Position numbers and translations under genes: made by a program
Shown: positions 1 through 64,000 of the stretch, one piece after another
How positions within the stretch are numbered: position 1 is the first letter of the stretch
How the letters are laid out: each line of letters starts with the position of its first letter
Source of the DNA: Euglena gracilis
Taxonomy: Eukaryota
Reading direction: 5' to 3'
NCBI GenBank assembly: GCA_039621445.1
Contig: CP154954.1
Coordinates: 45,177,847 to 45,241,846, forward strand
Length of the DNA: 64,000 nt
The notes under the pieces: model-generated
What the model saw: only the letters and a program-made list of their open reading frames with translations
Database searches by the model: none
Told to the model about the DNA's origin: nothing

Positions 1-1659
1 ATCATTCCAAAATTTATCAAATGCGTTGGAGTGTTGTGACCAATGACATGGCAAACGGGCATGTGCATTGGATGAAAAGGCATCGATTTCCAATGCCAAA
101 TCAAAAGAATCAGCCAATGTCGCGATTTTGGAAAACCATCGTTCCAAAATGCGATATTGACCAAAATTAAAAGCATTCCGTACGCGTTTCGCGTATTCAT
201 GCACCCGATTTTCGGGTTGAAGGGTAGAAACACAATGAATGGATCCACAAACATGCGAGTTGTCTTCCACTACCTCAAGGGGTAATCCCAAGGGAGTTTG
301 GACAGGTTGGGGGTTTCCCCATTCCGCATCAAATCCGTACCAGGTGTGATCGCGATTGTAGTTAGGAATGACGCTTTTCGCATTTCCAAACAACGAGGTT
401 AATCCGCGTTGTTGGAGTACTCGGTGTATCTCCGCGCATTGCGGGCTACAACCAAGTGTATCATGGCGTGTGGATTCCGTATTCGGAATTGTGATTAGTG
501 TCGGAGTTTCAACTAAACATCCACAATCGAAATCCGATTGGGTGGAAATTCTCCTGCAGTGCACACATTGGAAGGAAGTGTGTTGGTGTGACAGGTGTGC
601 GTGTAAGTGGGTGTCGATGGCATTAGCCGGTGAGTCTTGTACAGGTGTGCCTGGATTCGGCACAACTGGTGGGAAACGGAGTGGTGGTGTAGCTGGGCGA
701 CTACTCGACACCGTAATTACTTCAGGCCTTTGGGCTTTCGTCTTGTAACCCAGTGAAACGGCGGGGGTACCGCTACTCGCTTGCCCTGCCTCATGTGGAA
801 CGCATGTTGGTGTGTCATTGGGCAGGGGGGAGGCTTTCTCCGTACCCCGGGTGTGGAAAACGGTTGGTGGTGTGGTGGATAACGGTGTTGCCATTGTGGG
901 TAACGGTGTTGGAAAAGTGGTGGTCATCATTGCGGATGCCAACGGTGATGGTGGTTTGGGTGTCAATGAAGTGGTGGGTGCTGTGCGCAAACCGTGGGAG
1001 TGGCAATCCACAACCAATCGGTACTGGTGTAAAAATGGGTATCCCAAAATTACGTCAGACCCGTGAATTCCGGACTCGTAACCCCAAATATTGGTGAAAT
1101 GTTGTAATTGTGGGGGTTGTGAGTGATGCTTCGGAATGATGGGCAAGAGTATCTCGAGCACACATCCCAAATCACCACCACACATGGGGGTGTTATCCGC
1201 GGTTGTAATTTTGATCGGTTTCTTGGCGCTTACCAAGAGCGGGGTCGGTATCAACCCCAACCGAAAGAGCAGTGCAATGCGACAACCAGTGTCAATGAGA
1301 ATTTTAACTTTGGTGGAGAAATTTTGAATGCGGATTTCCGCTTGGACAAGTAATTCCATTGGTGGTACGCAAAGTGAAGGGTCTGGCGGAAATACGTTTG
1401 CATGCCAGCTCTCCCATGAACCCTTTCCTACTTTGCTCAGCATTCCGAGCGGAAATGTGGAGTGGGGGGTAGGGGACCCGAAATGATTCCGGGTACTGAC
1501 CGTGAAGGCGGATGGGCAGGGGGGGTAAGGTTGATCAGGTCTTACCTCCATCTGTTCATCAGCCCAGAGGGCCTGTGCCCTCGGACCTCGGGCTCCCCTA
1601 CTCCAAGTCCGAACCGGCCGCATAGCCGGCAATGGACTTTTTGGTGGAATAGATGGAAT
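1..1659 (-). CDS. pol: Pol N-terminal part (aspartic protease, linker, start of an N6-adenine-methyltransferase-like domain); open to the window edge
   Basis: Translated by hand; absent from the ORF track because it lacks a stop. KVKILIDTGC (~1270-1310), DVILGYPFL (~1030-1057), LEIDAFSSNAHARLPCHWSQHSNAFDKFWND (1-93). Confidence 0.85.
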   Translation of the reverse strand, partial: MPSIPPKSPLPAMRPVRTWSRGARGPRAQALWADEQMEVRPDQPYPPCPSAFTVSTRNHFGSPTPHSTFPLGMLSKVGKGSWESWHANVFPPDPSLCVPPMELLVQAEIRIQNFSTKVKILIDTGCRIALLFRLGLIPTPLLVSAKKPIKITTADNTPMCGGDLGCVLEILLPIIPKHHSQPPQLQHFTNIWGYESGIHGSDVILGYPFLHQYRLVVDCHSHGLRTAPTTSLTPKPPSPLASAMMTTTFPTPLPTMATPLSTTPPTVFHTRGTEKASPLPNDTPTCVPHEAGQASSGTPAVSLGYKTKAQRPEVITVSSSRPATPPLRFPPVVPNPGTPVQDSPANAIDTHLHAHLSHQHTSFQCVHCRRISTQSDFDCGCLVETPTLITIPNTESTRHDTLGCSPQCAEIHRVLQQRGLTSLFGNAKSVIPNYNRDHTWYGFDAEWGNPQPVQTPLGLPLEVVEDNSHVCGSIHCVSTLQPENRVHEYAKRVRNAFNFGQYRILERWFSKIATLADSFDLALEIDAFSSNAHARLPCHWSQHSNAFDKFWND

Positions 1660-4600
1660 TCAATGAGCGCACCGCCATTCGGGCCTCATTAAATTCCCCG
1701 TCCGAGGTCTCATCTCCCTCCCTGCCCGAAGCCGGGGTGTCCTCCTCCAAACAAGACATCTTGAAACTGACCTTTTGCCGGTTGGAGGAGTAACCACGGT
1801 CATCGCGGCGCTTACCGCGATTTCCGTAGCCGGGCCGGGGGGAACGAGATCTGGGACATTTGGATGCGTGGTGATCTTTGGAACCGCAAAGTGAGCAACG
1901 GGCTTTGTGGCGGGATTCCGCATAACGGGGGGAACGGTATTCCGTTCGACCGTCAAACCGTCGTGGTGAACGGGTTTCCCGTCGACCATGACCGGTGTAC
2001 CGGGGTTTCCCCGGTGACTCCCGCGAAGAGGATGATCCACTTCGCGAACGCGATCGTGAAGAGTCGCGATTGAAATCCCGTTTTCGGGTAGGGGGTCCAG
2101 GTGACCGACCGCGAGAGGGACGGGTTTCCCGACCATCACGCGATGGTGACTTGGGCCTATTACCGCTAAAGCGGTTCTCCGAAGAACGTGAAACCCCCGA
2201 TTGACGTGAAAACGCCGAGGAACCCGATCCCCGTGAGGAGGTCGAGCCCCTTGGGCTTCCAATACGCTTTCGCGCATCGGGATTCGGGCATTCCCGAGAC
2301 ATGTGACCAGATTTGTTGCACAAAAAGCACAGTTTATCCGTGCCCTGGTCCGAAGAACGCTGATTCCGCGTTTTCGATCCCGTAGTGGGTGATCTTGGTG
2401 ACATGGGTGATTTTTGCAACGCATTAACCGCACCCGCAGGGATTCCCGCGGTGGGATGCGTTTGGAAAGCGGATTGTATTTGTCCCAAAACTTGTGTGAG
2501 TTTGAGTTGCTTTGACACATAATTCCAACGTTGGGCAAGAGTCACCTCATGCCCTGCCAACTCCTCGCGATGGATATCCTTCACGAGGGATGGTGTGAAA
2601 TGCAACAAAACCGCATCGAATTGTTCGCGCATTTGCTTCTCGCTAAGTTCATCAACTTCGGAAGCAAGTGCTAACCATTTGGCATACCAAAGGTCAATGG
2701 ATTTCCATTTGCGATCCGATGGTGCGGATTGTCGCCACTTCTTCTCCAGGGTAATCCTGGTGACCAAGCTTGAGTTGGTTGAAGTGTATTGCTCAACCAG
2801 GTCATCGAATGATACGCCATTACGTATCACCAAATTACGTGCGCGTTCTCGCTCCTCCCTCGGTAGGCAATCGATGAATTCCATCTTGACTACCTCGGGA
2901 TTCAGGTCTTGGGTGGGTCCCTTTAGTGCCCAATAGTACTCCCAGTCCCGAAAAAATTGTCTCCATGTGGTTGGATCCCCGTCCCATTGGGGCTTCACCT
3001 TGTTCGCGATTGCGATGGTGCCCTTGAAGTCTCTCTGAGTAACCCGCTGACCCTCGGTGGTATTCCAGGGGTTTGGGTCAGGGTAATTCTTAACACCAAA
3101 CGCGTTTCGCGGATTTTCCGCTCCATGTGTAACCCGTGCAGGATTTCCCGCACCAAGTGTAAGGTTGGCAGGATTTTCCTGCGGTATTTGCGAAAAATTC
3201 GGTGAAATTCTCCCGGTGGGGCGGGTTTCCCGCCGAAATCCCGACGGGTGGTCTGGTAATCCAGAACCCGTTGGTGGTTGGTATGATCGCGAATGCGACA
3301 CATGACCAATACCAGGTGTGGGGTGTTGGCTCATTCCTCGTACAAGGTTGGAATTTTGAATTTCTTGGTGGAGACTCGAATTTTCGAGTGGGGGGTCAAT
3401 TTCCTCATCGGAAATGTCGTGCGAAGAGTGAGTTTGTGGTGTTGGCAAATGCAAAGGTGGTACAATTCGCGTTTTCGCGGGTGGTTGTACCAAATTCGCG
3501 GTGGATGTAGGGATTCCTACTCCAGAAATGGTAATTTGAGAACGCGATTCTGGGACATTTGGAATACCAACCGCAGCGCTTACCGCGGTGGATGGTGGCA
3601 CAACCGGTGCCGGAGTGGACATTTTATCCAAACTCGCGGACAAGTCATGCACCGTTTCTTCCAAATGTTCCACCAACTGGAGTTGGCCGCAAATACGGTC
3701 AACCTCAGTCTCCAAATGCCTAATGCGTTTGCGGTACCGGGAAAAGTCGTCCAAGTGTGGTAACTTTTCGGAGACCAAGTGTAAATCTTGGACAAGTTGT
3801 CCTTGGGACTCCTCCACATTCCGGAGTTGACCCGCAAGCGCTTTTACTGCATTTGAGACGGTTTGCAATTGATGGAGTGACTTTGTGGGGGTTTCCGCGG
3901 TGGTGCGCGAATTTCCCGCGGTTGGCTTTTCCAACAACGCAGAAATTCGTGCATCCAACCGTGAAACCTCATCTTGCATGGATCGGGCATTCCGATTCAC
4001 CGATTCCTCAAGTTGAATCAAACTTGTGCAAAATGCTTGCAAGGTTTCCTTGTTGTCACCAAGCATTTTGTTGTAAAATGAGCGAAACTCCGGTGACTCG
4101 GATATCCGAGCACGCGAAATGGGGGGTAGTGAGCGGATTTCCGCTACTGTGGTGGACAACAAGGTGCAACGGGTTTGTAATTCCCCAATAGCGGCTTGAA
4201 TACCACTAATGTCGGGAATTCGCTTGGAAAGTGCGGAAACATGCTCCTGCAAACCGACAACGGTGGCATTTATACCGCCAATGTCCGTTTGCATTTGTTG
4301 TTGCGTGAAATCCAACCGTTGTGCGCAATCCGCGATTTTCGCGTTCAAGGTGGTTAATCCATCCTGATTTGTGGCACAATGGCAGGATTTTTGCTCCAAG
4401 TGTGAAATTCGTTCCTCCAAAAGCTGGATTTGCGTACGGGGAACAAAATTTTCTTGCACTTTCGCCTGAAATTGCTTCAAGTGCTCGATTTCCGAGCCAA
4501 GATGCAAAATCCGTTGTTGGGCTTCTTGGAAAGAAGTAGTGAGTGTGGCAAAATGCTCAACCGCGACAAAGTTACCGATTTCCGGCATTTTGGGGGTGGC

Positions 4601-5377
4601 ATTTTGCGCTTGTGACTGGTGCTGCAATTGCAGTAGCATGGTTGAACAGGATTCCACTTTGGCAAAAAGGTGGTTCATATCATCTTGCACATGCAGAAAC
4701 TTGGAATCATTCCGCGTTTCCGCTTCATGCAGCATTTCGCTGATTTGTTGGAAATTTTGTGGAAGTTGGATGCGTAAAATACTGTCAACACTTTCCCGAA
4801 AATGCTGAAGGTCTTTCCCCGCATTTTCAAAATTGTGTTGGCAATATTTGCCGATTTCCTGCAAATAATTCCAGCAACACTCCAGTTTGGTGTTGACAAC
4901 CCTTTGATTGTCCTCATCGAACTGCAAAACTTTGTTGAGCATGGTTGCACATTCCGCAACGCATTGGTGGACATGCAAAATTTGTTTGCTAAGCGGGTGA
5001 TCCGCTGGGAGTTGACCGAGAATTCGGTAAACATCACCGGGGGTGAGGTTATCCCTCAAATCTTCCTCATAGTCCTCCACAATGGAAACGGCACCAGAGA
5101 TTTCCGGTACCACCAGACGCATATCTGGGTTCCATGGCATTGCGGGGAAAACCGCAGCTTCCGCGGGTAATCCCGCAATGCGTGTAATGGTGTGGGGGGG
5201 GGGGGGTAATTGAGGGGGGTTGGAAAAAACACGGTGTTTCCACCGAGTTGCACCCCAAAAGGCCCACCGGTGCTTCCACCGGGGATCTTTTGGGTGTGAA
5301 CAGAGCAAAGGGCAAATACCCCTCACTTTGTTCATGGGTAACATGAGTAACCAAGTGTGAGGGGGCAAGGGGTTCAT
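1598..5377 (-). CDS. gag: Gag-like protein, 1259 aa, long coiled-coil N-half, two CCHC zinc knuckles, RS-rich tail
   Basis: CFLCNKSGHMSREC and CSLCGSKDHHASKC; capsid-like PQWDGDPTTWRQFFRDWE; intact ORF. Confidence 0.88.
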   Translation of the reverse strand: MNPLPPHTWLLMLPMNKVRGICPLLCSHPKDPRWKHRWAFWGATRWKHRVFSNPPQLPPPPHTITRIAGLPAEAAVFPAMPWNPDMRLVVPEISGAVSIVEDYEEDLRDNLTPGDVYRILGQLPADHPLSKQILHVHQCVAECATMLNKVLQFDEDNQRVVNTKLECCWNYLQEIGKYCQHNFENAGKDLQHFRESVDSILRIQLPQNFQQISEMLHEAETRNDSKFLHVQDDMNHLFAKVESCSTMLLQLQHQSQAQNATPKMPEIGNFVAVEHFATLTTSFQEAQQRILHLGSEIEHLKQFQAKVQENFVPRTQIQLLEERISHLEQKSCHCATNQDGLTTLNAKIADCAQRLDFTQQQMQTDIGGINATVVGLQEHVSALSKRIPDISGIQAAIGELQTRCTLLSTTVAEIRSLPPISRARISESPEFRSFYNKMLGDNKETLQAFCTSLIQLEESVNRNARSMQDEVSRLDARISALLEKPTAGNSRTTAETPTKSLHQLQTVSNAVKALAGQLRNVEESQGQLVQDLHLVSEKLPHLDDFSRYRKRIRHLETEVDRICGQLQLVEHLEETVHDLSASLDKMSTPAPVVPPSTAVSAAVGIPNVPESRSQITISGVGIPTSTANLVQPPAKTRIVPPLHLPTPQTHSSHDISDEEIDPPLENSSLHQEIQNSNLVRGMSQHPTPGIGHVSHSRSYQPPTGSGLPDHPSGFRRETRPTGRISPNFSQIPQENPANLTLGAGNPARVTHGAENPRNAFGVKNYPDPNPWNTTEGQRVTQRDFKGTIAIANKVKPQWDGDPTTWRQFFRDWEYYWALKGPTQDLNPEVVKMEFIDCLPREERERARNLVIRNGVSFDDLVEQYTSTNSSLVTRITLEKKWRQSAPSDRKWKSIDLWYAKWLALASEVDELSEKQMREQFDAVLLHFTPSLVKDIHREELAGHEVTLAQRWNYVSKQLKLTQVLGQIQSAFQTHPTAGIPAGAVNALQKSPMSPRSPTTGSKTRNQRSSDQGTDKLCFLCNKSGHMSRECPNPDARKRIGSPRGSTSSRGSGSSAFSRQSGVSRSSENRFSGNRPKSPSRDGRETRPSRGRSPGPPTRKRDFNRDSSRSRSRSGSSSSRESPGKPRYTGHGRRETRSPRRFDGRTEYRSPRYAESRHKARCSLCGSKDHHASKCPRSRSPRPGYGNRGKRRDDRGYSSNRQKVSFKMSCLEEDTPASGREGDETSDGEFNEARMAVRSLNSIYSTKKSIAGYAAGSDLE

Positions 5378-5919
5378 CCCCTCGCCGCATCAATGATGGG
5401 TGAATCGGGATAGAGGAAGGCATTTTGCCACCTACATCCCGCACAATCAATGACAATAATGATGAAGAGGGTTCATTACCCCCATGCAATAATAAAGGCG
5501 TTTCGCCTTTTGAGAATGACAAATGAGTCAAATTGCCTTCTTCTTGCTTGGGGGGTCGGGAATTGGAACTTGTTTCATTCAAACCGTTCCAATCCCCGCA
5601 ATCTTCATCACAATTGCTCAATGAACTCATCAACAAGTCATAATCAAATTTGGGGTTGGGGCTTGTGCTCTGCATCTTTTGAGATGGGTAAAAAGGCAAA
5701 AACCCAAAAATTCACACAAATAAGCAGAGAAACAGGGACCAGAAAGGTTGTATCGGCGATTACCGAACAGAGCCTTCTGAGACCTGTATCCTTGCTTAAA
5801 GGTTGGCTAGGGGCCAGGAACGGTACTTTCACCGTGTTTCACGGCTCAGTACGATCCTCACCACCAGTCAACCACAGAGTTTCTCTGTGTGGAACGTCTG
5901 TGTAGGATCGTTGCCTAAA

Positions 5920-5929
5920 TCTGCTACCA
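5920..5929 (-). promoter_or_regulatory. Primer-binding site (initiator tRNA-Met type)
   Basis: TGGTAGCAGA directly after ...GTACA-CT. Confidence 0.8.
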
Positions 5930-5931
5930 AG

Positions 5932-6355
5932 TGTACGTCCAAAGCTTTCCCTTTTTCCCTTTTTGGGACTTTCTGTAAAAGCCTTTCGCTTTCGCCTTGG
6001 TGCGCAGCCTACTTATGGTAGGGAAAAGTCTTTGGAGTAACGAAAAGTGGTTTTCCCCTTTTCTTCCCAATTCCCCAAGAAGCAAAGCACAAAGCAAAGA
6101 CTCAGAAGTTTCTTCTGAGATCAAGTTCGATTGTTCCGAGGGTTTTTCCCTCTGACAAAACCAATGGTCAAACTTGGAATTGATGACAGTGAAGAATACC
6201 ACCTGTGGGGGAAGGAGAGAAAAGTGCTGACGTGTCCAGGGGCAGATCCCAGAAGGGTCTGCCACGATCCTACCAGCTGTGGTTTTCCACAGTGGTGCGA
6301 CCGTCACAGAACCCACTCTGCAGATATCCTACAGAGCTGGGACGTGCCTGGTACA
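5932..6355 (-). repeat. 5' LTR (424 bp)
   Basis: TGTAC...GTACA termini, followed after 2 nt by the PBS; the partner LTR is not in the window. Confidence 0.75.
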
Positions 6356-6907
6356 CACCCACTCCATGGCGCTCTTTTGACTGAAATGCAAGGGTTTTGT
6401 GCCCGGAACCGGGCACCCGGGGGTCGAAAAACACCCCGAAAACGGCTAAGTCGGACAGTGGTGAAAGTTTGCAACGCGGCCATACCTCTGGCTAGGCGGG
6501 GAGTTTCGTACTCCCTCGAGGGAAACCGACCAGGGAGGAAGGGACACCGAGGGCGAAGAACAAAGACCTTGTGAGGCCATGCCTTGCTCGCCGGCGGCGC
6601 TGTTTGGATTGTTTGGGTGCATAGGGTTAGGAGGTCCCGCTTAGTGCCTTGACCATTCGGGCTCCGCACTTCGAGATGGTGAGGTCCTGCTTTCCTTGCC
6701 GGCTGTTCTGTTCTGGTGTGTTTGTGCGTGCGCGGGGGGTGCTTCTTACTGCTTTTTGCCGGAGTTGGCTGATTCCTAATTCTGCCCTTCGACCACAAGG
6801 AGAAAGATTTCAACTCAACGAGTTCAACAACGTTCAGCACAGCATCCAATCAATACAGAGGAGGAAGAGGAATTCAGACGATAACGAAAAGCGCAGGAAG
6901 AAAAATT

Positions 6908-7622
6908 TTGATTTCCATGAAAGATGCAACATACCTGGAGTCCAGCGGCGCAACAGAGCAACAAAGAACCCCTGCGAAGGCAGCAGAAGCTGGAGAAGAT
7001 GGAGTTCCAGCAGGCGCCAGAGCAACCAACATGGAAAGGCAAGCAGCGTTACAAGGAGTTTCAAGGAAGAAACCTGAAGTGGAGAAGAGTGGAGGAGCAG
7101 CAAGCGCTGGAGACGATGACGGAGCAGGAGCGGAGCACCAGTCCGTGGCCATCGCAACCCCCCCACCTTCCAATTTCCCGAAAAAATTTTCAATTCCAGT
7201 TCGACGACGGCCATGGACCCTGGACATTGGTGGCCAGAAAGTCGAGGAGACAAAGACACCAGCAGCCCACAGCCCAGAGGGACAGAAATGCGGAGACAGG
7301 TCTGGAAGACTACCCCCCCATTTTCACATCACCACCCCCCACCCAGGGGGAACATTCCAAGGGGAAATGGACTGCATCAAGGGCATGGCGACCCTTTCCA
7401 ACAAGGCTATGGCAGCCATCATCAAAGGCATGGCGCCCAGCTGCAAGGCTATGGCAGCCATCATCAAGGGCATGGAGTCCAGCTGCAAGGCTATGGCAGC
7501 CATCATCAAGGGCATGGCGCCCAGCTGCAAGGCTATGGAAGCCAGATGTAAATGCTGCAAACTTGCCCCAGGCTAAAGGCATGTCCAACTTACCCCACAG
7601 CTGTCTCAAAATCATAACATAA
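6908..7622 (+). CDS. Putative DIRS ORF1 (gag-like) region with a 42-bp tandem repeat; true frame uncertain
   Basis: Lies between the left ITR and RT; overlapping ORFs of 222 and 232 aa; repeat at ~7380-7540. Confidence 0.4.
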
Positions 7623-7904
7623 CATAAATCCCGCAGGAGCTGTCAATCAATGCAGCAAGCAGCCCCCCCTTCAGGGGCAGAAGGCCAATGGAGGCCATGG
7701 TATTCAGAATCAAGAGGCCAATGGCAGCCAGTGGAGAAATCAAGACCTCAAGGCCAGGGCAGGACATTTCAATCGAAAATCAGGAGGCCAATGGGGGACA
7801 AAATATGATTCAAGATCACCACATCAGCCCTTGGGGGGGAGGCCCAAGATTGGCTGCAACAGGGCCCCCCCAGAAGATAATCAGCCCAGACACCCCAGCT
7901 TTGT

Positions 7905-9919
7905 ATGTACCACCCCCACTGCAGACACAGACCTTCCCTCATCATTCAAAATCAGGGGGAAAGCCTGTCCTTGGAAAGCCCTATGGCAGGGCCAGCTGCA
8001 GCCCCAGTGATGGGGCAACCAAGGGGAAGGACCCCAGTGATGGAGCCTGGGGAATCCCCAGACATATTACACCCAGGGGTGCCTCCTTACAAGGCCCTGC
8101 AGGCCAGCCTTCCCCATTGGGTCAAAGCAGGTGCCAGCAGAGAGGTATTAAACCTGATAAGGGAGGGGGTTATGGCAGATCTTCCCCTCCCCCCTCAAAT
8201 GTCCTTAAAAGTTCCCTTTAAAACCCCCCAAGAAATATTGACAGCCCAGAAAATTCTAAGAGAATATGAATGTGCAGGGGCAACCAGGCAGATCCCCCCA
8301 CAGGAGGCAAAACATTTTGTCCCTTATTTCACCATTTCCAAAAAAGAAGGGGAAAAGACCAAAGAAAGACTGATTTCAGATTGTCGACAGTTAAACCTCC
8401 ATTTCACCCCCCAGAAGTTCAGATTGGAACACATGGGAAACATCTTCCCATATCTAAGAAAAGGTTGGTTCTGTGGGAAAATAGATCTGAAAGATGCTTA
8501 TTTCCACTTAAAACTGCACAGCAGCCTGGAAAAACATGTTTGTATGCAGGTGGGGGGGGGGGACTTGGCAGTTTCAAGCTGCATGCTTTGGTATAAGCAG
8601 CCTGCCACAGAAATTTATGGCTCTCATGAGAGTCTGGGAAAGGAAATGGAGAAAGGAGTGGAAGGTGGTTTTCATCTACCTCGACGACATTTTGCTGTTA
8701 GCCCCCAGCAAACAGACAGCAGCCCAACATTTGGTAGAAATGCAACAGGACCTTTTACTGGCAGGTTTCAGATTAAACCTCCCGAAATCCTGTTTGGAGC
8801 CCACTCAGGAAATAAAGCATTTGGGCCAGTGGATCAATTTGAAAAAAGGCCAACTGGAGATTCCTCAGGAAAAATGAAAATCCTTGAGAAAGGAGCTAGG
8901 CAAGGTGCTCACAGCACAAAAAAATGAGCTGCAGAAAACTCAGCTCCATTGTGGGGCAGGTCAGAAGCTATTTAGTCTCCATGCCATTTCTCAGAATTCT
9001 GACAGATCAACTTTGCAAAATGGTGGATTTGCACACCAAATGGGGTTGGGACCACACCCTGACCATTCCTCAGGGAGTCAAAGATCAAATTGTGGAGTTA
9101 AAATCGTTTTTACAGCCAGGGGTTGGCAGGGCATTTCAATCCCAGGCCTCTCAGGAACTCTTTTCAGACAGCAGCACCTGGCAATGGGGGGGGGGGGCTG
9201 GACAAGGAATCAGGCCAAAAGGTGCAGGATTTTTGGAGGGACCTGCATGTCCTTCATATCAACCAAAAAGAGTTGCAAGCTGCAGTGGAAACTGTAAAAG
9301 CACTGGCCATCATGTCGACAGCCAGGTGGCTGTGAGTTATTTAACAAAGTGGGGAAGAAAAAAGCCCTACCTCAATTCCATTTTAAAACTCCTGCTGTAT
9401 CATTGCCAAGAAAAGCAAATCAATTTGCAGGTGGTCTGGGTTCCCACAAAGGAGCAATTGGCAGACTCCCTGACCAGGGAGCAAAAGGGCCCAGGGAATT
9501 ATACCCTAAACCCAAACATCTTTCACCAAATTCTTCATATTTTCAGGAAGGACATAACCCCAGAGGTGGATATGTTTTGCACACCCAGCAACAAAAAATT
9601 CCACAAGTTTGTTTGTCGATACCCCCACCAAGGGGCTTTGCTGGTGGATGCCTTGAGGGCAGACTTGAGGGACCTCCCCCCAGTTTATGCAAACCCCCCC
9701 TGGAGCATCATTCCCCAGTGGGTTCAGAGGTTAATGGTAAACCCAGACCTGCATTGTCTGTTGATCGTACCCCACTGGGCTTCGACATCATGGTGGCGCC
9801 AATTAATGTCAATCAGGCAGCCAGGCAGCAAAGTTTTACTGGTACCCCCCCAGTGGGGTCTGTTCACCAACTGCTGGGGGGAGGAGATGCCCCCCCAAGG
9901 TGGAATTTGGCCTGCTTGA
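7905..9919 (+). pseudogene. DIRS pol: reverse transcriptase, RNase H and MT domain, frameshifted mostly at homopolymers
   Basis: RLISDCRQLN, KIDLKDAYFH, FGISSLP, FIYLDDIL; LFSDSS, HINQKELQA, VDSQVAV, LADSLTR; EVDMFCTPSN...YANPPW. Confidence 0.9.
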
Positions 9920-10830
9920 TTGTGTCAGGCTAATATTACAATCCCAGGAAGTTTCGATGTCCAGTATCGACACTTACATAAAAAATCTGGGAAATGTCAA
10001 GAGATATGACTCGGCATTTGGCCAATTGTTGCACAAAGGGGGTGCCCCTGCAGGACTGCACAGTCCACAAGATGGCCGAGGCCATCCTTGATTTGGCTGC
10101 CCACAGCCTCAACACTGCACGAAATGCATATGCAGCAGTTTGATTACTCCCAGGGTTTGGGTCATTGAGGTTTTCCCCTCTTTTGTCTCCATTGAAAAGG
10201 AAATGGAATTCCAATGTCTGCAAGTATGCCCATTTTTGGGACCCCACTTATTTCTTAGAAAACATCATCAGGAAATCCAAACCCCTCTCAGACCTATCTG
10301 TAAAGGAGCTCAGAAACAGACTAATCATCTGTTGGAGGCTGTTGGCCCTCCACAGGGGGGTTGATTTAGCTAGGACACAGCGAAAAATCAGTTTCGTGGG
10401 GGAAAAATTTTTCATTTTATTGCAAAGGAAAGGTGGCAATTCCCCAGATGGGAGGAAGTTTTGTTTTTGCCACACACACACACACACACACACACCCCTC
10501 ATAAGCCCCTGGCATTTATTGAAAGAATATGTGGAAAGGACAGCCCACATGATTGGGCACAAAAATAATTTGTTATGGTCTTTGGATGGAAAAAGACCTT
10601 TGACAGCAGAAAGAGTGAATTCCCTAACCAGAGAAATTCTGCAAGAGGGAGGGGTGGACACCACCCACTGATAACCCCACAGCACCAGAGGAGCTGGGGT
10701 TTTATGGTGGAAAAATGCTGGTTTGCAAGTGGAAGAAGTCCAGCAATTGGGTCAGTGGAAAAATTTTGGGGCCTTCCAAGCTCATTATTTACGACTCGGT
10801 GTCGTTTCAAAAATTCAAAAAATTATGGCC
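9900..10830 (+). pseudogene. DIRS tyrosine recombinase, disrupted
   Basis: LHRGVDL, HSTRGAG (10678-10698), QLGQWKNFGAFQAHYLR; frameshifts and a (CA)n tract at ~10472-10495. Confidence 0.85.
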
Positions 10831-13328
10831 CATGGGGGGTGCACAGTACCTCACCATCTCGAAGTGCGGAGCCCGAATGGTCTCGGACGCCCACGACCGA
10901 GGAAGGGGGAGGAAGGGACCAAGAGGGCGAAGCACAAGAAGATGGTGAGCCCAACCCCCCCACCCAAAAATCAGCAGAAAAAGAAAGACATCCCAACCAG
11001 AAAGGGGACCCCCAACCAAGCAACCCCAACCACCCACCCAGAAACACAAAGAGAGACAGCCATCCCCATCGAGGGGGGGGGGCCGCCAAGCAAACATGGG
11101 AGAGGGGGGGGCGGGGCCACGACGGTTCAGCGTCGCCAAGGTGTCGGAGGAGGCCCCATCATCGCCAACTCCGGCAACGAAGGCGCAGTAAGAAGCACCC
11201 CCCGCGCACGCACACCAGAACAGAACAGCCGGCAAGGAAAGCAGGACCTCACCATCTTCTTGTGCTTCGCCCTCTTGGTCCCTTCCTCCCCCTTCCTCTG
11301 TCGTGGGAGTCCGATTTTCGCCGAGTTGGCTGATTCCTAATTTGCCCTTCGACACCCAGAAGAAAGGAACTTCAAAATACCAAAATACCGCTCAAAATAC
11401 CCGTGGATGGGGTGTCCCAAGGGCTTCAAATTTGATCTCTGGACATTTCCTTTGATTTGGCTTCATTTTGGGGATATTTTGAAAATTGACATTTTTTTTG
11501 GCCGAAATGGCAGGGTCCAAAGGGGGGGGAGGCTTATCCAGGGGGGGCGGGCCGATCCTACCCAGTTTGACCCCTTCGCGCGTGAATAACTCGGGCCTGG
11601 CGGGGAATTGGGAGTCAAACCCAGGTGATTCGGAAACTTGAAATCCAGTCGCTCGCGACTGAAAAAAAAAATTCGGGAACAGGGTCGGGATCATGGTGGC
11701 AATCTGTCCGTTCTCCGGGTGGCCCCGACCTGGGGGGGGGGGGGGCGGGGGGGGGGGGGAGATGGGGAGGGTTTCGCCAGGGGTAAGCTTCGCTCTTATC
11801 TTTCACCCAAAAATATGCAAAAAATTAATTCAGAAATCGCTTGGTTTTCCTCTGCGGGGTGGCAACACCTTCCTTGAAATGAGCAAGTCAATTCGCCTCC
11901 AAGTCCCAAAATTGGTTGTGTGTGGAAAAAGAATACATCACCACGAGCCAGATTGAACCGAGGTTGCCAAGGTTGACTATTGAACACATCCGACCAATGC
12001 ATCCTGAAGAGATTGGAAATGGCTCCTTGGGGTTTCGTCGTGACACAGGGCACATGCAATACAGGTTGTTTGTTTAACACATATGTAAATAATTTGTTCA
12101 TTACATAAATAAATTATGTAACCTGTGGGGAGGGGGTCAGACCTCCTTGACCGGAGGGTGGGGAACCCATAAAAAACAGTTGTTATCAAGCCTTTTTCCA
12201 AGCTTCCAAGGTTGCACTTGTTCTGGGTGCTGAATGCACACAATTCCCCAGAGCCCACAAACCTGGTTTCCAGAACCCAACTCCCCATTCCTTGAGCCAG
12301 CTAAATTCATATAAAAAAAACACAAAAACAGAATGCAAAATGGTGGGGGGGGTGGAAACGTACATGGGCAAACCAGTGTCTTGGACATCTTTCTCAAAAC
12401 TTTTTGTCAAAAAACAAAAACCAACGGAAAAATGCCCACCACAAAGCGCGGTGCAAACTTGCAAAACGGCATGGCTTGCCCAGTTGCACACACTTCTATT
12501 CCACTATGCAGTTCGCAACTTCCAGACTGGCAGAAAAGCAACTCCGAAAAAAGTTTGCAAAGAAATTGAAAACCAAAATGTGCAAAAAAATGCAAAAAAT
12601 GCTCATTTTCAAGGTTCTGGATATGCCAAAATAAAATCAAGCAAATTTCATATTCAATATTGCATATTGCACATTGCATGAGCAACTTGCATATTTTATC
12701 CCCCCCCTCAGAAGTAAGCCCCCCAAAAATGGACCCCCAGCCCATTTTCAGCAAAATAAAAAAATAAAAAATAGACTCCCAAAAAATAATAATCTCTCAA
12801 TTGGGGAGGGGTGCACTTTTCTGAAATTCTTCAATTTAAACCGTTTTTCATGTGCTAAAATTGGCTTTTTTTTGAGACAATTCTATTTTGTTGCGAAAAA
12901 TCTATGCTTGTTTTGAGCGATTTTGCGTTTTTGGACCACAAAAAAGTTGGTTTTCGGCCAAAAAATTCAAAATCCAAAAAAGAACTCGACCCCCTTAAGA
13001 TTTTTTTGCAAAAGACCCAAAAAAAGACTTTTACCCAGGGTTGAGCAACCCAGAGCTGCCAGCAAACAAGACAGCAGGGGTCAGGGGATTTTTTAAGACC
13101 GGGGGGGGGGGGTGGGGGGCCCCCCCCCCACCCCCCCACCCACCCCCTGCCCCCCCCGGCCGGGGGGGGGGGGGGGTCCTGGGGGACCCACAAAAAAAGG
13201 CCGAAAAATCGCGAAAAGTGCTAAAAATAGCACTTTTTCGGCGCCAAAAAGTATATCCCACCCCCCTCCGGTCCGGCCGAGCCCCCTCCTGGGGGGGGGG
13301 GGGCTCGGCCGGACCCAGCCACCCTAAA

Positions 13329-13727
13329 CCCCCCCCTAATAAGTGCACGGGTGCGCGATTTTAAGGACGTAGTTTCGGACCCCAAGGGGTGCGCACTTAT
13401 TGGGGCAGTGCGCACTTTTTAGGGCAAAGCCAAAAATACTGACATTTCCCCCACTCTTTTTCAATTTTCCCCCAATTTTGTGATTTCAAGCTATGAGTCA
13501 AGTGATTATGTGTCAAATGTGTCAAATTTGGGCTCGGACAATAGAAATATTTGGTCTGAGAAGGACAGTTCTGAGAATTGTGCGTGCTTTCCGACCTGAG
13601 ATATGACAATGATTTCTCCTTTGGGGGGGTGCGCACTTTTTAGGGAGGTAGTTTCGGACCCTTGGGGGGTGCGCACTTATTAGGGCACTGCACACAATTA
13701 GGGCACTGCGCACTTATTAGGGGGGGG
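13329..13727. mobile_element. MITE with CCCCCCCTAATAAGTG TIR, nested
   Basis: ccccccctaataagtgc...gcacttattagggggg. Confidence 0.7.
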
Positions 13728-15100
13728 TCGCTGAGCTCTTATCTCTTTAGAGTAAGAGCGAAGCTTACCACCGGGGCGGTGGGGGGGGCGGGCCCCCCCC
13801 CCGCCCCCCCCCCCGCCCCCCCCCCTGGGTAGGTCTGGAAACCCCGGGATTATCGATGTGACTGGATTTCCGGGGCCCCAAAGTGCATAGCCTATAGGTT
13901 AGGGGACGATCCCTAGTACCTCCAGAGCCCTTGGGTTACCCGCAACTCTCCGCCAGTCCGGAGATATAGCCCGAGCAAAAAAGTTGTCTACCGTTTTTTT
14001 TTCCGGGGAAATTGCAGGGTCATTTTGGGGTCAAAAAATCGAAAATTTCAAAATATCTCGAAAACGCCGCGGAGTTGAGGAAACGTAATGAGGACGTCAC
14101 TCCACAACTTTGGGACGCCCGATCGATCGGTATGCGCGGTTTGGGCCAACTCCTCGCCTAGCCCGAGATATGGCCGTTTTGGGGTTTTGGGCCAGTTTTG
14201 CCAGCTTTGGCCATTTCGGGTCCGTTCAGGGCCCGAAACCGTAAATTGTCCGTATCTGGGGCTAGACGAGGAGTTGGAGCCCAAACCAGGGGGTCAATCA
14301 TTAGGTTTAGGGGGGGGGGGATGATCGTTTTTTGGGGTTCTTGGGGTCTGGTTGTGCGATTTTGGGCCAGTTTTTGGGTATTCGGGGACCCCACCGGGCG
14401 CCGTCAGGGCAGCTGGGCGAGGGGGGGGGGGTCGGGTGGCAGGTCGGGACCCAAATTTTTGAAAAAAGTTTTTTTCGCTCAAAAACACTTTTTTTCACTT
14501 CAGAACATCAAAAAAAGTGTTTTTGAGCGAAAAAAAAATTTCCGACCCGGACCCCCCCCCATGCCCCCCCCCTGGCTGGGGCCCGCCCCCTGGCCGGTGG
14601 ACTTAGCCATTTTTGGGTCAAAAAGTCGAAAAAATTCGAAAAAAAAAATTTTTGCCCAAAACCATGATTTTTGACCTCCCGGACCCGAAAAAAGTGATTT
14701 CGAGCCAAAAATGAGCGTTTTTCGACCCGCCAGCGCCCCGTTTTGGGCCGCCAACCCATTGACTTTGGGTCAAAACCGGATCAAAAAAGTCGAAAAAAAT
14801 CGAAAAAATTTTTTTGCCCCAAAACGATGTTTTTTGGCCTCCCGGAACCGGAAAGCCTGTGTTTGAGCCGAAAATGAGCGTTTTTCGACCCGCCAGCGCC
14901 CCTTTTTGGGCCACCAAACCATGGATTTTGGTCAAAACCGGTCAAAAAAGTCGAAAAAATGGAAAATTTTTTTGACCCCAAAACGATGTTTTTTGGCCTC
15001 CCTGACCCAGAAAAACTGTTTTTGAGCCGAAAATGATCGCTTTTCCCGGGCCGGGCCGGGGTGGACTCCCAAAGAGCTCAGCTCTACGTCACACCCTGGT
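13726..15100 (-). mobile_element. Solo monomer of the tandem-array element family
   Basis: Ends are the reverse complements of the two halves of the junction motif at 58786-58826; interior matches 58800-60600. Confidence 0.8.
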
Positions 15101-15166
15101 TACCCCCCTCCCCCCCCCCCGGGGTCCACGACTAAAAAAAAACCCTGGCAGGGGTGAGAAACCTGA

Positions 15167-15278
15167 TCAGCCTCGCTGCTTCAGAGTGATCTTGTCCCCA
15201 AGGCCCAAGGCAATCCCCTGGGTCTTGGAGCGGATGCGCACCAACCCTTCGATGCGTCCATCAGGGTGGCGTTCGATG
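15167..15278 (-). CDS. COPB1: beta-COP exon 26 (terminal)
   Basis: [36 protein letters not shown]. Confidence 0.95.
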
Positions 15279-18200
15279 CTGAGGCAGAGAAGAAGGGAGG
15301 AAATACACCTCGCCAACAAATCCAAGGCAGTGGCAGGGCCAAACAACTTTTGCAATCTGAACACAAACTGGGTAACTGGCACAGTTTGCTGTGTCCATTT
15401 GTCTGATGATGCAAGCACACACATGCACATACATGCACGCAACGACACAAATGGACAATGAGAGAGAGAGAGAGAGAGAGAGATTTCTGCAATTTCTCTG
15501 TGTCCTATGGAGACCTTCCTAATCGGACAACACACTTTGTTTGTTTGCTTTTTTCGTCCCCAGCACCTATTTCCCCCCCCCCCAGGAGAAATGGGGATAC
15601 CCACCGAATGGCATTTTTGCAAAGAGAATTCTGGCCGAAAAAAATCAGCGCCTTTGCAAGCTGGGAAGAGGGGGTAGATTCCCATCCACCACGATGGGGT
15701 CGTTTCCAGGACCCTTATTCAATGATGCCCTGGCCCCAACAGGCTTTCACTGTTTCATTGTTCAGCGGACCCCTCTGCCCCCGGGGAAAATCGGTTCTAC
15801 GTTTCTCCACACTGAAGGGGGGGGCACTGGCCTTCCTTGAAGGGTGCTGGCTGCAGGTGCCCCAAAATTGTATCTGGGCATTTTTGTGTCCCCACATTGC
15901 CTTGTTTGGGTCTCATTTTCCAGCCCCCCCCCCCCGGCAGGGATAGATGGGAAGCCTTGAGGGGGGGGGGGGGGGTCAGACTCCCTCCCAACACGGGGGC
16001 GGTCGGATCAGGCTGTGTATGGAGCTGAGCTCTTTACCTATCTGATGGTGAAAAGCAACCCGGCCCGGCCCGGCCCGGCCGGCGGCCCAGCCTAGCCTGG
16101 CCCAGCAGGCAGCCTGGTGGCCCAGCCAGCGGCCCAGTGGCCCGGCCCGACCCAGCCGGTGGCCTGGCGCCTGGCCCTGCCCAGCTGGCAGCCCGGCGGC
16201 CCGGCCAGGCCCGGCGGCACGGAACGGGCGCGTAGCTGGCCCTGGAGTTATATGCGGGGTGATAGAGGGTCCTCAAAGATTTATTTAAGGTCTCCAGTTG
16301 TTTCCTTCTATACCTCATCATTTTGGAGAAATTCTGAAATTTTCGATTTTTTGATCCCAAAATGGCCCTAAAATCGCCAAAACGGCTGTATTTGTGACCT
16401 TGGGGGCCAAAACAGGGTTTTAGAGGGCCGCCGAGGCATTATTTTAGGTCCCCAGTGGTTTCCTTTTGATTGGCCACCATTTTGGAAATATTTTGAAGTT
16501 TCGATTTTTTCACCCAGATGTGTGGAGCAAAACGCCCTTAAATTGACAATCACTTATGAAGAAATAAAAATGCGTAACATAAAATAAAATACATAAAAGA
16601 CCATTGGATAGGGCGTTTCAAGGGCTTTATTTTAGGTCTCCAGACATTTCCTTTGTTCCGAGATATTTTGGAAACATTGTTTTTTGGACCTCAAAACAGC
16701 CCCAGAAATGGGCCAAGATGGGTCGAAAAATGGCCATAACTCGGGCCACACGAAGAAGTTGGGGGGAAAAGTAACCCATGGTCGGATTGGGCATTCCAAG
16801 GGCTTCATTTTTTGGTCTCCGGGAAATTCCTTTGATTTTTGCTTTATTGTCCAGATATCTTGAAAAAATCGATTCTTCGACCAAAAAAACAGGGCTGTTT
16901 TGGGCCGCAAAAGTGCGCCGGAACACAGTGTCGGCGGCCAAAACGGCGAATGGGGGGCGATAGAGGGTCTCCGGGGGGGGGGGTACATTTCGTTTGGCGG
17001 ACACTTTTGGACATAATGGACATTTTCTCGAGATTTTTGAAAAAATCAATTCTTTTGACCAAAAATCTCACCCCGCAAAATGGCAGAGTCGTAACTGGGG
17101 GGGTGGCTAATCCTCCAGTGATCCAACCCTTGTCAGTTGAATAAATCTGGCCGGGCGGGGGGGTTGGGGATCCAGTCGCTTGCGACTGAATGAGAAAAAA
17201 TTCCTGGAACGGATGGTGATAATCCGCGGTTCTCATAACCTACCCAGGGGCGGTTCTCATAACCTAATTTTCCCTGGAGCTCCGCTCTTGCTCTAAAGAG
17301 ATAAAAGCTCAGCGCCCCCCCCCTCCTACCTCGAAACTGAAGGGGGCAGGGAAAATCATTGATTGTATGGCAAGGCCAAAATTGGTGGGAAATCCTGATT
17401 TTTGTCTGGAAAAAAAAACTTTCCAAAAATGTTCATTTTTTGAAAAAAAATTTAACACTTTTTTTGTGGAAACATCAAAAACAACAAAACATGTGCAATA
17501 TGCTCTAAAATGAGGGAAACGAAACATTTTTTTGCTCATTTTCCGGCGCAGCACCGGAAGAAAATTTTTGCTATTTTTGGAACCTGCCGAGGACGGGGGT
17601 GGGGATCTAGGCTCCCTCCCAACATCTAGGGGGGGGGGGGGATCCGAACCCCCCTGTCACAACCCCTACCACCCACCTCAAACCCAGAGGGTTGCACAGC
17701 ACTGTTTAACGGTCTGTGCCACAGCAATCAAGGATGAGGGATGGCACTGTGGCAGGGTCGTCTTCCCCTGGCAATGTCCCACCTGCCAGCCTGAACCCAC
17801 ATACAGCCTTGCAGTCCACGAGCACCACACTTTCATCCACATCCAAAAATGATTGGGTTCGGTGCCCTCCCACCGTTGGGGTTCCATACTTGGAGGGGGG
17901 ACACAGAAATGTAAAGCACAGAAGGTGTGGCAAAAAGGTCCCACCTGACATTGGCCAGGGCATCTTCCCCAAAAGAGCTCTTTGCGTAGAGGTTGGCCGA
18001 CAGGAAATCGCAATCTCCTTGGATGAAGTTGTCTGACGTGAGAGACCTGCACAGAAAAGGAGGCGGGGAGCCCCTTGTGGCAGCCAGGCACCTATAGTCA
18101 AGCCCAAAAATTTCCCCATTTTAGGCCATTTTAGGCCATTTTAGGCCATTTAAGGCCATTTAAGGCCATTTAAGGCCATTTTAGGCCATTTTAGGCCATT

Positions 18201-21200
18201 TTAGGCCATTTTAAGGTATAGGTGGGGGTTCTGAAAATCATAATTTTTCGTCATTTTTGTCCCAAAAACTGTATCATAACATGTGCAAACCTTCTCTTAT
18301 TCAGTAATAAGAAATGTACATACAAAAAAGCATGCAAAATTCATGAACAATGTATCAAAACCATGATCAACAAATCTTAATTCATACCCATAGAGGAATT
18401 CTGAACAGTAAGAAATTATGGCAGTGAAAATATTTCAAAAAAAAACGTTTGACAAATATTAAAAGTTTTTATTTGCGCAACCAAAAAGGCGCCCAGTTTT
18501 TTGTATTTTGTGAAATCTACGCCATTTCGCAAAAAGAAGCCATTTTTCTGAAAGATGATGCTGTTGCATGGTGAGGTTCAATTTGAGAGCCGAGCAAAGC
18601 TGAGAGCCTCTTCTCCGTGATTGTTTTCCCCTTTTGGGGAAACTTAATACTAAAAAAGGTTCATAAACAGGAGAGAATCTCATTCATAATTGTTTGTGGT
18701 TGTTTGGGTCACTTGATCAAATATAAGATTCAAATACGAAAAGAAGGTTGGGGACCATGGGGACTGATACTGATACTCACAATGAATTGCCACCTGTCTC
18801 AAAAATTTCGCCACTGTCTCAAAGTATGACTGCGATCTTCTCAAAAGCAATTGCCACTTGTCTCATTATCAGAAAAAAGCAGTGCCCATTAGGGTGGACA
18901 GTCAAAGAAAGTCATCCGACAGCCCCGTCAGGAGGGCCTACATTTTAGGCAAACCCTGGCCAACACATTGTACCCATGACGAGCATTATTCGGATCAGAC
19001 ATGGATGCAAGAGAAAGAGACGCTTATGAAACAGAAACTTGTCTTCCAAACACAACTGTCATGAGGGCATTCATTCTTGAGAAAAACGGCAATTGCTTTC
19101 AGAAAATTGGCAATTGTTTGGAGAAAACTGACAATTGTTTGGAGAAATTGGCAATTATTTAGAGATAATTGACCAATTACAATTGAGAAAATTGGCAGTT
19201 ATTTTGATTTCATTACATATACGCAACCAGCTGTAACAAAAGACACCGAAAGTAATTACCTGAATGGCATCAGTTGTTCACAAAAAAAATTGTTGTGCAA
19301 CAGAAATTTTCCCATTTTAGGCCATTTTAGGCCATTTTAGGCCATTTTAGGCCATTTTAGGCCATTTTAGGCCATTTTAGGGACCCCCACCTATAGGGGG
19401 TCAAAAAGTCATTTTAGGCCATTTTAGGCCATTTTAGGCCATTTTAGGCCATTTTAGGCCATTTTAGCTATAGGTGCCTGGTGGCAGCCAGACTGTTCCC
19501 CCACCCCAGCAGCGAATCAACCAGAAACCACAACAAGAAACAGGCCAAAATTTTCCTTCGGCATTGAAGGAATTTTTCCTTGCGGGGTGCTGTGGTGGAT
19601 GAGGTGGGGTGGGGGCAGGGCAGAACGGGAAGGCCTGGGGGGATCCACCCCCCCCCCCACCCACCACAGCATTTTCACCAATTTTGGGAAAATGGGGGAT
19701 TGCCGGGGGAATTTTTTGAATTTTTTTTTTGAAAAATGATCCCAAAATACATGATTTTCCGATAGAAAACTACACAAAAAAACACAAAAAAACCTCAAAA
19801 TTTTCAGGTTTGAAAATTGGTAATCTTTAGGAGGGGGGTGAAAAAAAAAACGAAAATCAAAAAATTTGGACCAAATTTGGCACAATCAAATTTAACTGAA
19901 ATTTTTTCCCTTGGCTTTTTTTGGATTTTCAATAGCATTTTTTGCTTCAAAAACCTCAAAATCAAAATCTTGAGGAAACGTTGAATTTTTGGAAGGTGTG
20001 TGAAAAAAAACGGGGTTTGAAAATGAGGTTTTGGGGGGTTTGGGGGGGACCTCCTATATGCGTTAAAAATACGCCCGGCGCCGAAGGCGCGGGAAAAAAT
20101 TTTGGGGTCCAAAAAATGCTGCCACCAGAACAACGGGAAGAGGTGGGGGGGTGTTCAGCCCCCACCCACCACCCTGGCTGTTTGGCATTCCCGTTCTGCC
20201 CTGAGTGGGGGTCGACCCCACCCCTGCCTTCCCGCACATGCCGTACAGGCCTTCCCGTGCAGCCCTGCCTGGGCTTTGGGGGTCTGTGTCAGGTCGCCAC
20301 TTAAGTCAAAATGAACCCCTTCCCCCCCCCCCCCCCCCCGGTGGGGGAGGGCAGCCAACAGCCGTTTTTCCAGCCAGCAGCCTTTTCCAGCCTCAGAGCC
20401 CCATAGACAAGTTTTAATTACTTTGCAGCCGCCCGAAGGGCACCTGGACAGTGACAGATTTTTCGCGTTTGGAGGTGCAAAAATGGGCCAAAAATGGCCA
20501 AAAAAGGGTCAGATTTGGGCCAGCTCAAATTTTGGGTCAAAAAATGTTTTGCATAATTGGCAGTTTTTGGGCATTTTTGGAGTTTCGATTTTTTGGTACC
20601 CAGATCAACCCAGGTCGGGCCAAGTTCCAGCTGGGGGACCTGTTCTGGGACATCCTGTTCTGGATTATTGTTGTGTCCCCAAGCAAGGTCCAATTTCCTG
20701 CCTAAAAAGCAGTGCCCCAGAAAACACAAGAAAGCCTGGTGGGGGGGGGGGCGTCAGACCCCACCCACCAGGATTGGGGTGGGGAGTCGACCCCCCCCCA
20801 AAAAATCCCAGAAATCCCAATTTGGGGATTTCCATGCAGCCCTGAGCCCAAAGTATTGAACTTACTCCATATCGGGGAGGGAGGGGGGAGGAAACAAAAA
20901 AACATCCACATGCGCAACCACAATTCCATCAAACCCATTGTCACTGCCCAAAACGATTCCAAGGGTCCAGCAGGATGGAAGGTAACAATGATGGGAAACC
21001 TGGAGCAAGGGCCGAATGAGCACCGGGATCTGGAGGACTCAAACAACAGAGTCCATTTGGGGGCTGCAATTTGAGAAAATAATATGCAAAATCCAAAAAA
21101 AATATAAAAAAGACGATAGAAATATAGAACACGGTGGAAAATAAAATACACACAATACTTGAAGATGTAAAATAACCAAAACTGCGTATCCCACATTCTC

Positions 21201-24200
21201 CACGTGATTTTTTTTAATTTTTCATGCCCATATGTTTGTACATCACAAGGGGGGAATATGACACAAGGCTCCTCAAAAAATGCAATGCAAAAAAATGCAA
21301 AAAAAAATGTTTTTGGACCAATTTCACATTTCCAGCAGTAGTTGTTCAATTAAATATAAGTGGATGCAACTTGGTGAACCAAGCACATCATTTTGCAAGT
21401 TTGCACCACATTTTCCTTTGGTGTTGCATTTTGGGGCAGTTGAATTTCTTCTAAGTCCTCTCCAGCAGAAAAGCGTACAGCCCTGGGAGCTCCTAAAGAA
21501 ATTTACATGCAACTTGAGGTGCTGCACAAATGCCCCCAAAAAAACGAAAAAGCAAAATATGCAAAAAATGCAAAAAAAAATTGCGACTTTTCACAAATTT
21601 TTTCATTATACACAAAAAAGCAAATTATGCAAAAAAATCAAGTTTTCAGGAGTTAGGATTGCACAAAAAATGCAAATTATGCAACTTGCATTTTCCTCCA
21701 ACCCCTGATATCACCCTCTGGCAGAGCTGACAAGGGGGCACCTCAGAGTTGGAGTATAGTGTCGGCTGGAAAAATGGTTGCTGGCTGACCACCCCACTCC
21801 ACCAGCTGAAGTTAGCTTGACACAGAGTCGAACCGGGTAACAGGAACTTGAAACTGCAGAAATGATTTCAAAAAAAAGCTGCAAATTGGGCAACACATTG
21901 ATTCTTTGACCCAAAATTTGAGCGGGACAGCCCTTTTCCCATTTTTTGCCCATTTTTGCCCCATATTTTTTTGCACCTCCAAAAGCGGAAAAATTGTTGC
22001 CGTCCAGCCGCCCTTTGGCTGCTGGAAGAAGGCTGCTGGCGGGAAAAGGATGCTGGCTGGACTGGACTGGGATGGAATCCCCTTCAGGTTGACAGGGGGG
22101 AATGCGCTACTCCGGCCTTGAAAAAAGGCACAAAAAAATGAGCAAAAAAGGAGCATTGTTGGGGGGGGGGGATGCGAAAGTTTGAGAGAAAAGGCGCAAA
22201 AATCACAAATAGGAAAAAAATGCCCAAAAAATATGCGAAAGGGGTACCAAATTGACAAAAATTGTATGGAATCAAGAGGAAAATATCAGTTTTAAAAATC
22301 AGAGGTAAGAATTTGCAAAAATGGTGGAAAAAAAATGCGAAAAACTGGAATCACAAAAAAATGCCGCAAAAATTCGCCGGAAAAAAAAATCAAAAAATGT
22401 GCAAAAAAATGCGGGGAAAATGCACTAAAAATGTGCAAAAACACGAAAAATATTCCCCGACTTTGGGACGCCCTGGGGCAGAGCATCATGCAAACCGCAT
22501 ATTTGTGTTCTGCATGATGTGGTCCAAGAATTCCCGCAAAGACTTGATGTCGGTGTTCACCACCACCTTGTTCTCCCACTCGAACTCAGCCCACATCGAC
22601 CGGAAGGCAGTCGGGGCACAGGTTGCCGGGCTGCACAATTGCGAAGTTAGGGAAGCAACCCATCTGGGGGGATCCACGAGAAACTCTCCTCACATCAAAA
22701 AAAAATTCTGTCAATTGTTCCGGAGCCACCTTTCCATCAAGGAGAAGGAGCCAGCCAGTAGTTGTGTCGCATCCCGTCAGGTGGTGATCCTTTCGGTCCT
22801 CTAAAGTGTTTCTGGTACGCTTGTTTGTGAAACTGGCAAAGCTCAAAAAAAACACACCTTAGAGCAAATGTTGTTTTTACTCCACAACAGGATTGCAGGG
22901 GGTATCCTTCATTTTTTTCAAAACTAAACTGGATCCGACAAAGAGGGGGGAGGGGGGGTACGAAGGAAATCCCGTTCACCCTTTTTCCTTTCGGACTGTC
23001 GTTTTCAGGCTTTTGGTTAAAGGACCCCGGGGGGGGGGGTACTGGCTAGCCAATCGGCTAGACACTGGAAAAAGTGGTCGATCTAGCCCCCCCTCCCCCG
23101 GGGGGGGGGGGGGTCCGGGGGTCCCCCGGACTGGAAAAATGAGGGTTTTTAACAGGTTTTTGGCTGATTTTGTTCCAAAAATTCCCAAAAATGGCCAAAA
23201 CCGGGCATTTTTGGCCATTTTTGGGGATCACAAAAAAAATTTCGGCACTTCGCGTCGGTCACTGGAAAAAAAAATTCCACTAGCTAGCCCTGCTAGCAGA
23301 CCCGCCCAGGGGGGGTCTGCTAAAAAATCCACTAGCCAAATTTGGACTAGCTGCAGTCCAGCCCCCCCCGGGGGGGTACTGCAATCCCTTAAGCAGAAGC
23401 CTGGTCTGTTTGCTTCATATACCAAACCCTCACACAAAACCGATTCCCAGCACGGCACAATGGGCCCCCTGGTGCGATCCCACAATATCACAGACACCTG
23501 ATGTAATCCATGATGTCGATGTGGATGTCGTTGAGGATGACGCACTGCCTCTCCGCAGCTGCACCGGGGCCGTCGTACACAATGTTGCCGAAGATGATTC
23601 CTGGGACAGCGGAAGACTCTTACTTGTGTGTGTGTGTGTCAAAATCCCTTGGGCAAACAGAAACAGAAACAGCAATTTGATTGAACCGTCGCATTGTGCC
23701 CTGCCGCACCGGATTCGCATCACCAGACTGGACGGGACAAACAACTTTCACCGGAACGGCGGTTGAAGACATGGTGGGCACTTCAGCACCAAAAGGCGCC
23801 AGAAGCCCAGAAAAGAAGCCAAAATTTGGTTCATCCCCCCTGGGGGAGGGGGTGGGGTCGGCCAAGACTTTTTTCATTTGAGCTCTGTATTAACATCAAG
23901 AATCACGCATCGTTGAGGTTGCGCCGCCAAAAGAAAAAAAGCACACCTTGGGCAGATGGAGAGTGACCTCATTGGGTTGCCATTTGCTCTTTGCCTTGCA
24001 CAAAAGCGGACGACGTCCAACCTTCATCCTCTACCATTAGGTGTTTCAAACTGTGCCTCAGACAATGCTGGCAAGTTAGAATGCCCCCCCAATGTCAAGG
24101 GCAAAATTTTCTTTCGAGTTTCTAAAACTTTCCTCATACGTATCACACCTGTATCGGTCGACGAAACTTTGATGTTGACCCGCATGTTGACCTGCTCCTT

Positions 24201-27200
24201 GGGGGCCAGCGTGTATGTCTCCGGCCGCTCACAAAGCTTCAGGTCCCCTTGGGTCGCCAGCTCCACCGTGAGGCTTTGCAGCAAATGATCCCAAGGCACT
24301 CTTCCTCAGGTGGCCAAAAGCCCACCAATTGCAACGAGAATCAAATGTGTAATAAGACCGCCTCCCATTCGAACAGAGGGAAGGAATGAAGAAGGCATGT
24401 GGATCTGTGCTGCAACTCCGCCACATTTAGACCTTTTTCGAGATGACCTGAAAAGCATGTGAAAGAAAAGATGCAAAAAAATGCAAATACGGAGGGCCAA
24501 AGACATGTGAAAAAAATTGATAAAAATCGAGGAAAAAAATGAGTGCAAGCATGAAACATATCGGTTTTCAAAAATAATAAAATAAAAACTGCACAAAATG
24601 CAAACAAAAAATATAACAAGAGAAAAACAAAAAAAAATGTTAAAACTGTGAGGGAGTGAAACGGACACTGCCCCCCCCCCCAGGTTAATCCAGGAAACCA
24701 GTGTCCTTTTCCACTAGCCGAGGGAAGGGTGTTCCCCCCTGCGCTCCCCCTCCAAGTCCTTACGGACAGTTGCCAGCAATACCTGATACTGGGTCCTTTC
24801 CCACATTGCCCTGACATCCAGAAATGCGTTGCACGGTGCCCGCAAGCTGTAACTGTGCATTCTTTGACAAAAAAAATAAGAATAGAAACACCGAGCGCAT
24901 TTCTTCCAGTTCCCAGGTAGCTGTTTTTCTGGGGGTTGGACATTTCGACACGCAGCGGTATGATGGGGGAGGGGGTCACCCCCCCCCCAAGCCTTCCCGA
25001 CAGCTTTGGGGGTCCAGCTGACTGACGGGCTGGACCCAAAGGCAAAGAAGCAAATCCAGCTGAGAATTTCCGTAGGAGAAAAAAATGCCCCAAAACACAC
25101 CCCTCCCATCGCCCTTTATTAACCCTTCACATTTCTGCCGGAAACGTCTGGGCCTTGGCTAGAGCCAGCGAGCTGCAACTTGGACCTGCAGCTTTGTTTT
25201 CATTCATGAAAATAAGTCCAAAGGTGTTCCAACTCATCGCCCACAACTCGTTGGTTGTTCTCATCAAAATCCAATACTTTGCTAAGCGTCATAGCGCAAT
25301 CTGCTACACAATGGTGCGCATGGGAGATTTGCTGCAAGAATGGGTGCTCCATTGGGAGGTTTGCAACTATGCGCTGAATCGTGTTAGTGGGGTGTACGGG
25401 GGTATCCCTACGTGGGGTGTACAGGGGGTGTCCCCTTGGTCTTCCGCATCATTGTCCATGGGTTGAACCCAAGGATCTTTTGTTTTGTGTGGGGGCACCA
25501 GCACCTTTTTCCCTGAAGGGGTTGGATCCCCTCCCCGGGGGGTCTCAAAAATTTCCTTGCGGGTATGTCTTTGCTTCGCCTCCAGCCGGTCCAGCAAGTT
25601 GTGGGTGTAGATGTGCAGACAACATGCGGAAGTCCAAGAATCATCAAAACTGACAATGAATCCACGGAAAAGCAACATGCAACATGAGTGCTTTTCCACT
25701 TGGATGTAGAGCACCACCCTTCAGCCTCACAGTCAGACCCACCCCCTCGATTCAAGGTATCCAAAGGAGCAAGAGAAACAAGAAATAAATTTTTCACAAC
25801 TTCTTGCATTTCCAACTTCTTTTGCATATCCTTTGAGCAATGCCTTGGGTGGGAGGACTGGTTGACGACGAGGATGTCCAGGGAGATGTCGAACTGGTTG
25901 ACGGTGACCATGGCCTCCGCATACACCGGGTCGGAGAAGCCCGTCAGCTGGATGACCCTGCGGCCCGGCACACAGAGGGGGTGCTGCCAGGACTGACGTA
26001 CAGTGGCAAGAGTCCAGCGTATGCAGAATTGTTGCAGCACAGCGCCTTGCCTTGCCTGGCAGGCGTGCGAACGGAGGCAACAGAACACCTGTCCAGACGG
26101 GAAATGAAGGCGCTCTTCTTTCCCTTTGCTCCAGCAAGGCTGGTCTGTGCTGCTGCCGCAAGGCAAATGACTGACACCCAGCCAGGTCTTTTCTTAAGGA
26201 CGGGGGGGTCCACTGGGTGGCCATTTTGCCAGACACTGGGAAAAAAATGGACTTGCTAGACCCCCTGGGGGGGTCATTCCTCCAGCGCTGCGCCAAGGTG
26301 GAAATCAGGGTTTTGATGGGTTTTTTGGCTGATTTAGTTCTAAAAAAAACCAAAACTGACCAAAATGAGATTTTTTTTGGCCAGTTTTGGGGGGTCCAAA
26401 AAAACTCGGCACTTTGCACTGGTCACTGGAAAAATTTTCCACCTAGATAGTCCTGCTACTACTAGTGCTAGCAGATCCCCCCAAGGGGAGTCCACTAGGA
26501 TTTCCACTAGCCAAATTTGGACGAGCTGCAGCCCGGTGGGTACCGCGAACCCTTAAGCAGAAGCCTGCAGCAGGAGGGCAACAAACTCCAAATTTACCCC
26601 TCCCAAATATAGGACCGCCCCCAGATAGACCCCAGGGGCCCCTGAGCTGTGAAACTTCTCGCCAGGCCAGGGCCATGCTCAGCGATATCCGCACACGAAG
26701 CTGGATTGCAGCAAATCCTGTGGGGCCCTGCATGCCTTCCCAATACCGATCCGGGCTTCTGGGCTTACCCTGGAAAGCATTGCGGCACTCGGATCCTCCG
26801 TCTCATCTTCCTCTTCCAGTCGATTGTGTTTGTCTGCAGCACACAGGGAAAGGAAGCCAGCGTCGTCAAAAGCAAATCCAGAGGTGGGGTTGCTCGTTGG
26901 AGTTGGGTCCCCGACCACATGGAACGGACGCGTGGACCCTGTGATGCTTTAGCGGTACGGATCACTCTCCACTTTGGAAAACCAGTCAACCACTTTTTTT
27001 TTTATTTCGAAGAGGCAAATCACAAAAAATCTGATGAAAATACTCCCCCAGGGTTCGATACAAGGGCTGGACCCCTCCAGTCAAGGGGGGTGGCTTCTAC
27101 CGTAACAAAAACAGCCAAAATGGAACATTTTTGGTCTGGAACAAAGCGCTGGAGCAAAAAAAAACACCTGTCCCCATTTCGACTCAAAATGCCATTTTGG

Positions 27201-30200
27201 GCATTTTGGGGGTCTGGAAGAAAAAAATTGACTTTTGGGGAATCCTCCGGGGTCGGTCCAGACCCCCCCACTGTGATTAAGGATTGGTATGGGGTTTTTT
27301 AAGACTGGGGGGGAGGAAGGGTCCCCCAACCAACCCACCACCCTGTGCCCCCCCCCCGGGGAGGGGTCCCAGGGGACCCAACCCACTTTTCCCCGAAAAC
27401 CAGCGGACCCAACCCACTTTTCCCCCGAAAAGGCCAAAAAATTGTGAAAAATGCTAAAAAATTGCACCTTTTTCAAAAAAAATTGGCGCTTTCGGTGCCG
27501 AAAAATATCCCACCCCCCTCTGGGGGGGAGGAGGGCTCGGCCAGACCCCTCCCCCCGGTCCAAGACTTAAAAAAAAAAAACCTGATTGGGACTCCCCCCC
27601 TAACAAATTCTGTCCCTTGGCTCTTTTTTGAGAGGGGACTTGGATCTACGTAACTTCTTTCAAAAAAAAACTTCACTGAAAACATTTTGCAAAAAGCATA
27701 AAAAATATTTGACGGAGACAATACGTCATGTTTTTCTTTGAGGAGCACTGGAAGGAAAAAATGAAAAAAACCTCATAAAATAGAAACTGCGAAAAAAACA
27801 ACAGCAATAAGCGCTGGTGCACCACCCGAACCCCATCCTCCCCCCAGATGAAATTCAGAGCCCCCTGTCCCTGAAATACATAATTTAAATGCAATTCCAA
27901 AAATCAAAGTGTTCCAAATGGAAGCGCCCTTCCGAAAAAAAGGTATTTATAATATTGTGCAAATTTGGTTTTCTCCTTGTGCAGGATGGCTGGACCTTGG
28001 ATGGCATTGAAATCCAAAAAAATAATCCCAAAATGCCCAGAACCGGGACCCCTTCGTCAGTGTCGTGCGGGGGTGCAGTGCAGTACAGAGCAGCAACACC
28101 GTACAGCCGGTGCCATTGCCGACACCGTTCCACCGCCCCGTGTCGACCCCCCTGTCACCCCCCCCCCTCCCCCGGCACACCCTTGGAGAACTGGGAGAAC
28201 TTGATGGTGGAGTCGACGGGCACGCTGGCGGCGGCCGGGGCGGCGGTGCCAGCGTCCACCACCGTGGTGGCCGTCTCCTGCAGCATGTCCGCGAACGCCT
28301 TGACGGAGCCCTCCACCAGCGCCTAGGGCGGGGGGGGGGGGGGGCTTGGCCGCTCCGAAGTTTTGGCGGTTGGCTCCGGCCAGGGATGCGAAGCCGTGGT
28401 GGGAAGGGGAAATGTCATGGAGCGGTATTCAAGGCAAAAAAAAAACTTCCAGGCGTGAGATCATTGGGTTTGAATTTGATTTTGGGAATGTGCAAGACGT
28501 TGATGATGGACTTTGCGTGTGGTGATGTTTGAGTATGGTGAAAGATCGCACAAAATTGCGGGCCCAAAAGCAAGGCTACACAAAACAAATACAAAGGTAC
28601 AGATGGCGCATAAACGTGTTTGTGCTCGATTGTTTCTGGGGACTGGGCCAGGAGGGCCGCACCCTGATGCCTGCCCTTCTCAAGCCCTGTTGGGGCAGCA
28701 GGAGGGTTGGCAGCAACTCCAAACCGAAGCAGACGTCTGGCAAAAATCAAAGGTCGCCTTTTACCAAATTACTGGGTTGATACTATCCAAAGAAGAAACA
28801 GAACAGAAAATCAATAGGGAGAAGAAAACAAAATGCAAAAAAAAAAGAAACAAACAACAAAAAAGTTGCAAAAAACAATTTTGTTTTCCTTCACACTTGG
28901 CAGGGATGTATGGGAAGCCCTGGGGGGTTCGGACCCTCCCTCGTACCTCGAAACCGTAAAGGGCAGGGGAATTGTTTGGCTTTGTTGACGGTCAAGGACC
29001 CAATACCAGGCAAAAATATGTTGAAAAGAATCTCTGATCCTTCTTCAAAAAAATATCCAAGAACGAAAATATTCTTTGAAATTGGTTTCATTTTTTTATG
29101 TGGAAAACACCAAAACATCAAAAATGTGCAATACGCTTGAAAATGAGGAAAGGGACCTTTTTGTTGCTTTTTCTGGCGTATGTGCTGGAAGAAAATTCTT
29201 CGCTATTTTTTGGAACCTGCCAAAGGCAGTGGGGGTGGGTCCAGACACCCCCTTCCAACATCTGGAGGGCGGTCCGGACCCACCACCTTACCCAATATAA
29301 GGTGTCGATACGGTAAAGTGCCTAGATAGGGGTCTGGACCCTCCCCCTAACACCTACCTCAGCACCGCAGGCTTCCCACACATCTCTGCACCTGGGTGAC
29401 TGATTTTCAGTGAAGTTCGAAAGTGCTGCGCAGCAGTTGCACTCTCCCAAACCGTCCAACCTTATAACCTCACCTTATAACCTCACAACACCAGTAACAG
29501 TGAACTACAATAACAACAATTCTTCCCCCAAACCCACCACAGAGAAAGGGGGTTGCAAAGCTAAAAGAAAACAAACGCGTTGCACAAGAATCCAATGCTC
29601 CTGCCACCCCAGGAGATACGTTGACTTCCCTGAAGGGGGGGTGATGGAACTGACCAGGGCGGTCCTTAAGCAAAAAAAAAAGTCCTGTCCCCATACACTT
29701 CAACCAAAAAATAAGGAAAAGGGGATTTTGGCCGGGGATTTTTTTTGAATTTTTTTTTGAAAAATGAACCCAAAATACATGGTTTTTTGATGAAAAATCA
29801 CATTTTTTTCCCCAAAAAATCTCCAAATTTTTAGGGTTGAAAATTGTTCGTTTTTAGGAGGGTGGTCAAAAAAATGCAGGTCAAAAAAAATGGGACCAAA
29901 TTTTGGAACATTCAATCAAATTTTACGGACATTTTTTTTCTTGGAAATTTTTTGGATTTTCAGTGGCATTTTTTTGCTTCCAAAATCTCTCAAAATCAAA
30001 ACTTTGAGAAATGTTGAAATTTTAGAAGGTGTGAAAAAAATGGGGGTTGGGGGGGTTTTGGGCAACATTTTGGGCAGCATTTTCACCAATTTCGGGAAAA
30101 CGAGGGATTTGGGCTGAAAAAGTTTTAAATTTTTTTGAAAAATGAACCCAAAATACCGGGGGGGGTGAAATTGGGGCTAGATAAAATTAGAGCCGACAAA

Positions 30201-33200
30201 ATTGGAAGCCGAAAAAATTGGTGATTTTTTGATGGAAAACCACATTTTTTTCACAGAAAAATCTCAAAGATTTCAGGGTTAAATTTGGTAGTTTTAGGAG
30301 GGGGGTGGAAAATAACGAAGGTCAAAAAAAGTGGACCAAATTTTGGCACAGTCAAATTTTACTGACATTTTTTCTCTGTCAAATTTTTTGGATTTTCAAT
30401 GGCATTTTTTTTGCTTCAAAACCTCTCAAAATCAACATTTTGAGAAAATGTTGATTTTTTGGAAGGTGTGAAAAATGAGGTTTTGAGGGAGTTTTCCTTG
30501 CGAAATGGCCATTTTTTGAGGAAAAAGTTCTGAAGTCATTTTTGGTCATCAAAAAGTGCGCTTTTTTTGTTGTGGTTTTTTTTAGGAAAAAAGTTTTTTT
30601 TAAAAAAAGCATGCTTTTTTAAAAAAAACACATTTTTTTTAAAAAACACCTGGTTTTTTTTGTTTCAAAAAAAACAAGCAGCCAACCTCGGCAAGCACCT
30701 ATGGTCAAGCCCCAAAAATCCCCCATTATAGGCCAAGTTAGGCCAATTTAGGCCATTTAAGGCCATTTTAGGCATTTTAGGCCATTTTAGCTATGGGTGC
30801 CTAAATATGGGTCCCAAAATGGGTCAAAATGGGTCGAAGGCGCCGGAAAATTTTTTTCGGGTCCAAAACTGCCCTGGGGGGGGGGGGCGGTCCTTAAGGG
30901 GCGGTCCTTAACTAAAAAAAAAGTCCTGTCCCTTATGGACCGCCCTGGAACTGACAGCCCAATTTGGGCCATTGAGCATTTTGGGTTTGAAGGAAAAAAA
31001 GAAATCAACACTTTACATCCTTCAGCACACGGAGGGAGAAAAAGCTGTCCCTGATTGAGCAGTATTGCTGGAGTTCATCACAGCTGAGGGCCCTGAGTCT
31101 GGATCATAGATTTACTTAGTGGCCCCCCGGGGCAGGGGTTTTTTAAGACCGGGGGGGGGACCCCCCACCCACCCACCCCCTGGGGGCCCCCCCCGGGGGA
31201 CCCACAAAAAAAATGCCGAAAATCGCGAAAAGTGCTAAAAATAGCACTTTTCAGCGCCGAAAAGTATATCCCACCCCCCTCCGGGGGACCCCCCGGGGGG
31301 GGGGGGGGGCTCGGTCGGACCCAACCACCCAACCCCCCCCTCCCCCCCGGGGGTCCACGACTAAAAAAAACCCCTGCCCCGGGGGGAACTTTTTCCTGGG
31401 CCCAAACCCACCCACCCACTTTTTTGAAAACCCACCCACCCACTTTTTTTGAAACCCCACCCACCCACGACCGCCCCCGGGGGGCCAACCACCCACCCAC
31501 CCACCCACACAAACTCCAGCCAACATCGGCCCAAAACACTGAAAGAATATTTCCGGCCTGGGCTTTGGCCGGGCAAAAACCTGACTCGTGGTGCACCCCC
31601 GCCCCACGGAGGGGTCCCGGTCAGGCTTGTGCTCACTGACCGGGGGGGAGGGGGGGTGAGTGCCATAGGGCGCCTGCCCCTAGCAGGCACACCCCCCGGG
31701 GGGGGGACCCAGAAATTTTTCATTGAAAATGGCCTTTTCCGGGGCCCCGGCGCCGGGGTCGGAAGGGGGGTCCCCCACCAGGCCTTCCCGTTCTGCCCTG
31801 CTCGGGGGGGGGGGGGGGGGGGGGGGGCACCGGGACCAGGCTTGTGCTTTGTCGGGTGCCTACCCCACGGGGGGGGGGGGGGGGGGGCTAGGGGCAGGCA
31901 CCCTATAGCACCCGATCCGACCCCCCCCCGGGGGGGGGGGTCTGCTATGGGTGCCTGCCCATAGCAGGCGACCCCCCCCACCCGGGAGGTGGGGTGGGTC
32001 GACACCCGCCACCCACCACATAATTTACCCCGATTTCAGGAAAATGGGGATATTGGCCGGAAAATTTTTGAAATTTTTTGAAAAATGAACCCCAAACACA
32101 TGATTTTTTGATGGAAAATGACATTTTTTTCACAAAAAAATCTCAAAAATTTCAGGGTTAAAAATTGGTAATATTTAGGAGGGGGATGAAAAAAACGAAG
32201 GTCAAAAAAAGTGGACAAAATTTTGGCACAGTCAAATTTTAGTGATCATTTTTTTCTCGTTGAAAATTTTTGGACTTTCAATTCAATTTCAGTAGGTTCA
32301 TTTCAGGGGTTCTTGGGGGACCCCCTATATGGGTCCCAAAATGGGTCAAAAAAACACCCGGCGCCGAAAAAAATTTTCGGGTCCAAAAATTGGTGCTCCC
32401 GGAAATACGGGAAGAGGTGGTGGGGGGGGTCGACCCCCCCCACCCACCACCCTGGCTGTTCGGCCGATTCCCGTTCTGCCCTGCCCCTGGGGGAGGGGCC
32501 ACACAGGTGCTAAATGATTCTATGGTCTGGACAAGAACGCTCAAGTTCTGTGCCAAATGGTGTCCAAGCATAAATTCTCGACCTTGGCCGGAACGGTGTT
32601 GGCATTCTGCAGCAGCGCCAGACACAAGACGATCCGCTCATGGGAGTCGTTGTCGATCGGGGGCTTGGAATGGGACCCAAGGCGCAGGAGCTCGTTGACG
32701 ATCTCCATTGCATCCATCTGTCGGCCACACAAGCGAAATTGGAGCTCAAACTAGTGGATTTCCCATCCTTTGAAATAGTACTGCTATTTTCCGAAACTAA
32801 AGTGAGGTGTGGTAGACTGTGCAACACCCAGGTCAGCCCATTGCAGACGCTCACAGGACCACTGGCCGGGGGGGGGGGGTACATCGGCCATTAAAAAGAC
32901 GACGCAAAAAAAACAAATAAATGCAAATAATCGCCTAAAAAAAAATGTGCGTGCAAGCAAAATCCTTCAGGAGCTCCCCTGGGAAGGACACTTTCTGCTG
33001 GAGAGGACTTGAAATACTTTCAGCTCCGCCGGGGGAAATATTTATTTTTTTCAAAAAGAATAAAAAATAAGCATTTGACCAAAAAAAGTGCAAAAAAGTG
33101 ACAAAATTTTTGCTCTTGCGGGGAAATCAGGCAAAACGAGGAATTTTTCAGAGTCAAAGAAAAATTCCCAAAATGAAAAAAAAAACGCTGGGGAAAAAAA

Positions 33201-36200
33201 CACCAAAAAAAAAACACAAAAAAAAGCGCAAAACGCGAATTTCGCCAAAATTAAAAAAATGCAAAAAGAGCACAAAAAAAAGCGCGTTTGCATTTCCTCC
33301 CCCCCCTGCAATGGCGCACCTTCAATTCTGTCTTGACGTGCTGCCGCTCGTCCCCCTGCATCAGCAACACAAACTTCACCAGTGTGTTGCACAAGGCGCT
33401 GGCCAGGAAGAAGTCCCCCGTTGCCAACAACGTCCTGATGGAATGCAAGCCTGCGTCGTCATTCGGAGGCAAAAAACGGTTGGCCATGTCTGTGTGGCGT
33501 AAAATTTCAGGCATGGCATCAGACAGCTGCCAATGAGTGTTTCACTCCTTGAAATTGATGGGATTCCGGGGGCAAACCCGAAAGAAAAATAAAAAGGGTT
33601 CTTCAACAATTTTTGGGGGAACCACCCCTCAAATTGAAGCACGATTGCACCCATGCCGGACCGAGAGATGGCATAAAGTGGAGCCCCCACAGTACCCCAC
33701 ACTCCCCCCCACTGCCCCCCCCACTGTCACCCCACCAGGGCAGAACGGGAAGGCCTGGTGGGGGGGGGTCGACCCCCCCCACCCGGGAGGTGGGGGAGGG
33801 GGTGGTCGATCCCCCCACCCAGCATTTTCACAGATTTTTTAACAAATTTTTCCCGGAGCCATAGGCGCCAGGAAAGATGTTTGGGGTCGAAAATTGGTGC
33901 TCCCAGAAAACGGGAGGTGGGGGGTCGCCTGCCCACCATGCAGGGGTGGGGGGGGGGTCGACCCCCCTCCCACCACCCTGGCTGTTTGGCCGATTCCCGT
34001 TCTGCCCTGCACCCCCACACTCATCGCACACTCCCCCCCCCCCACACTGTCACTCCACACTCCCGCCCCCCCCCCCACTGTCACCCCAGGTTGTAACCCC
34101 ACACTTACCCCCCCACACTCCCCCCCCAGCTGTCACCCCACGCTCCCCTCACACTTTTGCTCGAAACAACACCCCTTTTGTTGCAACTGAAATTGCCAAA
34201 TTCCAACATGTGGCCAAGTGTTTGAATGCCATTTTTTGACTTTTTCAGCCTTCAGCCTCGTCAGGGGGGGGGCACTCCTTTCCTAGGGAACACAAAGAAT
34301 GAATTAGTGGCAATTGGCCGAAGACAGCATGTGTGCAGAAGTGCTCACAAAGCGGAAATTCTGAGGCATATGCAGGGGGGGATTGATATCGAACGACTTA
34401 AGAAAAATTGCGGGAAAATTACGGGAAAATTGCGGAAATTGATATGGGGAATGTGCACATTTCTGCTGGAGGAGACTTAGAAAATATTCACAAATTTGGT
34501 CATTTTGCAACATAGACATTGCAAATTTTGCAAATGCAGCTTTGAGCTGGTATTCACGTTTCCAACAAAAAGGTCCAAAATAATGATTTTTCTAATTTTG
34601 AAAACATGCTGATTCTGGAAATATGGGGGGAAAATCGCCGAAAACTTTGGCTCAGGTAAAAATCTGGTTCAATGCAGAAGTTTTCTAAATCAAAATTATT
34701 TCCCAGCAGAAAGAGGGAAAACCTAGAAAAGACCCAGAAATTGTCAAATTTTGTCAAATTTTGTAAAATTTGACAAAATTTTGGAAATTTGTAACAAGGA
34801 ACAAAAAAAACGCCCGTGTGAAATGTTTGAGAACTGGCCAAAACTCATCTCAACTTCTGTTCAGGTTCATGCGGAAGAATTGCGAAAAGGGAAAAAAATT
34901 GCGGGAAAACTGTGGAAACTGCGGAAAAATTGCGGAAAATTGCAGAAAATTGCGGAAAATTGCGGAAAATTACGGATTTTGCGGGTCAATTCCCCCCACC
35001 CTGCATATGAATAAGAGTCGCATCTCTTTAAAAAAACAATGCATCTTGGGGGCAAAATGCACAAAAAGCGTGCACAATCCGAGAGAAGGGCATAAGAAAA
35101 AACCACCAAAATGCAAAACTTACCTTAAAAAAAGGCAAAAAAACCGGCTCCAAATTGGAAGTAATCATATAGAAACATGAGGAAAATATCATTTTCACAG
35201 AAAATCAAAAGGTTTAAAAAATGCAAAAAAGGGAAAATGCCGCCGCCCCCACACTCCCCCACCTGCCCCCACAGTACCCCACGCTCGACTCTGGGGGACT
35301 CCACTTGATGCCATAAACCCTCCAAAAATAAGCCCCCCCCCCCCCGGGCCGTTCTTAGGCGGCCTAACTCGCACTTGGCTTTGAAAGTGACTGTAAATTT
35401 GCGCCGACGCGCAAATCCCAAAAAAAGTTTGGTTTTCGAACACCGTGGCCTGAGACTCAAGACAGTCTGAAAATAGTGTCTCCCTGCACCCCAGGGCCTG
35501 GGGACGACAGCAACGACTAGGAACTCTACGGTCTACGGGCACAGCGCTCCCGGGTCCCAGTGTGCATAAACACAAAGCGGCGGGTGATGAAACGAGGGTA
35601 CTCCACTACTCATTTGCGCTTTGGCGCAAATTTTTGAAATTACAAAAAATAAAACCATTTGCGCTTTGGCGCAAATTTTTTACTTTTTTTGTGATTCAAC
35701 ATGTGGGTGACCATTGCCGCACTTGCACAATGATAACAACTTTTGTGTCAACGTGTGTTTCCATTTGCGCCAAAGCGCAAGGGGTGGGCTCATGAAGAAT
35801 GAAAAATTAAGAGTTATATTGCGCCAAAGCGCAAGTAGAAATACAATTTTAAAAATTGCAAAAGCAACATGGCTTGCGCCAAAGCGCAAATATAACTGTT
35901 TAAAACTTATCTCACAACGCAGGGAGAGAACGGCCCTGGTAGAGTAAGAACACCAGAGGAGATAGAGAAAAATGTAGTACAGGTGGACGGAAGCCTACTC
36001 TCAGTCACGTTGACTTAAAATTGGTCAACATTGCGCGTCGGCGCAAGAGCCACGTTGCTTTTACAATTTTAACAGTGTATTTCTACTTGCGCTTTGGCGC
36101 AATATAACTCTTAATTTTCATTCTTCATGAGCCTGCCCATTGCGCTATGGCGCAACAGTTATCAATTTTAATTTCTCATTTTTATCACTGCGGGTGGAGA

Positions 36201-39200
36201 GAGCAGTCCTGGAAGCATCTCATCACCGAGCAGACAGAGCTAAGGTGGAGGGAAGCCTTGCCTGGGACAGGAAGCCAACCCCCTGGTCTGTGAAAACAAC
36301 CACCAACTTCTTGATATCCAGACGTGTCTTGTCCTGTGCGTTGCAAACCCAACTGCCAGTGCCGGAGGTTCCTCCCACTTGCCTCGCAGTTAAGCATGCC
36401 TGAGGGGCCCTTCTTTTTGGCCGACTTTTGAAAGTCGGAAAAGTTCTGTTTGGAAAAGAACAGGCAGCAGATAAACCCCTTGAATCACAGCCGAGGAAAC
36501 AGTTTTGGACGCTGAAAAAGTGTTTTAAAGAAGCCCGTCACCCCCCTTTCCTCACCCAGGGTTTGAAGCACACAACTTTGGGGATGAGCGAATGGAATTG
36601 AGAAATCGAAAGGGTCCATCAACAACGGCGGAGAAGGGAAGACATGCTGACACACCTTTTTTCAGTAATTTGCAACCCACCAGACAGCCACATGCCACCA
36701 GGCAGATGGAGGGCATTGTTCAGCCGAAAAAGGTCTTTCTGTCAACATCCCAAGAAACCCCACTTTGTGCACTGAGTGCAACGTCACTGAGGCTCCACAG
36801 CCTACCGCTCACGATTCGTCTTATTGGAACAGCCACTCCCTCCCCAGCGCCTGAATAGTTCAAAAGCACCAACCAAGCTTCTGGCACAGCAGCGCTCAAA
36901 CACCCCTCATCGTTCTCCTCTATCCCCCACCTTCTCACACAGCACGAACGCTTTCAAATGCATCTGCCATTTAAAAGGACATTTGGGCTTAAGCGCAAAT
37001 GTTTTAGCTTGCGCTTAAGCGCAAATTAAAAATTTGCGCTTAAGCGCAAGCTAAAACAGAAGCCCCTGAGCTTTTGGGAGTCCCTCTGATGTGTTACGGT
37101 GTGTTGGGGGCCCCTCTCTGCATGGCCAGTGTGCGGGCTTGGTAAGGAAATGCATTGCGCCGAAGCGCAAAACATCATACAAAAAACTGAGAAGTGCAAA
37201 CAGGAGGCTGACGTGTAATCTGAATGAACAAGCAGTGCACTATGTAGGCATGTCCCTTGCGCTTTGGCGCAATGTATTTCCTTACCAAGCCCGCACACTG
37301 GCCATGCAGAGAGGGGCCCCCAACACACCGTAACACATCAGAGGGACTCCCACAAACTCAGGGGCTTCTGTTTTAGCTTGCGCTTAAGCGCAAATTTTTA
37401 ATTTGCGCTTAGGTGCAAGCTAAAACATTTGCGCTTAAGCGCAAATGTCCATAACCATTGCCTTCTGTTCCCGGCAGTGTGGGGCCTGGCGTTGTTCACC
37501 AGACGTTGGGACAGGTCCCTGGGCTTGCCCTCAATCCCCCCAACCCCCCCCCCCACCTGGGTGGTTCCCGCTGTACCACTCCTCGCGCTTCACGCACCCA
37601 GGGATCACAACTCTGTGACTCACCGTTTTTTCCAACTTTTCACAACGTGTGTGTAGAGTCCACCCTCTGGATGCCTCAGCAGCCAACTCTTCATGGACGC
37701 ATCACAGAGCCTAAAAAAAAGCAACAAAAAGGGCCAATTGTCACCCAGCCTGGCACCATCCGGGGAACACAGTCAAGGCTTCAAAAACAAGGGACTCGCA
37801 ACGGGGGTTTTGGCCCGTTTTTGGGAAAATTCAGGTGTCCCAGCGGTCAAACCCAGGGTTTTGGACCTTTTTCAAAATGGTGCACAGGCCGAAAAACACC
37901 AAAATTGGGCCTGTTCCCCAGGTCCCAACATCGGAAAATGATGCACACGCCACCGTGGAGGGTCTCCACGGAACCAGAGGGTCAAAAGGGTGGGTTCTAC
38001 CGCCGGGTCTCAAAGAAATCGAAAATTTGCGTGAAAGCGCAAGCTAAAAATGAAAACCTTAAATGCGAGTTAGGCCTCCTAAGCCGTTCAACCAAAAGAT
38101 CCAAAAATAAGACCCCCCCCTGACGCCAGGGACGGCGAAAATTTTCCCTAAAAAAATTACCAAAAAACACAATTTCAGACACAAAAATGATGAAATTTCA
38201 AAAATTTTCAGATTTTCAAAGTGCAAAAAAACATGGTAAATATCAACTTACACCAATTTGAGCGCCGAAGAAAATGTTCTTGGGCATGAAAAATGATGCT
38301 TTTTGGGCCCGGGTTGGTCAAGAAAAAATTAAAAATCAAGACCCCCCCAAAATAACACCCCCCCCCTGCCAGGGCAGAACGGGAAGGCCGGTGGTCAACC
38401 CCCCACCCGGGAGGTGGGGGGGGGTCGACACCCCCCACTCACCACAGCATTTTCATCAATTTTGGGAAAACGGGGATTTTGGCCGGCGAATCTTCTTAAA
38501 TTTTTTTGAAAAATGAACCCAAAATACATGATTTTTTGATGGAAAACCACATTTTTCCCCAAAAATCTCAAAAATTTTAGGTTGGAAAATTGGTAATCTT
38601 TAGGAGGGGGGTGAAAAAAACAAAGATCAAAAAAATTGGACCAAATTTTGGCCAATCAAATTTTACTGACATTTTTTTTATCTTGGAAATTTTCTGGATT
38701 TTCAATGGCATTTTTTTTGCTTCAAAAACCTCTCAAAATCAAAAATTTTGAGAAAATGTTGAATTTTTGGAAAGAGTGAAAAAATGGGGTTTTTGGGCCT
38801 CCCAAACGGGTCCCAAAATGGGTCCAAAATACACCCGGCACCGAAGGCACCGGGAAAAAAATTTGGGGTCCAAAAACTGGTGCCATCAGAAAAACGGGAA
38901 GAGGTGGTGGGGGGAGAGTCGACCCAAAAATAAGACCCGGGCCTTATTTTGGGGGGCTATTATGTGAAACACCTGGAAAAAAACCAACGTGGGAGCGAGG
39001 TAATGCAACGTACCTCAATGGCAATTCTCCACTGTCTGTGGCGATGGGTGCAGACTCTGTGACGGTCGTGACATACGTGCCATCCTTGCTGATAGTTGTG
39101 TTTGTCTGTGAAGGCAAAAAGAAGTCATCAGGTTCGGGAGAGGCCAGGGACCAGGAGAAGACAACAGCCACTCGTGTTGCACATCCTGAATGTACATGCA

Positions 39201-42200
39201 GCGTGCATAGAGACGCATAAACCAATTAAAGTTATTAAACTAATTGGACTGGTGATTAAATTTATTTATGCACAGAAATGACTCGTCGAACTTGCACACC
39301 ATCCTGGCGACATCTCCGGTGGCATCGGTGGCCTCTGCTCCCTTCCTCTGTCGGTTGGTGGTGTCCTCACCAGCTGCCTGGGAAGCAAGAAAAAACGGTT
39401 AAAAAGATTGGGTTTCAGATGTTGGGCTTCTGAAAACTGAACGCAGCTTCAAAAAACGCCGAGATTGAGAGGGGCCATTTTTCACTTAAGGGGGAAATGA
39501 AAAATGGCACCTCCCAGCTAGGGCGTCCCTCCCGGGCGCCCCCAACTCCTGGGGGGTCCAGCTCAGAGGCTGGGAAGTTTGGGCTACTCCCCCCATAGGG
39601 GTCCCCCACCCAAAAAAAATCCAAACTGCAAAAATGCCACAACAACTGCCAATTATGCAAAAAAAATCAATTTTTTTTGGCCTTATACTTGTCCTGACAG
39701 CTCAAACTGAGTTCATTTTGCCCATTTTGCACCGGGTCTGGGGCAGAGGTTTTCTTAAGGACCCCAGGGGAGGAGGGGTCCCACGGGTCAGCTGGAGAAA
39801 AGTGCTGGCTGGACCCCCCTGGGGGGATGGGGATACACAGGGTATTAAATGACCAGGGGAGTCTGGACCCCCCTCCCCCTGTGCAAAAAAAATTCCGGCG
39901 CAAAGGGCTGATAAAAAATTTGCCCTGAAAAAAATTTGGGGCCTTAAAATGCCCCAAAAATGCGTTTTTGCGCATTTTTTATGGAAAATCGGTCAAAACA
40001 CACCAAATCCTTTTATTTTTCATCAATTGTTTTGGGTTTCCAGGGGGGCCCCAGACCCCCTCGGTACGAAGGGGGAGGAGGAGGGAGTCTGCCCCCCCCC
40101 TTCAACCCCCCTTCGCAAAACCACCGCTCAATACTCTGGGGGTCGAGGGGGGGGGTCCGGCCGGTCGGCTGGCAGCTGGACCCGGCCAAAAACAGGCCAA
40201 ATAAAAGCCCGAATCCAGCCTGGCTGGCATTTTTCAGCCAAAAATTTGAGGTGAAAACCAAAAACTATTCACATTTTCTTCCCGCCATCCCCTGTCATGT
40301 CGCAAACACGCATGGGACCATTTTCCGCCGCACAGGAAATGGTCCCCTCTTTTCAAAAATTTTGACACTGTGCACTGAAAAAAAGTTTCGACCCAAGTTT
40401 ATTTCAGCTGACCCCCACCCCCGGGAGGGGTCTGCAGCACGGCTGGGAGCTGCTGGCTGGAAAAAAGTGATGCCTGGCTAGATCCCCCCACAGGGGGCAG
40501 GGTCCCCTCCGGCTTGAGAAAACCCTGCTCCGGGGCTGGGAAAAAGCCGCTGCCTGGGAAAAAAGCTGCTGGCTGGCTGGACCCCCCCCCGGAGATGTGA
40601 TGCCCTTCGGATGTGATGCCCTGAGCGACGCCCTGCTCTCAGCACGAACAAATGAGCTCGGAAAGATAAAAACCCATCACCCCACGACTGCATGTGGCAT
40701 CTGACATCGACAGCAAACGTACCTTTTCAATAGGAACCAACGGAAAAGAGCCAATAGCCGTCTTGATAGCACTCATGGCGGACATCACCTGTGGCCAGAG
40801 GAAACAGCTGGATGCACACATACACACACACACACACACATATGTAGCTTGTCAGCTGTATGCAGCCCTGATCTGTGCTATGCACAAAACTGTAAATGCT
40901 TTTGGCAAACGACAAAAAAATTCCAAAAAAGTGAAAGAAATCTGGAATCAGCACTATGATGCACCCCCCCCCAATCACTGGAGTTTTGGGGGGGTCATGT
41001 TTGTGCACCAGAGAGGTCGAAAAAGGGGCAGTAACACAATGATGCAAAAAAATTTTTGGATTGTGGAGTACAAACCGTTTAAAGATTTTCTGGGGGCTTT
41101 TGGGAACCAGGAGTTGGGTTTTTTTTTGCTGGAGGCCTTCAGAGATCCAACAAGCATTAACAAAATGGTCATGCTTCATGGTGAGGCGCTTGAAATGCTG
41201 CCAGAAAAACCCAGAAGAATATTCATATATAACCGAGTTCAGGCGAGGGAAAACCTCTTTCGAGACATGATAAATTGCTTTGACACACGTTTCCCATAAT
41301 TCACAGAATGTTTCGGCAATGCAAACAGAAAAGGAAACAATAACCCTCTGGAACAAAAGATTTAATGTAAATTTGGGGGGATTCGACACTAGGGGAGGTA
41401 CTTGGTTGGGAGAAAAACTCTGGCTGCTTCAAATTCTCTCAGATTTCTTTCATTTAGTGAAATTCTGTTGAACTATAACAGAAAAGTTGACACAAAAAAT
41501 GGTCACAAACTTTTTAAAAAAAATGGCCACCCATAAGTCACCTGTCGGTCCGGTCCAGAGAGGGGGGTTTGAGGGGGGGTTGGTGTGCTCCGAGGCACAC
41601 ACCACGCAGGCGCACGCAGGCACGCACACACGCACACATATGAGGCTCATGAACAAACCTCATCTGCAGACTTGCAGTAGGTGCCCAGAACCCACAGCAA
41701 GATGCGAAGCACCCTAGGCGAAGAAATACTGCCAAAGACATCAATCAGCTTGGCCAATATCTGCACAGGATGGCACGAGGGAAGGCGCATTGACCCCATC
41801 ATATGCTTGTGCTTACCGACCGCGGGGGGAGGGGGGTGGGTGGGTGCTATAGGGTGCCTGCCCATAGCAGCAAACCCCCCGGGGGGGGGGGGGTCCGGGG
41901 GACCCAGAAAATTTTAATTGAAAATGACCTTTTCCGGGCCCCCGGCGCCAAAGGCGCCGGGGTCGGAGGGGGGTGCCTGCTATGGGCAGACACCCCCAAA
42001 AACCCGACCCCCGGGGGGGGGGGGGTCGGATGGGTGCCACAGGGTGCCTGCCCCTAGCACCCCCCCCCCGTGGGGTAGGCACCCGACTAAGCACAAGCCT
42101 GGACCCTATTCCCCCCTGAACACTGGCTCCCATATGGCTAACTCTGTAGGGGCAGAGGCAAAAAAAAAAAAAGATTCGTCCCCTAACTTTGCAGGGAGGC

Positions 42201-45200
42201 AAAATTGCTTGGGAGGGGTAACAGGGTTCGGATTTAAAGCCCCCTGAATAATAACCCCTTTGGTTTTTACCAAAATCCAAAATCCTTCCAATCCCAGGGC
42301 TTTAACTAACTATTTGGCTGACCCTCCCCAAAAAAACAATAATGGAATTGATTTTCCACAAAAAAAAAACAATAATGGAATTGATTTTCCACTTTCCCTG
42401 AAATTAATTTGCATCAAATGTTGTTTTTTGCCGATAATTTTCATTTCTTCAATGCTTCTGTTCATTGGACAACAAAACCAGGTATCACTTTTAAGGCACT
42501 TTTAAAAAAAATTAAAAAAAACTTGTAAAAAATCTTATTTTTTTGCCAAAATGCCCGAAAAAAACTGAAAAAACCCTTTAAACCCCCCCAAAAACTATAT
42601 TTAATATTATATTATAGCATAGTGTAGTATAGTATAGTATAGTATGGTATATTATATTATATTATATTATATTAAAAAATATTTAAATTGTAGAAATCTT
42701 TTCCAGAACAAATTCCAAACAAAGAAGAGGTCACAAAATCTTGGCAAAAACAAGCCAACACCAAGGGGAGAAAAATGCTTTGTGGCATTGATGGAGCACT
42801 GTCCATCTGCCAGTAACGTTTTATTAACCTGGACCGACTATGGTTCGATGCCCAGATAGCTATTTAACTGCCCTTCCTAAAAAACCTTTTAAAAAAAGCC
42901 TTGGAAACATTGAAAATTTTGAAAACTTTCGCCTAAAAACATAATCCTTGAACTCAAGATTGTGGCATTTCAAATGACTTTTTTTGTTTACCACCTCGTA
43001 ATTTCCCAGAAAGGTGCATGATTTTTTTCACGTGACTCCTGGGTGCAAAATTATTTGGACCTTTTACGACTTTTCCCCTGCAACGGCCCTGTTGATCACT
43101 CTCACGAAGATGTGAACCCCCAAATAACTTTTAACTGTCCTAAATATTTGTGTCCACATAACATTTTGCAGGAGCTCGTACCCTCACCCCCCTGTTTGTC
43201 CCCCCCCCTAATTGGCTAACTGGGGGGTCCTTAAGGGAGGTCCATTAGCCAATTAGGGGGGGGGGGGTTAGCCCAATTGGCCAATGGACGTTCCCTTGGC
43301 CAACTTTGGCCAATTTCGGCAAGGGGTCAGAAAACCTCCAAAAACGTCCGTTTCGAAAATGTTAAAATTTGCCGGATAAGAAAAAGTCATGACCAATCCA
43401 AAAATGCACAAAAATCGACCAATTTTGCACACGTCAAAAATTATGGGGTCGGGGTCCTCGAGCCCCCCCCCTAATTGTCCCCCCCCCTAATTGGCTAATT
43501 GGGGGTCTGAAGGAGCCCGGCCATTAGCAAAATAGGGGGGGGGGGGGTGAGGGTAATTCTCACCCCACATTTCCAACACCTTTTCTGCAACAACTCTCTT
43601 CGTTCCAAAATGATTGGGCATCTTTGTGGTCACCCAGAGGAGTCTTTGTGCGCTAGCTGGGTATTAAATTTAGAGGGGATGGGGGATGGGGTGGTTACAG
43701 ACCCCCTCCCCGGGGGGGGGGGGGGGGACCCCCCAGGTAAAAAAAAAAACGGCCCAAAGCGCCCAGAAAAAAGTTTTGGTGGGGCTTCAAAAAGCCTAAA
43801 ATAGCGTTTTCAGGATTTTTTCTCACCAGATTGTCGAAAACAGGTGATAAAAGCATAAACCCCCTCGGGCCAACCAACCAAACCCCCCCCCCCAGGCACT
43901 CCGGGGATGATTGTTTCGGCCGCAAACCACCCAAAAAGCTGATTTTTTTGGCAATTGTTTTTTTTCACTGACCATTATCAAAAATGCCATTTTTGACCAA
44001 ATTTGCCGAAAATTGTCAACTTGGGGGGTTTGGGGGTCATTTGGGGGAGTTGGATTTTCACCAACTAAAATTTTCATTCCTTGAATTTTGAACCCCCAAC
44101 TTATGTCCCCCCATTTGGCTGAACAACCAAATCAGATCACTTGAACTCCAAGAGGTTTATAAATGGGGTAGGGGGTATAAGTCTGCCAGCGCAAAGCGCC
44201 GGGGAACAAAAGCTTGGTTCTACGGGGGGGGGGGGGGGGCTGGCCCTGGGGGGTCTGGACCCCCTCACCTCCCCCTGAACAAAACCAACTTAAAACTCTG
44301 GGGGTAAGGAGGGCGAAAAAGGTAAACACGAAGAACGACAAAGAACACCAAACGTTCCTCACAAGCAAGGGAAATGGGGTACAAAGACGCAATTTTGATA
44401 CACGGAATACCTCATCTCGAAGTTGAGGCTGTCGAAGCAGAATCTCGCGAATGAAGAGCATGACGTCCACGGCAGACGGGCCCACGTCGATCAGGTAATC
44501 AGACAAAACGGGAACAATCAGTCCTGTGAGCAAGCCAATTGGAACAAAGCTACTTCGGCATTGCACTTGACAGATCTTTGTCACGAGCCTATGTTTCCAG
44601 AGTGCCTCAGGTCTGTGAAAATGGCTGCTGAGAAAAAGAATTTTAGTCTGGCAAATGTGAGTTCTGACCAGAATGCCCACTTGACATTTGGCAACATCAG
44701 CTTTGTTTGCACAAAGAAACGCCGACAGAGCCTTATAGGGGGCATCCTAGGTGAAGCATACAAAAAAAAATCCAATTTCAATTCCAATTCCAATCTTCCA
44801 AATCCAAATCCATCTTCAAAGCTCTTAGGGGGAAACTCTTAGACTTTTTGAAAGTGTTTTGATCGAAGACAAGATAAATGTTGCGAATTTTTTCACCCCA
44901 ATGTGTGCCTTTACCTGTGAGGAATCCAAAATATTTTCATGGTGCTCTGTCCTGTTCAATTTTGAAAGCCTCCTTCCTGCAAGTTTGGGAATGATCTAGA
45001 ACAGGACTCTTCGACCACAAGCAGTTGAGCAGGAAGGTTGATTCAAGCTCCTCACATGCAGCCCCCCCCCTCTGGGCTTACCAAAAGGCCATACCCCAAA
45101 GTAAAATAGATTTTGAAGAAAGGTTAGGGAGTGGACTCAGTCACTCAAACAATTTTACAAAAAAAATGTGTTATACAATTATTGTATTCATTCCTTTCTA

Positions 45201-48200
45201 TTGTGGATTCATTTACACTCATCATACGTTCATTCTGCAGAGAGATGGTCACAGAGGCATCAAAAAAAATGCACTGCCAGTGGCAAAATCCAACGTTTGA
45301 AATCACCCACTAGCTACCGACCAGGCCTAGTCGGCCGACCAATTGGGTAATCGACCGACCACCCACTACCTCCCCAGTCTACCGTCTGGGTCCTCCTTGC
45401 CTTGCACAGGCGTCTTCGACAGAACAGCCAAAAAAAAGAGGATATTACCCAAATTTTTTTGCTAACTGACCTGCGACATGGGGATGCTTCACCGTACATT
45501 GGTGGATGCTGCGGACCAAGAGCTGGCGGTACTCATTGCTGGCCTGCTTGTCCACCATGGCCGTATCCTCCTGCACAAGGGATAGAAGCTTCATGTCAAC
45601 ATAAAAAGGTACGTTATTCACCAAAATGACCCCCACAGAGTTGCAGTGAGCAACTTTGGAATCAACTCCAAAAAAAACACAACACACAACAATTGCATTT
45701 CTTTACACTCTACACACCGAAGCCCAATGCTGGAAATATGCCAAACTTCCAAGACAGAGAAACGGCAAAACTTTTGACATCATTCAATTAAACAATTGCA
45801 CACTTACAGCGCCTGTATGGCAAAATCACCTGACGTTAAAGGAGATTGAGAGTGGGAACCCTGCCTCCAAATGATATCCCCCAGCCAGCTTCCCAAATAC
45901 CATGCCCCCCTGAGCTATTCCCGTCCCTGGGAACCCTTTATGGCCCAATGGGAACAGTGCGGGGGCACCTAGGCCCCCCAGTGATCTTTTCCCACACACT
46001 GACCTCGGACAGCCCAAAAGGGGTCATTTTCGGCAACTTTTTTGTTGGATGTTTGCAAAAAAAATGGTAAATTTCAAGCACATTTGCCAAAAAGCAATTT
46101 TTGAAAAGTCCAGAAAACATCGATTTTTGGCCATGTTTTTGCATGTCCTTCATTAAAAAAAAAAATGCAATGCCAGTTCCCCCCCAGTGGGAATAGCTCG
46201 GGGGGGGGCCCTAATATACACATATATACATATATATGTATATATTATTTTGGGGTGCATTATTGGGCAGATTATGAATATGTATTTGTCACTGCACATA
46301 ATAAATTCACATTGCAAATGTCCCTCTGGAAAAAAAAAGTCATGTGAAATTGGAGAAATTATTTTCCAACATAAATTGCTCCAAATTTGGTTCAACAGGC
46401 GGGAGGAAACAACTCCTGGGGTGGGGACCTGCTGAATCCCCCCCCAAAAAACATCCCCAGCAAAATAGAACCAGCTCATTCAGCAGCCAAATGTGTTACG
46501 CAAAATGCCACTTTGGTGAACCTTCTAATTGCACATCGCCACTTCATCACTTTACCACTTCGCCACTTCGGACCACAGCAGCTTTTCACACCTGCATCCG
46601 CAGCACCTCCTTCTTCAAGAACTGCACCGCCTTCTCCACGTTCTGGTTGGTGGTCAAATCCAGAGACAGGTCCAGGATCCTCCGTCTCAGGTCCATGTTG
46701 GGGGAGGCCAGAGTCCGCAACAAATCAGTCAGAAGCTCACACAAGATGTCAGGGAACCTGCAGCAGGGTTGGACCATGTGGAAAATATGCAAGAGGCAAC
46801 TCAAAATTGGTTTCCACCATTACTTTAAGGTGGCGTGAAAGGCGGTATTCAAACCACTGTGGATTCTTCCTGGTTATTAAAATTAGAGATTGGGTTGGGT
46901 GTTCACAAATTTTATCCACAGTGGAAAATATCGGCTGTCTCCAACAAAAAGCAGCTTTTTTAAATTCAAAAAAAGAGGGCACTTTGCCTAATCTGGGAAG
47001 AAAATTGTCCCAAGCACCAAGGAATCTTCTGGGATTTGGGGTAATTCCAATAAAACTGGTGCAAATGTTTGCACTGGATATGTTGAGAAATAGCTCAAGC
47101 ATGAGGAGGTGACTACATTGTAGCATCAACCACAAAGTCACATGAACACACCTCTTTTTTATGGCTTCCAAACGATCGATAACAATGAGCTTCACGTTAT
47201 TGTCAGCATGGGTTGTCAAAAGCTTCACGAAGGTGTGGGCAGCCTCTCGGATTGCAGTCCGGGATGACGCCAGGGATTGCAGCGTTGATGCGCACTGGAA
47301 AAGCACTGCCGCGTGGCGGGAAGAGAGCAGATTGGGGCTGGGAAGAGGTGTGCGATGCCAGGTGGGATGATTCAATGCAAGCACTCACTGCAACGTCTTC
47401 CCAGTCGAATATCACTGACAAGTACTTGGCCTTCTCAGCAGGGCTGGTCTTGCAGAGATGACGCAGTAAATCCACAAGTGCCAACTGGAAAGGCTCCCCA
47501 GCAAGGTCAATGTCGACATCAATTGCCTGCAAAGAAAAAGAACCAAAGTCAATAAAGAGCCGACCCTTGGATATTTGAACAAATTGAGCTCTGAATCTCT
47601 GAGACAAGAGCAGAGGAGAAGGGTCACACCTTTCGCAAATAACGAACAGCGCGCTCCTGGGCACAGTTGAAAAGCATCAAGAAAGAGTTTCGCTTTGTGG
47701 TGACATCTGGGGCAGGCAATATCAGGAAAAAAGGCCAAAATGCAGAAATCGATTTGCCACATCATTGTCAAAAAAAGGCATGTTCGGGACGTTAACACCT
47801 TCCTGTTCTTTTCTATCAACAAAAATGAAAAGAAAATTTTTAAAGTTCAAACATGAAGCCAATTTCAAATGTGCCCAAAGGTGTCCTGTCACCTCAATAA
47901 TCCCCTGAACATGACTCCACAAGGAATATTCAAATCGGTCAACATTGATAAGAATGGCAATAACTCGACCAAAGAAACTGCCTGGCAGGACTCCTTGTCC
48001 AAGGAGGCTTCAACAAGCTTTGGACAAGCCTTTGCTTGAGGAACCCCCAGGGGCCCACTGGATTGGGATTTTCGCTCGTTTAAAAAAAGCTCACCCCCGA
48101 CTGGGAAAAACTTCCTACAGCGTTTCACAGGGATGACTACCCAGCTGTAGTCCACACCTCCGGGGAAAGGCCAGGAAAGGAGGGGGCATGCTTGTGCTTA

Positions 48201-51200
48201 CCGACCGGGGGGGGGGGGGTGCTATAGGGTGCCTGCCCCTGGCAGGCGCCCTCCCCCCCCCCCGGGGGGGCTGGGGGGACCCAGAAAATTTTCATTGAAA
48301 ATGGCCTTTTCCGGGCCGGGGTGGGAGGGAGGTGCCTGCTATGGGCAGGCACCCCCAAAAACCCTGCCCCCCCCCCCCCGGGGGTCGGATGGGTGCCTGC
48401 CCCTGGCACCCCCCCATGGGGTAGGCACCCGGCTAAGCACAAGCCTGGGAGGGGGAATTGTCGCAGGAGGATATGCACTAAAAGGCCCCCCAAAATATAC
48501 GAAAGAACATGCAGGAATGTGCGCTAAATATGCAGGAAAATATGCGGAAATATGTGATTTTTCCAAAATCGGGCCACGTTTGGACATGTTCAGGTGACCC
48601 AACTGGCAATTCATTTCAAGCCATTGGGCATTTTGGGGTGATATTAGCTCACAACCGGCCACAATATTTCGCATATTTTTGTGCATATTTAGCTCGTATT
48701 TTGGCGGGTTGCAGGAATTTCCTACTACACATTTTGCCCATTCTCGCATATTTTCCGCATATTTTCCACAGCTTATTTTTATTGGGACCGTCACAATCAT
48801 TTCGGGCCTTTTGGTCATTTTTGCGGTCGTTTTCAGCATTGGGATGATTTTGCGATGGAAAATAGCCCAAATGACCAAATGCCACAGTGGCTCAGAATGG
48901 CCCAAAATGGACCAAAACTGGCAAAAAAAAAAGGTACTTGTCTGTTAGTCGATCCACGGCAAAACAGGTCGATCCACACCTATTTTTGGCCTACTTTGGG
49001 TCACTGATGTACTTTGGGTCATTGATGGACAGGGAAAGCACAAAACAGGGTCAGAAGATACGGCTGGTGTCGGCACAGGGTATAGAGAGTCAGGGTTAGG
49101 GTTTAGGGTTAGGGTTCTGGGTTTGAGTTTGGGTTTAGGGTTGGGTTAAGGTTTAGGTAACCCTAACCAACCCAAACCCAAAAACCTAACCCTAATCCTA
49201 AACCCTGACCCTAACGCTTACTCTCTAGACACTGTGCCAACACCAGCCGTATCTTCTGACTCTCTAGACACTGTGCCGACACAACAGCCGTGTATTCTGA
49301 CCCTGTTTTGTGCTTTCCCCGTCCATCAGTGACCCAAAGTAGACCAAAAATAGGGTTAGGGTTAGGGTTAGGGTTAGGGTTAGGGTCAGGGTTAGGGCCA
49401 CGTAGCCCTAACCTAGCCCTGGCCCTAACCTTAAACCTAACGCTGACCCCTAACTCTAACCCTGATGCTAGCCCTAAAACGAACCCTAACTATCTAGACC
49501 CTGTGCCAACACCAGCCGTATCTTCTGACCCTTTTTTTGTGCTTTCCCTGTCCATCAGTGACCGAAAATAGGCCAAAAATACGGTTCAGGATAGGGTTAG
49601 GGTTAGGGTCACGAAGCCCTAACCTAGCCCCAGCCCTAACCCTAACCCTGACCCTGACCCTAACCCTAAACCCAACCCTAACTCTCTAGACCCTGTGCCG
49701 ACACAACAGCCGTATCTTCTGACCCTTTTTTGTGCTTTCCCTGTCCATCAGTGACCCAAAGTAGGCAAAAAAATAGGTGTGGATCGACTAACAGACTTGA
49801 TGCACTGCCGTGGATCGACTAACAGACAAGTACCAAAAAAAATTGGCCAAAAATGCCCCAAAATGAAAACAAATGGCCGAAAATGGTTAAAAGAAGTTCA
49901 ATATGCACTTTTTTGCCAAATAAGTGAAATATGCGCTAAATATGCAAAAATGCACAAAATCTGGCACAAAATATGCGCTCCACATATCCCCCCCCCTCCG
50001 GTTGTCGGACCGGACCCTCCCCATCAACCCAGGATGGGGGTTGGGGTCTACCCCCACCATCGGGAATTCCCACACAGCCCTGGGGGGGGGGGGACTGCAA
50101 ATCCTGAAGTTAAGGCCTGGTTCTGGAGCATCCGGGAACAAATGAGGAAAGCGCTGATACACAGCCATCAAACAAAATCAATAAGTTCCAGAGGAGGGAG
50201 AGGATGGCCGTAAACGTACCAACAGCATGAAGTAATGCCAGAAAACCATGCAGGGAGAAAAGGAGGGGTAACATTTCGAGGAAACAGAAATGGTTGAACC
50301 AAAATGACAGTGGGGGGGGGATGACACAAATGGGTGGTTGGTGAAGTGGCATTCATCTTTGCCGTGAAGGGGAAATGGATGAATTTGTTTCTTGCTTTGA
50401 CTTTTGTTTCATTTCAAAAGTAGGTGAATCAATTTGATTTTGAAACCCACACATGTCACTGAGGTCATTACATCATCAATGTCCCGGGAATTTTTGTGGC
50501 GTTTGGGTCAAAAGCAAATGAACAATGAACACAAGGAACTCCTTGCATACAGCACTGCGTTGCGCCGCACATAAGAGTGCCTGAGCAGGATGGCAGAAAA
50601 AAACAACACGCTGATAAAATCTGAGACTCCGGGGTGGGGGAAACGATGCCAAGAGGGTACCCCCCCCCTATGACTCCGGGGGAGGGGGGATCTGGGGACC
50701 CACTTTTGGGGCCACGGACACACGCAATTTTTCGAAAAATATGGCCAAAAATGGCCAAACCCCACCTCCAGCAGGGGATCCACAAAACCCTTGGGGATGT
50801 GCTCAGAGAGTTCTCCAGAGCATGAAAATTTTTGGGAGAAATTGCCAGTTGCCAAGATAAATGCAGTGTTTTGGGAGGTATTGCAAACGTGCCATATCCT
50901 TCAAGGGAATGAAAAAATGGGTGATGCACCCTGCCAATTTTTTGTTTGAAATCTGGGCTCAGCCACAATTTGTGTGTAGAAATTTTTTGAAACTTTTTGG
51001 CAAATTTTCATGATGAAGGACAGGCAAACTCCAGGACATTTGTGTGTGTCAGATGATTAGAGGGATTCGTCATCATCGGACAGTGCCAAATGGTCCGATT
51101 CTGATTTTTCTGACCATTCTTCTGATTGAACTATCCAAAAATGGCCAAAAATGACCATTTTCGGATATAAAATGGCAAATTTGGGTGCCGCGCGCTCTGC

Positions 51201-52667
51201 GCACGGCCCTAAAAGCATTTTTTTCTGATCGAAAATGGTCCAAAAATGGCCAAAAAATACCACTTTTTGGACCCGAAATCACCGCTTTTAGGCCCCGCGT
51301 GGTGCGCACGGTCGCCCTCGGACTCCCCTCCCCCTCAGCCCCCCCCCCCCCACTGTGCCTAGCCTCCGATGCACCATCTAACAGGTAACAGGGGGTTTGG
51401 AACAAAAATGCATTCCAAGAATCAACACAAAGCGCTGAAGAAAAAAATTGGAGTTCACCATTCTCCTTCAGTTGGCCGGGAAAATTCTGGGCGGATCCTT
51501 AAAAGGGCAGAAAAAATCCTGGACAAAATTTTGTTCAGAATATTACCCACAATTTTTACCATTCAAGTGTTCCCCCTGCGATAGTGTCATCACGAAAGGG
51601 GATACACACCTGTGGTCCAAGTTTGCCATGATTGAATCTGTCAGGGGCTCCACCAATTCCTGTTCACGGATTTTGCTCACAAATCGGAGGGTGCAGCCTC
51701 GAACATATTCATTGGCGTGCTGAAGGTCATTTCGGATGAAATTGCAGACCAATATCATCTCTGGCAGCAACTTGCCAGAGGAGTCGGTTTTGTCGATGAT
51801 CTCCAGAAAATAAAGAGTCAACTTCTTCAATTTGTGATCTTGCTTAACACCAGGCTTGATTTGACGAAGGATGGACCTTACGCAGAGTGATGACCTCAGG
51901 GTTAGGGAGGAAACTTCCTACTTCCTACGACTAGTGACCTGTTCTTTCCGATGTGGTGACCATTGCGGTACTTGTCTGTTATCGTACGACGGACCCCCCC
52001 CCTTTCGGTTATGGTACGACACCCCTTTTTTGGGTTTTTTAGGGTTAATTAAAGGAATAGGGTTAGGTGCGCACATGCATGTTTGCGCTACATGGCCACG
52101 TTGCGCTACATGGCCACGTTGCGCTACATGGCCGTGTAGCGCAACGTGGCCATGTAGCGCAACGTGGCCATTAGCGCACCTAACCCTACTCCTTCAATAA
52201 CCCCAAAATAGCGCTACATGGCCATGTAGCGCTATTTTGGGCGCTTCGCGGCCATGTAGCGCAACGTGGCCATGTAGCGCAACGTGGCCATGTAGCGCAC
52301 TGTAGCATGAGCGCACCTAACCCTACTCCTTCAATAACCCCATAACAACCCAAAAAAAGGGCGTCGTACCATAACCGAAAGGGGGGGGGTCCGTCGTACG
52401 ATAACAGACAAGTACCACCATTGCTTTTTCACCGCTTACCTTGACCCTTCAAACACGAGCCTGGCTGGGCAGCACAAATCGGATGAAAGTCATCAGCATG
52501 GCACTTTGAGGTTCACCATTGAGATGGAGCATGATCATCTGCTTCATGTGCTCAACTTGGGAATCCGTGTTGCCCTTTTCCAGAGCCTCCTTCAATTCCT
52601 TTTGGCCAATGTGGACACCATCATAATGGATGAGCTGTGTGCACTGCGTCTCTTGAGTTTGTGACAT
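15167..52667 (-). CDS. COPB1: Coatomer subunit beta (beta-COP), complete 26-exon gene, 952 aa
   Basis: Exons in transcript order: 52467-52667, 51610-51845, 50549-50580, 50123-50173, 47988-48019, 47630-47707, 47407-47526, 47152-47333, 46592-46757, 45471-45570, 44411-44523, 41659-41760, 40723-40788, 39300-39377, 39014-39105, 33320-33434, 32583-32717, 28181-28322, 26769-26833, 26089-26144, 25851-25957, 24149-24286, 23498-23600, 22496-22630, 17945-18046, 15167-15278. They sum to 2859 nt with all phases compatible. Hallmark beta-COP motifs are in order: [104 protein letters not shown]. Confidence 0.96.
16007..17316 (+). mobile_element. Diverged solo member of the same family
   Basis: Starts caggctgtgtatggagctgagctcttt; ends gctcttgctctaaagagataaaagctcagcgcc. 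Confidence 0.65.
17945..18046 (-). CDS. COPB1: beta-COP exon 25
   Basis: [37 protein letters not shown]. Confidence 0.95.
18085..19480. mobile_element. Non-autonomous hAT-like element with subterminal (TTTTAGGCCA)n arrays
   Basis: 13-bp TIR CAGGCACCTATAG/CTATAGGTGCCTG; perfect 8-bp TSD gtggcagc; short relative at ~30692-30802. Confidence 0.9.
22496..22630 (-). CDS. COPB1: beta-COP exon 24
   Basis: [26 protein letters not shown]...TNM; AG/GT. Confidence 0.96.
23006..23403. mobile_element. hAT-like MITE (CAGGCTT...AAGCCTG)
   Basis: Imperfect TIR, degenerate 8-bp TSD gtcgtttt/gtctgttt; relative at ~26183-26567. Confidence 0.7.
23498..23600 (-). CDS. COPB1: beta-COP exon 23
   Basis: (G)[37 protein letters not shown]. 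Confidence 0.95.
24149..24286 (-). CDS. COPB1: beta-COP exon 22
   Basis: (H)[21 protein letters not shown]...NIKVSSTDT. Confidence 0.95.
24287..25850 (-). other. Nonconventional intron 21
   Basis: C|accCAAggca...tgccTTGggatc|AT; 9-bp stem; restores NQSSHLLQ. Confidence 0.87.
25851..25957 (-). CDS. COPB1: beta-COP exon 21
   Basis: [35 protein letters not shown]; nonconventional donor. Confidence 0.95.
26089..26144 (-). CDS. COPB1: beta-COP exon 20
   Basis: [18 protein letters not shown](R); required for phase; AG/GT. Confidence 0.87.
26769..26833 (-). CDS. COPB1: beta-COP exon 19
   Basis: (D)[21 protein letters not shown]; cag/gtaag. Confidence 0.87.
28181..28322 (-). CDS. COPB1: beta-COP exon 18
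   Basis: [16 protein letters not shown]...[14 protein letters not shown]; tag/GT. Confidence 0.92.
31133..31376. mobile_element. hAT-like MITE (244 bp)
   Basis: CAGGGGTTTTTT...AAAAAACCCCTG; TSD ccccgggg on both sides. Confidence 0.85.
32583..32717 (-). CDS. COPB1: beta-COP exon 17
   Basis: [33 protein letters not shown]...; AG/GT. Confidence 0.94.
33320..33434 (-). CDS. COPB1: beta-COP exon 16
   Basis: [23 protein letters not shown]...; AG/GT. Confidence 0.94.
33736..34009. mobile_element. MITE with CAGGGCAGAACGGGAA TIR
   Basis: 16-bp TIR; near-TSD caccccac/caccccca; relatives at ~19616-20203, ~31780-32483 and from ~38370. Confidence 0.75.
35355..38082. mobile_element. Foldback-type DNA element rich in TTGCGC-N4-GCGCAA palindromes
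   Basis: TIR ttaggcggcctaactcgca/tgcgagttaggcctcctaa; flanking direct repeat gccgttc; internal inverted repeats at ~35790-36135 and ~36977-37450. Confidence 0.75.
39014..39105 (-). CDS. COPB1: beta-COP exon 15
   Basis: [30 protein letters not shown](R); AG/GT. Confidence 0.92.
39300..39377 (-). CDS. COPB1: beta-COP exon 14
   Basis: [30 protein letters not shown], phase 0-0, poorly conserved linker. Confidence 0.75.
40723..40788 (-). CDS. COPB1: beta-COP exon 13
   Basis: [26 protein letters not shown]. Confidence 0.9.
41659..41760 (-). CDS. COPB1: beta-COP exon 12
   Basis: [38 protein letters not shown]. Confidence 0.94.
41800..42101. mobile_element. hAT-like MITE (same family as 48187-48447)
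   Basis: gcttgtgctta...taagcacaagcctg; near-TSD gaccccat/gaccctat. Confidence 0.75.
42600..42675. repeat. (TATAG/TATAT)n pentamer microsatellite
   Basis: Directly visible. Confidence 0.85.
43200..43547. repeat. C-run/G-run MITE-like repeat (CCCCCCCTAATTG...CAATTAGGGGGG)
   Basis: Repeated inverted motifs; relatives at 53277-53485 and 56572-56741. Confidence 0.55.
44411..44523 (-). CDS. COPB1: beta-COP exon 11
   Basis: [41 protein letters not shown]. Confidence 0.95.
45471..45570 (-). CDS. COPB1: beta-COP exon 10
   Basis: [37 protein letters not shown]. Confidence 0.95.
46592..46757 (-). CDS. COPB1: beta-COP exon 9
   Basis: [28 protein letters not shown]...[17 protein letters not shown] flanks. 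Confidence 0.95.
47152..47333 (-). CDS. COPB1: beta-COP exon 8
   Basis: [18 protein letters not shown]...TAIREAA...[12 protein letters not shown]. Confidence 0.95.
47334..47406 (-). other. Nonconventional intron 7 (73 nt)
   Basis: TTC|gactgggaaga...tcttcccagcccc|AAT; 9-bp perfect terminal stem in the same register; restores VIFNLL. Confidence 0.88.
47407..47526 (-). CDS. COPB1: beta-COP exon 7
   Basis: [40 protein letters not shown]. Confidence 0.92.
47630..47707 (-). CDS. COPB1: beta-COP exon 6
   Basis: [28 protein letters not shown] donor. Confidence 0.92.
47708..47987 (-). other. Nonconventional intron 5
   Basis: TCC|tgcCAGgcag...ttgcCTGcccca|GAT; restores KESDVTTKRN. Confidence 0.8.
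47988..48019 (-). CDS. COPB1: beta-COP exon 5 (32-nt microexon)
   Basis: (E)[10 protein letters not shown]; fills the exact gap in the alignment; both flanks nonconventional. Confidence 0.8.
48187..48447. mobile_element. hAT-like MITE (261 bp) nested in nonconventional intron 4
   Basis: catgcttgtgctta...taagcacaagcctg; perfect 8-bp TSD ggaggggg. Confidence 0.85.
48933..49834. mobile_element. Merlin-like foldback MITE containing TTAGGG/CCCTAA repeats
   Basis: 29-bp TIR GGTACTTGTCTGTTAGTCGATCCACGGCA; A8 on both flanks. Confidence 0.8.
50123..50173 (-). CDS. COPB1: beta-COP exon 4
   Basis: (C)[16 protein letters not shown]; both flanks nonconventional. Confidence 0.88.
50174..50548 (-). other. 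Nonconventional intron 3
   Basis: T|atgCAAggagttcc...ggaacttaTTGatttt|GT; restores VLCLMAVY. Confidence 0.85.
50549..50580 (-). CDS. COPB1: beta-COP exon 3 (32-nt microexon)
   Basis: [10 protein letters not shown]; cag acceptor, nonconventional donor. Confidence 0.9.
51610..51845 (-). CDS. COPB1: beta-COP exon 2
   Basis: [17 protein letters not shown]...[27 protein letters not shown]...NLDH; GT donor. Confidence 0.95.
51846..52466 (-). other. Nonconventional intron 1
   Basis: CCC|agcCAGgct...agcCTGgtgtt|AAG; no GT-AG; paired ends; restores LPKQDH. Confidence 0.88.
51967..52416. mobile_element. Merlin-like foldback MITE nested in nonconventional intron 1
   Basis: TIR >60 bp starting GGTACTTGTCTGTTATCG; 8-bp TSD accattgc; internal 20-bp tandem repeats. 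Confidence 0.88.
52467..52667 (-). CDS. COPB1: beta-COP exon 1
   Basis: MSQTQE...[39 protein letters not shown]; ends at a nonconventional donor. Confidence 0.93.
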
Positions 52668-52682
52668 TGTTGTTGTTGAGTG

Positions 52683-52697
52683 CTGATTGAGAAAGGG
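52683..52697 (-). promoter_or_regulatory. Candidate spliced-leader trans-splice (or 5'UTR cis) acceptor of beta-COP
   Basis: Minus strand ccctttctcaatcag| lies 15 nt upstream of the ATG; euglenozoan mRNAs are SL trans-spliced. Confidence 0.45.
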
Positions 52698-53032
52698 TGC
52701 AAGTCAGTTCACCTCAAAAAAAAGACCAGTTGGCAGCCCCCATTTTGTTTGCTGTGGTATGATCCCAATCGTCAGGTGTGACATACATCACCCCCCCATT
52801 GTCCTTTGCACCTCAAAGTACGGGTGGTCAGTTTTTGAAACCCAGTCGCCCACTTCCAACTCAGGGTCAGGGTGCTTCCTCCCCCCACCTGTGATGTGAA
52901 ACACTTGCATATGAGCGGGAATTGGCTATGGACTTTTGGGTGGTCGCACCAACACATGCAACCAGCCGCCAGCGAGCACGATGGTGGCATGATGGTCTGG
53001 ACGACCATCCTCCCCACGTTGAAAAAAAATTC

Positions 53033-53211
53033 GGTCCTTGTTCACTGCACGACCGCCAGTTTATTATGGCGTTATTTGAAGGAGTAGGGTTAGGTGCGCA
53101 CATGGCCATGTTGCGCAACATGGCCATGTGCGCACCTAACCCTACTCCTTCAATAACCCTAAAAATTCCGACTTAGAAAAATTTCGGGCGGTCGTGCAGC
53201 GAACAAGTACC
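53033..53211. mobile_element. Merlin-like MITE upstream of beta-COP
   Basis: ggtccttgttcactgcacgaccgcc / ggcggtcgtgcagcgaacaagtacc; 8-bp TSD aaaaattc. Confidence 0.85.
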
Positions 53212-54072
53212 AAAAATTCAATTCCTCCTCCAGCTCAATTGGTTGAAAAGTCACAAGGCCTGAAACCAACCTACCACCCCCCCCCCCCTAATTGACCGTG
53301 GGACCTCTCCACGGGACCCCCCTTTTCGTCAATTAGGGGGGGGGTTCAATTAGGGGGGGGGTTGGTTAATTAGGGGGGGGTACCGTCAATTAGGGGGTGC
53401 TTCAGCACAGAATCCCCCCGGGCAGTCAATTAGGGGGGGGGTCGAAAAAATTTTCCCCGGGGCGTTGGTCAATTAGAGGGGGGGGTCAATTTGGGGGGGG
53501 GGAGGTGGTAAAGCCAAAATTTTAGGGTGCAACTGTCCGACGTACTGCAGCGAGAGCCCCCCCCCCCCGTGTCCCCAACCCCAGTGTCATTGGCGGCCAA
53601 CAGTCCCCAGCCACCCCCCAGCCCCCAGGCCACAAACCTGCTCCTAAACCCTCCCCAAGGCCCGGCATTCATTGCTGGGTGTTTGCAATTTTTTCTTCAA
53701 CAGAGATATGAAACAAAAATGGGCCCTGGGCGGCTGATTGGCTATGAAGATCCTGGAGGTCGGGCCGACCATGGTCGGCCCGACCTGGCCGTTATCGACC
53801 ATTGAAGGTCGGGCCGACCAGGTCGGCCCGACCTCCAATCAATGAATTTGGCAAGGTCGACTCGAATAAAAGACCATTCCGACAATTCGACACCGTCTGA
53901 ACGTCTTTCTCCGTCTTTTTCGCCCTGAAAAAAACCTCACGAAAAGACACGCGGTTCGACGCTAATCCGACTTTCAATGCCGCGAACAAAAAAAGTGCCC
54001 GGAATTGGTCAGAAACATCACGAAAAAAAGGCACCCGATTCGACGCTAATCCGACTTTCACCATCTCCAGCT

Positions 54073-54890
54073 ATGACAGGCGGCCGCCGACTGGCGGAGT
54101 TTGGGTTTATTATATTCGCCAGCCAGTCGACGAGAAGGGGGCCGGCCGTGAAGGCCATATGCCGCGGATGCGGCCAGGATAGAAATGGTTACTGCATTTG
54201 GATGCATTTGGACTGGTGTACTGAAGTTGGAGAAGTCCAGCTGCATGGTTGCAGCAGGTGAAGCTCAAGGTTTGCTTTTTTCTCCCCCTGCTTTTTCTCA
54301 TTTGTTCCCTTGGTAGGGTGCACTGGAGTCAGTTGACACCCCTGATGGGGTTGTGTGCTGGTTCATTGGGATTTGGATGTCCAGTCACAATGTTGCTAGC
54401 TCAAGGTTTGCTTATTTCTCCCTTGCTATGTCTCATTGTTCCCTTTACAGGGTCAACTGACACCCCTGGTGGGGTTTGGATTTGAACTTAAGACACCAGG
54501 TGGACCTGATCCTGCCCGGGTGGTATGGTGTCATTCCAACACAAAAAAAAAAGAGAAACCAGCAGTCAGTGCCTTTGATGTTGCTGGCTGGGTGAGAATG
54601 AGCATTTGGATATTGAGTGAACTCACACAGGGTTTCGCAGTGGTATGTTTTTTGTGTGTGTGTTTTAATTCCTTTGTTCTTCAGGCTGAAAGCGAACAAG
54701 ATGGACGACCCTCCCCTGTTCATGTCGTTGATGTGTGTATTTTTATTTTGTTCTTTATATTGCAAAAAAACTCCACAGGGTCCTCGTGAGGCAGAGCCCC
54801 TCTTCCGTGAGCCTCAAGAAGAGGCCCTTCGTGATACCGAGCAAGTCTGTGAGCCACAACAACAGCCCAGCCTGTAGCCAGGTACGGCAC
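54073..54890 (+). CDS. Possible fragmented start of a divergently transcribed gene, product unknown
   Basis: ctccag|ctATG context; exon-like, homopolymer-poor segments bounded by AG/GT (e.g. 54779-54890); no complete ORF could be assembled. Confidence 0.25.
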
Positions 54891-55585
54891 AGCCTGCGTG
54901 TGGCTAATGCGAAACGGCAGCAAGGCTGTTCGGTTCACCAAAGAACAGTTAATTGACTAGGACCCCCCCAGTTATTTGATTGATTGCCCCCCGAACAGTT
55001 AATTGCAGTTAATTCCAAAAAAATGAATTTCATTATATTCTTGCAGTTCTTCTTCAAGATGACATCATGGGTATGGTAACATTTTCAAAAGAATGGCTCC
55101 ATGGCACGATGCAAGGTGCTTGGCCTGAACAACAAGGAGTGTGGGGAGCAATCTGCCCATGCTCTCGTGTTTGTGAGAATGAACGTTGTCCCTCTCGGTG
55201 TGATCTCCGTTTGAAAAGCAAGCTTCTCAAAAAAAAAACTCATGAAAAGCAGCTCCTCAAAAAAAATAATCAAAAGAAGCTCCTATAAAAAAACATCAAA
55301 AGAAGCTCGCTCCTCAAAGAACATCTCAAAAAAAAAAGCTCCTGTAAAAAAAAACAACTCTCGGAGCATCCAGAGTTGCCGGGGACCCGCCTGAAGAGAA
55401 AACCCCGGCCAAAAAAACAACAGCAGGGGAGCCGCAAAGCAGGAGCATATAATATATCGAGAACTGTGTCCCAAACGCCGGTTCGGGCGTGAAACCTGTG
55501 CCTCGGACGCCGGTTCGGGCGGTAGCCCGAACCGGCGTCCCAGGCACAGGTTTCACGCCCGAGCCGGCGTTTGGGACACAGTTTT

Positions 55586-56353
55586 TGAAACCGTGTATCG
55601 GGGGCTCTGGTTTCACGCCCGAACCGGCGGCCGAGGAATCACGGCCAATTTCGCCCAAAACAGCCATGTTTGGGGCAGTTTTGGGCGACTTTGGCCCAAA
55701 TGGGCCGCCGGTCAAAAATGGCAAATTCCACACTGAGGAAGCCATGTTACCCATCAATCGGAAGCTCTTCTCAAGAACTTTCGACAGATGGCCACAAGAT
55801 TCGGCCATAATGCACGCAGCGCTTATTTTTAGCGATCGTGTCTTCCAAAATTTGACATCCTAATTTGTCAAATCCCACAGCTCAGGTTGCATATTGCATA
55901 TCAAACGAAAGGTCTCGCCAACACCTTTCGCTTGGTACCTACAGAACTCAGCCAGATTGCAAAGCGCCCTCAAAATCAGCGATCACATTTTTCCGCATTT
56001 TTCGGACCCCATTTGCATATCTGAGATTGCACTTTTCAGCTGCGATGTTGCCCATCGATCGAAAGCTCTTCTCAAGGGCTTTCTGCAGATGCCCTTAGAT
56101 TTCTGCCATGCTGCGTGGTATTCTACTTCAGAAATTCTCCAAAATTGGCCAAAAGGAAACAAAACCACAAAACCCCCCAATTTTTGCCCCAAGACCACCC
56201 AAAAACTGCTCAAATATGATTGCCACCTGTCTACAAACCCTTTGGACACTTTTTGGCACTTTTTATTTTGGGTCCCCAGACGCTGGTTTCCCGCCCGAAC
56301 GCGTCCTGGACGCCGGTTCGGGCGTGAAACCAGAGCCCCCATACACGGTTTCA
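55586..56353. mobile_element. TIR element (TGAAACCGTGTAT..., ~42-bp TIR)
   Basis: tgaaaccgtgtatcgggggctctggtttcacgcccgaaccggcg is inverted at 56311-56353; adjacent hairpin 55461-55583. Confidence 0.65.
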
Positions 56354-56889
56354 GGCGGGGGCCTGTGGTGGCTCACAGGTCAGCATCACAATAATGTGGG
56401 GCTGGTGCAGCCATGGAACTATTTGTTACTAAAGTCCGGGAGAGCGCCTAACCTTCATTTTTGAACAGTTAACTAGTTAACTAGATAGGCCCCAGTTATT
56501 TAATTGACTGCCCCCCCGACAGTCAATTAATTGATCACCCTTGACGGCAGCGCAGGGGATGAAGTCATATACCCCCCCCTTTATTGTCCCCCCCCCTTTA
56601 TTGTCCCTGGGCCCCGGCCGAGGGGGGGTTTTTTTGGCCCGGCCAATGAAATTCCTTTGGTACCCCTTTATTGTCCCCCCCCCCTTATTGTCCGGTCGGG
56701 CCTCCCGGGGGCAGGTCGGTGGGACAATAAAGGGGGGGGGGTACCATGCCCCCCCCCCATATAAGACCAGGTTTTGAATAGTGCTGAGCTCTTAATAAGC
56801 GCACACCCACCCCTTCATTGACCCCTCCATACATACTGGCACACCCCATGGAGCTCTTTTGACTGAAATTCATGTGTTTGTGCCAGAAA

Positions 56890-58035
56890 CATGGCGCTGG
56901 CGGGTCGAAAAACGCTCGTTTTCGGCTCAAAACCAGTTTTTCCGGGTCCGGGAGGCCAAAAAACGTCGTTTCGGGCAAAAAAAAATTTTCCGATTTTTTT
57001 CGACTTTTTTGACCCGGTTTTGACCCAAAGTCAATGGGTCGGCGGCCCAAAACGGGGCGCCGGGGGGTTGAAAAACGCTCGTTTTCGGCTCAAAAACAAG
57101 TTTTTCTGGGTCTGGGAGGCCCACCCCCCCCCCCTAACCCCCCCCCCTCAAAACATGCGTTTAAAAAAAAACAAAAAAAAAAAAAAAAAAAAAATTTTCC
57201 GATTTTTTTCGACTTTTTTGACCCGGATTTGACCCAAAGCCAATGGGTCGGCGGCCCAAAACGGGGCGCCGGCGGGTCGAAAAACGCTCGTTTTCGGCTC
57301 AAAAACTGTTTTTCCGGGTCCGGGAGGCCCAAAAACATCGTTTGGGGCCAAAAAAATTTTTTCGATTTTTTTCGACTTTTTTGACCCGGTTTTGACCCAA
57401 AGTCAATGGGTCGGCGGCCCAAAACGGGGCGCTGGCGGGTCGAAAAACGCTCGTTTTCGGCTCAAAAACAGTTTTTCCGGGTCCGGGAGGCCAAAAAACA
57501 TCGTTTCGGGCAAAAAAAAATTTTTCGATTTTTTTCGACTTTTTCGACCCGGTTTTGACCCAAAGTCAATTGGTCGGCGGCCCAAAACGGGGCGCTGGCG
57601 GGTCGAAAAACGCTCGTTTTCGGCTCAAAAACAGTTTTTCCGGGTCCGGGAGGCCAAAAAACATCGTTTTGGGCAAAAAAAAATTTTTTGATTTTTTTCG
57701 ACTTTTTTGACCCGGTTTTGACCCAAAGTCAATGGGTCGGCGGCCCAAAACGGGGCGCTGGCGGGTCGAAAAACGCTCGTTTTCGGCTCAAAAACAGTTT
57801 TTCTGGGTCCGGGAGGCCAAAAAACGTCGTTTCGGGCAAAAAAAATTTTTTTGATTTTTTTCGACTTTTTTGACCCGGTTTTGACCCAAAGTCAATGGGT
57901 CGGCGGCCCAAAACGGGGCGCTGGCGGGTCGAAAATCGCTCGTTTTCGGCTCAAAAACAGTTTTTCTGGGTCCGGGAGGCCAAAAAACATCGTTTTGGGC
58001 AAAAAAAAAATTTTCGATTTTTTTCGACTTTTTTG
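56890..58035 (+). repeat. 163-bp tandem satellite
   Basis: Period shown by near-identical spurious ORFs starting at 57422, 57585, 57748 and 57911; further copies in other monomers and at 14640-15050 (-). Confidence 0.9.
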
Positions 58036-58689
58036 GCCGAAAACGGCTAAGTCGAACAGAGGGGAAAGTGTACAAAATGGCCTGAAATGGCCAAATTGGC
58101 CAAAAAAACGCCTGTATCTCGGGCTGGGCGGGGAGTTGCGGGGAAACCAAAATCCCAGTAGATAGAGCGTTCCAAGGGCTTCAATTTAGGTCTCTGGACA
58201 TTTCCTTTGATTTTGCACCATTTTCGAGAAATTTTGAAAACATCGATTTTTTGACCCCCCACCCCCCGAAAACGGCGAAGTCGAACAGTGGGAAAAGTGT
58301 ACAAAACGGGCAGCTGCGCCGAAAACGGCCGTATCTCGGGCTAGGCGGGGAGTTGCGGGGAAATCAAAATACCGGTGGATGGGGCGTTCCAAGGGCTTCA
58401 AATTAGGTCTCCGGACATTTCCTTTGATTTGGCTTCATTTTGGAGATATTTTGAAAATTGACATTTTTTGGCCGAAATGGCAGAGTCCAAGGGGGGGGGG
58501 GGCTTATCCAGGGGGGGCGGGTAAATCCTACCGAGTTTGGACCCCTTCGCGCGTGAATAACTCAGGCCTGGCGGGGAGTTGGGGGTCAAACCCAGGTGAT
58601 TCGGAAACTAGGAATCCAGTCGCTCGCGACTGAAAAAAAAAATTCCGGCAACCGGGCCGGGATCATGGTGATAATCCGTCGGTTCCCCC

Positions 58690-58726
<37 letters not shown>

Positions 58727-60493
58727 GGGGGGAGGGGGGGGGGGGTTTCGCCAGGGGTAAGCTTCGCTCTTACCCATAAAGGGATAAGAGCTCAGCGACC
58801 AGGGTGTGACGTAGAGCTGAGCTCTTTGGGAGACCACCCCGGCCCGGCCCGGGAAAAACGCTCATTTTCGGCACAAAAACAGTTTTTCTGGGTCAGGGAG
58901 GCCAAGAAAACATCGTTTTGGGGCAAAAAAATTTTTCGATTTTTTTCGACTTTTTTGACCGGTTTTGACCCAAAGTCATGGGTTGGTGGCCCAAAACGGG
59001 GCGCTGGCGGGTCGAAAAACGCTCATTTTCGGCTCAAACACAGGCTTTCCGGGTCCGGGAGGCCAAGAAAACATCGTTTTGGGGCAAAAAAAAATTGTCC
59101 ATTTTTTCGACTTTTTTGACCCGGTTTTGACCCAAAGTCAATGGGTTGGCGGCCCAAAACGGGGCGCCGGCGGGTCGAAAAACGCTCATTTTTGGCTCGA
59201 AAACACTTTTTTCGGGTCCGGGAGGTCAAAAATCATGGTTTTGGGCAAAAAAAAATTTTTCGATTTTTTTCGACTTTTTGACCCAAAAAATGGCTAAGTC
59301 CACCGGCCAGGGGGGTGGGCCCCAGCCACGGGGGGCAGGGGGGGGGGGGTCCGGGTCGGAAAAAATTTTTTGGCCCAAAAACACTTTTTTGATGTTCTGA
59401 AGTGAAAAAAAGTGTTTTTGAGCGAAAAAAATTTTTTCAAAATTTTCGGTCCCGACCTGCCACCCGACCCCCTCTCGCCCAGCCGCCCTCGGACCCCTAC
59501 AGGGCCCCCGAATACCCAAAACTGGCCCAAAATCGCACAACCAGGCCCCGGGAACCCCAAAAAACGGTCAAAACCCCCCCCTAAACCTAATGATTGACCC
59601 CCTGGTTTGGGTCCCAACTGTCCGTCTAGCCCGAGATACGGCCAATTTACGGTTTCGGGCCCTGAACGGGCCAGAACTGGCAAAACTGGCCCAAAACCCC
59701 CAAAACGGCCGGATCTCGGGCTAGGCGAGGAGTTGTCCCAAATCGCGCATACCGATCGATAGGGCGTTCCAAGGTCGTCAAATAAGGTCGTCATCACTTT
59801 TCCTCAACTCCGCAGAGTTTTCGAGATATTTTGAAATTTTCGATTTTTGGACCCCAACCCGGCCGCCGTCGAACCCCCGCAGGGGTCCCCGAATGCCCAA
59901 AACTGGCCCAAAATGGCACAACCAGACCCCGGGAACCCCAAAAAACGGTCAAAACCCCCCCCCTAAACCTAATGATTGACCCCCTGGTTTGGGCTCCAAC
60001 TCCCCGTCTAGCCCGAGATACGGGCAATTTACGGTTTCGTGCCCCGAAACCCAAAACTGGCCAAAACAGGCCCGAAACGGCCAAAACTGGCCAAACTGGC
60101 CCAAAACCCCAAAACGGCCATAACTCGGGCTAGGCAAGTAGTTGGCCCAAACCGCGCATACCGATCGATCGGGCGTCCCAAAGTTGTGGAAGGACGTCCT
60201 CTTCACTTTTTCTCAACTCCCCAGCGTTTTCGAGATATTTTGAAATTTTCGATTTTTTGACCCCAAAATGACCCTGAAATTTCCCCGGAAAAAAAAACGG
60301 TAGACAACTTTTTTGCTCAGGCCATATCTCCGGACTGGCGGGGAGTTACGGGCACCCGAAGTGCTCTGGAGAAACTAGGGAACCTCTCCTAACCTATAGG
60401 CTATTCACTTTGGGGGCCCGGAAATCCAATCACATCGATAATCCTCGGGTGCCCCGACCTACCCAGGGGGGGGCGGGGGGGGGCGGGGGGGGG

Positions 60494-60529
<36 letters not shown>

Positions 60530-61764
60530 CGGGGGGTCCGAACCCCCCGTCGCCGGGGTGGTAAGCTTCGCTCTTACTCTAAAGAGATAAGAGCTCAGCG
60601 ACCAGGGTGTGACGTAGAGCTGAGCTCTTTGGGGGACCACCCCGGCCCGGCCTGCGAAAAACACTCATTTTTGGCCCAAAAACATGTTTTCTGGGTAAGG
60701 GCCCAAAAACATGTTTTCTGGTAAAACATCGTTTTGGGCCAAAAAAAATATTTTCGATTTTTTTCGACTTTTTTGACCCGGTTTTGACCCAAAGTCAATG
60801 GGTTTGCCAACCAAAACGGGGCCCTGGCGGGTCGAAAAATTCTCGTTTTCGGCTCAAAAACATTTTTTCTGGGTCCGGGAGGCCAAAAAACATGGTTTTG
60901 GGCGAAAAAATTTTTTTCGATTTTTTTCAACTTTTTTGACCCGGTTTTGACCCAAAGTCAATGGGTTGGCCAACCAAAACGGGTCGCTGGCGGGTCGAAA
61001 AACGCTCATTTTCAGCTCAAAAACACTTTTTCCGGGTCCGGGAGGCCAAAAAACATGGTTTTGGGCGAAAAAAAAAATTTCGATTTTTTTTCGACTTTTT
61101 GGCCCAAACATGGGGCGAAAAAAAAAAAATTTTGATTTTTTTTTGACTTTTGGCCCGAAAAACGGCTAAGTCGGACAGTGGGAAAAGTGCGCAAAACGGC
61201 CATTTGGGACCGAAAAAACGGCCGTATCTCGGGCTAGGCGGGGAGTTGGCCCAAACTGCGCATACCGGTGGATAGGGCGTCCCAAAGTTGTGAAATTAGT
61301 TACTCTTTATTTTTTCTCAACTCCCCGGCGTTTTCGATATATTTTGAATTTTTAGATTTATTGACCCAAAAAATGACCCCTTTTACCGGTCCAACAAAAT
61401 TTCTTGAAAAAAAAAAACGGTACACAACTTTTTTGCTCAGGCCAGATCTCCGGAGCGTAGGGGAGTTGCGGGTAAAGTGACGGCTATGGGGAAACTACGG
61501 ACCCTCTCCTAAACGATAGGCTATTCACTTTGGGGGCCAGGAAATCCAATCACATCGATATCCTCGGGGTGCCCTTGCCTACTCAGGGGGGGTGGGGGGG
61601 GGGGGGCGGGGGGGGGGGGGGGGCGGGGGGGTCCGACCCCCCCTCCGGCCCCGGTGGTAAGCTTCGCTCTTACTCTAAAGAGATAAGAGCTCAGCGACCC
61701 AGGGTGTGACGTAGAGCTGAGCTCTTTGGGAGACCCCCCCCGGCCCGGCCCGGCGGCCCGGCCC

Positions 61765-62675
61765 GGGTCATGATGGCCATCATTGGGCATGATGGCCATC
61801 ATTGGGCATAATGGCCATTCGGGGTCATGATGGCCATCCGGGGTCATGATGGCCATCCGGGGTCATGATGGCCATCATTGGTCATGATGGCCATCCGGGG
61901 TCATGATGGCCATCCGGGGTCATGATGGCCATCCGGGGTCATGATGGCCATCCGGGGTCATGATGGCCATCCGGGGTCATGATGGCCATCATTGGTCATG
62001 ATGGCCATCATTGGTCATAATGGCCATCCGGGGTCATGATGGCCATCATTGGTCATGATGGCCATTCGGGGTCATGATGGCCATCATTGGTCATGATGGC
62101 CATCCGGGGTCATGATGGCCATCCGGGGTCATGATGGCCATCCGGGGTCATGATGGCCATCCGGGGTCATGATGGCCATCATTGGTCATGATGGCCATCC
62201 GGGGATGGCCGTCATTGGTCATAATGGCCATTCGGGGTCATGATGGCCATCCGGGGTCATGATGGCCATCCGGGGTCATGATGGCCATCATTGGTCATGA
62301 TGGCCATTCGGGGTCATGATGGCCATCATTGGTCATGATGGCCATCCGGGGTCATGATGGCCATCCGGGGTCATGATGGCCATCATTGGTCATGATGGCC
62401 ATCCGGGGTCATGATGGCCATCCGGGGTCATGATGGCCATCCGGGGTCATGATGGCCATCCGGGGTCATGATGGCCATCCGGGGTCATGATGGCCATCCG
62501 GGGTCATGATGGCCATCCGGGGTCATGATGGCCATCCGGGGTCATGATGGCCATCATTGGTCATGATGGCCATCCGGGGTCATGATGGCCATCCGGGGTC
62601 ATGATAGCCATCATCTTGGTCATGATGGCCATCATTGGGCATGACGGCCGCCATCCGGGGTCATGATGGCCATCC
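61765..62675 (+). repeat. 19-bp minisatellite (CCATC-CGGGG/ATTGG-TCATGATGG)n
   Basis: Over 40 tandem units with two interspersed variants. Confidence 0.95.
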
Positions 62676-64000
62676 GGCGTCACAATGGCCAATTTTCAAC
62701 TCGAAAACACTTTTTCCGGGTCCAGGAGGCCAAAAAATATGGTTTCGGGCAAAAAAAAATTTTTCGATTTTTTTGGACGTTTTGGCCCGAAAACGGCTAA
62801 GTCGGACAGAGGGAAAAGTGTACAAAACGGCCATTTGGACCTGAAAACGGCCGTATCTAGGGCTAGACGGGGAGTTGCGGGGAAATCAAAATACCAGTAG
62901 ATAGGGCGTTCCAAGGGCTCCAAATTAGGTCTCCGGACATTTTTTTCAACTCCCCACCATTTTGGAGATATTTTGCAAAAACTGGTTTTTGGGCCCATTT
63001 TGGGCTCCAAATGGCAGAGTCCCCCCCTGGCGAAACCCCAAAACGACCATATCTCGGCCCAGGCGGGGAGTTGGCCCAAACCGCGCATACCGGTGGATAG
63101 GGCGTCCCAAAGTTGTGGAATGAGGTACTCTTTAGTTTTTCTCAACTCCCCGGCGTTTTCGAGATATTTTGAATTTTTCGATTTTTTGACCCCAAAAATG
63201 ACCCCCTGTTGCCGCTTTGGAAAAAAAAAAAAAAAAAACGGTAGACAACTTTTTTGCTCGGGCCAGATCTCCGGCCTGGCGCGGAGTTGCGGGCAAAGTG
63301 CGGGCTCTGGACAAACTAGGGACCGTCTCTTAACCTTGAGGTTATCAATTTTCCGGGTCCGGAAATCAGTCCACATCAATATTCCGCGGGTGCCCGGGCA
63401 TACTCGGGGGGGGGCGGGGGGCGGGGGGGGGGCGGGGGGGTCAGGGGGGGTTTCGGGGGGGGTGGTAAGCTTCGCTCTTACTCTAAAGAGATAAGAGCTC
63501 AGCGACCAGGGTGTGACGTAGAGCTGAGCTCTTTGGGAGACCACCCCGGCCCGGCCCGCGAAAAACGCTCATTTTTGGCTCAAAAACAGTTTTTCTGGGT
63601 CAGGGAGGCCAAAAAACACGGTTTTGGGGCCAAAAATTTTTTTCGATTTTTTTCGACTTTTTTGACCGGTTTTGACCCAAAGTCATGGGTTGGTGGCCCA
63701 AAACGGGGCGCTGGCGGGTCGAAAAACGCTCATTTTCGGCTCAAACACAGGCTTTCCGGGTCCGGGAGGCCAAAAAACATGGTTTTGGGGCAAAAAATTT
63801 TTTTCGATTTTTTTCGACTTTTTTTGACCCGGTTTTGACCCAAAATCAATGGGTTGGCGGCCCAAAACGGGGCGCCGGCGCGGGTCCGGGAGGTCAAAAA
63901 TCATGGTTTTGGGCAAAAAAAATTTTTTCGAATTTTTTCGACTTTTTGACCCAAAAAATGGCTAAGTCCACCGGCCAGGGGGCGGGCCCCAGCCACGGGG

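Follow-up and report, generated by a model that had tools for sequence, protein, structure and literature searches.

Does an LTR retrotransposon of Euglena gracilis that encodes a Dam-like methyltransferase (MT) domain downstream of its protease carry its own DNA methylation writer, or is the domain kept for something else? The locus lies at the edge of the window, the whole stretch of 64,000 nucleotides that was analysed (G000:C1:45177847-45241846, in an assembly of 2.37 Gb and 46 contigs). A sequence-only reading of this DNA described an LTR element with an adenine-methyltransferase-like domain in an unusual position. Here we describe the element, the domain and its catalytic motif, and the functions that the domain may serve.

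The host element

The minus-strand frame 1659→1 comprises 553 codons without a stop, and the MT domain runs beyond the window edge into the motif WMHPP, the adjoining DNA reading FDKFWND-TVLWMHPP. The motifs quoted in the sequence-only reading (LIDTGC, DVILGYPFL, a Pro/Thr linker and CxxC-x9-CxC) were all located in frame. The features of the window copy are as follows.

1..195, minus strand: Dam-like MT domain, N-terminal part (YAKRV…LEIDAFSS…WSQHSNAF…KFWND), from the frame reading and the domain matches of a sister copy
1-15, minus strand: KFWND, read in frame 1659→1
70..93, minus strand: LEIDAFSS, likely the equivalent of SAM-binding motif I (an assignment that we presume)
517..567, minus strand: C-x2-C-x9-C-x-C module, probably zinc-binding to judge by its residues; under purifying selection, with dN/dS 0.06-0.22 over 24 codons; present in 10/10 proteins examined, public relatives from the clade among them
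580..975, minus strand: Pro/Thr-rich linker, its amino acids almost without constraint
976..1359, minus strand: aspartic protease, with LIDTGC at 1282-1299 and DVILGYPFL at 1030-1056
1560..1600, minus strand: gag/pol junction, with a single in-frame TAG (1598-1600) and then a predicted hairpin
1598..5389, minus strand: gag-like ORF of 1263 aa between stops, its N-terminal half coiled-coil-like
5920..5929, minus strand: primer-binding site TGGTAGCAGA, immediately after the 5' LTR, which we take to match initiator-Met tRNA
5930..6357, minus strand: 5' LTR, 428 bp, termini TG…CT, with 2 differences from the 3' LTR (L012:8408-8835)
6358..6362, plus strand: target-site duplication (TSD) CCCAC, its second copy at L012:8403-8407

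Measured between its 428-bp LTRs the element is 16.8 kb long. In the window frame and the neighbouring DNA, pol has the order protease (PR)–linker–CxxC–MT–reverse transcriptase (RT)–RNase H (RH)–integrase (IN)–chromodomain, with matches 3' of the MT domain to RVT_1 (1e-24), RT_RNaseH_2 (7e-11), rve (1.5e-10) and Chromo (2e-10), and also to Integrase_H2C2 and SH3_Tf2-1. The RT-RH-IN block and 3' LTR that had been expected downstream are therefore present, accompanied by the chromodomain. The gag-like ORF contains a CCHC zinc knuckle at about 2282-2332 (zf-CCHC, E 8.6e-6). A Pfam scan of the protease region returned no family, and the protease is identified from its motifs alone. A polypurine tract, GGGAGGGGGA, precedes the 3' LTR. 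On the basis of its LTRs, primer-binding site, TSD and domain order, the element is classified as a Ty3/gypsy chromovirus-type retrotransposon.

The TSD is CCCAC, not the caccc given earlier; a duplication caccc flanking TG…CA termini was ruled out. With TG…CT ends, perfect 5-bp TSDs flank 9/9 copies that have both ends, and 2 of the 11 copies examined lack one end. The genome holds about 4,900 copies of the lineage in four families (A, B, C and D); in families A and B the LTR termini are TG…CT instead of TG…CA. Relative to an intact natural copy, the window copy has three 1-base indels in pol, at codons 8, 541 and 1259. The indel at codon 541, just past HPP, is the loss of one base some 25 bases outside the window, ahead of position 1; one extra base is found near 1574, at the gag/pol junction. 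The window copy is young and, with three frameshifts, dead.

The junction sequence between gag and pol is shared by 9/10 further copies fetched from family A and by 4/4 from family B, and the hairpin following the TAG has a predicted energy of -25.2 kcal/mol (calculated without a shuffle control). A second Dam-bearing LTR lineage (L095:5774-5833) likewise has a single in-frame TAG and a predicted hairpin (-16.8 kcal/mol). The combination of stop codon and predicted hairpin in both Dam-bearing LTR lineages suggests stop read-through, and the TAG with its hairpin is likely the read-through signal.

Several further observations were made in and around the copies. A (TTAGGG)n-type interstitial tract (L012:7900-8030) lies about 400 bases past the 3' LTR. 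A very long ORF occupies the env position 3' of the integrase (L011:1-5411, minus strand, and L012:9755-9901); in a family B copy (L174-L175) it is one unbroken frame of 1867 aa stop to stop. The ORF is mostly low-complexity with two Cys/Trp-rich, globular-looking blocks, and gave no Pfam match above cut-off in the pieces scanned and no usable Atlas match for residues 1-410. Another family B copy (L176-L177, G000:C6:936000-955300), with a pol frame of 2811 aa, sits inside a tandem array whose unit measures about 216 bp.

A broken DIRS element lies at about 6500-11380 of the window (plus strand), with a frameshifted RT-RH and an MT domain reading YANPPW at 9512-9916; its family is large (28,050 first-look candidates). 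With this MT-bearing DIRS 8 kb away, and with the caution of Fernandez-Moreno et al. (bioRxiv 10.64898/2026.05.21.726589, 2026) about nested insertions and assembly artefacts in Euglena, the gypsy domain might stem from a nested piece of a DIRS or from chimeric assembly. We regard this as extremely improbable. Of the 150 scored copies, 19 have an uninterrupted 1699-aa pol frame that includes the domain (one of them read fully), and all four families, as well as independent public proteins, show the same order. The element itself has direct LTRs, a protease, a DDE integrase and an MT domain before RT, a combination that does not fit DIRS, whose repeats are inverted or split. An origin of the domain from the neighbouring DIRS was also rejected: the two MT domains are 18% identical, and their joint grouping fails the AU test (p-AU 0.0099, with two DIRS-like companions picked after the tree had been viewed).

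The methyltransferase domain and its motif IV

Comparison with the Dam family, put forward in the sequence-only reading as a check, gave nothing for the piece in the window (positions 1-1659 against Pfam, 0 families; 1-189 against PHROGs, 0 matches) and succeeded with the complete 146-aa domain taken from an intact sister copy (L004). This domain matches Pfam Dam at E 5.2e-5, its 23.4 bits falling short of the 28.1 cut-off, and phrog_111 DNA methyltransferase at E 7.3e-6. Pfam Dam is also matched by 74 of 75 aligned relatives. A 5-sequence profile searched against the sequences of solved structures gave a single chance match (E 0.45), and a first, shallow model gave nothing in the PDB at E≤0.001 (Foldseek); a later model from 75 sequences was used instead (pLDDT 96.5, pTM 0.90). 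The best viral structure match of this model is a phage DNA N6-adenine methyltransferase (E 7.6e-10, TM 0.75). Among solved structures the best match is zebrafish PCIF1/CAPAM (Z 11.2, rmsd 2.6, 126 aligned), followed by PH1948 (Z 10.3) and METTL5 (Z 9.2), the top ones being amino-methyltransferases. The domain is thus predicted to adopt a phage-Dam-type class I Rossmann MT fold, which is by itself no proof of function. The likeness to the DIRS and Dam domains claimed earlier is beyond chance by these matches, and in this protease-bearing, tRNA-primed LTR lineage the Dam-like MT domain does separate protease from RT.

The catalytic motif is of a different kind from that anticipated. An NPP[FWY] motif had been expected within about 10 codons of the window edge; five codons past it the frame reads W-M-H-P-P instead. 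The sequence WMHPPP is found in 9/9 other copies first fetched, and 141 of the 150 scored genomic matches are identical to the domain. Family B reads WMHPPP, family C WLHPPL and family D mostly WMHPPL. In a genome-wide search with a single codon-context pattern the motif position is His in 4,884 matches, Asn in 25 and Asp in 11 (0 in a reversed-pattern control), a count from which the window copy is absent because of a G→N change. A search for [NH]PP followed by T[AGT][CGT] gave His in 10/10 cases, the next residue being Leu in 8, Cys in 1 and Tyr in 1. The His is encoded by CAC and by CAT. Eleven of the 25 Asn matches (NPPL) come from family D, lie on at least seven contigs (L183-L186, L192, L196 and L198-L202) and may represent a sub-lineage that kept or regained Asn.

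The motif IV pattern of active N6-adenine/N4-cytosine methyltransferases, [DNS]PP[YFW], is therefore absent, both catalytic side chains being replaced lineage-wide (Asn by His, and the aromatic residue by Pro or Leu). According to extracts of PMC3814359 and PMC8187626, the N6 proton is taken up by the Asp/Asn of motif IV while its Tyr stacks on adenine, and the D164A substitution abolishes RlmJ activity. With a degenerate motif throughout the lineage, the proposal that the element carries its own 6mA/4mC writer is unsupported.

A profile search of 1.84 billion proteins returned 9,477 relatives at E≤0.001. Among the best 150 of these, the Asp and Phe of motif I are each present in 148, NPP[FWY] in 111 and HPP[FWY] in 5, the last mostly outside the clade of the Euglena element. 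A protease motif lies upstream of the MT domain in 25 of the 150, indicating that protease–MT–RT is a wider design; the MT domain does lie between protease and RT as first described, and its position is less unusual than was thought, given these relatives and the precedent in the preprint. A word-index search (longer proteins only) gave 1 match among 66 candidates, family C of the same genome. Careful trees were built from 53 rows chosen from a 155-row tree, leaving out P0087, a truncated close relative with HPPP. With motif columns removed, the four families group with 11 public proteins in a single clade (support 100/98), in which the canonical motif occurs in 0/15 members. Its sisters read NPPH, NPPH, NPPQ and CPPF, and clade and sisters share invariants of their own, such as His53 (18/18, vs 10% outside). 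More distant protease–MT–RT members retain NPPF, and elements of this kind, their NPPF motif still intact, are the likely ancestors of the lineage.

Selection, expression and possible functions

Selection was estimated from one natural copy per family (four families, 6 pairs), family D being represented by an Asn-bearing copy picked for the longest frame among 14 loci. The dN/dS of the MT domain is 0.06-0.18 in 5/6 family pairs, the remaining pair being saturated (upper pN/pS bound at most 0.38). The corresponding values are 0.03-0.06 for RT (3/6 pairs), 0.10-0.20 for the protease, 0.63-1.44 for the MT-RT spacer and 0.72-1.13 for the Pro/Thr linker, the last partly inflated because dS in the linker (0.19-0.57) is below that of the flanking domains (0.59-2.9). 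The MT domain is still under purifying selection, comparable to that on the protease and unlike the linker and spacer. The reduced synonymous divergence across the linker (580-975, minus strand) hints at a structured RNA or at some other constraint overlapping the linker.

Expression was read from four of 24 listed runs. In two raw RNA runs, which are tied to the genome by species label only, the family is almost silent: of 12.9 million reads per run, 65 and 46, mostly partial matches, fall on 10 kb of an intact copy (counted without a host-gene control), with depth <2 over the MT domain in both. Contig runs X3 and X15 are taken as presence, not transcription.

We favour, at somewhat better than even confidence, the reading that the window holds a dead copy of a high-copy gypsy element whose Dam-type domain has lost catalysis, or kept little of it, and serves to bind SAM and nucleic acid, not to write methylation; as His and Pro/Leu occupy the positions of the catalytic Asn and aromatic residue, normal methylation is likely absent. 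In the mechanism that we propose, Gag-Pol would be translated past the TAG, the protease would free the MT domain or leave it on RT, and the MT-fold module would enter the particle with RT. There it would bind SAM and the RNA or cDNA of the element without normal methyl transfer, assisted by the Cys module, the scaffold having been retained for binding once catalysis decayed. Against a non-catalytic domain, His can hydrogen-bond and several Trp are conserved in the domain, and the near-fixed His across families could reflect a working, altered active site. The Asn-bearing family D copies, the five relatives with HPP[FWY] and the higher 6mA described for DAM-LTRs in Euglena (see below) count on the same side.

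The domain may then instead be an active amino-methyltransferase with a rebuilt site (His for Asn, another aromatic residue stacking the base) that acts on element RNA, an RNA:DNA hybrid or cDNA, an alternative that takes in the earlier 6mA-writer idea and that we consider possible but rather unlikely. Such an enzyme would account for purifying selection as strong as that on the protease, for the intact fold (in the model) and motif I, for the nearly fixed His and for clade-specific invariants such as His53. It has a precedent in RlmJ, which an extract of PMC3814359 describes as active though its motif IV Tyr points away, a Trp stacking the base instead. The nearest solved fold is an RNA cap methyltransferase, PCIF1 (Z 11.2), but a METTL5-like protein ranks level with it (Z 10.3), and the similarity concerns the fold only. 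Motif IV moreover drifts freely across the clade, which is unusual for a catalytic motif, and no HPPY methyltransferase was seen among the literature listings, judged by title.

At the other extreme the domain would be a vestige, a folded spacer for the folding or processing of Pol that binds neither SAM nor nucleic acid. Any folded domain in an essential polyprotein gives a dN/dS well below 1, and the family is barely transcribed. However, loop and surface residues (motif I, S-x-H and the Pro-Pro of motif IV) are as conserved as the core, and the domain remains whole across the four families and the public relatives even as its flanks vary in length, which makes a mere spacer improbable.

We tentatively consider, as a speculative and on balance doubtful extension, that a whole protist gypsy clade has repurposed the captured Dam enzyme as a His-lined, zinc-module-assisted protein that reads or modifies the RNA of the element and not DNA, the cap methyltransferase PCIF1 being the nearest solved fold. 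If so, retroelements would keep Dam domains for something other than writing 6mA, and the lack of demonstrated activity in any of them so far would be accounted for.

Comparison with known systems

LTR retrotransposons with Dam-type domains (DAM-LTRs, including a Euglena group) and EpiLTRs, which combine a DAM and a DNMT domain with a chromodomain, were described by Fernandez-Moreno et al., the only description of DAM-LTRs in the literature searched. In their preprint, the Asn-Pro-Pro triplet and the next aromatic residue are conserved in the pocket, and expression of eukaryotic DAMs in E. coli gave no gain of 6mA. Since this negative result includes canonical domains, it does not separate the canonical from the degenerate kind. 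They also report more 6mA on Euglena DAM-LTRs (the main text leaving the counted families unspecified) and low LTR expression in Euglena, and propose that the elements mark themselves with 6mA. The present element resembles DAM-LTRs in being Ty3/gypsy-like, in the Pfam-Dam-type domain that its pol carries, in its chromodomain and in combining a high copy number with low expression, and differs from them in its HPPP/HPPL motif, where theirs is the conserved NPP plus aromatic residue. The element class is thus already known. The main text of the preprint mentions no degenerate motif, protease–MT–RT order, Cys module or read-through, and the degenerate-motif variant was not found in the literature searched, a scope that leaves out most subscription journals. 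At only 23 bits, the domain may fall under the E 1e-5 screen of the preprint.

In DIRS elements, the MT domain is described in extracts of PMC3783388 and PMC6338049. The DIRS1-group domain (PF05869; PMC3783388, in part) shares its Pfam family and motif layout with the domain of the Euglena gypsy element. In that extract the DIRS1-group domain follows RT-RH and is accompanied by neither protease nor DDE integrase, unlike that of the gypsy element. The neighbouring DIRS retains YANPPW, which the gypsy element does not. Phage N6-adenine methyltransferases (phrog_111) are alike in fold (TM 0.75 to phage Dam models), as is PCIF1/CAPAM (Z 11.2 to the zebrafish protein). Identity to phage Dam and PCIF1 is 14-22%, and the canonical catalytic motif is absent from the gypsy element.

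An EpiLTR-type family is present in the same genome (L095-L102, e.g. G000:C16:31774345-31786698), with LTRs of about 655 bp that are 99.7-99.8% identical in two copies. Its order is a cytosine-methyltransferase-like domain (recognized from motifs), Dam (WLNPPW, about 50 bits), protease and RT. In the RNA runs, 308 and 253 reads fall on 8.6 kb of this NPPW family, almost none of them over the Dam domain. A GT..AG joint that skips gag (L095:1614→5924) is supported by 21 and 27 RNA reads, and loose read ends at L095:1490 carry poly-T, which we presume to resemble a spliced leader. As reads exit the L095 element near 6040-6110, they possibly come from a deleted derivative.

EpiLTRs and the HPPP element share the host, LTRs, an in-frame TAG between gag and pol and a Dam-type domain. 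In the HPPP element the Dam domain instead follows the protease, is 20% identical to that of the EpiLTR and falls in a different part of the tree, and a cytosine-methyltransferase was not matched in L004 pol residues 1-1032, the integrase part or the 3' ORF pieces scanned. The genome thus pairs a canonical NPPW family with about 4,900 copies that lack the motif and whose domain is still selected, a natural NPPW/HPPP pair suited to asking whether catalysis is the selected function.

Follow-up and report, generated by a model that had tools for sequence, protein, structure and literature searches.

Here we describe, in a 64,000-nt window of Euglena gracilis DNA (GCA_039621445.1 CP154954.1:45177847-45241846; positions are counted from its first nucleotide), transposable elements with perfect 8-bp TSDs that lie within and beside a gene containing seven non-GT-AG introns, one of which resembles, at both ends, a MITE family of the same gene. 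These observations, made on one gene with junctions set by a sister-species protein, probably reflect a route from transposon to intron. Under this explanation, the window would be nuclear DNA carrying non-autonomous DNA transposons of the cut-and-paste type from several families (TIRs of 13-17 nt, CAG at the start and CTG at the end, 8-bp TSDs), and nonconventional, non-spliceosomal splicing would read a base-paired CAG/CTG helix and cut 3 nt upstream and 5 nt downstream of it. A CAG...CTG element landing in a transcribed exon would already bear the cis-signals; splicing of the fresh insertion would remove the element together with exactly one TSD copy and restore the original mRNA. Such insertions could become fixed as nonconventional introns and subsequently decay, and transposon insertion may be the main source of these introns. 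The interpretation put forward in the initial annotation, in which hAT-like MITEs are born as introns, is partly supported.

The gene encodes coatomer beta (COPB) and occupies the minus strand (15167..52667; stop codon 15169..15167), with 26 exons and 25 introns, 18 of them GT-AG. Exons were located by tblastn of a transcript-derived coatomer-beta protein of Euglena longa (EukProt; P0001) and junction solving, with splice junctions deduced from colinearity with this sister-species protein rather than from RNA of this organism. The exon cores are 85-100% identical to the query in most HSPs, with lower values in short or intron-extended ones, and Pfam Coatamer_beta_C matched an ORF at 25408-26193. 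Coding sequence accounts for about 2.8 of the 37.5 kb of the gene. For 7 of the 25 introns, one more than the six coding-region introns counted in the initial annotation, GT/GC-AG borders were excluded in every protein-compatible register. These introns, all on the minus strand, are NC1 (51846..52466, 621 nt; AGC-CAGGCT...AGCCTG-GTGTT), NC2 (50174..50548, 375 nt; ATG-CAAGGAGTTCC...GGAACTTATTG-ATTTT), NC3 (48020..50122, 2103 nt; AAC-CAGGCCTT...AAGGCTTG-TCCAA), NC4 (47708..47987, 280 nt; TGC-CAGGCAGT...ATTGCCTG-CCCCA), NC5 (47334..47406, 73 nt; GAC-TGGGAAGA...TCTTCCCA-GCCCC), NC6 (24287..25850, 1564 nt; ACC-CAAGGCA...TGCCTTG-GGATC), and NC7 (26146..26790, 645 nt), a non-GT-AG intron whose junction, as placed from the protein, is ambiguous by 1-4 nt and whose 3/5 fit is weak; the other six are classed as nonconventional.

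A CAR...YTG helix at +4..+6 / -8..-6 is found in a protein-compatible register in five of the seven (NC1-4 and NC6), and in these introns the two spacers add up to 8 in any register; because the helix sits at +4/-6, the removed length equals the helix-to-helix span plus 8. The earlier statement that each intron has 3 nt before CAG and 5 nt after CTG holds for these five in the relaxed form, and literal CAG...CTG is limited to NC1 and NC4 (CAG...TTG in NC3; CAA...TTG in NC2 and NC6). The two exceptions have no CAR...YTG: NC5 offers TGG...CCA at 3/5 or CTG...CAG at 2/4, with the helix one pair longer outward, and NC7 has an outer helix of 3 bp, or 8 bp at 3/8. The published CDG/CH'G motif is matched exactly by NC1 and NC4, with NC2, NC5, NC6 and NC7 outside it. 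An uninterrupted helix of at least 6 bp at +4/-6 is present in NC1 and NC3-NC6 (3 bp in NC2 and NC7) and in none of the 18 GT-AG introns of the gene, where the longest is 4 bp. In the 3/5 register, the first downstream exon base is a purine in all seven. End pairing computed with RNAduplex ranges from -11.7 to -25.6 kcal/mol in the seven introns, compared with a mean of -10.2 and some overlap for the 18 GT-AG introns; the ends of the transposable elements, at -15.9 to -33.7, pair at least as strongly as the intron ends.

These elements lie within COPB or just 3' of it and are given without strand. All four that had been listed previously were verified by sequence reading, with the termini described and perfect 8-bp TSDs. 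E1 (13074..15155 with TSDs; element 13082-15147, 2066 bp) has CAG...CTG ends and the TSD GCAGGGGT at 13074-13081 and 15148-15155; it starts 19 nt beyond the COPB stop codon, in the presumed 3'UTR, and contains 163-bp tandem repeats, of which more copies occur at 57-64 kb. E2 (18077..19488; element 18085-19480, 1396 bp), in GT-AG intron 22, has the TSD GTGGCAGC, a perfect 13-nt TIR (CAGGCACCTATAG) and subterminal arrays of 10-bp CCATTTTAGG units. E3 (31125..31384; 244-bp MITE at 31133-31376; TSD CCCCGGGG), in GT-AG intron 15, is a member of the E1 family, and E4 (48179..48455; 261-bp MITE at 48187-48447; TSD GGAGGGGG), with CAT...CTG termini, is nested in NC3. A fifth, previously unlisted element with a perfect 8-bp TSD, E5 (29647..30955; element 29655-30947, 1293 bp; TIR CAGGGCGGTCC(T/A)TA, 13/14; TSD GAACTGAC), also lies in GT-AG intron 15. 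All five reside in introns or UTR and none in coding sequence. Further copies include E4b (41802-42101), an older relative of E4 with a 3/8 TSD match; E4c (23006..23403), a 398-bp MITE whose TIR matches at 16/20 positions and whose TSD remnant is 6/8; and E4d (26183..26567, 385 bp), another copy from the E4c family (69% identity), which lies inside NC7 and has a TSD remnant of 4/8 by hand count from the flanks.

Such a combination of features is not expected by chance. A scan of the window for all CAG...CTG pairs at a spacing of 80-6000 nt whose 8-nt flanks are identical yielded 15 pairs, four of which had a TIR of at least 11/14, namely E1, E2, E3 and E5. Dinucleotide shuffling (200 replicates) gave on average 2.04 pairs (maximum 6), and 0.005 (maximum 1) with the TIR threshold applied, so that four elements per window were observed against about 0.005 expected. 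Of the 103 TIR pairs with CAG...CTG ends that the window contains, 100 are flanked by a direct repeat of 0-3 nt and the remaining 3 by one of exactly 8 nt; repeats of 4-7 or 9-12 nt did not occur.

The splicing rule with which these elements are compared, and its sufficiency, are taken from the literature. In the knock-ins of Nomura et al. 2025, the donor spacer was strictly 3 nt, the acceptor spacer 5 nt with 6 tolerated, and the CAG/CTG motif with about 12 nt of pairing was required; fully synthetic sequences conforming to the Euglena code 5'-N3CDG-/-CH'GN5-6 followed by R were spliced from a foreign exon, purine being favoured and pyrimidine disfavoured at the first exon base, and the code was present in 61.2% of nonconventional introns (PMC12501133). 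The proposed arithmetic, 3 + 5 = 8, agrees with this tested code. The explanation is also in keeping with the 69.1% of E. agilis nonconventional introns that are 'slidable' owing to direct repeats at their junctions (PMC12501133), and with the 8-nt junction repeats of a new gapC intron in that species (PMC4770533). Elements that have CAG...CTG termini, TIRs of 13-17 nt and 8-bp TSDs fit the code by construction, so that removal of such an insertion would take the element and one TSD copy. Removal in either orientation, as claimed previously, has to be qualified: a purine is preferred at TSD position 6 in transcript orientation, which becomes the first exon base, and in gene orientation it is present in only one of the five perfect-TSD elements, the other four having a pyrimidine. 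The CAT-ended family (48187-48447 and 41802-42101) does not conform to the CDG motif.

Within this explanation, NC3 would be the fossil of a transposon insertion that was fixed as a nonconventional intron and then decayed, with younger E4 and E6b (see below) nested inside it. The 8 nt before its helix (TCCAGAAC) and the 8 nt after it (TCCAAAGC) are identical at six of eight positions (binomial p about 0.004; about 0.03 after seven tests). Beyond CAG, its termini match the TIRs of E4c and E4d, the reference family for this comparison, at 10/14 and 11/14 positions, with background frequencies of 0.011 and 0.003 among 2004 CAG sites, and the best pairings of 70-nt end alignments between NC3 and these two MITEs gave z of 5.4-8.1. 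In blastn-short, positions 1-45 of the 5' end of NC3 aligned in register with 23403..23359 (E = 7.6e-4). An nhmmer search of the whole window with a profile trained on the four termini of E4c and E4d returned 48025-48070(+) as the best non-training match (E = 0.013) and 50119-50088(-) as the third-best (E = 0.57, weak alone), both beginning at model position 1, which corresponds to the NC3 helix ends at 50119 and 48025. The claim that the introns keep no recognisable TSD has accordingly to be corrected for NC3 and stands for the other six, in which flank identity (13 of 48 positions) is at chance level. The comparison with MITE families, applied here to one gene, likewise gave a mixed outcome: the ends of NC3 match, no homology to MITE families was detected in the other six introns, and full-length MITE homology was found for none of the seven, blastn yielding nested copies only. 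The free copies that share the NC3 termini number two, E4c and E4d, in the one gene examined.

Assignment of the CAG-ended elements to a superfamily is tentative. Non-autonomous hAT elements of the Ac/Ds type have 8-bp TSDs, short imperfect TIRs, CAG-type termini and subterminal repeats; the termini of hAT elements are short TIRs of the YARNG type, and their preferred target is nTnnnnAn. The elements described here are similar in the 8-bp TSDs of E1-E5, in their CAGGG or CAGGC termini with TIRs of 13-17 nt (CATGC at the left end of E4), and in the subterminal repeats of E2. They differ in that the five TSDs, a small sample, depart from the target motif (T at position 2 in one, A at position 7 in one) and in that the ORFs scanned contained neither a hAT transposase nor a dimerisation domain. 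Indeed, 40 ORFs of the window scanned against Pfam yielded no transposase domain, so that the previously suggested search for an autonomous hAT transposase was negative in the window and the hAT label is unproven. The description as hAT-like fits TSD length and termini, but Merlin elements with 8-bp TSDs also occur in E. gracilis (PMC8101967); a transposase of the hAT type may have mobilized these elements.

Two further elements appear Merlin-like from their sequences: E6 (51959..52424 with TSDs; element 51967-52416, 450 bp; TSD ACCATTGC), nested in NC1, and its relative E6b (48933-49834; TSD AAAAAAAA), nested in NC3. Two Merlin families of E. gracilis have been described with 8-bp TSDs, GG...CC termini and long perfect TIRs, the defining features being a TIR that starts with GG, a TIR of at least 24 nt and a TSD of 8-9 bp (PMC8101967). 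By comparison with this description, E6 and E6b show GG...CC termini (GGTAC...), 8-bp TSDs and TIR identity of 20/20 over the 20 nt compared. Unlike Merlin, they are accompanied by no transposase among the window ORFs scanned, and their GG...CC termini are incompatible with the CAG/CTG splicing motif.

Three other explanations of the shared 8-nt measure have to be weighed. The match between 8-bp-TSD transposons and the 3 + 5 rule could be a coincidence, with the elements populating long introns and the nonconventional introns arising, for example, by conversion of conventional introns or from unrelated hairpin DNA. In its favour, CAG termini and 8-bp TSDs are widespread among transposons, TSD signal and family homology are lacking in six of the seven non-GT-AG introns, and the perfect-TSD elements all lie outside coding sequence. 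This last point says little, since with the coding fraction of the gene only about 0.5 of 7 young insertions would be expected there. Coincidence is rendered unlikely by NC3, whose ends are the top and third non-training matches to a MITE profile, in register, and are flanked by a 6/8 TSD, as well as by the new gapC intron of E. agilis, whose junctions carry direct repeats of eight nucleotides (PMC4770533). Milanowski et al. 2016 attributed those repeats to double-strand-break repair (PMC4770533), in which case the introns would be filler DNA at staggered breaks, the junction repeats repair footprints and the MITEs a separate phenomenon. Direct repeats are indeed present on either side of 84.4% of E. 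agilis introns, counting both conventional and nonconventional ones (PMC12501133). However, nothing in repair demands exactly 8 nt or flanking by CAG...CTG inverted repeats, flank-repeat lengths in the window are bimodal (0-3 or exactly 8), and TIR families are common to unrelated loci; we consider this origin quite improbable.

Finally, the direction could be the reverse, nonconventional introns being the mobile unit, moved, for example, through their excised RNA circles or by a dedicated endonuclease, and the intronic and UTR 'MITEs' being introns that moved. Nonconventional introns do leave as full-length circles (PMC11282704), a 'transposition-related' excision mechanism has been raised (PMC3935182), and the 40 ORFs include no transposase. 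Nevertheless, an RNA circle would bring its own N3 + N5 (8 nt) without duplicating the target, whereas the flanking 8-mers differ from element to element, each agreeing with the local sequence at its two ends. In addition, DDE cut-and-paste elements typically have subterminal repeats and form TIR families. Both points make this direction highly improbable.

The transposon-to-intron explanation draws largely on ideas already in print: a MITE origin was proposed in 2014 and a new intron with 8-nt repeats at its junctions was described in 2016, while the labels 'TIR' and 'TSD' date from 2024 and the tolerance idea from 2025. According to Milanowski 2014, euglenids had no known transposons at that time. 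The novelty of the transposon-to-intron and tolerance proposals was therefore overstated in the initial annotation. What is added here to the published work is the explicit 8 = 3 + 5 link, the free MITE copies and the candidate fossil intron; a statement that N3 + N5 equals the TSD length was not found in the literature searched on these introns.

Among known systems, maize Ds is spliced out of transcripts (Giroux 1994, cited in PMC3935182), but through cryptic GT/AG sites, whereas removal in Euglena would be non-spliceosomal, with a helix-measured cut. The introners of Micromonas, Aureococcus, Amoebophrya, Polarella and Fritillaria are likewise transposon insertions that bring or create splicing signals, with a direct repeat spanning the exon/intron boundaries and splicing taking the element and one repeat; those of Amoebophrya have inverted repeats of 8-20 nt and direct repeats of 3-5 nt (PMC7789003). 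Unlike in Euglena, where the cuts are set at fixed distances of 3 and 5 nt from a helix and the repeat is 8 nt, introner removal is ascribed to the spliceosome, canonical or relaxed, and introners form many sequence-similar copies across unrelated genes, compared with one gene and two free copies sharing the NC3 termini here. Euglenid nonconventional introns share the non-GT-AG borders, the helix at +4..+6 / -8..-6 (as CAR...YTG in five of the seven COPB introns), the purine (7/7) and the coexistence with GT-AG introns in the same gene, and a MITE origin and an insertion-tolerance role have been proposed for them. The COPB locus differs from the published cases in having, beside its introns, free copies that are not themselves introns and carry perfect 8-bp TSDs, as well as one intron with ties to a MITE family.

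The window has a G+C content of approximately 50% and contains many G/C homopolymer runs. A minus-strand ORF at 25408-26193 matched the Pfam Coatamer_beta_C profile, and a search for longer relatives of this ORF retrieved P0001, a 945-aa coatomer-beta protein that is the product of a Euglena longa transcript in EukProt and the single member of its cluster. In a tblastn comparison of P0001 with the window, colinear minus-strand exons extended from 52667 to 15170, with exon-core identity mostly in the range of 85-100%. By this similarity, the source should be a very close relative of E. longa within Euglena, probably E. gracilis. Each junction was solved against P0001, that is, by the protein of a sister species rather than by RNA from the same organism, which yielded a coatomer beta gene (COPB, 15167..52667, minus strand) of 26 exons and 25 introns, 18 with a GT-AG register and 7 without (NC1-NC7). 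Two micro-exons of 32 nt each, both on the minus strand, were located by peptide search: one at 50549-50580, between a GT-AG intron and a nonconventional intron, and the other at 47988-48019, between NC3 and NC4.

The geometry proposed in the initial annotation, with 3 nt before a CAG helix and 5 nt after its CTG partner (hereafter, 3/5), applies to most but not all of the seven introns. In one protein-compatible register, NC1, NC2, NC3, NC4, and NC6 carry a CAR...YTG helix at +4..+6 and -8..-6, and the two spacers sum to 8 in any register; literal CAG...CTG is found in NC1 and NC4 only. The exceptions are NC5 (73 nt), which has TGG...CCA at 3/5 or CTG...CAG at 2/4, and NC7, which fits poorly. 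A helix of at least 6 bp positioned exactly at +4/-6 is predicted in five of the seven non-GT-AG introns (NC1 and NC3-NC6), compared with none of the 18 GT-AG introns (maximum, 4 bp), and the first exon base downstream of all seven non-GT-AG introns is a purine. As placed on these protein-guided junctions, the geometry and the purine agree with the published code 5'-N3CDG-/-CH'GN5-6|R, which was established by knock-ins in E. gracilis (PMC12501133). In those experiments, the donor spacer was reported to be strictly 3 nt, and the acceptor spacer to be 5 nt, although 6 nt was tolerated. Splicing needed both the CAG/CTG motif and pairing next to it, and it was also obtained with five 50-bp introns of fully synthetic sequence (PMC12501133).

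The four elements that had been proposed to end in CAG (or CAT)...CTG within perfect target-site duplications (TSDs), namely, E1 (13082-15147), E2 (18085-19480), E3 (31133-31376), and E4 (48187-48447), are all borne out, each with perfect 8-bp direct repeats directly outside its ends. Their TIRs match at 14-15 of the first 20 nt, and E2 includes a perfect 13-mer. A scan of the window, which took CAG...CTG pairs only, so that the CAT-ended fourth element lay outside it, detected 15 pairs with identical 8-nt flanks, four of them also with TIRs of at least 11/14; these are the other three claimed elements and a new one, E5 (29655-30947). Dinucleotide shuffling (200 replicates) gave on average 2.04 pairs, or 0.005 (maximum, 1) when the TIR was also demanded. 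Of the 103 CAG...CTG TIR pairs in the unshuffled window, 100 had a flank repeat of 0-3 nt, and the other 3 had one of exactly 8 nt. Given the shuffle control and this distribution of lengths, the 8-bp footprint is real and specific. The scan also returned apparent TSDs at 36995-37432, where GT-AG intron 13 contains a long, near-perfect inverted repeat (a hairpin-forming palindrome); because the 8-mers there are palindromic, they are mere parts of the inverted repeat. Older family copies have decayed flanks, with 6/8 matches in E4c (23006-23403), 4/8, by hand count from the flank sequence, in E4d (26183-26567), which belongs to the same MITE family as E4c, and 3/8 in E4b (41802-42101), an older relative of E4.

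Two further elements, E6 (51967-52416, nested in NC1) and E6b (48933-49834, nested in NC3), have GGTAC...GTACC ends, TIRs identical at 20/20 positions, and perfect 8-bp TSDs. Judged by their termini, this combination is the signature of Merlin, and both appear to be Merlin-like MITEs; Merlin families with 8-bp TSDs are known from E. gracilis (PMC8101967). Their GG...CC ends are unlike the CAG/CTG motif of the nonconventional splicing code. The elements in the window are all non-autonomous: no transposase domain was detected in 40 window ORFs scanned against Pfam, which produced sub-threshold chance matches only, along with a CCHC zinc knuckle in a 1263-aa ORF. This uninterrupted minus-strand ORF (1598-5389) also gave coiled-coil-like matches, and it has one relative in the protein collection (1308 aa, 35% identical), which provided no intron information that could lead to further intron-bearing genes. 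Its end is overlapped, in a different frame, by another minus-strand ORF (1-1659, 553 aa); the ORFs at 1-5389 could be a lineage-specific gene or repeat-encoded. Metagenome scans returned 0 matches both for the E1/E3 terminus and for 30 nt from the 3' end of COPB.

Several repeats accompany these elements. The interior of E1 contains a tandem repeat with a 163-bp unit (window 14620-15045), and E1 positions 644-2019 share 80-90% identity, in the opposite orientation, with repeat arrays that lie upstream of COPB (~57000-64000); this may reflect satellite DNA that was captured or a related element of larger size. At 61829-62593, a 19-bp unit containing CGGGGTCAT is repeated in a long tandem array. 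In E2, the 10-bp unit CCATTTTAGG is arrayed just inside both ends (18116-18213 and 19312-19467); in other cut-and-paste elements, subterminal repeats of this kind are transposase-binding sites. Two solitary termini in GT-AG introns probably stem from copies that have decayed or been truncated: a left terminus of the E1/E3 type at 27289-27361 (80% over 71 nt) and, at 39750-39787, one that scores with the profile of E4c/E4d (E = 0.15).

The arithmetic underlying the initial annotation is correct: 3 + 5 = 8, and a 3/5 cut leaves one intact 8-mer. Besides the element itself, removal by this rule would take 3 nt from the end of the upstream TSD copy and 5 nt from the start of the downstream one. 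Pairing between the element ends is no weaker than between the ends of the real nonconventional introns (RNAduplex, -15.9 to -33.7 and -11.7 to -25.6 kcal/mol, respectively). The additional claim that removal would work in either orientation has to be qualified. In the transcript orientation, TSD position 6 becomes the first exon base and, therefore, should be a purine under the published code; this is the case for 5/5 perfect-TSD elements on the plus strand, but only for 1/5 in the orientation of the gene. Furthermore, the E4/E4b family falls outside the motif on both strands because one of its ends is CAT or TAT. Most of the insertions lie within introns, with E2, E3, E5, and E4c in GT-AG introns, and E4 and E6b (both in NC3), E6 (in NC1), and E4d (in NC7) nested in non-GT-AG ones. 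E1 starts 19 nt past the COPB stop codon and hence lies in the presumed 3'UTR; it is the sole young insertion in the window within expected mature-transcript sequence and the natural test of the hypothesis. In the gene orientation, E1 would leave T as the first exon base; in the published assay of this base, which used two intron contexts, T was functional in one, and C failed in both (PMC12501133).

One coding intron, NC3 (48020..50122, minus strand, 2103 nt), which interrupts COPB at the PE|LV codon junction, links the introns to the elements. It had been stated that no coding-region intron keeps a recognizable TSD, which has to be amended for NC3: the 8-mers flanking its helix, TCCAGAAC before and TCCAAAGC after, are identical at 6/8 positions, and both mismatches fall within the spliced-out copies. 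The other six non-GT-AG introns match at 13/48 positions, which is the chance level. Beyond CAG, the ends of NC3 match the E4c/E4d TIRs at 10/14 and 11/14 positions, with frequencies of 0.011 and 0.003 among the 2004 CAG sites of the window, although the two ends, being mutual inverted repeats, are not independent evidence. In alignments of the 70-nt ends, the best pairings reached z = 5.4-8.1, and blastn-short (E = 7.6e-4) matched positions 1-45 of the NC3 5' end, in register, to the right end of E4c. In what we judge to be the least biased test, an nhmmer profile built from the four E4c/E4d termini only was searched against both window strands. Among the non-training matches, the top one was 48025-48070(+) (E = 0.013), and 50119-50088(-) came third, with an E value (0.57) that is weak alone; each starts from model position 1, precisely at one helix end of NC3, and runs inward. 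The two younger elements with perfect TSDs nested inside NC3 fit its being an older host. Together, these sequence comparisons are good evidence that at least NC3 originated from a MITE, of a family with free copies still present 22-25 kb away. The same cannot be claimed for NC1, NC2, NC4, and NC6, the termini of which matched the MITE TIRs at 7-10/14 positions at best, against a background of 0.011-0.30, and were not counted as homologous; blastn of whole introns against the window detected only the nested MITE copies and no homology across an entire intron.

For decades, it has been asked where euglenid nonconventional introns come from and how they are removed. The proposed route from transposon to intron is partly supported: it is favored by the geometry, by splicing signals known from published work to be sufficient, and by one fossil intron. 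In this window, named families with CAG...CTG ends and 8-bp footprints adjoin introns, one coding intron retains both the footprint and the family ends, and the exact match of 3 + 5 to 8 would account for scarless removal. A broader reading, which we put forward tentatively and hold to be somewhat less probable than its negation, is that the 3/5 ruler fits the 8-bp staggered cut made by a single superfamily of CAG...CTG transposons, so that splicing would act as a genome-wide RNA-level excision service and exon insertions would be neutral at birth. Such co-adaptation, rather than slow intron drift, would explain the nonconventional majority among Euglena introns, and the age of an intron could be read from the "slidability" of its junctions, up to 8 nt. 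Should the pattern of this window hold genome-wide, the splicing rule would be tied to the cut geometry of a transposase, and the decay of the 8-nt repeat would be a tool for dating intron gain; it would also be clear why the published analysis excluded most introns as "slidable".

MITE-like elements were proposed as a source of nonconventional introns by Milanowski et al. 2014, when euglenid transposons were unknown (PMC3935182). Milanowski et al. 2016 reported that one strain of E. agilis has newly gained an intron in gapC, the junctions of which carry direct repeats of eight nucleotides, and ascribed the gain to double-strand-break repair (PMC4770533). In a 2024 review, the terms "TIR" and "TSD" are applied to CAG/CTG and to the junction repeats, respectively (PMC11282704), and Nomura et al. 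2025, who excluded 69.1% of nonconventional introns as "slidable" owing to junction repeats, suggested that the machinery mitigates transposon insertions (PMC12501133). In passages and selected sections of these papers, and in literature searches, we found no explicit statement that the spacer sum equals the 8-bp TSD, no account of free-standing Euglena elements that combine CAG...CTG ends with 8-bp TSDs, and no intron assigned to such a family. The present result sharpens the published hypothesis with a concrete case and does not amount to a new kind of system; through this window, the general MITE hypothesis yields concrete, checkable predictions. The introners of Amoebophrya and other lineages, with their inverted repeats and direct repeats at the boundaries, are analogous (PMC7789003).

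What the first reader, a model, noticed from the sequence alone, without database searches (positions are those of the whole stretch)
24287..52466. Six non-GT-AG, stem-defined introns interleaved with 19 spliceosomal introns in one housekeeping gene
Seen: at six junctions (introns 1, 3, 4, 5, 7, 21) no GT-AG pair restores the protein. One rule does so in all six: intron +4..+6 pairs with -8..-6 within a longer terminal stem. The spliced product has the expected length at each junction (LPKQDH, VLCLMAVY, DAPELVE, KESDV, VIFNLL, NQSSHLLQ). Lengths range from 73 to 2103 nt. Established: this matches euglenid nonconventional introns, whose excision machinery is unidentified. Intron 7 uses TGG/CCA instead of CAG/CTG, so pairing appears to matter more than sequence (inference).
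Basis: partly seen in the sequence, partly recalled or inferred. Interest (0 to 1): 0.85.

Follow-up and report, generated by a model that had tools for sequence, protein, structure and literature searches.

The report
Nonconventional introns in Euglena coatomer gene
A coatomer-beta gene of a Euglena alga carries six introns that lack the usual GT-AG ends and are instead bounded by a short stem between the intron ends, which is a real but already well-described peculiarity of euglenid genomes.

Summary
The minus strand carries a 26-exon coatomer beta (COPB1) gene, with ATG at 52667 and stop near 15167. Its model ORF is 907/945 identical to a Euglena longa transcript protein.

Introns 1, 3, 4, 5, 7 and 21 have no GT/GC-AG solution that keeps the conserved protein length.

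RNA-seq raw reads (53-92 per junction) and two transcript-like contig sets skip exactly 621, 375, 2103, 280 and 73 nt at introns 1, 3, 4, 5 and 7. A DNA-like run holds only the unspliced form. Intron 21 lay outside the single read-laying run. It rests on homology plus an 11-bp in-register helix.

These are euglenid nonconventional introns, a known class. They make up 57% of catalogued E. gracilis introns and 71.8% of E. agilis introns, and a splicing code was published in 2025.

Only introns 1 and 5 fit that code strictly. Introns 3, 4, 7 and 21 keep the register and pairing but not the CAG/CTG letters. Intron 19 is unresolved, so "19 spliceosomal" is 18 plus one open.

The finding is correct but already known, so interest is low.

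The parts
15167..52682 (-). Coatomer beta (COPB1) gene: 26 exons, 25 introns. mRNA body starts at 52682 after a trans-splice acceptor AG (52684-52683). ATG at 52667-52665, stop about 15169-15167.
   Evidence: the model ORF is 946-948 aa and 907/945 identical to P0003. P0003 carries Adaptin_N, Coatamer_beta_C and Coatomer_b_Cpla; 35 reads carry a loose end at 52683 next to the AG.
51846..52466 (-). Intron 1, nonconventional, 621 nt, ends AG..TT. CAG (+4..+6) pairs with CTG (-8..-6). Helix +2..+9 (52465-52458) with -11..-4 (51856-51849). Next exon starts with A. Fits the published code.
   Evidence: RNA joint 51844->52466 skips 621 nt: 67 X20 reads, 1 contig each in X1 and X10, none in X15.
50174..50548 (-). 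Intron 3, nonconventional, 375 nt, ends AT..TT. CAA/TTG core, then a G/A mismatch at +7/-9, then 7 more pairs (+8..+14 with -16..-10). Next exon starts with G. Outside the published CDG/CH'G code.
   Evidence: RNA joint 50173->50549 skips 375 nt: 64 X20 reads, X1 and X10 contigs, none in X15.
48020..50122 (-). Intron 4, nonconventional, 2103 nt, ends AA..AA. CAG/TTG with one G-U pair. 8-bp helix +4..+11 (50119-50112) with -13..-6 (48032-48025). Next exon starts with A. The interior holds high-copy repeats.
   Evidence: RNA joint 48018->50122 skips 2103 nt: 56 X20 reads, X1 and X10 contigs, none in X15.
47708..47987 (-). Intron 5, nonconventional, 280 nt, ends TG..CA. CAG/CTG, 8-bp helix +4..+11. 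Next exon starts with G. Fits the published code. A GC-AG pair one nt away (47986..47707) is not used.
   Evidence: RNA joint 47707->47988 skips 280 nt with no positional ambiguity (both=0): 53 X20 reads.
47334..47406 (-). Intron 7, nonconventional, 73 nt, ends GA..CC (or 47407..47335, CG..CC). TGG/CCA at +4..+6/-8..-6. 9-bp helix +3..+11 (47404-47396) with -13..-5 (47346-47338). Next exon starts with A.
   Evidence: RNA joint 47333->47407 skips 73 nt: 92 X20 reads, X1 and X10 contigs. X15 contig record 11 runs unspliced across it.
24287..25850 (-). Intron 21, predicted nonconventional, 1564 nt, ends AC..TC. CAA/TTG, 11-bp helix +2..+12 (25849-25839) with -14..-4 (24300-24290). Next exon starts with A. 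Not covered by RNA here.
   Evidence: Five homologues show no length change at this junction.
50581..51609 (-). Intron 2, conventional GT-AG, 1029 nt.
   Evidence: RNA joint (CT..AC on the + strand), 53 X20 reads.
47527..47629 (-). Intron 6, conventional GT-AG, 103 nt.
   Evidence: RNA joint, 42 reads.
46758..47151 (-). Intron 8, conventional GT-AG, 394 nt.
   Evidence: RNA joint, 80 reads.
45571..46591 (-). Intron 9, conventional GT-AG, 1021 nt.
   Evidence: GT-AG costs one score point. RNA joint, 87 reads.
44524..45470 (-). Intron 10, conventional GT-AG, 947 nt.
   Evidence: RNA joint, 59 reads.
41761..44410 (-). Intron 11, conventional GT-AG, 2650 nt.
   Evidence: RNA joint, 33 reads.
40789..41658 (-). 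Intron 12, GT-AG by position, 870 nt. Its joint is not among the 15 rows that one search printed.
39378..40722 (-). Intron 13, conventional GT-AG, 1345 nt.
   Evidence: RNA joint, 78 reads, X1 contig only.
39106..39299 (-). Intron 14, conventional GT-AG, 194 nt.
   Evidence: RNA joint, 97 reads.
33435..39013 (-). Intron 15, conventional GT-AG, 5579 nt, full of high-copy repeats.
   Evidence: RNA joint, 65 reads.
32718..33319 (-). Intron 16, conventional GT-AG, 602 nt.
   Evidence: RNA joint, 54 reads.
15279..32582 (-). Introns 17, 18, 20, 22, 23, 24 and 25 lie in this span. All are GT-AG by position only: 32582..28323, 28180..26834, 26088..25958, 24148..23601, 23497..22631, 22495..18047, 17944..15279.
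   Evidence: No RNA was laid here.
26149..26790 (-). Intron 19, type unresolved. Candidates are GT-AG 26788..26150 (+2 aa), GT-AG 26788..26153 (+3 aa), or a stem-type 26790..26149 (+1 aa; 6-bp helix TGCCGC/GCGGCA in the +4/-6 register).
   Evidence: Register of the stem-type option read from the sequence printed, not computed. No RNA was laid here.

Best explanation
The region is the coatomer beta-subunit gene of a Euglena. The species is probably E. gracilis, because the product is 96% identical to an E. longa transcript protein. The gene is SL-trans-spliced and interrupted by 25 introns.

Eighteen introns are ordinary GT-AG spliceosomal introns. Six (1, 3, 4, 5, 7, 21) are euglenid nonconventional introns.

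The ends of each nonconventional intron can pair so that intron position +p lies opposite -(p+2). This gives a core of +4..+6 with -8..-6, extended to 8-11 pairs. It leaves 3 unpaired or loosely paired nt at the 5' end and 5 at the 3' end, followed by a purine as the first exon base.

Proposed mechanism: the helix brings the two junctions together. A still unidentified, probably spliceosome-independent activity cuts at these fixed distances and joins the exons. According to the literature it releases the intron as a circle, after the conventional introns have been removed.

Shown here:
- precise excision at non-GT-AG borders for five introns;
- the in-register pairing potential;
- the 3/5 spacing and the purine.

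Inferred or taken from papers:
- that the helix forms in vivo and is what is measured;
- the machinery, the circles and the order of removal;
- the excision of intron 21.
For: Gene identity and model. The ORF is 946-948 aa and 907/945 identical to P0003. The GGOE01 accession prefix belongs to E. longa according to a passage of bioRxiv 10.1101/573709.

No GT/GC-AG or AT-AC boundary reproduces the conserved junction peptides at the six sites.

Rule and helices:
- 6 of 6 candidate introns meet the rule, against 2 of 18 GT-AG introns.
- Random expectation is 6.9% for the core and 0.32% for a helix of 8 bp or more.
- Folding the terminal 16 nt of each end with a U7 linker gives a mean of -13.4 kcal/mol for nonconventional introns against -4.1 for GT-AG introns (one-sided Mann-Whitney p=0.0012).

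RNA:
- X20, on record as RNA-seq raw reads, has 67, 64, 56, 53 and 92 reads across the joints of introns 1, 3, 4, 5 and 7. Ten GT-AG joints have 33-97 reads.
- Contig sets X1 and X10 (guessed to be RNA) carry the same joints with 0-1 other letters in the listed exon pieces (table 8).
- X15 (DNA-like) has none of the 15 joints. Its 1941-nt contig runs unspliced across introns 5-8.
- Intron 5's joint has no positional ambiguity and excludes the GC-AG pair one nt away.

Spliced leader: a loose end in 35 reads lies directly upstream of an AG acceptor at 52684-52683.

Literature defines exactly this class: PMC6221363 (passages), PMC12501133 (introduction and Results), PMC11170887 (sections 5, 6 and 10) and PMC11282704 (passages).
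Against: - A weak GT-AG alternative (25858..24301) that adds 2 aa cannot be excluded from sequence alone.
- Only 2 of 6 introns (1 and 5) meet the experimentally defined code N3CDG/CH'GN5-6|R. Introns 3, 4, 7 and 21 do not.
- Intron 7 with its flanks folds no better than shuffled sequence: MFE -23.6 kcal/mol, z=-0.37, 62 of 200 shuffles fold as well. The signal is therefore the position of the helix, not overall stability.
- Some GT-AG introns also have strong end-to-end duplex energies (introns 16 and 18).
- The purine at the first exon base does not discriminate here: 15 of 18 GT-AG introns have one too.
- X1 and X10 are only guessed to be RNA.
- Helix formation, circles, order of removal and the machinery were not tested here.
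Confidence: 0.93

Rival explanations
1. The six are spliceosomal introns with unusual splice sites (non-canonical U2-type, or U12-type AT-AC), and the terminal stems are incidental.
For: Intron 3 starts with AT. The published work does not exclude an additional spliceosome (PMC11282704 passage; PMC11170887 section 10).
Against: - The end pairs are AG..TT, AT..TT, AA..AA, TG..CA, GA..CC and AC..TC. None is GT/GC-AG or AT-AC.
- All 18 GT-AG introns of the same gene are preceded by an exonic G. The six are preceded by C, T, G, C, C and C.
- The in-register helix is present in 6/6, against 2/18 GT-AG introns and 6.9% at random.
- Intron 5 ignores a GC-AG pair one nt away.
Confidence: 0.04
2. The junctions are artefacts: reverse-transcriptase template switching, assembly errors, or mRNA that comes from an intron-less or differently structured paralogue.
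For: Non-canonical 'introns' flanked by short repeats are a classic template-switching artefact. Four of the five RNA-confirmed junctions have 1 nt of ambiguity.
Against: - Microhomology is only 0-1 nt.
- The same joints appear in three data sets from three studies, at read counts equal to those of the GT-AG joints.
- Intron bins are almost empty in X20. For example, depth is 0-0.1 at 48698-50031, against 10-19 in exon-dense bins.
- Exon pieces of the contigs match the window with 0-1 other letters.
- The DNA-like run holds none of the joined forms.
- Excision is needed to restore a 946-948 aa ORF that is 96% identical to the orthologue.
Confidence: 0.01
3. Intron 21 alone is a conventional intron that uses the GT at 25858 and the AG at 24301, giving a product 2 aa longer. 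The 11-bp terminal helix would then be coincidental.
For: An in-frame GT-AG pair without stop codons exists there. No RNA was laid on this part of the gene.
Against: - Five homologues, from 97% identity to more distant ones, show no length change at this junction.
- The donor is not preceded by the exonic G seen in all 18 GT-AG introns of this gene.
- An 11-bp helix in the exact register has a chance frequency of about 3 in 10,000 per position, and 9 positions were allowed.
Confidence: 0.08
4. The introns are cut by a known structure-specific enzyme, such as the tRNA-splicing endonuclease acting on a bulge-helix-bulge-like fold, rather than by a new machinery.
For: - Cleavage occurs at fixed distances from a helix.
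- Circular introns are reported (PMC11282704 passage).
- Ligated exons and circular introns are hallmarks of endonuclease/ligase splicing (established knowledge, recalled).
Against: [quoted passage not shown]
- The helices here are 8-11 bp with a 3/5-nt asymmetric overhang, not two 3-nt bulges around a 4-bp helix (the bulge-helix-bulge geometry is recalled).
- This was not tested systematically here.
Confidence: 0.05

Closest known systems
Euglenid nonconventional nuclear introns (tubA, tubB, gapC and others; genome-wide in E. gracilis and E. agilis)
   Same: - Non-GT-AG, variable borders.
- Pairing of +4..+6 with -8..-6, extended into a terminal helix.
- 3-nt 5' spacer and 5-nt 3' spacer.
- Purine at the first base of the downstream exon.
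- Lengths from tens to thousands of nt.
- Coexistence with GT-AG introns in one SL-trans-spliced gene.
- Lineage-specific positions: intron 1 is absent from the genomic ORFs P0004 and P0005 of two relatives.
   Different: Nothing differs in kind. Four of the six (3, 4, 7, 21) fall outside the strict experimentally defined motif CDG/CH'G, which covers 61.2% of E. agilis nonconventional introns. At 6 of 25, this gene has fewer such introns than the catalogued share in E. gracilis (57%).
Intermediate (hybrid) euglenid introns: GT/GC-AG ends plus a nonconventional-type stem
   Same: - Intron 5 has a GC-AG pair one nt from the borders actually used. This resembles the tubA intron described in PMC6221363.
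- Intron 19 offers both GT-AG borders and an in-register 6-bp stem.
   Different: RNA shows that intron 5 uses the TG..CA borders, not GC-AG. Intron 19 is unresolved here.
Transposon-derived introns with terminal inverted repeats (introners and MITE-like introns in Micromonas, dinoflagellates and others)
   Same: Short terminal inverted repeats and gain at new positions. The review PMC11282704 proposes a MITE origin for the euglenid class.
   Different: Introners are removed by the spliceosome at GT-AG or near-canonical sites. The six introns here share no similarity with each other within the window, and they have only 0-1 nt of junction repeat.
U12-type (AT-AC) and other non-canonical spliceosomal introns
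   Same: They also lack GT-AG borders.
   Different: No AT-AC pair is present, and the borders vary from intron to intron. Definition is by an end-to-end helix rather than by splice-site and branch-site consensus.

Membership tests
Euglenid nonconventional introns | Borders that are not GT/GC-AG (nor AT-AC), established against the mature mRNA | tested here: met
   RNA joints for introns 1, 3, 4, 5 and 7, with 53-92 raw reads each. Intron 21 rests only on protein homology.
Euglenid nonconventional introns | Base pairing of +4,+5,+6 with -8,-7,-6 that brings the intron ends together, usually within a longer helix | tested here: met
   met in 6 of 6 (intron 4 with one G-U pair). Helices are 8, 3 (11 pairs over +4..+14, one mismatch), 8, 8, 9 and 11 bp. 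Controls: 2 of 18 GT-AG introns and 6.9% of random position pairs.
Euglenid nonconventional introns | No U1-complementary 5' splice site and no polypyrimidine tract | tested here: inconclusive
   The 5' ends start AGCCAG, ATGCAA, AACCAG, TGCCAG, GACTGG and ACCCAA, and none has a GT donor. The 3' ends of introns 3 and 5 are pyrimidine-rich, and no formal tract test was run.
Euglenid nonconventional introns | Host is a euglenid nuclear gene (SL-trans-spliced mRNA) | tested here: met
   907/945 identity to an E. longa transcript protein. A T-rich (mRNA sense) loose end in 35 reads abuts an AG acceptor at 52684-52683. That this end is the spliced leader is recalled, not tested.
Euglenid nonconventional introns | Published splicing code 5'-N3CDG-/-CH'GN5-6|R (PMC12501133) | tested here: not met
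   met by introns 1 and 5 only. Introns 3 and 21 have CAA/TTG, intron 4 has CAG/TTG and intron 7 has TGG/CCA. The code is stated to cover 61.2% of the class, so failing it does not exclude membership.
Euglenid nonconventional introns | Excised as full-length circular RNA, after the conventional introns | not tested
   Known only from passages in PMC11282704 and PMC6221363. One search printed only the 15 best-supported joints, and none of them goes back on itself.
U2-type spliceosomal introns | GT/GC-AG borders with an exonic G before the donor in this gene | tested here: not met
   for the six introns. The feature is met by the 18 other introns.
U12-type introns | AT-AC or GT-AG borders with a conserved 5' splice site | tested here: not met
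   no AT-AC pair restores the protein. Intron 3 starts with AT but ends with TT.

The most novel reading that the evidence does not exclude
Introns 3 and 7 are RNA-verified, intron 4 has a G-U pair, and intron 21 is predicted. All four are excised as efficiently as their neighbours, although they break the genetically defined code. They carry U:A at +4/-6, or A:U or G-U at +6/-8, in place of the C...G letters. They keep the +p/-(p+2) register, the 3/5-nt spacers and the exon purine.

The unknown machinery would then read the geometry of the terminal helix rather than the CAG/CTG letters. A relaxed, covariation-based rule could then account for much of the 38.8% of nonconventional introns that the published code leaves unexplained.
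Probability: 0.4. Interest if true: 0.35.

Novelty: already known. Interest (0 to 1): 0.2.

Why it matters
The case shows that a sequence-only reader can recover a non-spliceosomal intron class and its border rule, and the call holds up against RNA data. Biologically it adds little. Nonconventional introns are a majority or near-majority of Euglena introns, genes that mix both intron types are described as common, and a splicing code was published in 2025.

The modest added value is a set of well-documented natural introns in a housekeeping gene that keep the register and pairing but not the CAG/CTG letters. They are ready-made test cases for whether the unknown excision machinery reads structure or sequence.

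Tried and rejected
- Whole-genome look-up: no genome is held for this window.
- Run search: no RNA holder was listed in the index. Evidence on expression comes only from the laid runs.
- Rfam scan of the whole window at gathering thresholds: 0 matches.
- Earlier notes of this scan: none for this genome and none for the search words.
- Global fold of intron 7 with flanks: not more stable than shuffles (z=-0.37). Overall stability was dropped as an argument.
- Self-comparison of the six introns within the window: no similarity between them. Only the interior repeats of introns 1 and 4 recur elsewhere, so there is no sign here of one recently spread element family.
- GT/GC-AG and AT-AC solutions allowing indels: rejected for introns 1, 3, 4, 5 and 7 by RNA, and disfavoured for intron 21 by the conserved length.
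- Exact own-species protein: the protein search returned no 100% match, so junction 21 could not be checked that way.
- Pfam on four flanking ORFs: only a zinc knuckle above the curated cut-off.
- Literature: a search for 'nonconventional intron' plus 'coatomer' found 0 papers.
Full report
**What is there**

The minus strand of the window carries a coatomer beta-subunit gene.

- A translated exon retrieved P0003, a 945-aa protein from a transcriptome record with the prefix GGOE01. It is 97% identical over that exon.
- That prefix is used for Euglena longa in a passage of bioRxiv 10.1101/573709.
- P0003 carries Adaptin_N, Coatamer_beta_C and Coatomer_b_Cpla.
- Ungapped tblastn of P0003 against the reverse strand gives 26 collinear exon blocks from 52667 to 15170.
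- Joining the exons of my model gives an uninterrupted ORF of 946-948 aa. The length depends on intron 19. The ORF is 907/945 identical to P0003.
- The organism is therefore a Euglena very close to E. longa. E. gracilis is my inference, not a tool result.

**Checking the observation**

I slid the split point at each junction while holding the protein length fixed.

- A GT-AG boundary is available for 18 introns. It lies at the best score for 17 of them.
- For intron 9 it costs one score point. RNA later confirmed that boundary.
- Introns 1, 3, 4, 5, 7 and 21 have no GT-AG boundary at fixed length. Their lengths are 621, 375, 2103, 280, 73 and 1564 nt.
- A wider scan allowing indels found only GT/GC-AG or AT-AC pairs that alter conserved residues or length.

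Among the allowed boundary positions of each of the six, exactly one puts +4..+6 opposite -8..-6 by Watson-Crick pairs. Intron 4 is the exception: its chosen option holds one G-U pair, and a second option pairs only through G-U.

| Intron | Window coordinates | +4..+6 / -8..-6 |
|---|---|---|
| 1 | 52466..51846 | CAG/CTG |
| 3 | 50548..50174 | CAA/TTG |
| 4 | 50122..48020 | CAG/TTG |
| 5 | 47987..47708 | CAG/CTG |
| 7 | 47406..47334 | TGG/CCA |
| 21 | 25850..24287 | CAA/TTG |

**Is it more than chance?**

- In the fixed register (+p opposite -(p+2)) the contiguous helices are 8, 3, 8, 8, 9 and 11 bp. The intron 3 helix forms 10 pairs over +4..+14, interrupted by one mismatch at +7/-9.
- Of 200,000 random position pairs in the window, 6.9% show the 3-bp core with G-U allowed and 2.1% with Watson-Crick pairs only. 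A helix of 8 bp or more appears in 0.32% and one of 11 bp or more in 0.03%.
- Of the 18 GT-AG introns, 2 (introns 9 and 10) show the core, both through G-U pairs.
- I folded the terminal 16 nt of each end with a U7 linker. The mean is -13.4 kcal/mol for the six and -4.1 for the 18 (one-sided Mann-Whitney p=0.0012).
- Against this, intron 7 with its flanks folds no better than shuffled sequence (z=-0.37; 62 of 200 shuffles fold as well). GT-AG introns 16 and 18 also have strong end-to-end duplexes.
- The signal is therefore the position of the helix, not stability as such.

**RNA evidence**

The run search listed 14 contig runs that hold 0.38 of the sampled words, which is the exon share. It also listed one run holding 0.79, and several raw RNA-seq runs of the same species label. 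No indexed holder is on record as RNA.

I laid X1 and X10 (contigs, guessed RNA), X15 (unknown kind, holding 0.79 of the words) and X20 (raw RNA-seq) on window 32690-52689. That call printed its 15 best-supported joints, and 851 more were not shown. All 15 are introns of my model.

- Ten are CT..AC on the plus strand, which is GT..AG on the gene strand: introns 2, 6, 8, 9, 10, 11, 13, 14, 15 and 16. They have 33-97 X20 reads.
- Five are the nonconventional introns:

| Intron | Skip (nt) | X20 reads | Positional ambiguity (nt) |
|---|---|---|---|
| 1 | 621 | 67 | 1 |
| 3 | 375 | 64 | 1 |
| 4 | 2103 | 56 | 1 |
| 5 | 280 | 53 | 0 |
| 7 | 73 | 92 | 1 |

- In every case the rule-compliant boundary is one of the positions the reads allow.
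- For intron 5 the reads exclude the GC-AG pair one nt away.
- X1 holds all 15 joints and X10 holds 14 of 15 (not intron 13), one contig each.
- X15 holds none of the joints. Its 1941-nt contig runs unspliced from 46251 to 48206, across introns 5-8.
- Intron 12's joint is not among the rows printed.

Introns 17-25, including intron 21, lie outside the one read-laying run allowed. Intron 21 therefore rests on three things:
- no length change in five homologues at that junction;
- the lack of a same-length canonical boundary;
- an 11-bp in-register helix.

A weak GT-AG alternative that adds 2 aa exists. I give it about 8%.

**What it is**

These are euglenid nonconventional introns.

- The +4,5,6 / -8,7,6 pairing is stated in PMC6221363 (passages) and in PMC11282704 (passages).
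- PMC11170887 (sections 5, 6 and 10) catalogues 28,337 E. gracilis introns. Of these, 4,498 plus 11,653 are nonconventional. Their consensus is CCAGG at +3..+7 and CCTG at -9..-6, and their ends pair.
- PMC12501133 (outline with introduction; whole Results) reports 71.8% nonconventional introns in E. agilis.
- The same paper defines, by knock-ins in E. gracilis, the signature 5'-N3CDG-/-CH'GN5-6|R. It states that many genes hold both intron types.
- The machinery is still called unknown.
- Removal after the conventional introns and release as circles are reported in passages. The primary circle paper (J Mol Biol 2021) I saw only as a reference.

**Comparison with the published code**

- Introns 1 and 5 fit the code fully.
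- Introns 3 and 21 carry CAA/TTG, intron 4 carries CAG/TTG (G-U at +6/-8) and intron 7 carries TGG/CCA.
- All six keep the 3-nt and 5-nt spacers and a purine at the first base of the downstream exon. However, 15 of 18 GT-AG introns also have a purine there.
- None of the 18 GT-AG introns fits the code.
- Intron 7 has a second reading allowed by the reads: borders 47407..47335, giving N3-CTG ... CAG-N3 followed by a C. That keeps a functional motif pair, since CTG-CAG worked in the knock-ins. It violates the 5-6-nt 3' spacer and the purine.
- It is not established. The knock-in study found constraints beyond pairing at the middle motif position.
- The code is said to cover 61.2% of the class, so exceptions are expected.

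**Mechanism**

Shown here:
- precise excision at non-canonical borders;
- in-register pairing potential;
- fixed spacers.

Inferred: the helix juxtaposes the junctions and serves as the ruler for two cuts, 3 nt upstream and 5 nt downstream of the +4/-6 pair, and the exons are then ligated.

Taken from papers only: circular product, late removal, and independence from the standard spliceosome.

**Rivals**

- Non-canonical spliceosomal splicing. The border dinucleotides vary. The exonic G that precedes all 18 GT-AG donors is present at only one of the six 5' junctions (intron 4). An adjacent GC-AG pair is ignored.
- Artefact or paralogue. Microhomology is only 0-1 nt, three data sets agree, intron depth is near zero, and no joined form occurs in the DNA-like run.
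- A known structure-specific endonuclease. This was not tested. The literature says the fold is unlike tRNA introns.

**Novelty**

The kind is already known and is common in this genus.

- A search for 'nonconventional intron' plus 'coatomer' found no paper.
- The gene has fewer nonconventional introns (6 of 25) than the catalogued E. gracilis share of 57%.

**Other points**

- Intron 19 is unresolved between two GT-AG options and one stem-type option.
- Two relatives' genomic ORFs (P0004 and P0005) read straight through the position of intron 1. They then run into an intron at the position of intron 2.
- This fits the published view that nonconventional introns are gained at new positions while conventional ones are conserved.

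**Verdict**

The phenomenon is already known, and interest is about 0.2.

Noticed in passing
window 52682-52690 (minus strand): 35 RNA-seq reads end their match at 52683 and continue with a 10-letter loose end that is T-rich in mRNA sense. It lies directly beside an AG at 52684-52683, preceded by a pyrimidine-rich stretch. This looks like the spliced-leader trans-splice acceptor and would leave a 15-nt 5' UTR before the ATG at 52667. That the end is the spliced leader is recalled, not tested.
   Followed up: partly
window 26149-26790 (minus strand), intron 19: No same-length GT-AG boundary exists. Three in-frame options remain: GT-AG 26788..26150 (+2 aa), GT-AG 26788..26153 (+3 aa), and a stem-type 26790..26149 (+1 aa) with a 6-bp helix in the +4/-6 register. 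It may be an 'intermediate' intron. No RNA was laid here.
   Followed up: partly
window 47707-47987, intron 5: A GC-AG pair lies one nt from the borders actually used and would give Y instead of the conserved D. The RNA joint has no ambiguity and uses TG..CA. This resembles the tubA 'intermediate' intron discussed in PMC6221363.
   Followed up: yes
window 41704, 46619 and 51777 (exons 12, 9 and 2): In the raw RNA-seq run, 46 of 67, 65 of 114 and 39 of 58 reads show another letter at these sites. The DNA-like run X15 carries that other letter in its single contig at each site. X10's contig carries it at 51777 only. This fits two expressed alleles or strain differences rather than editing.
   Followed up: no
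proteins P0004 and P0005 (relatives): Genomic ORFs of two related organisms (88% and 84% identical in exon 2) read straight through the position of nonconventional intron 1. They stop shortly after the position of conventional intron 2. Intron 1 is therefore absent there, while intron 2 appears conserved in position.
   Followed up: partly
window 33357-38692, 41361-43361 and 48031-48697 (inside introns 15, 11 and 4): Summed contig depth in the DNA-like run reaches tens to hundreds of thousands, for example 251,297 at 35358-36024, against about 40-50 over unique exon-bearing bins. The long introns are packed with very high-copy repeats.
   Followed up: no
window 1-10000: There are long ORFs on both strands. 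A 1263-aa ORF at 1601-5389 (minus) has a CCHC zinc knuckle. ORFs at 7881-9916 (plus) contain a YLDD-like motif by eye but have no Pfam hit. This is probably a retroelement upstream of the gene's 3' end.
   Followed up: partly
window 56600-61200: Stop-to-stop ORFs repeat nearly the same peptide several times at intervals of roughly 490 nt on both strands, which suggests a tandem repeat array. No tandem-repeat tool was run.
   Followed up: no
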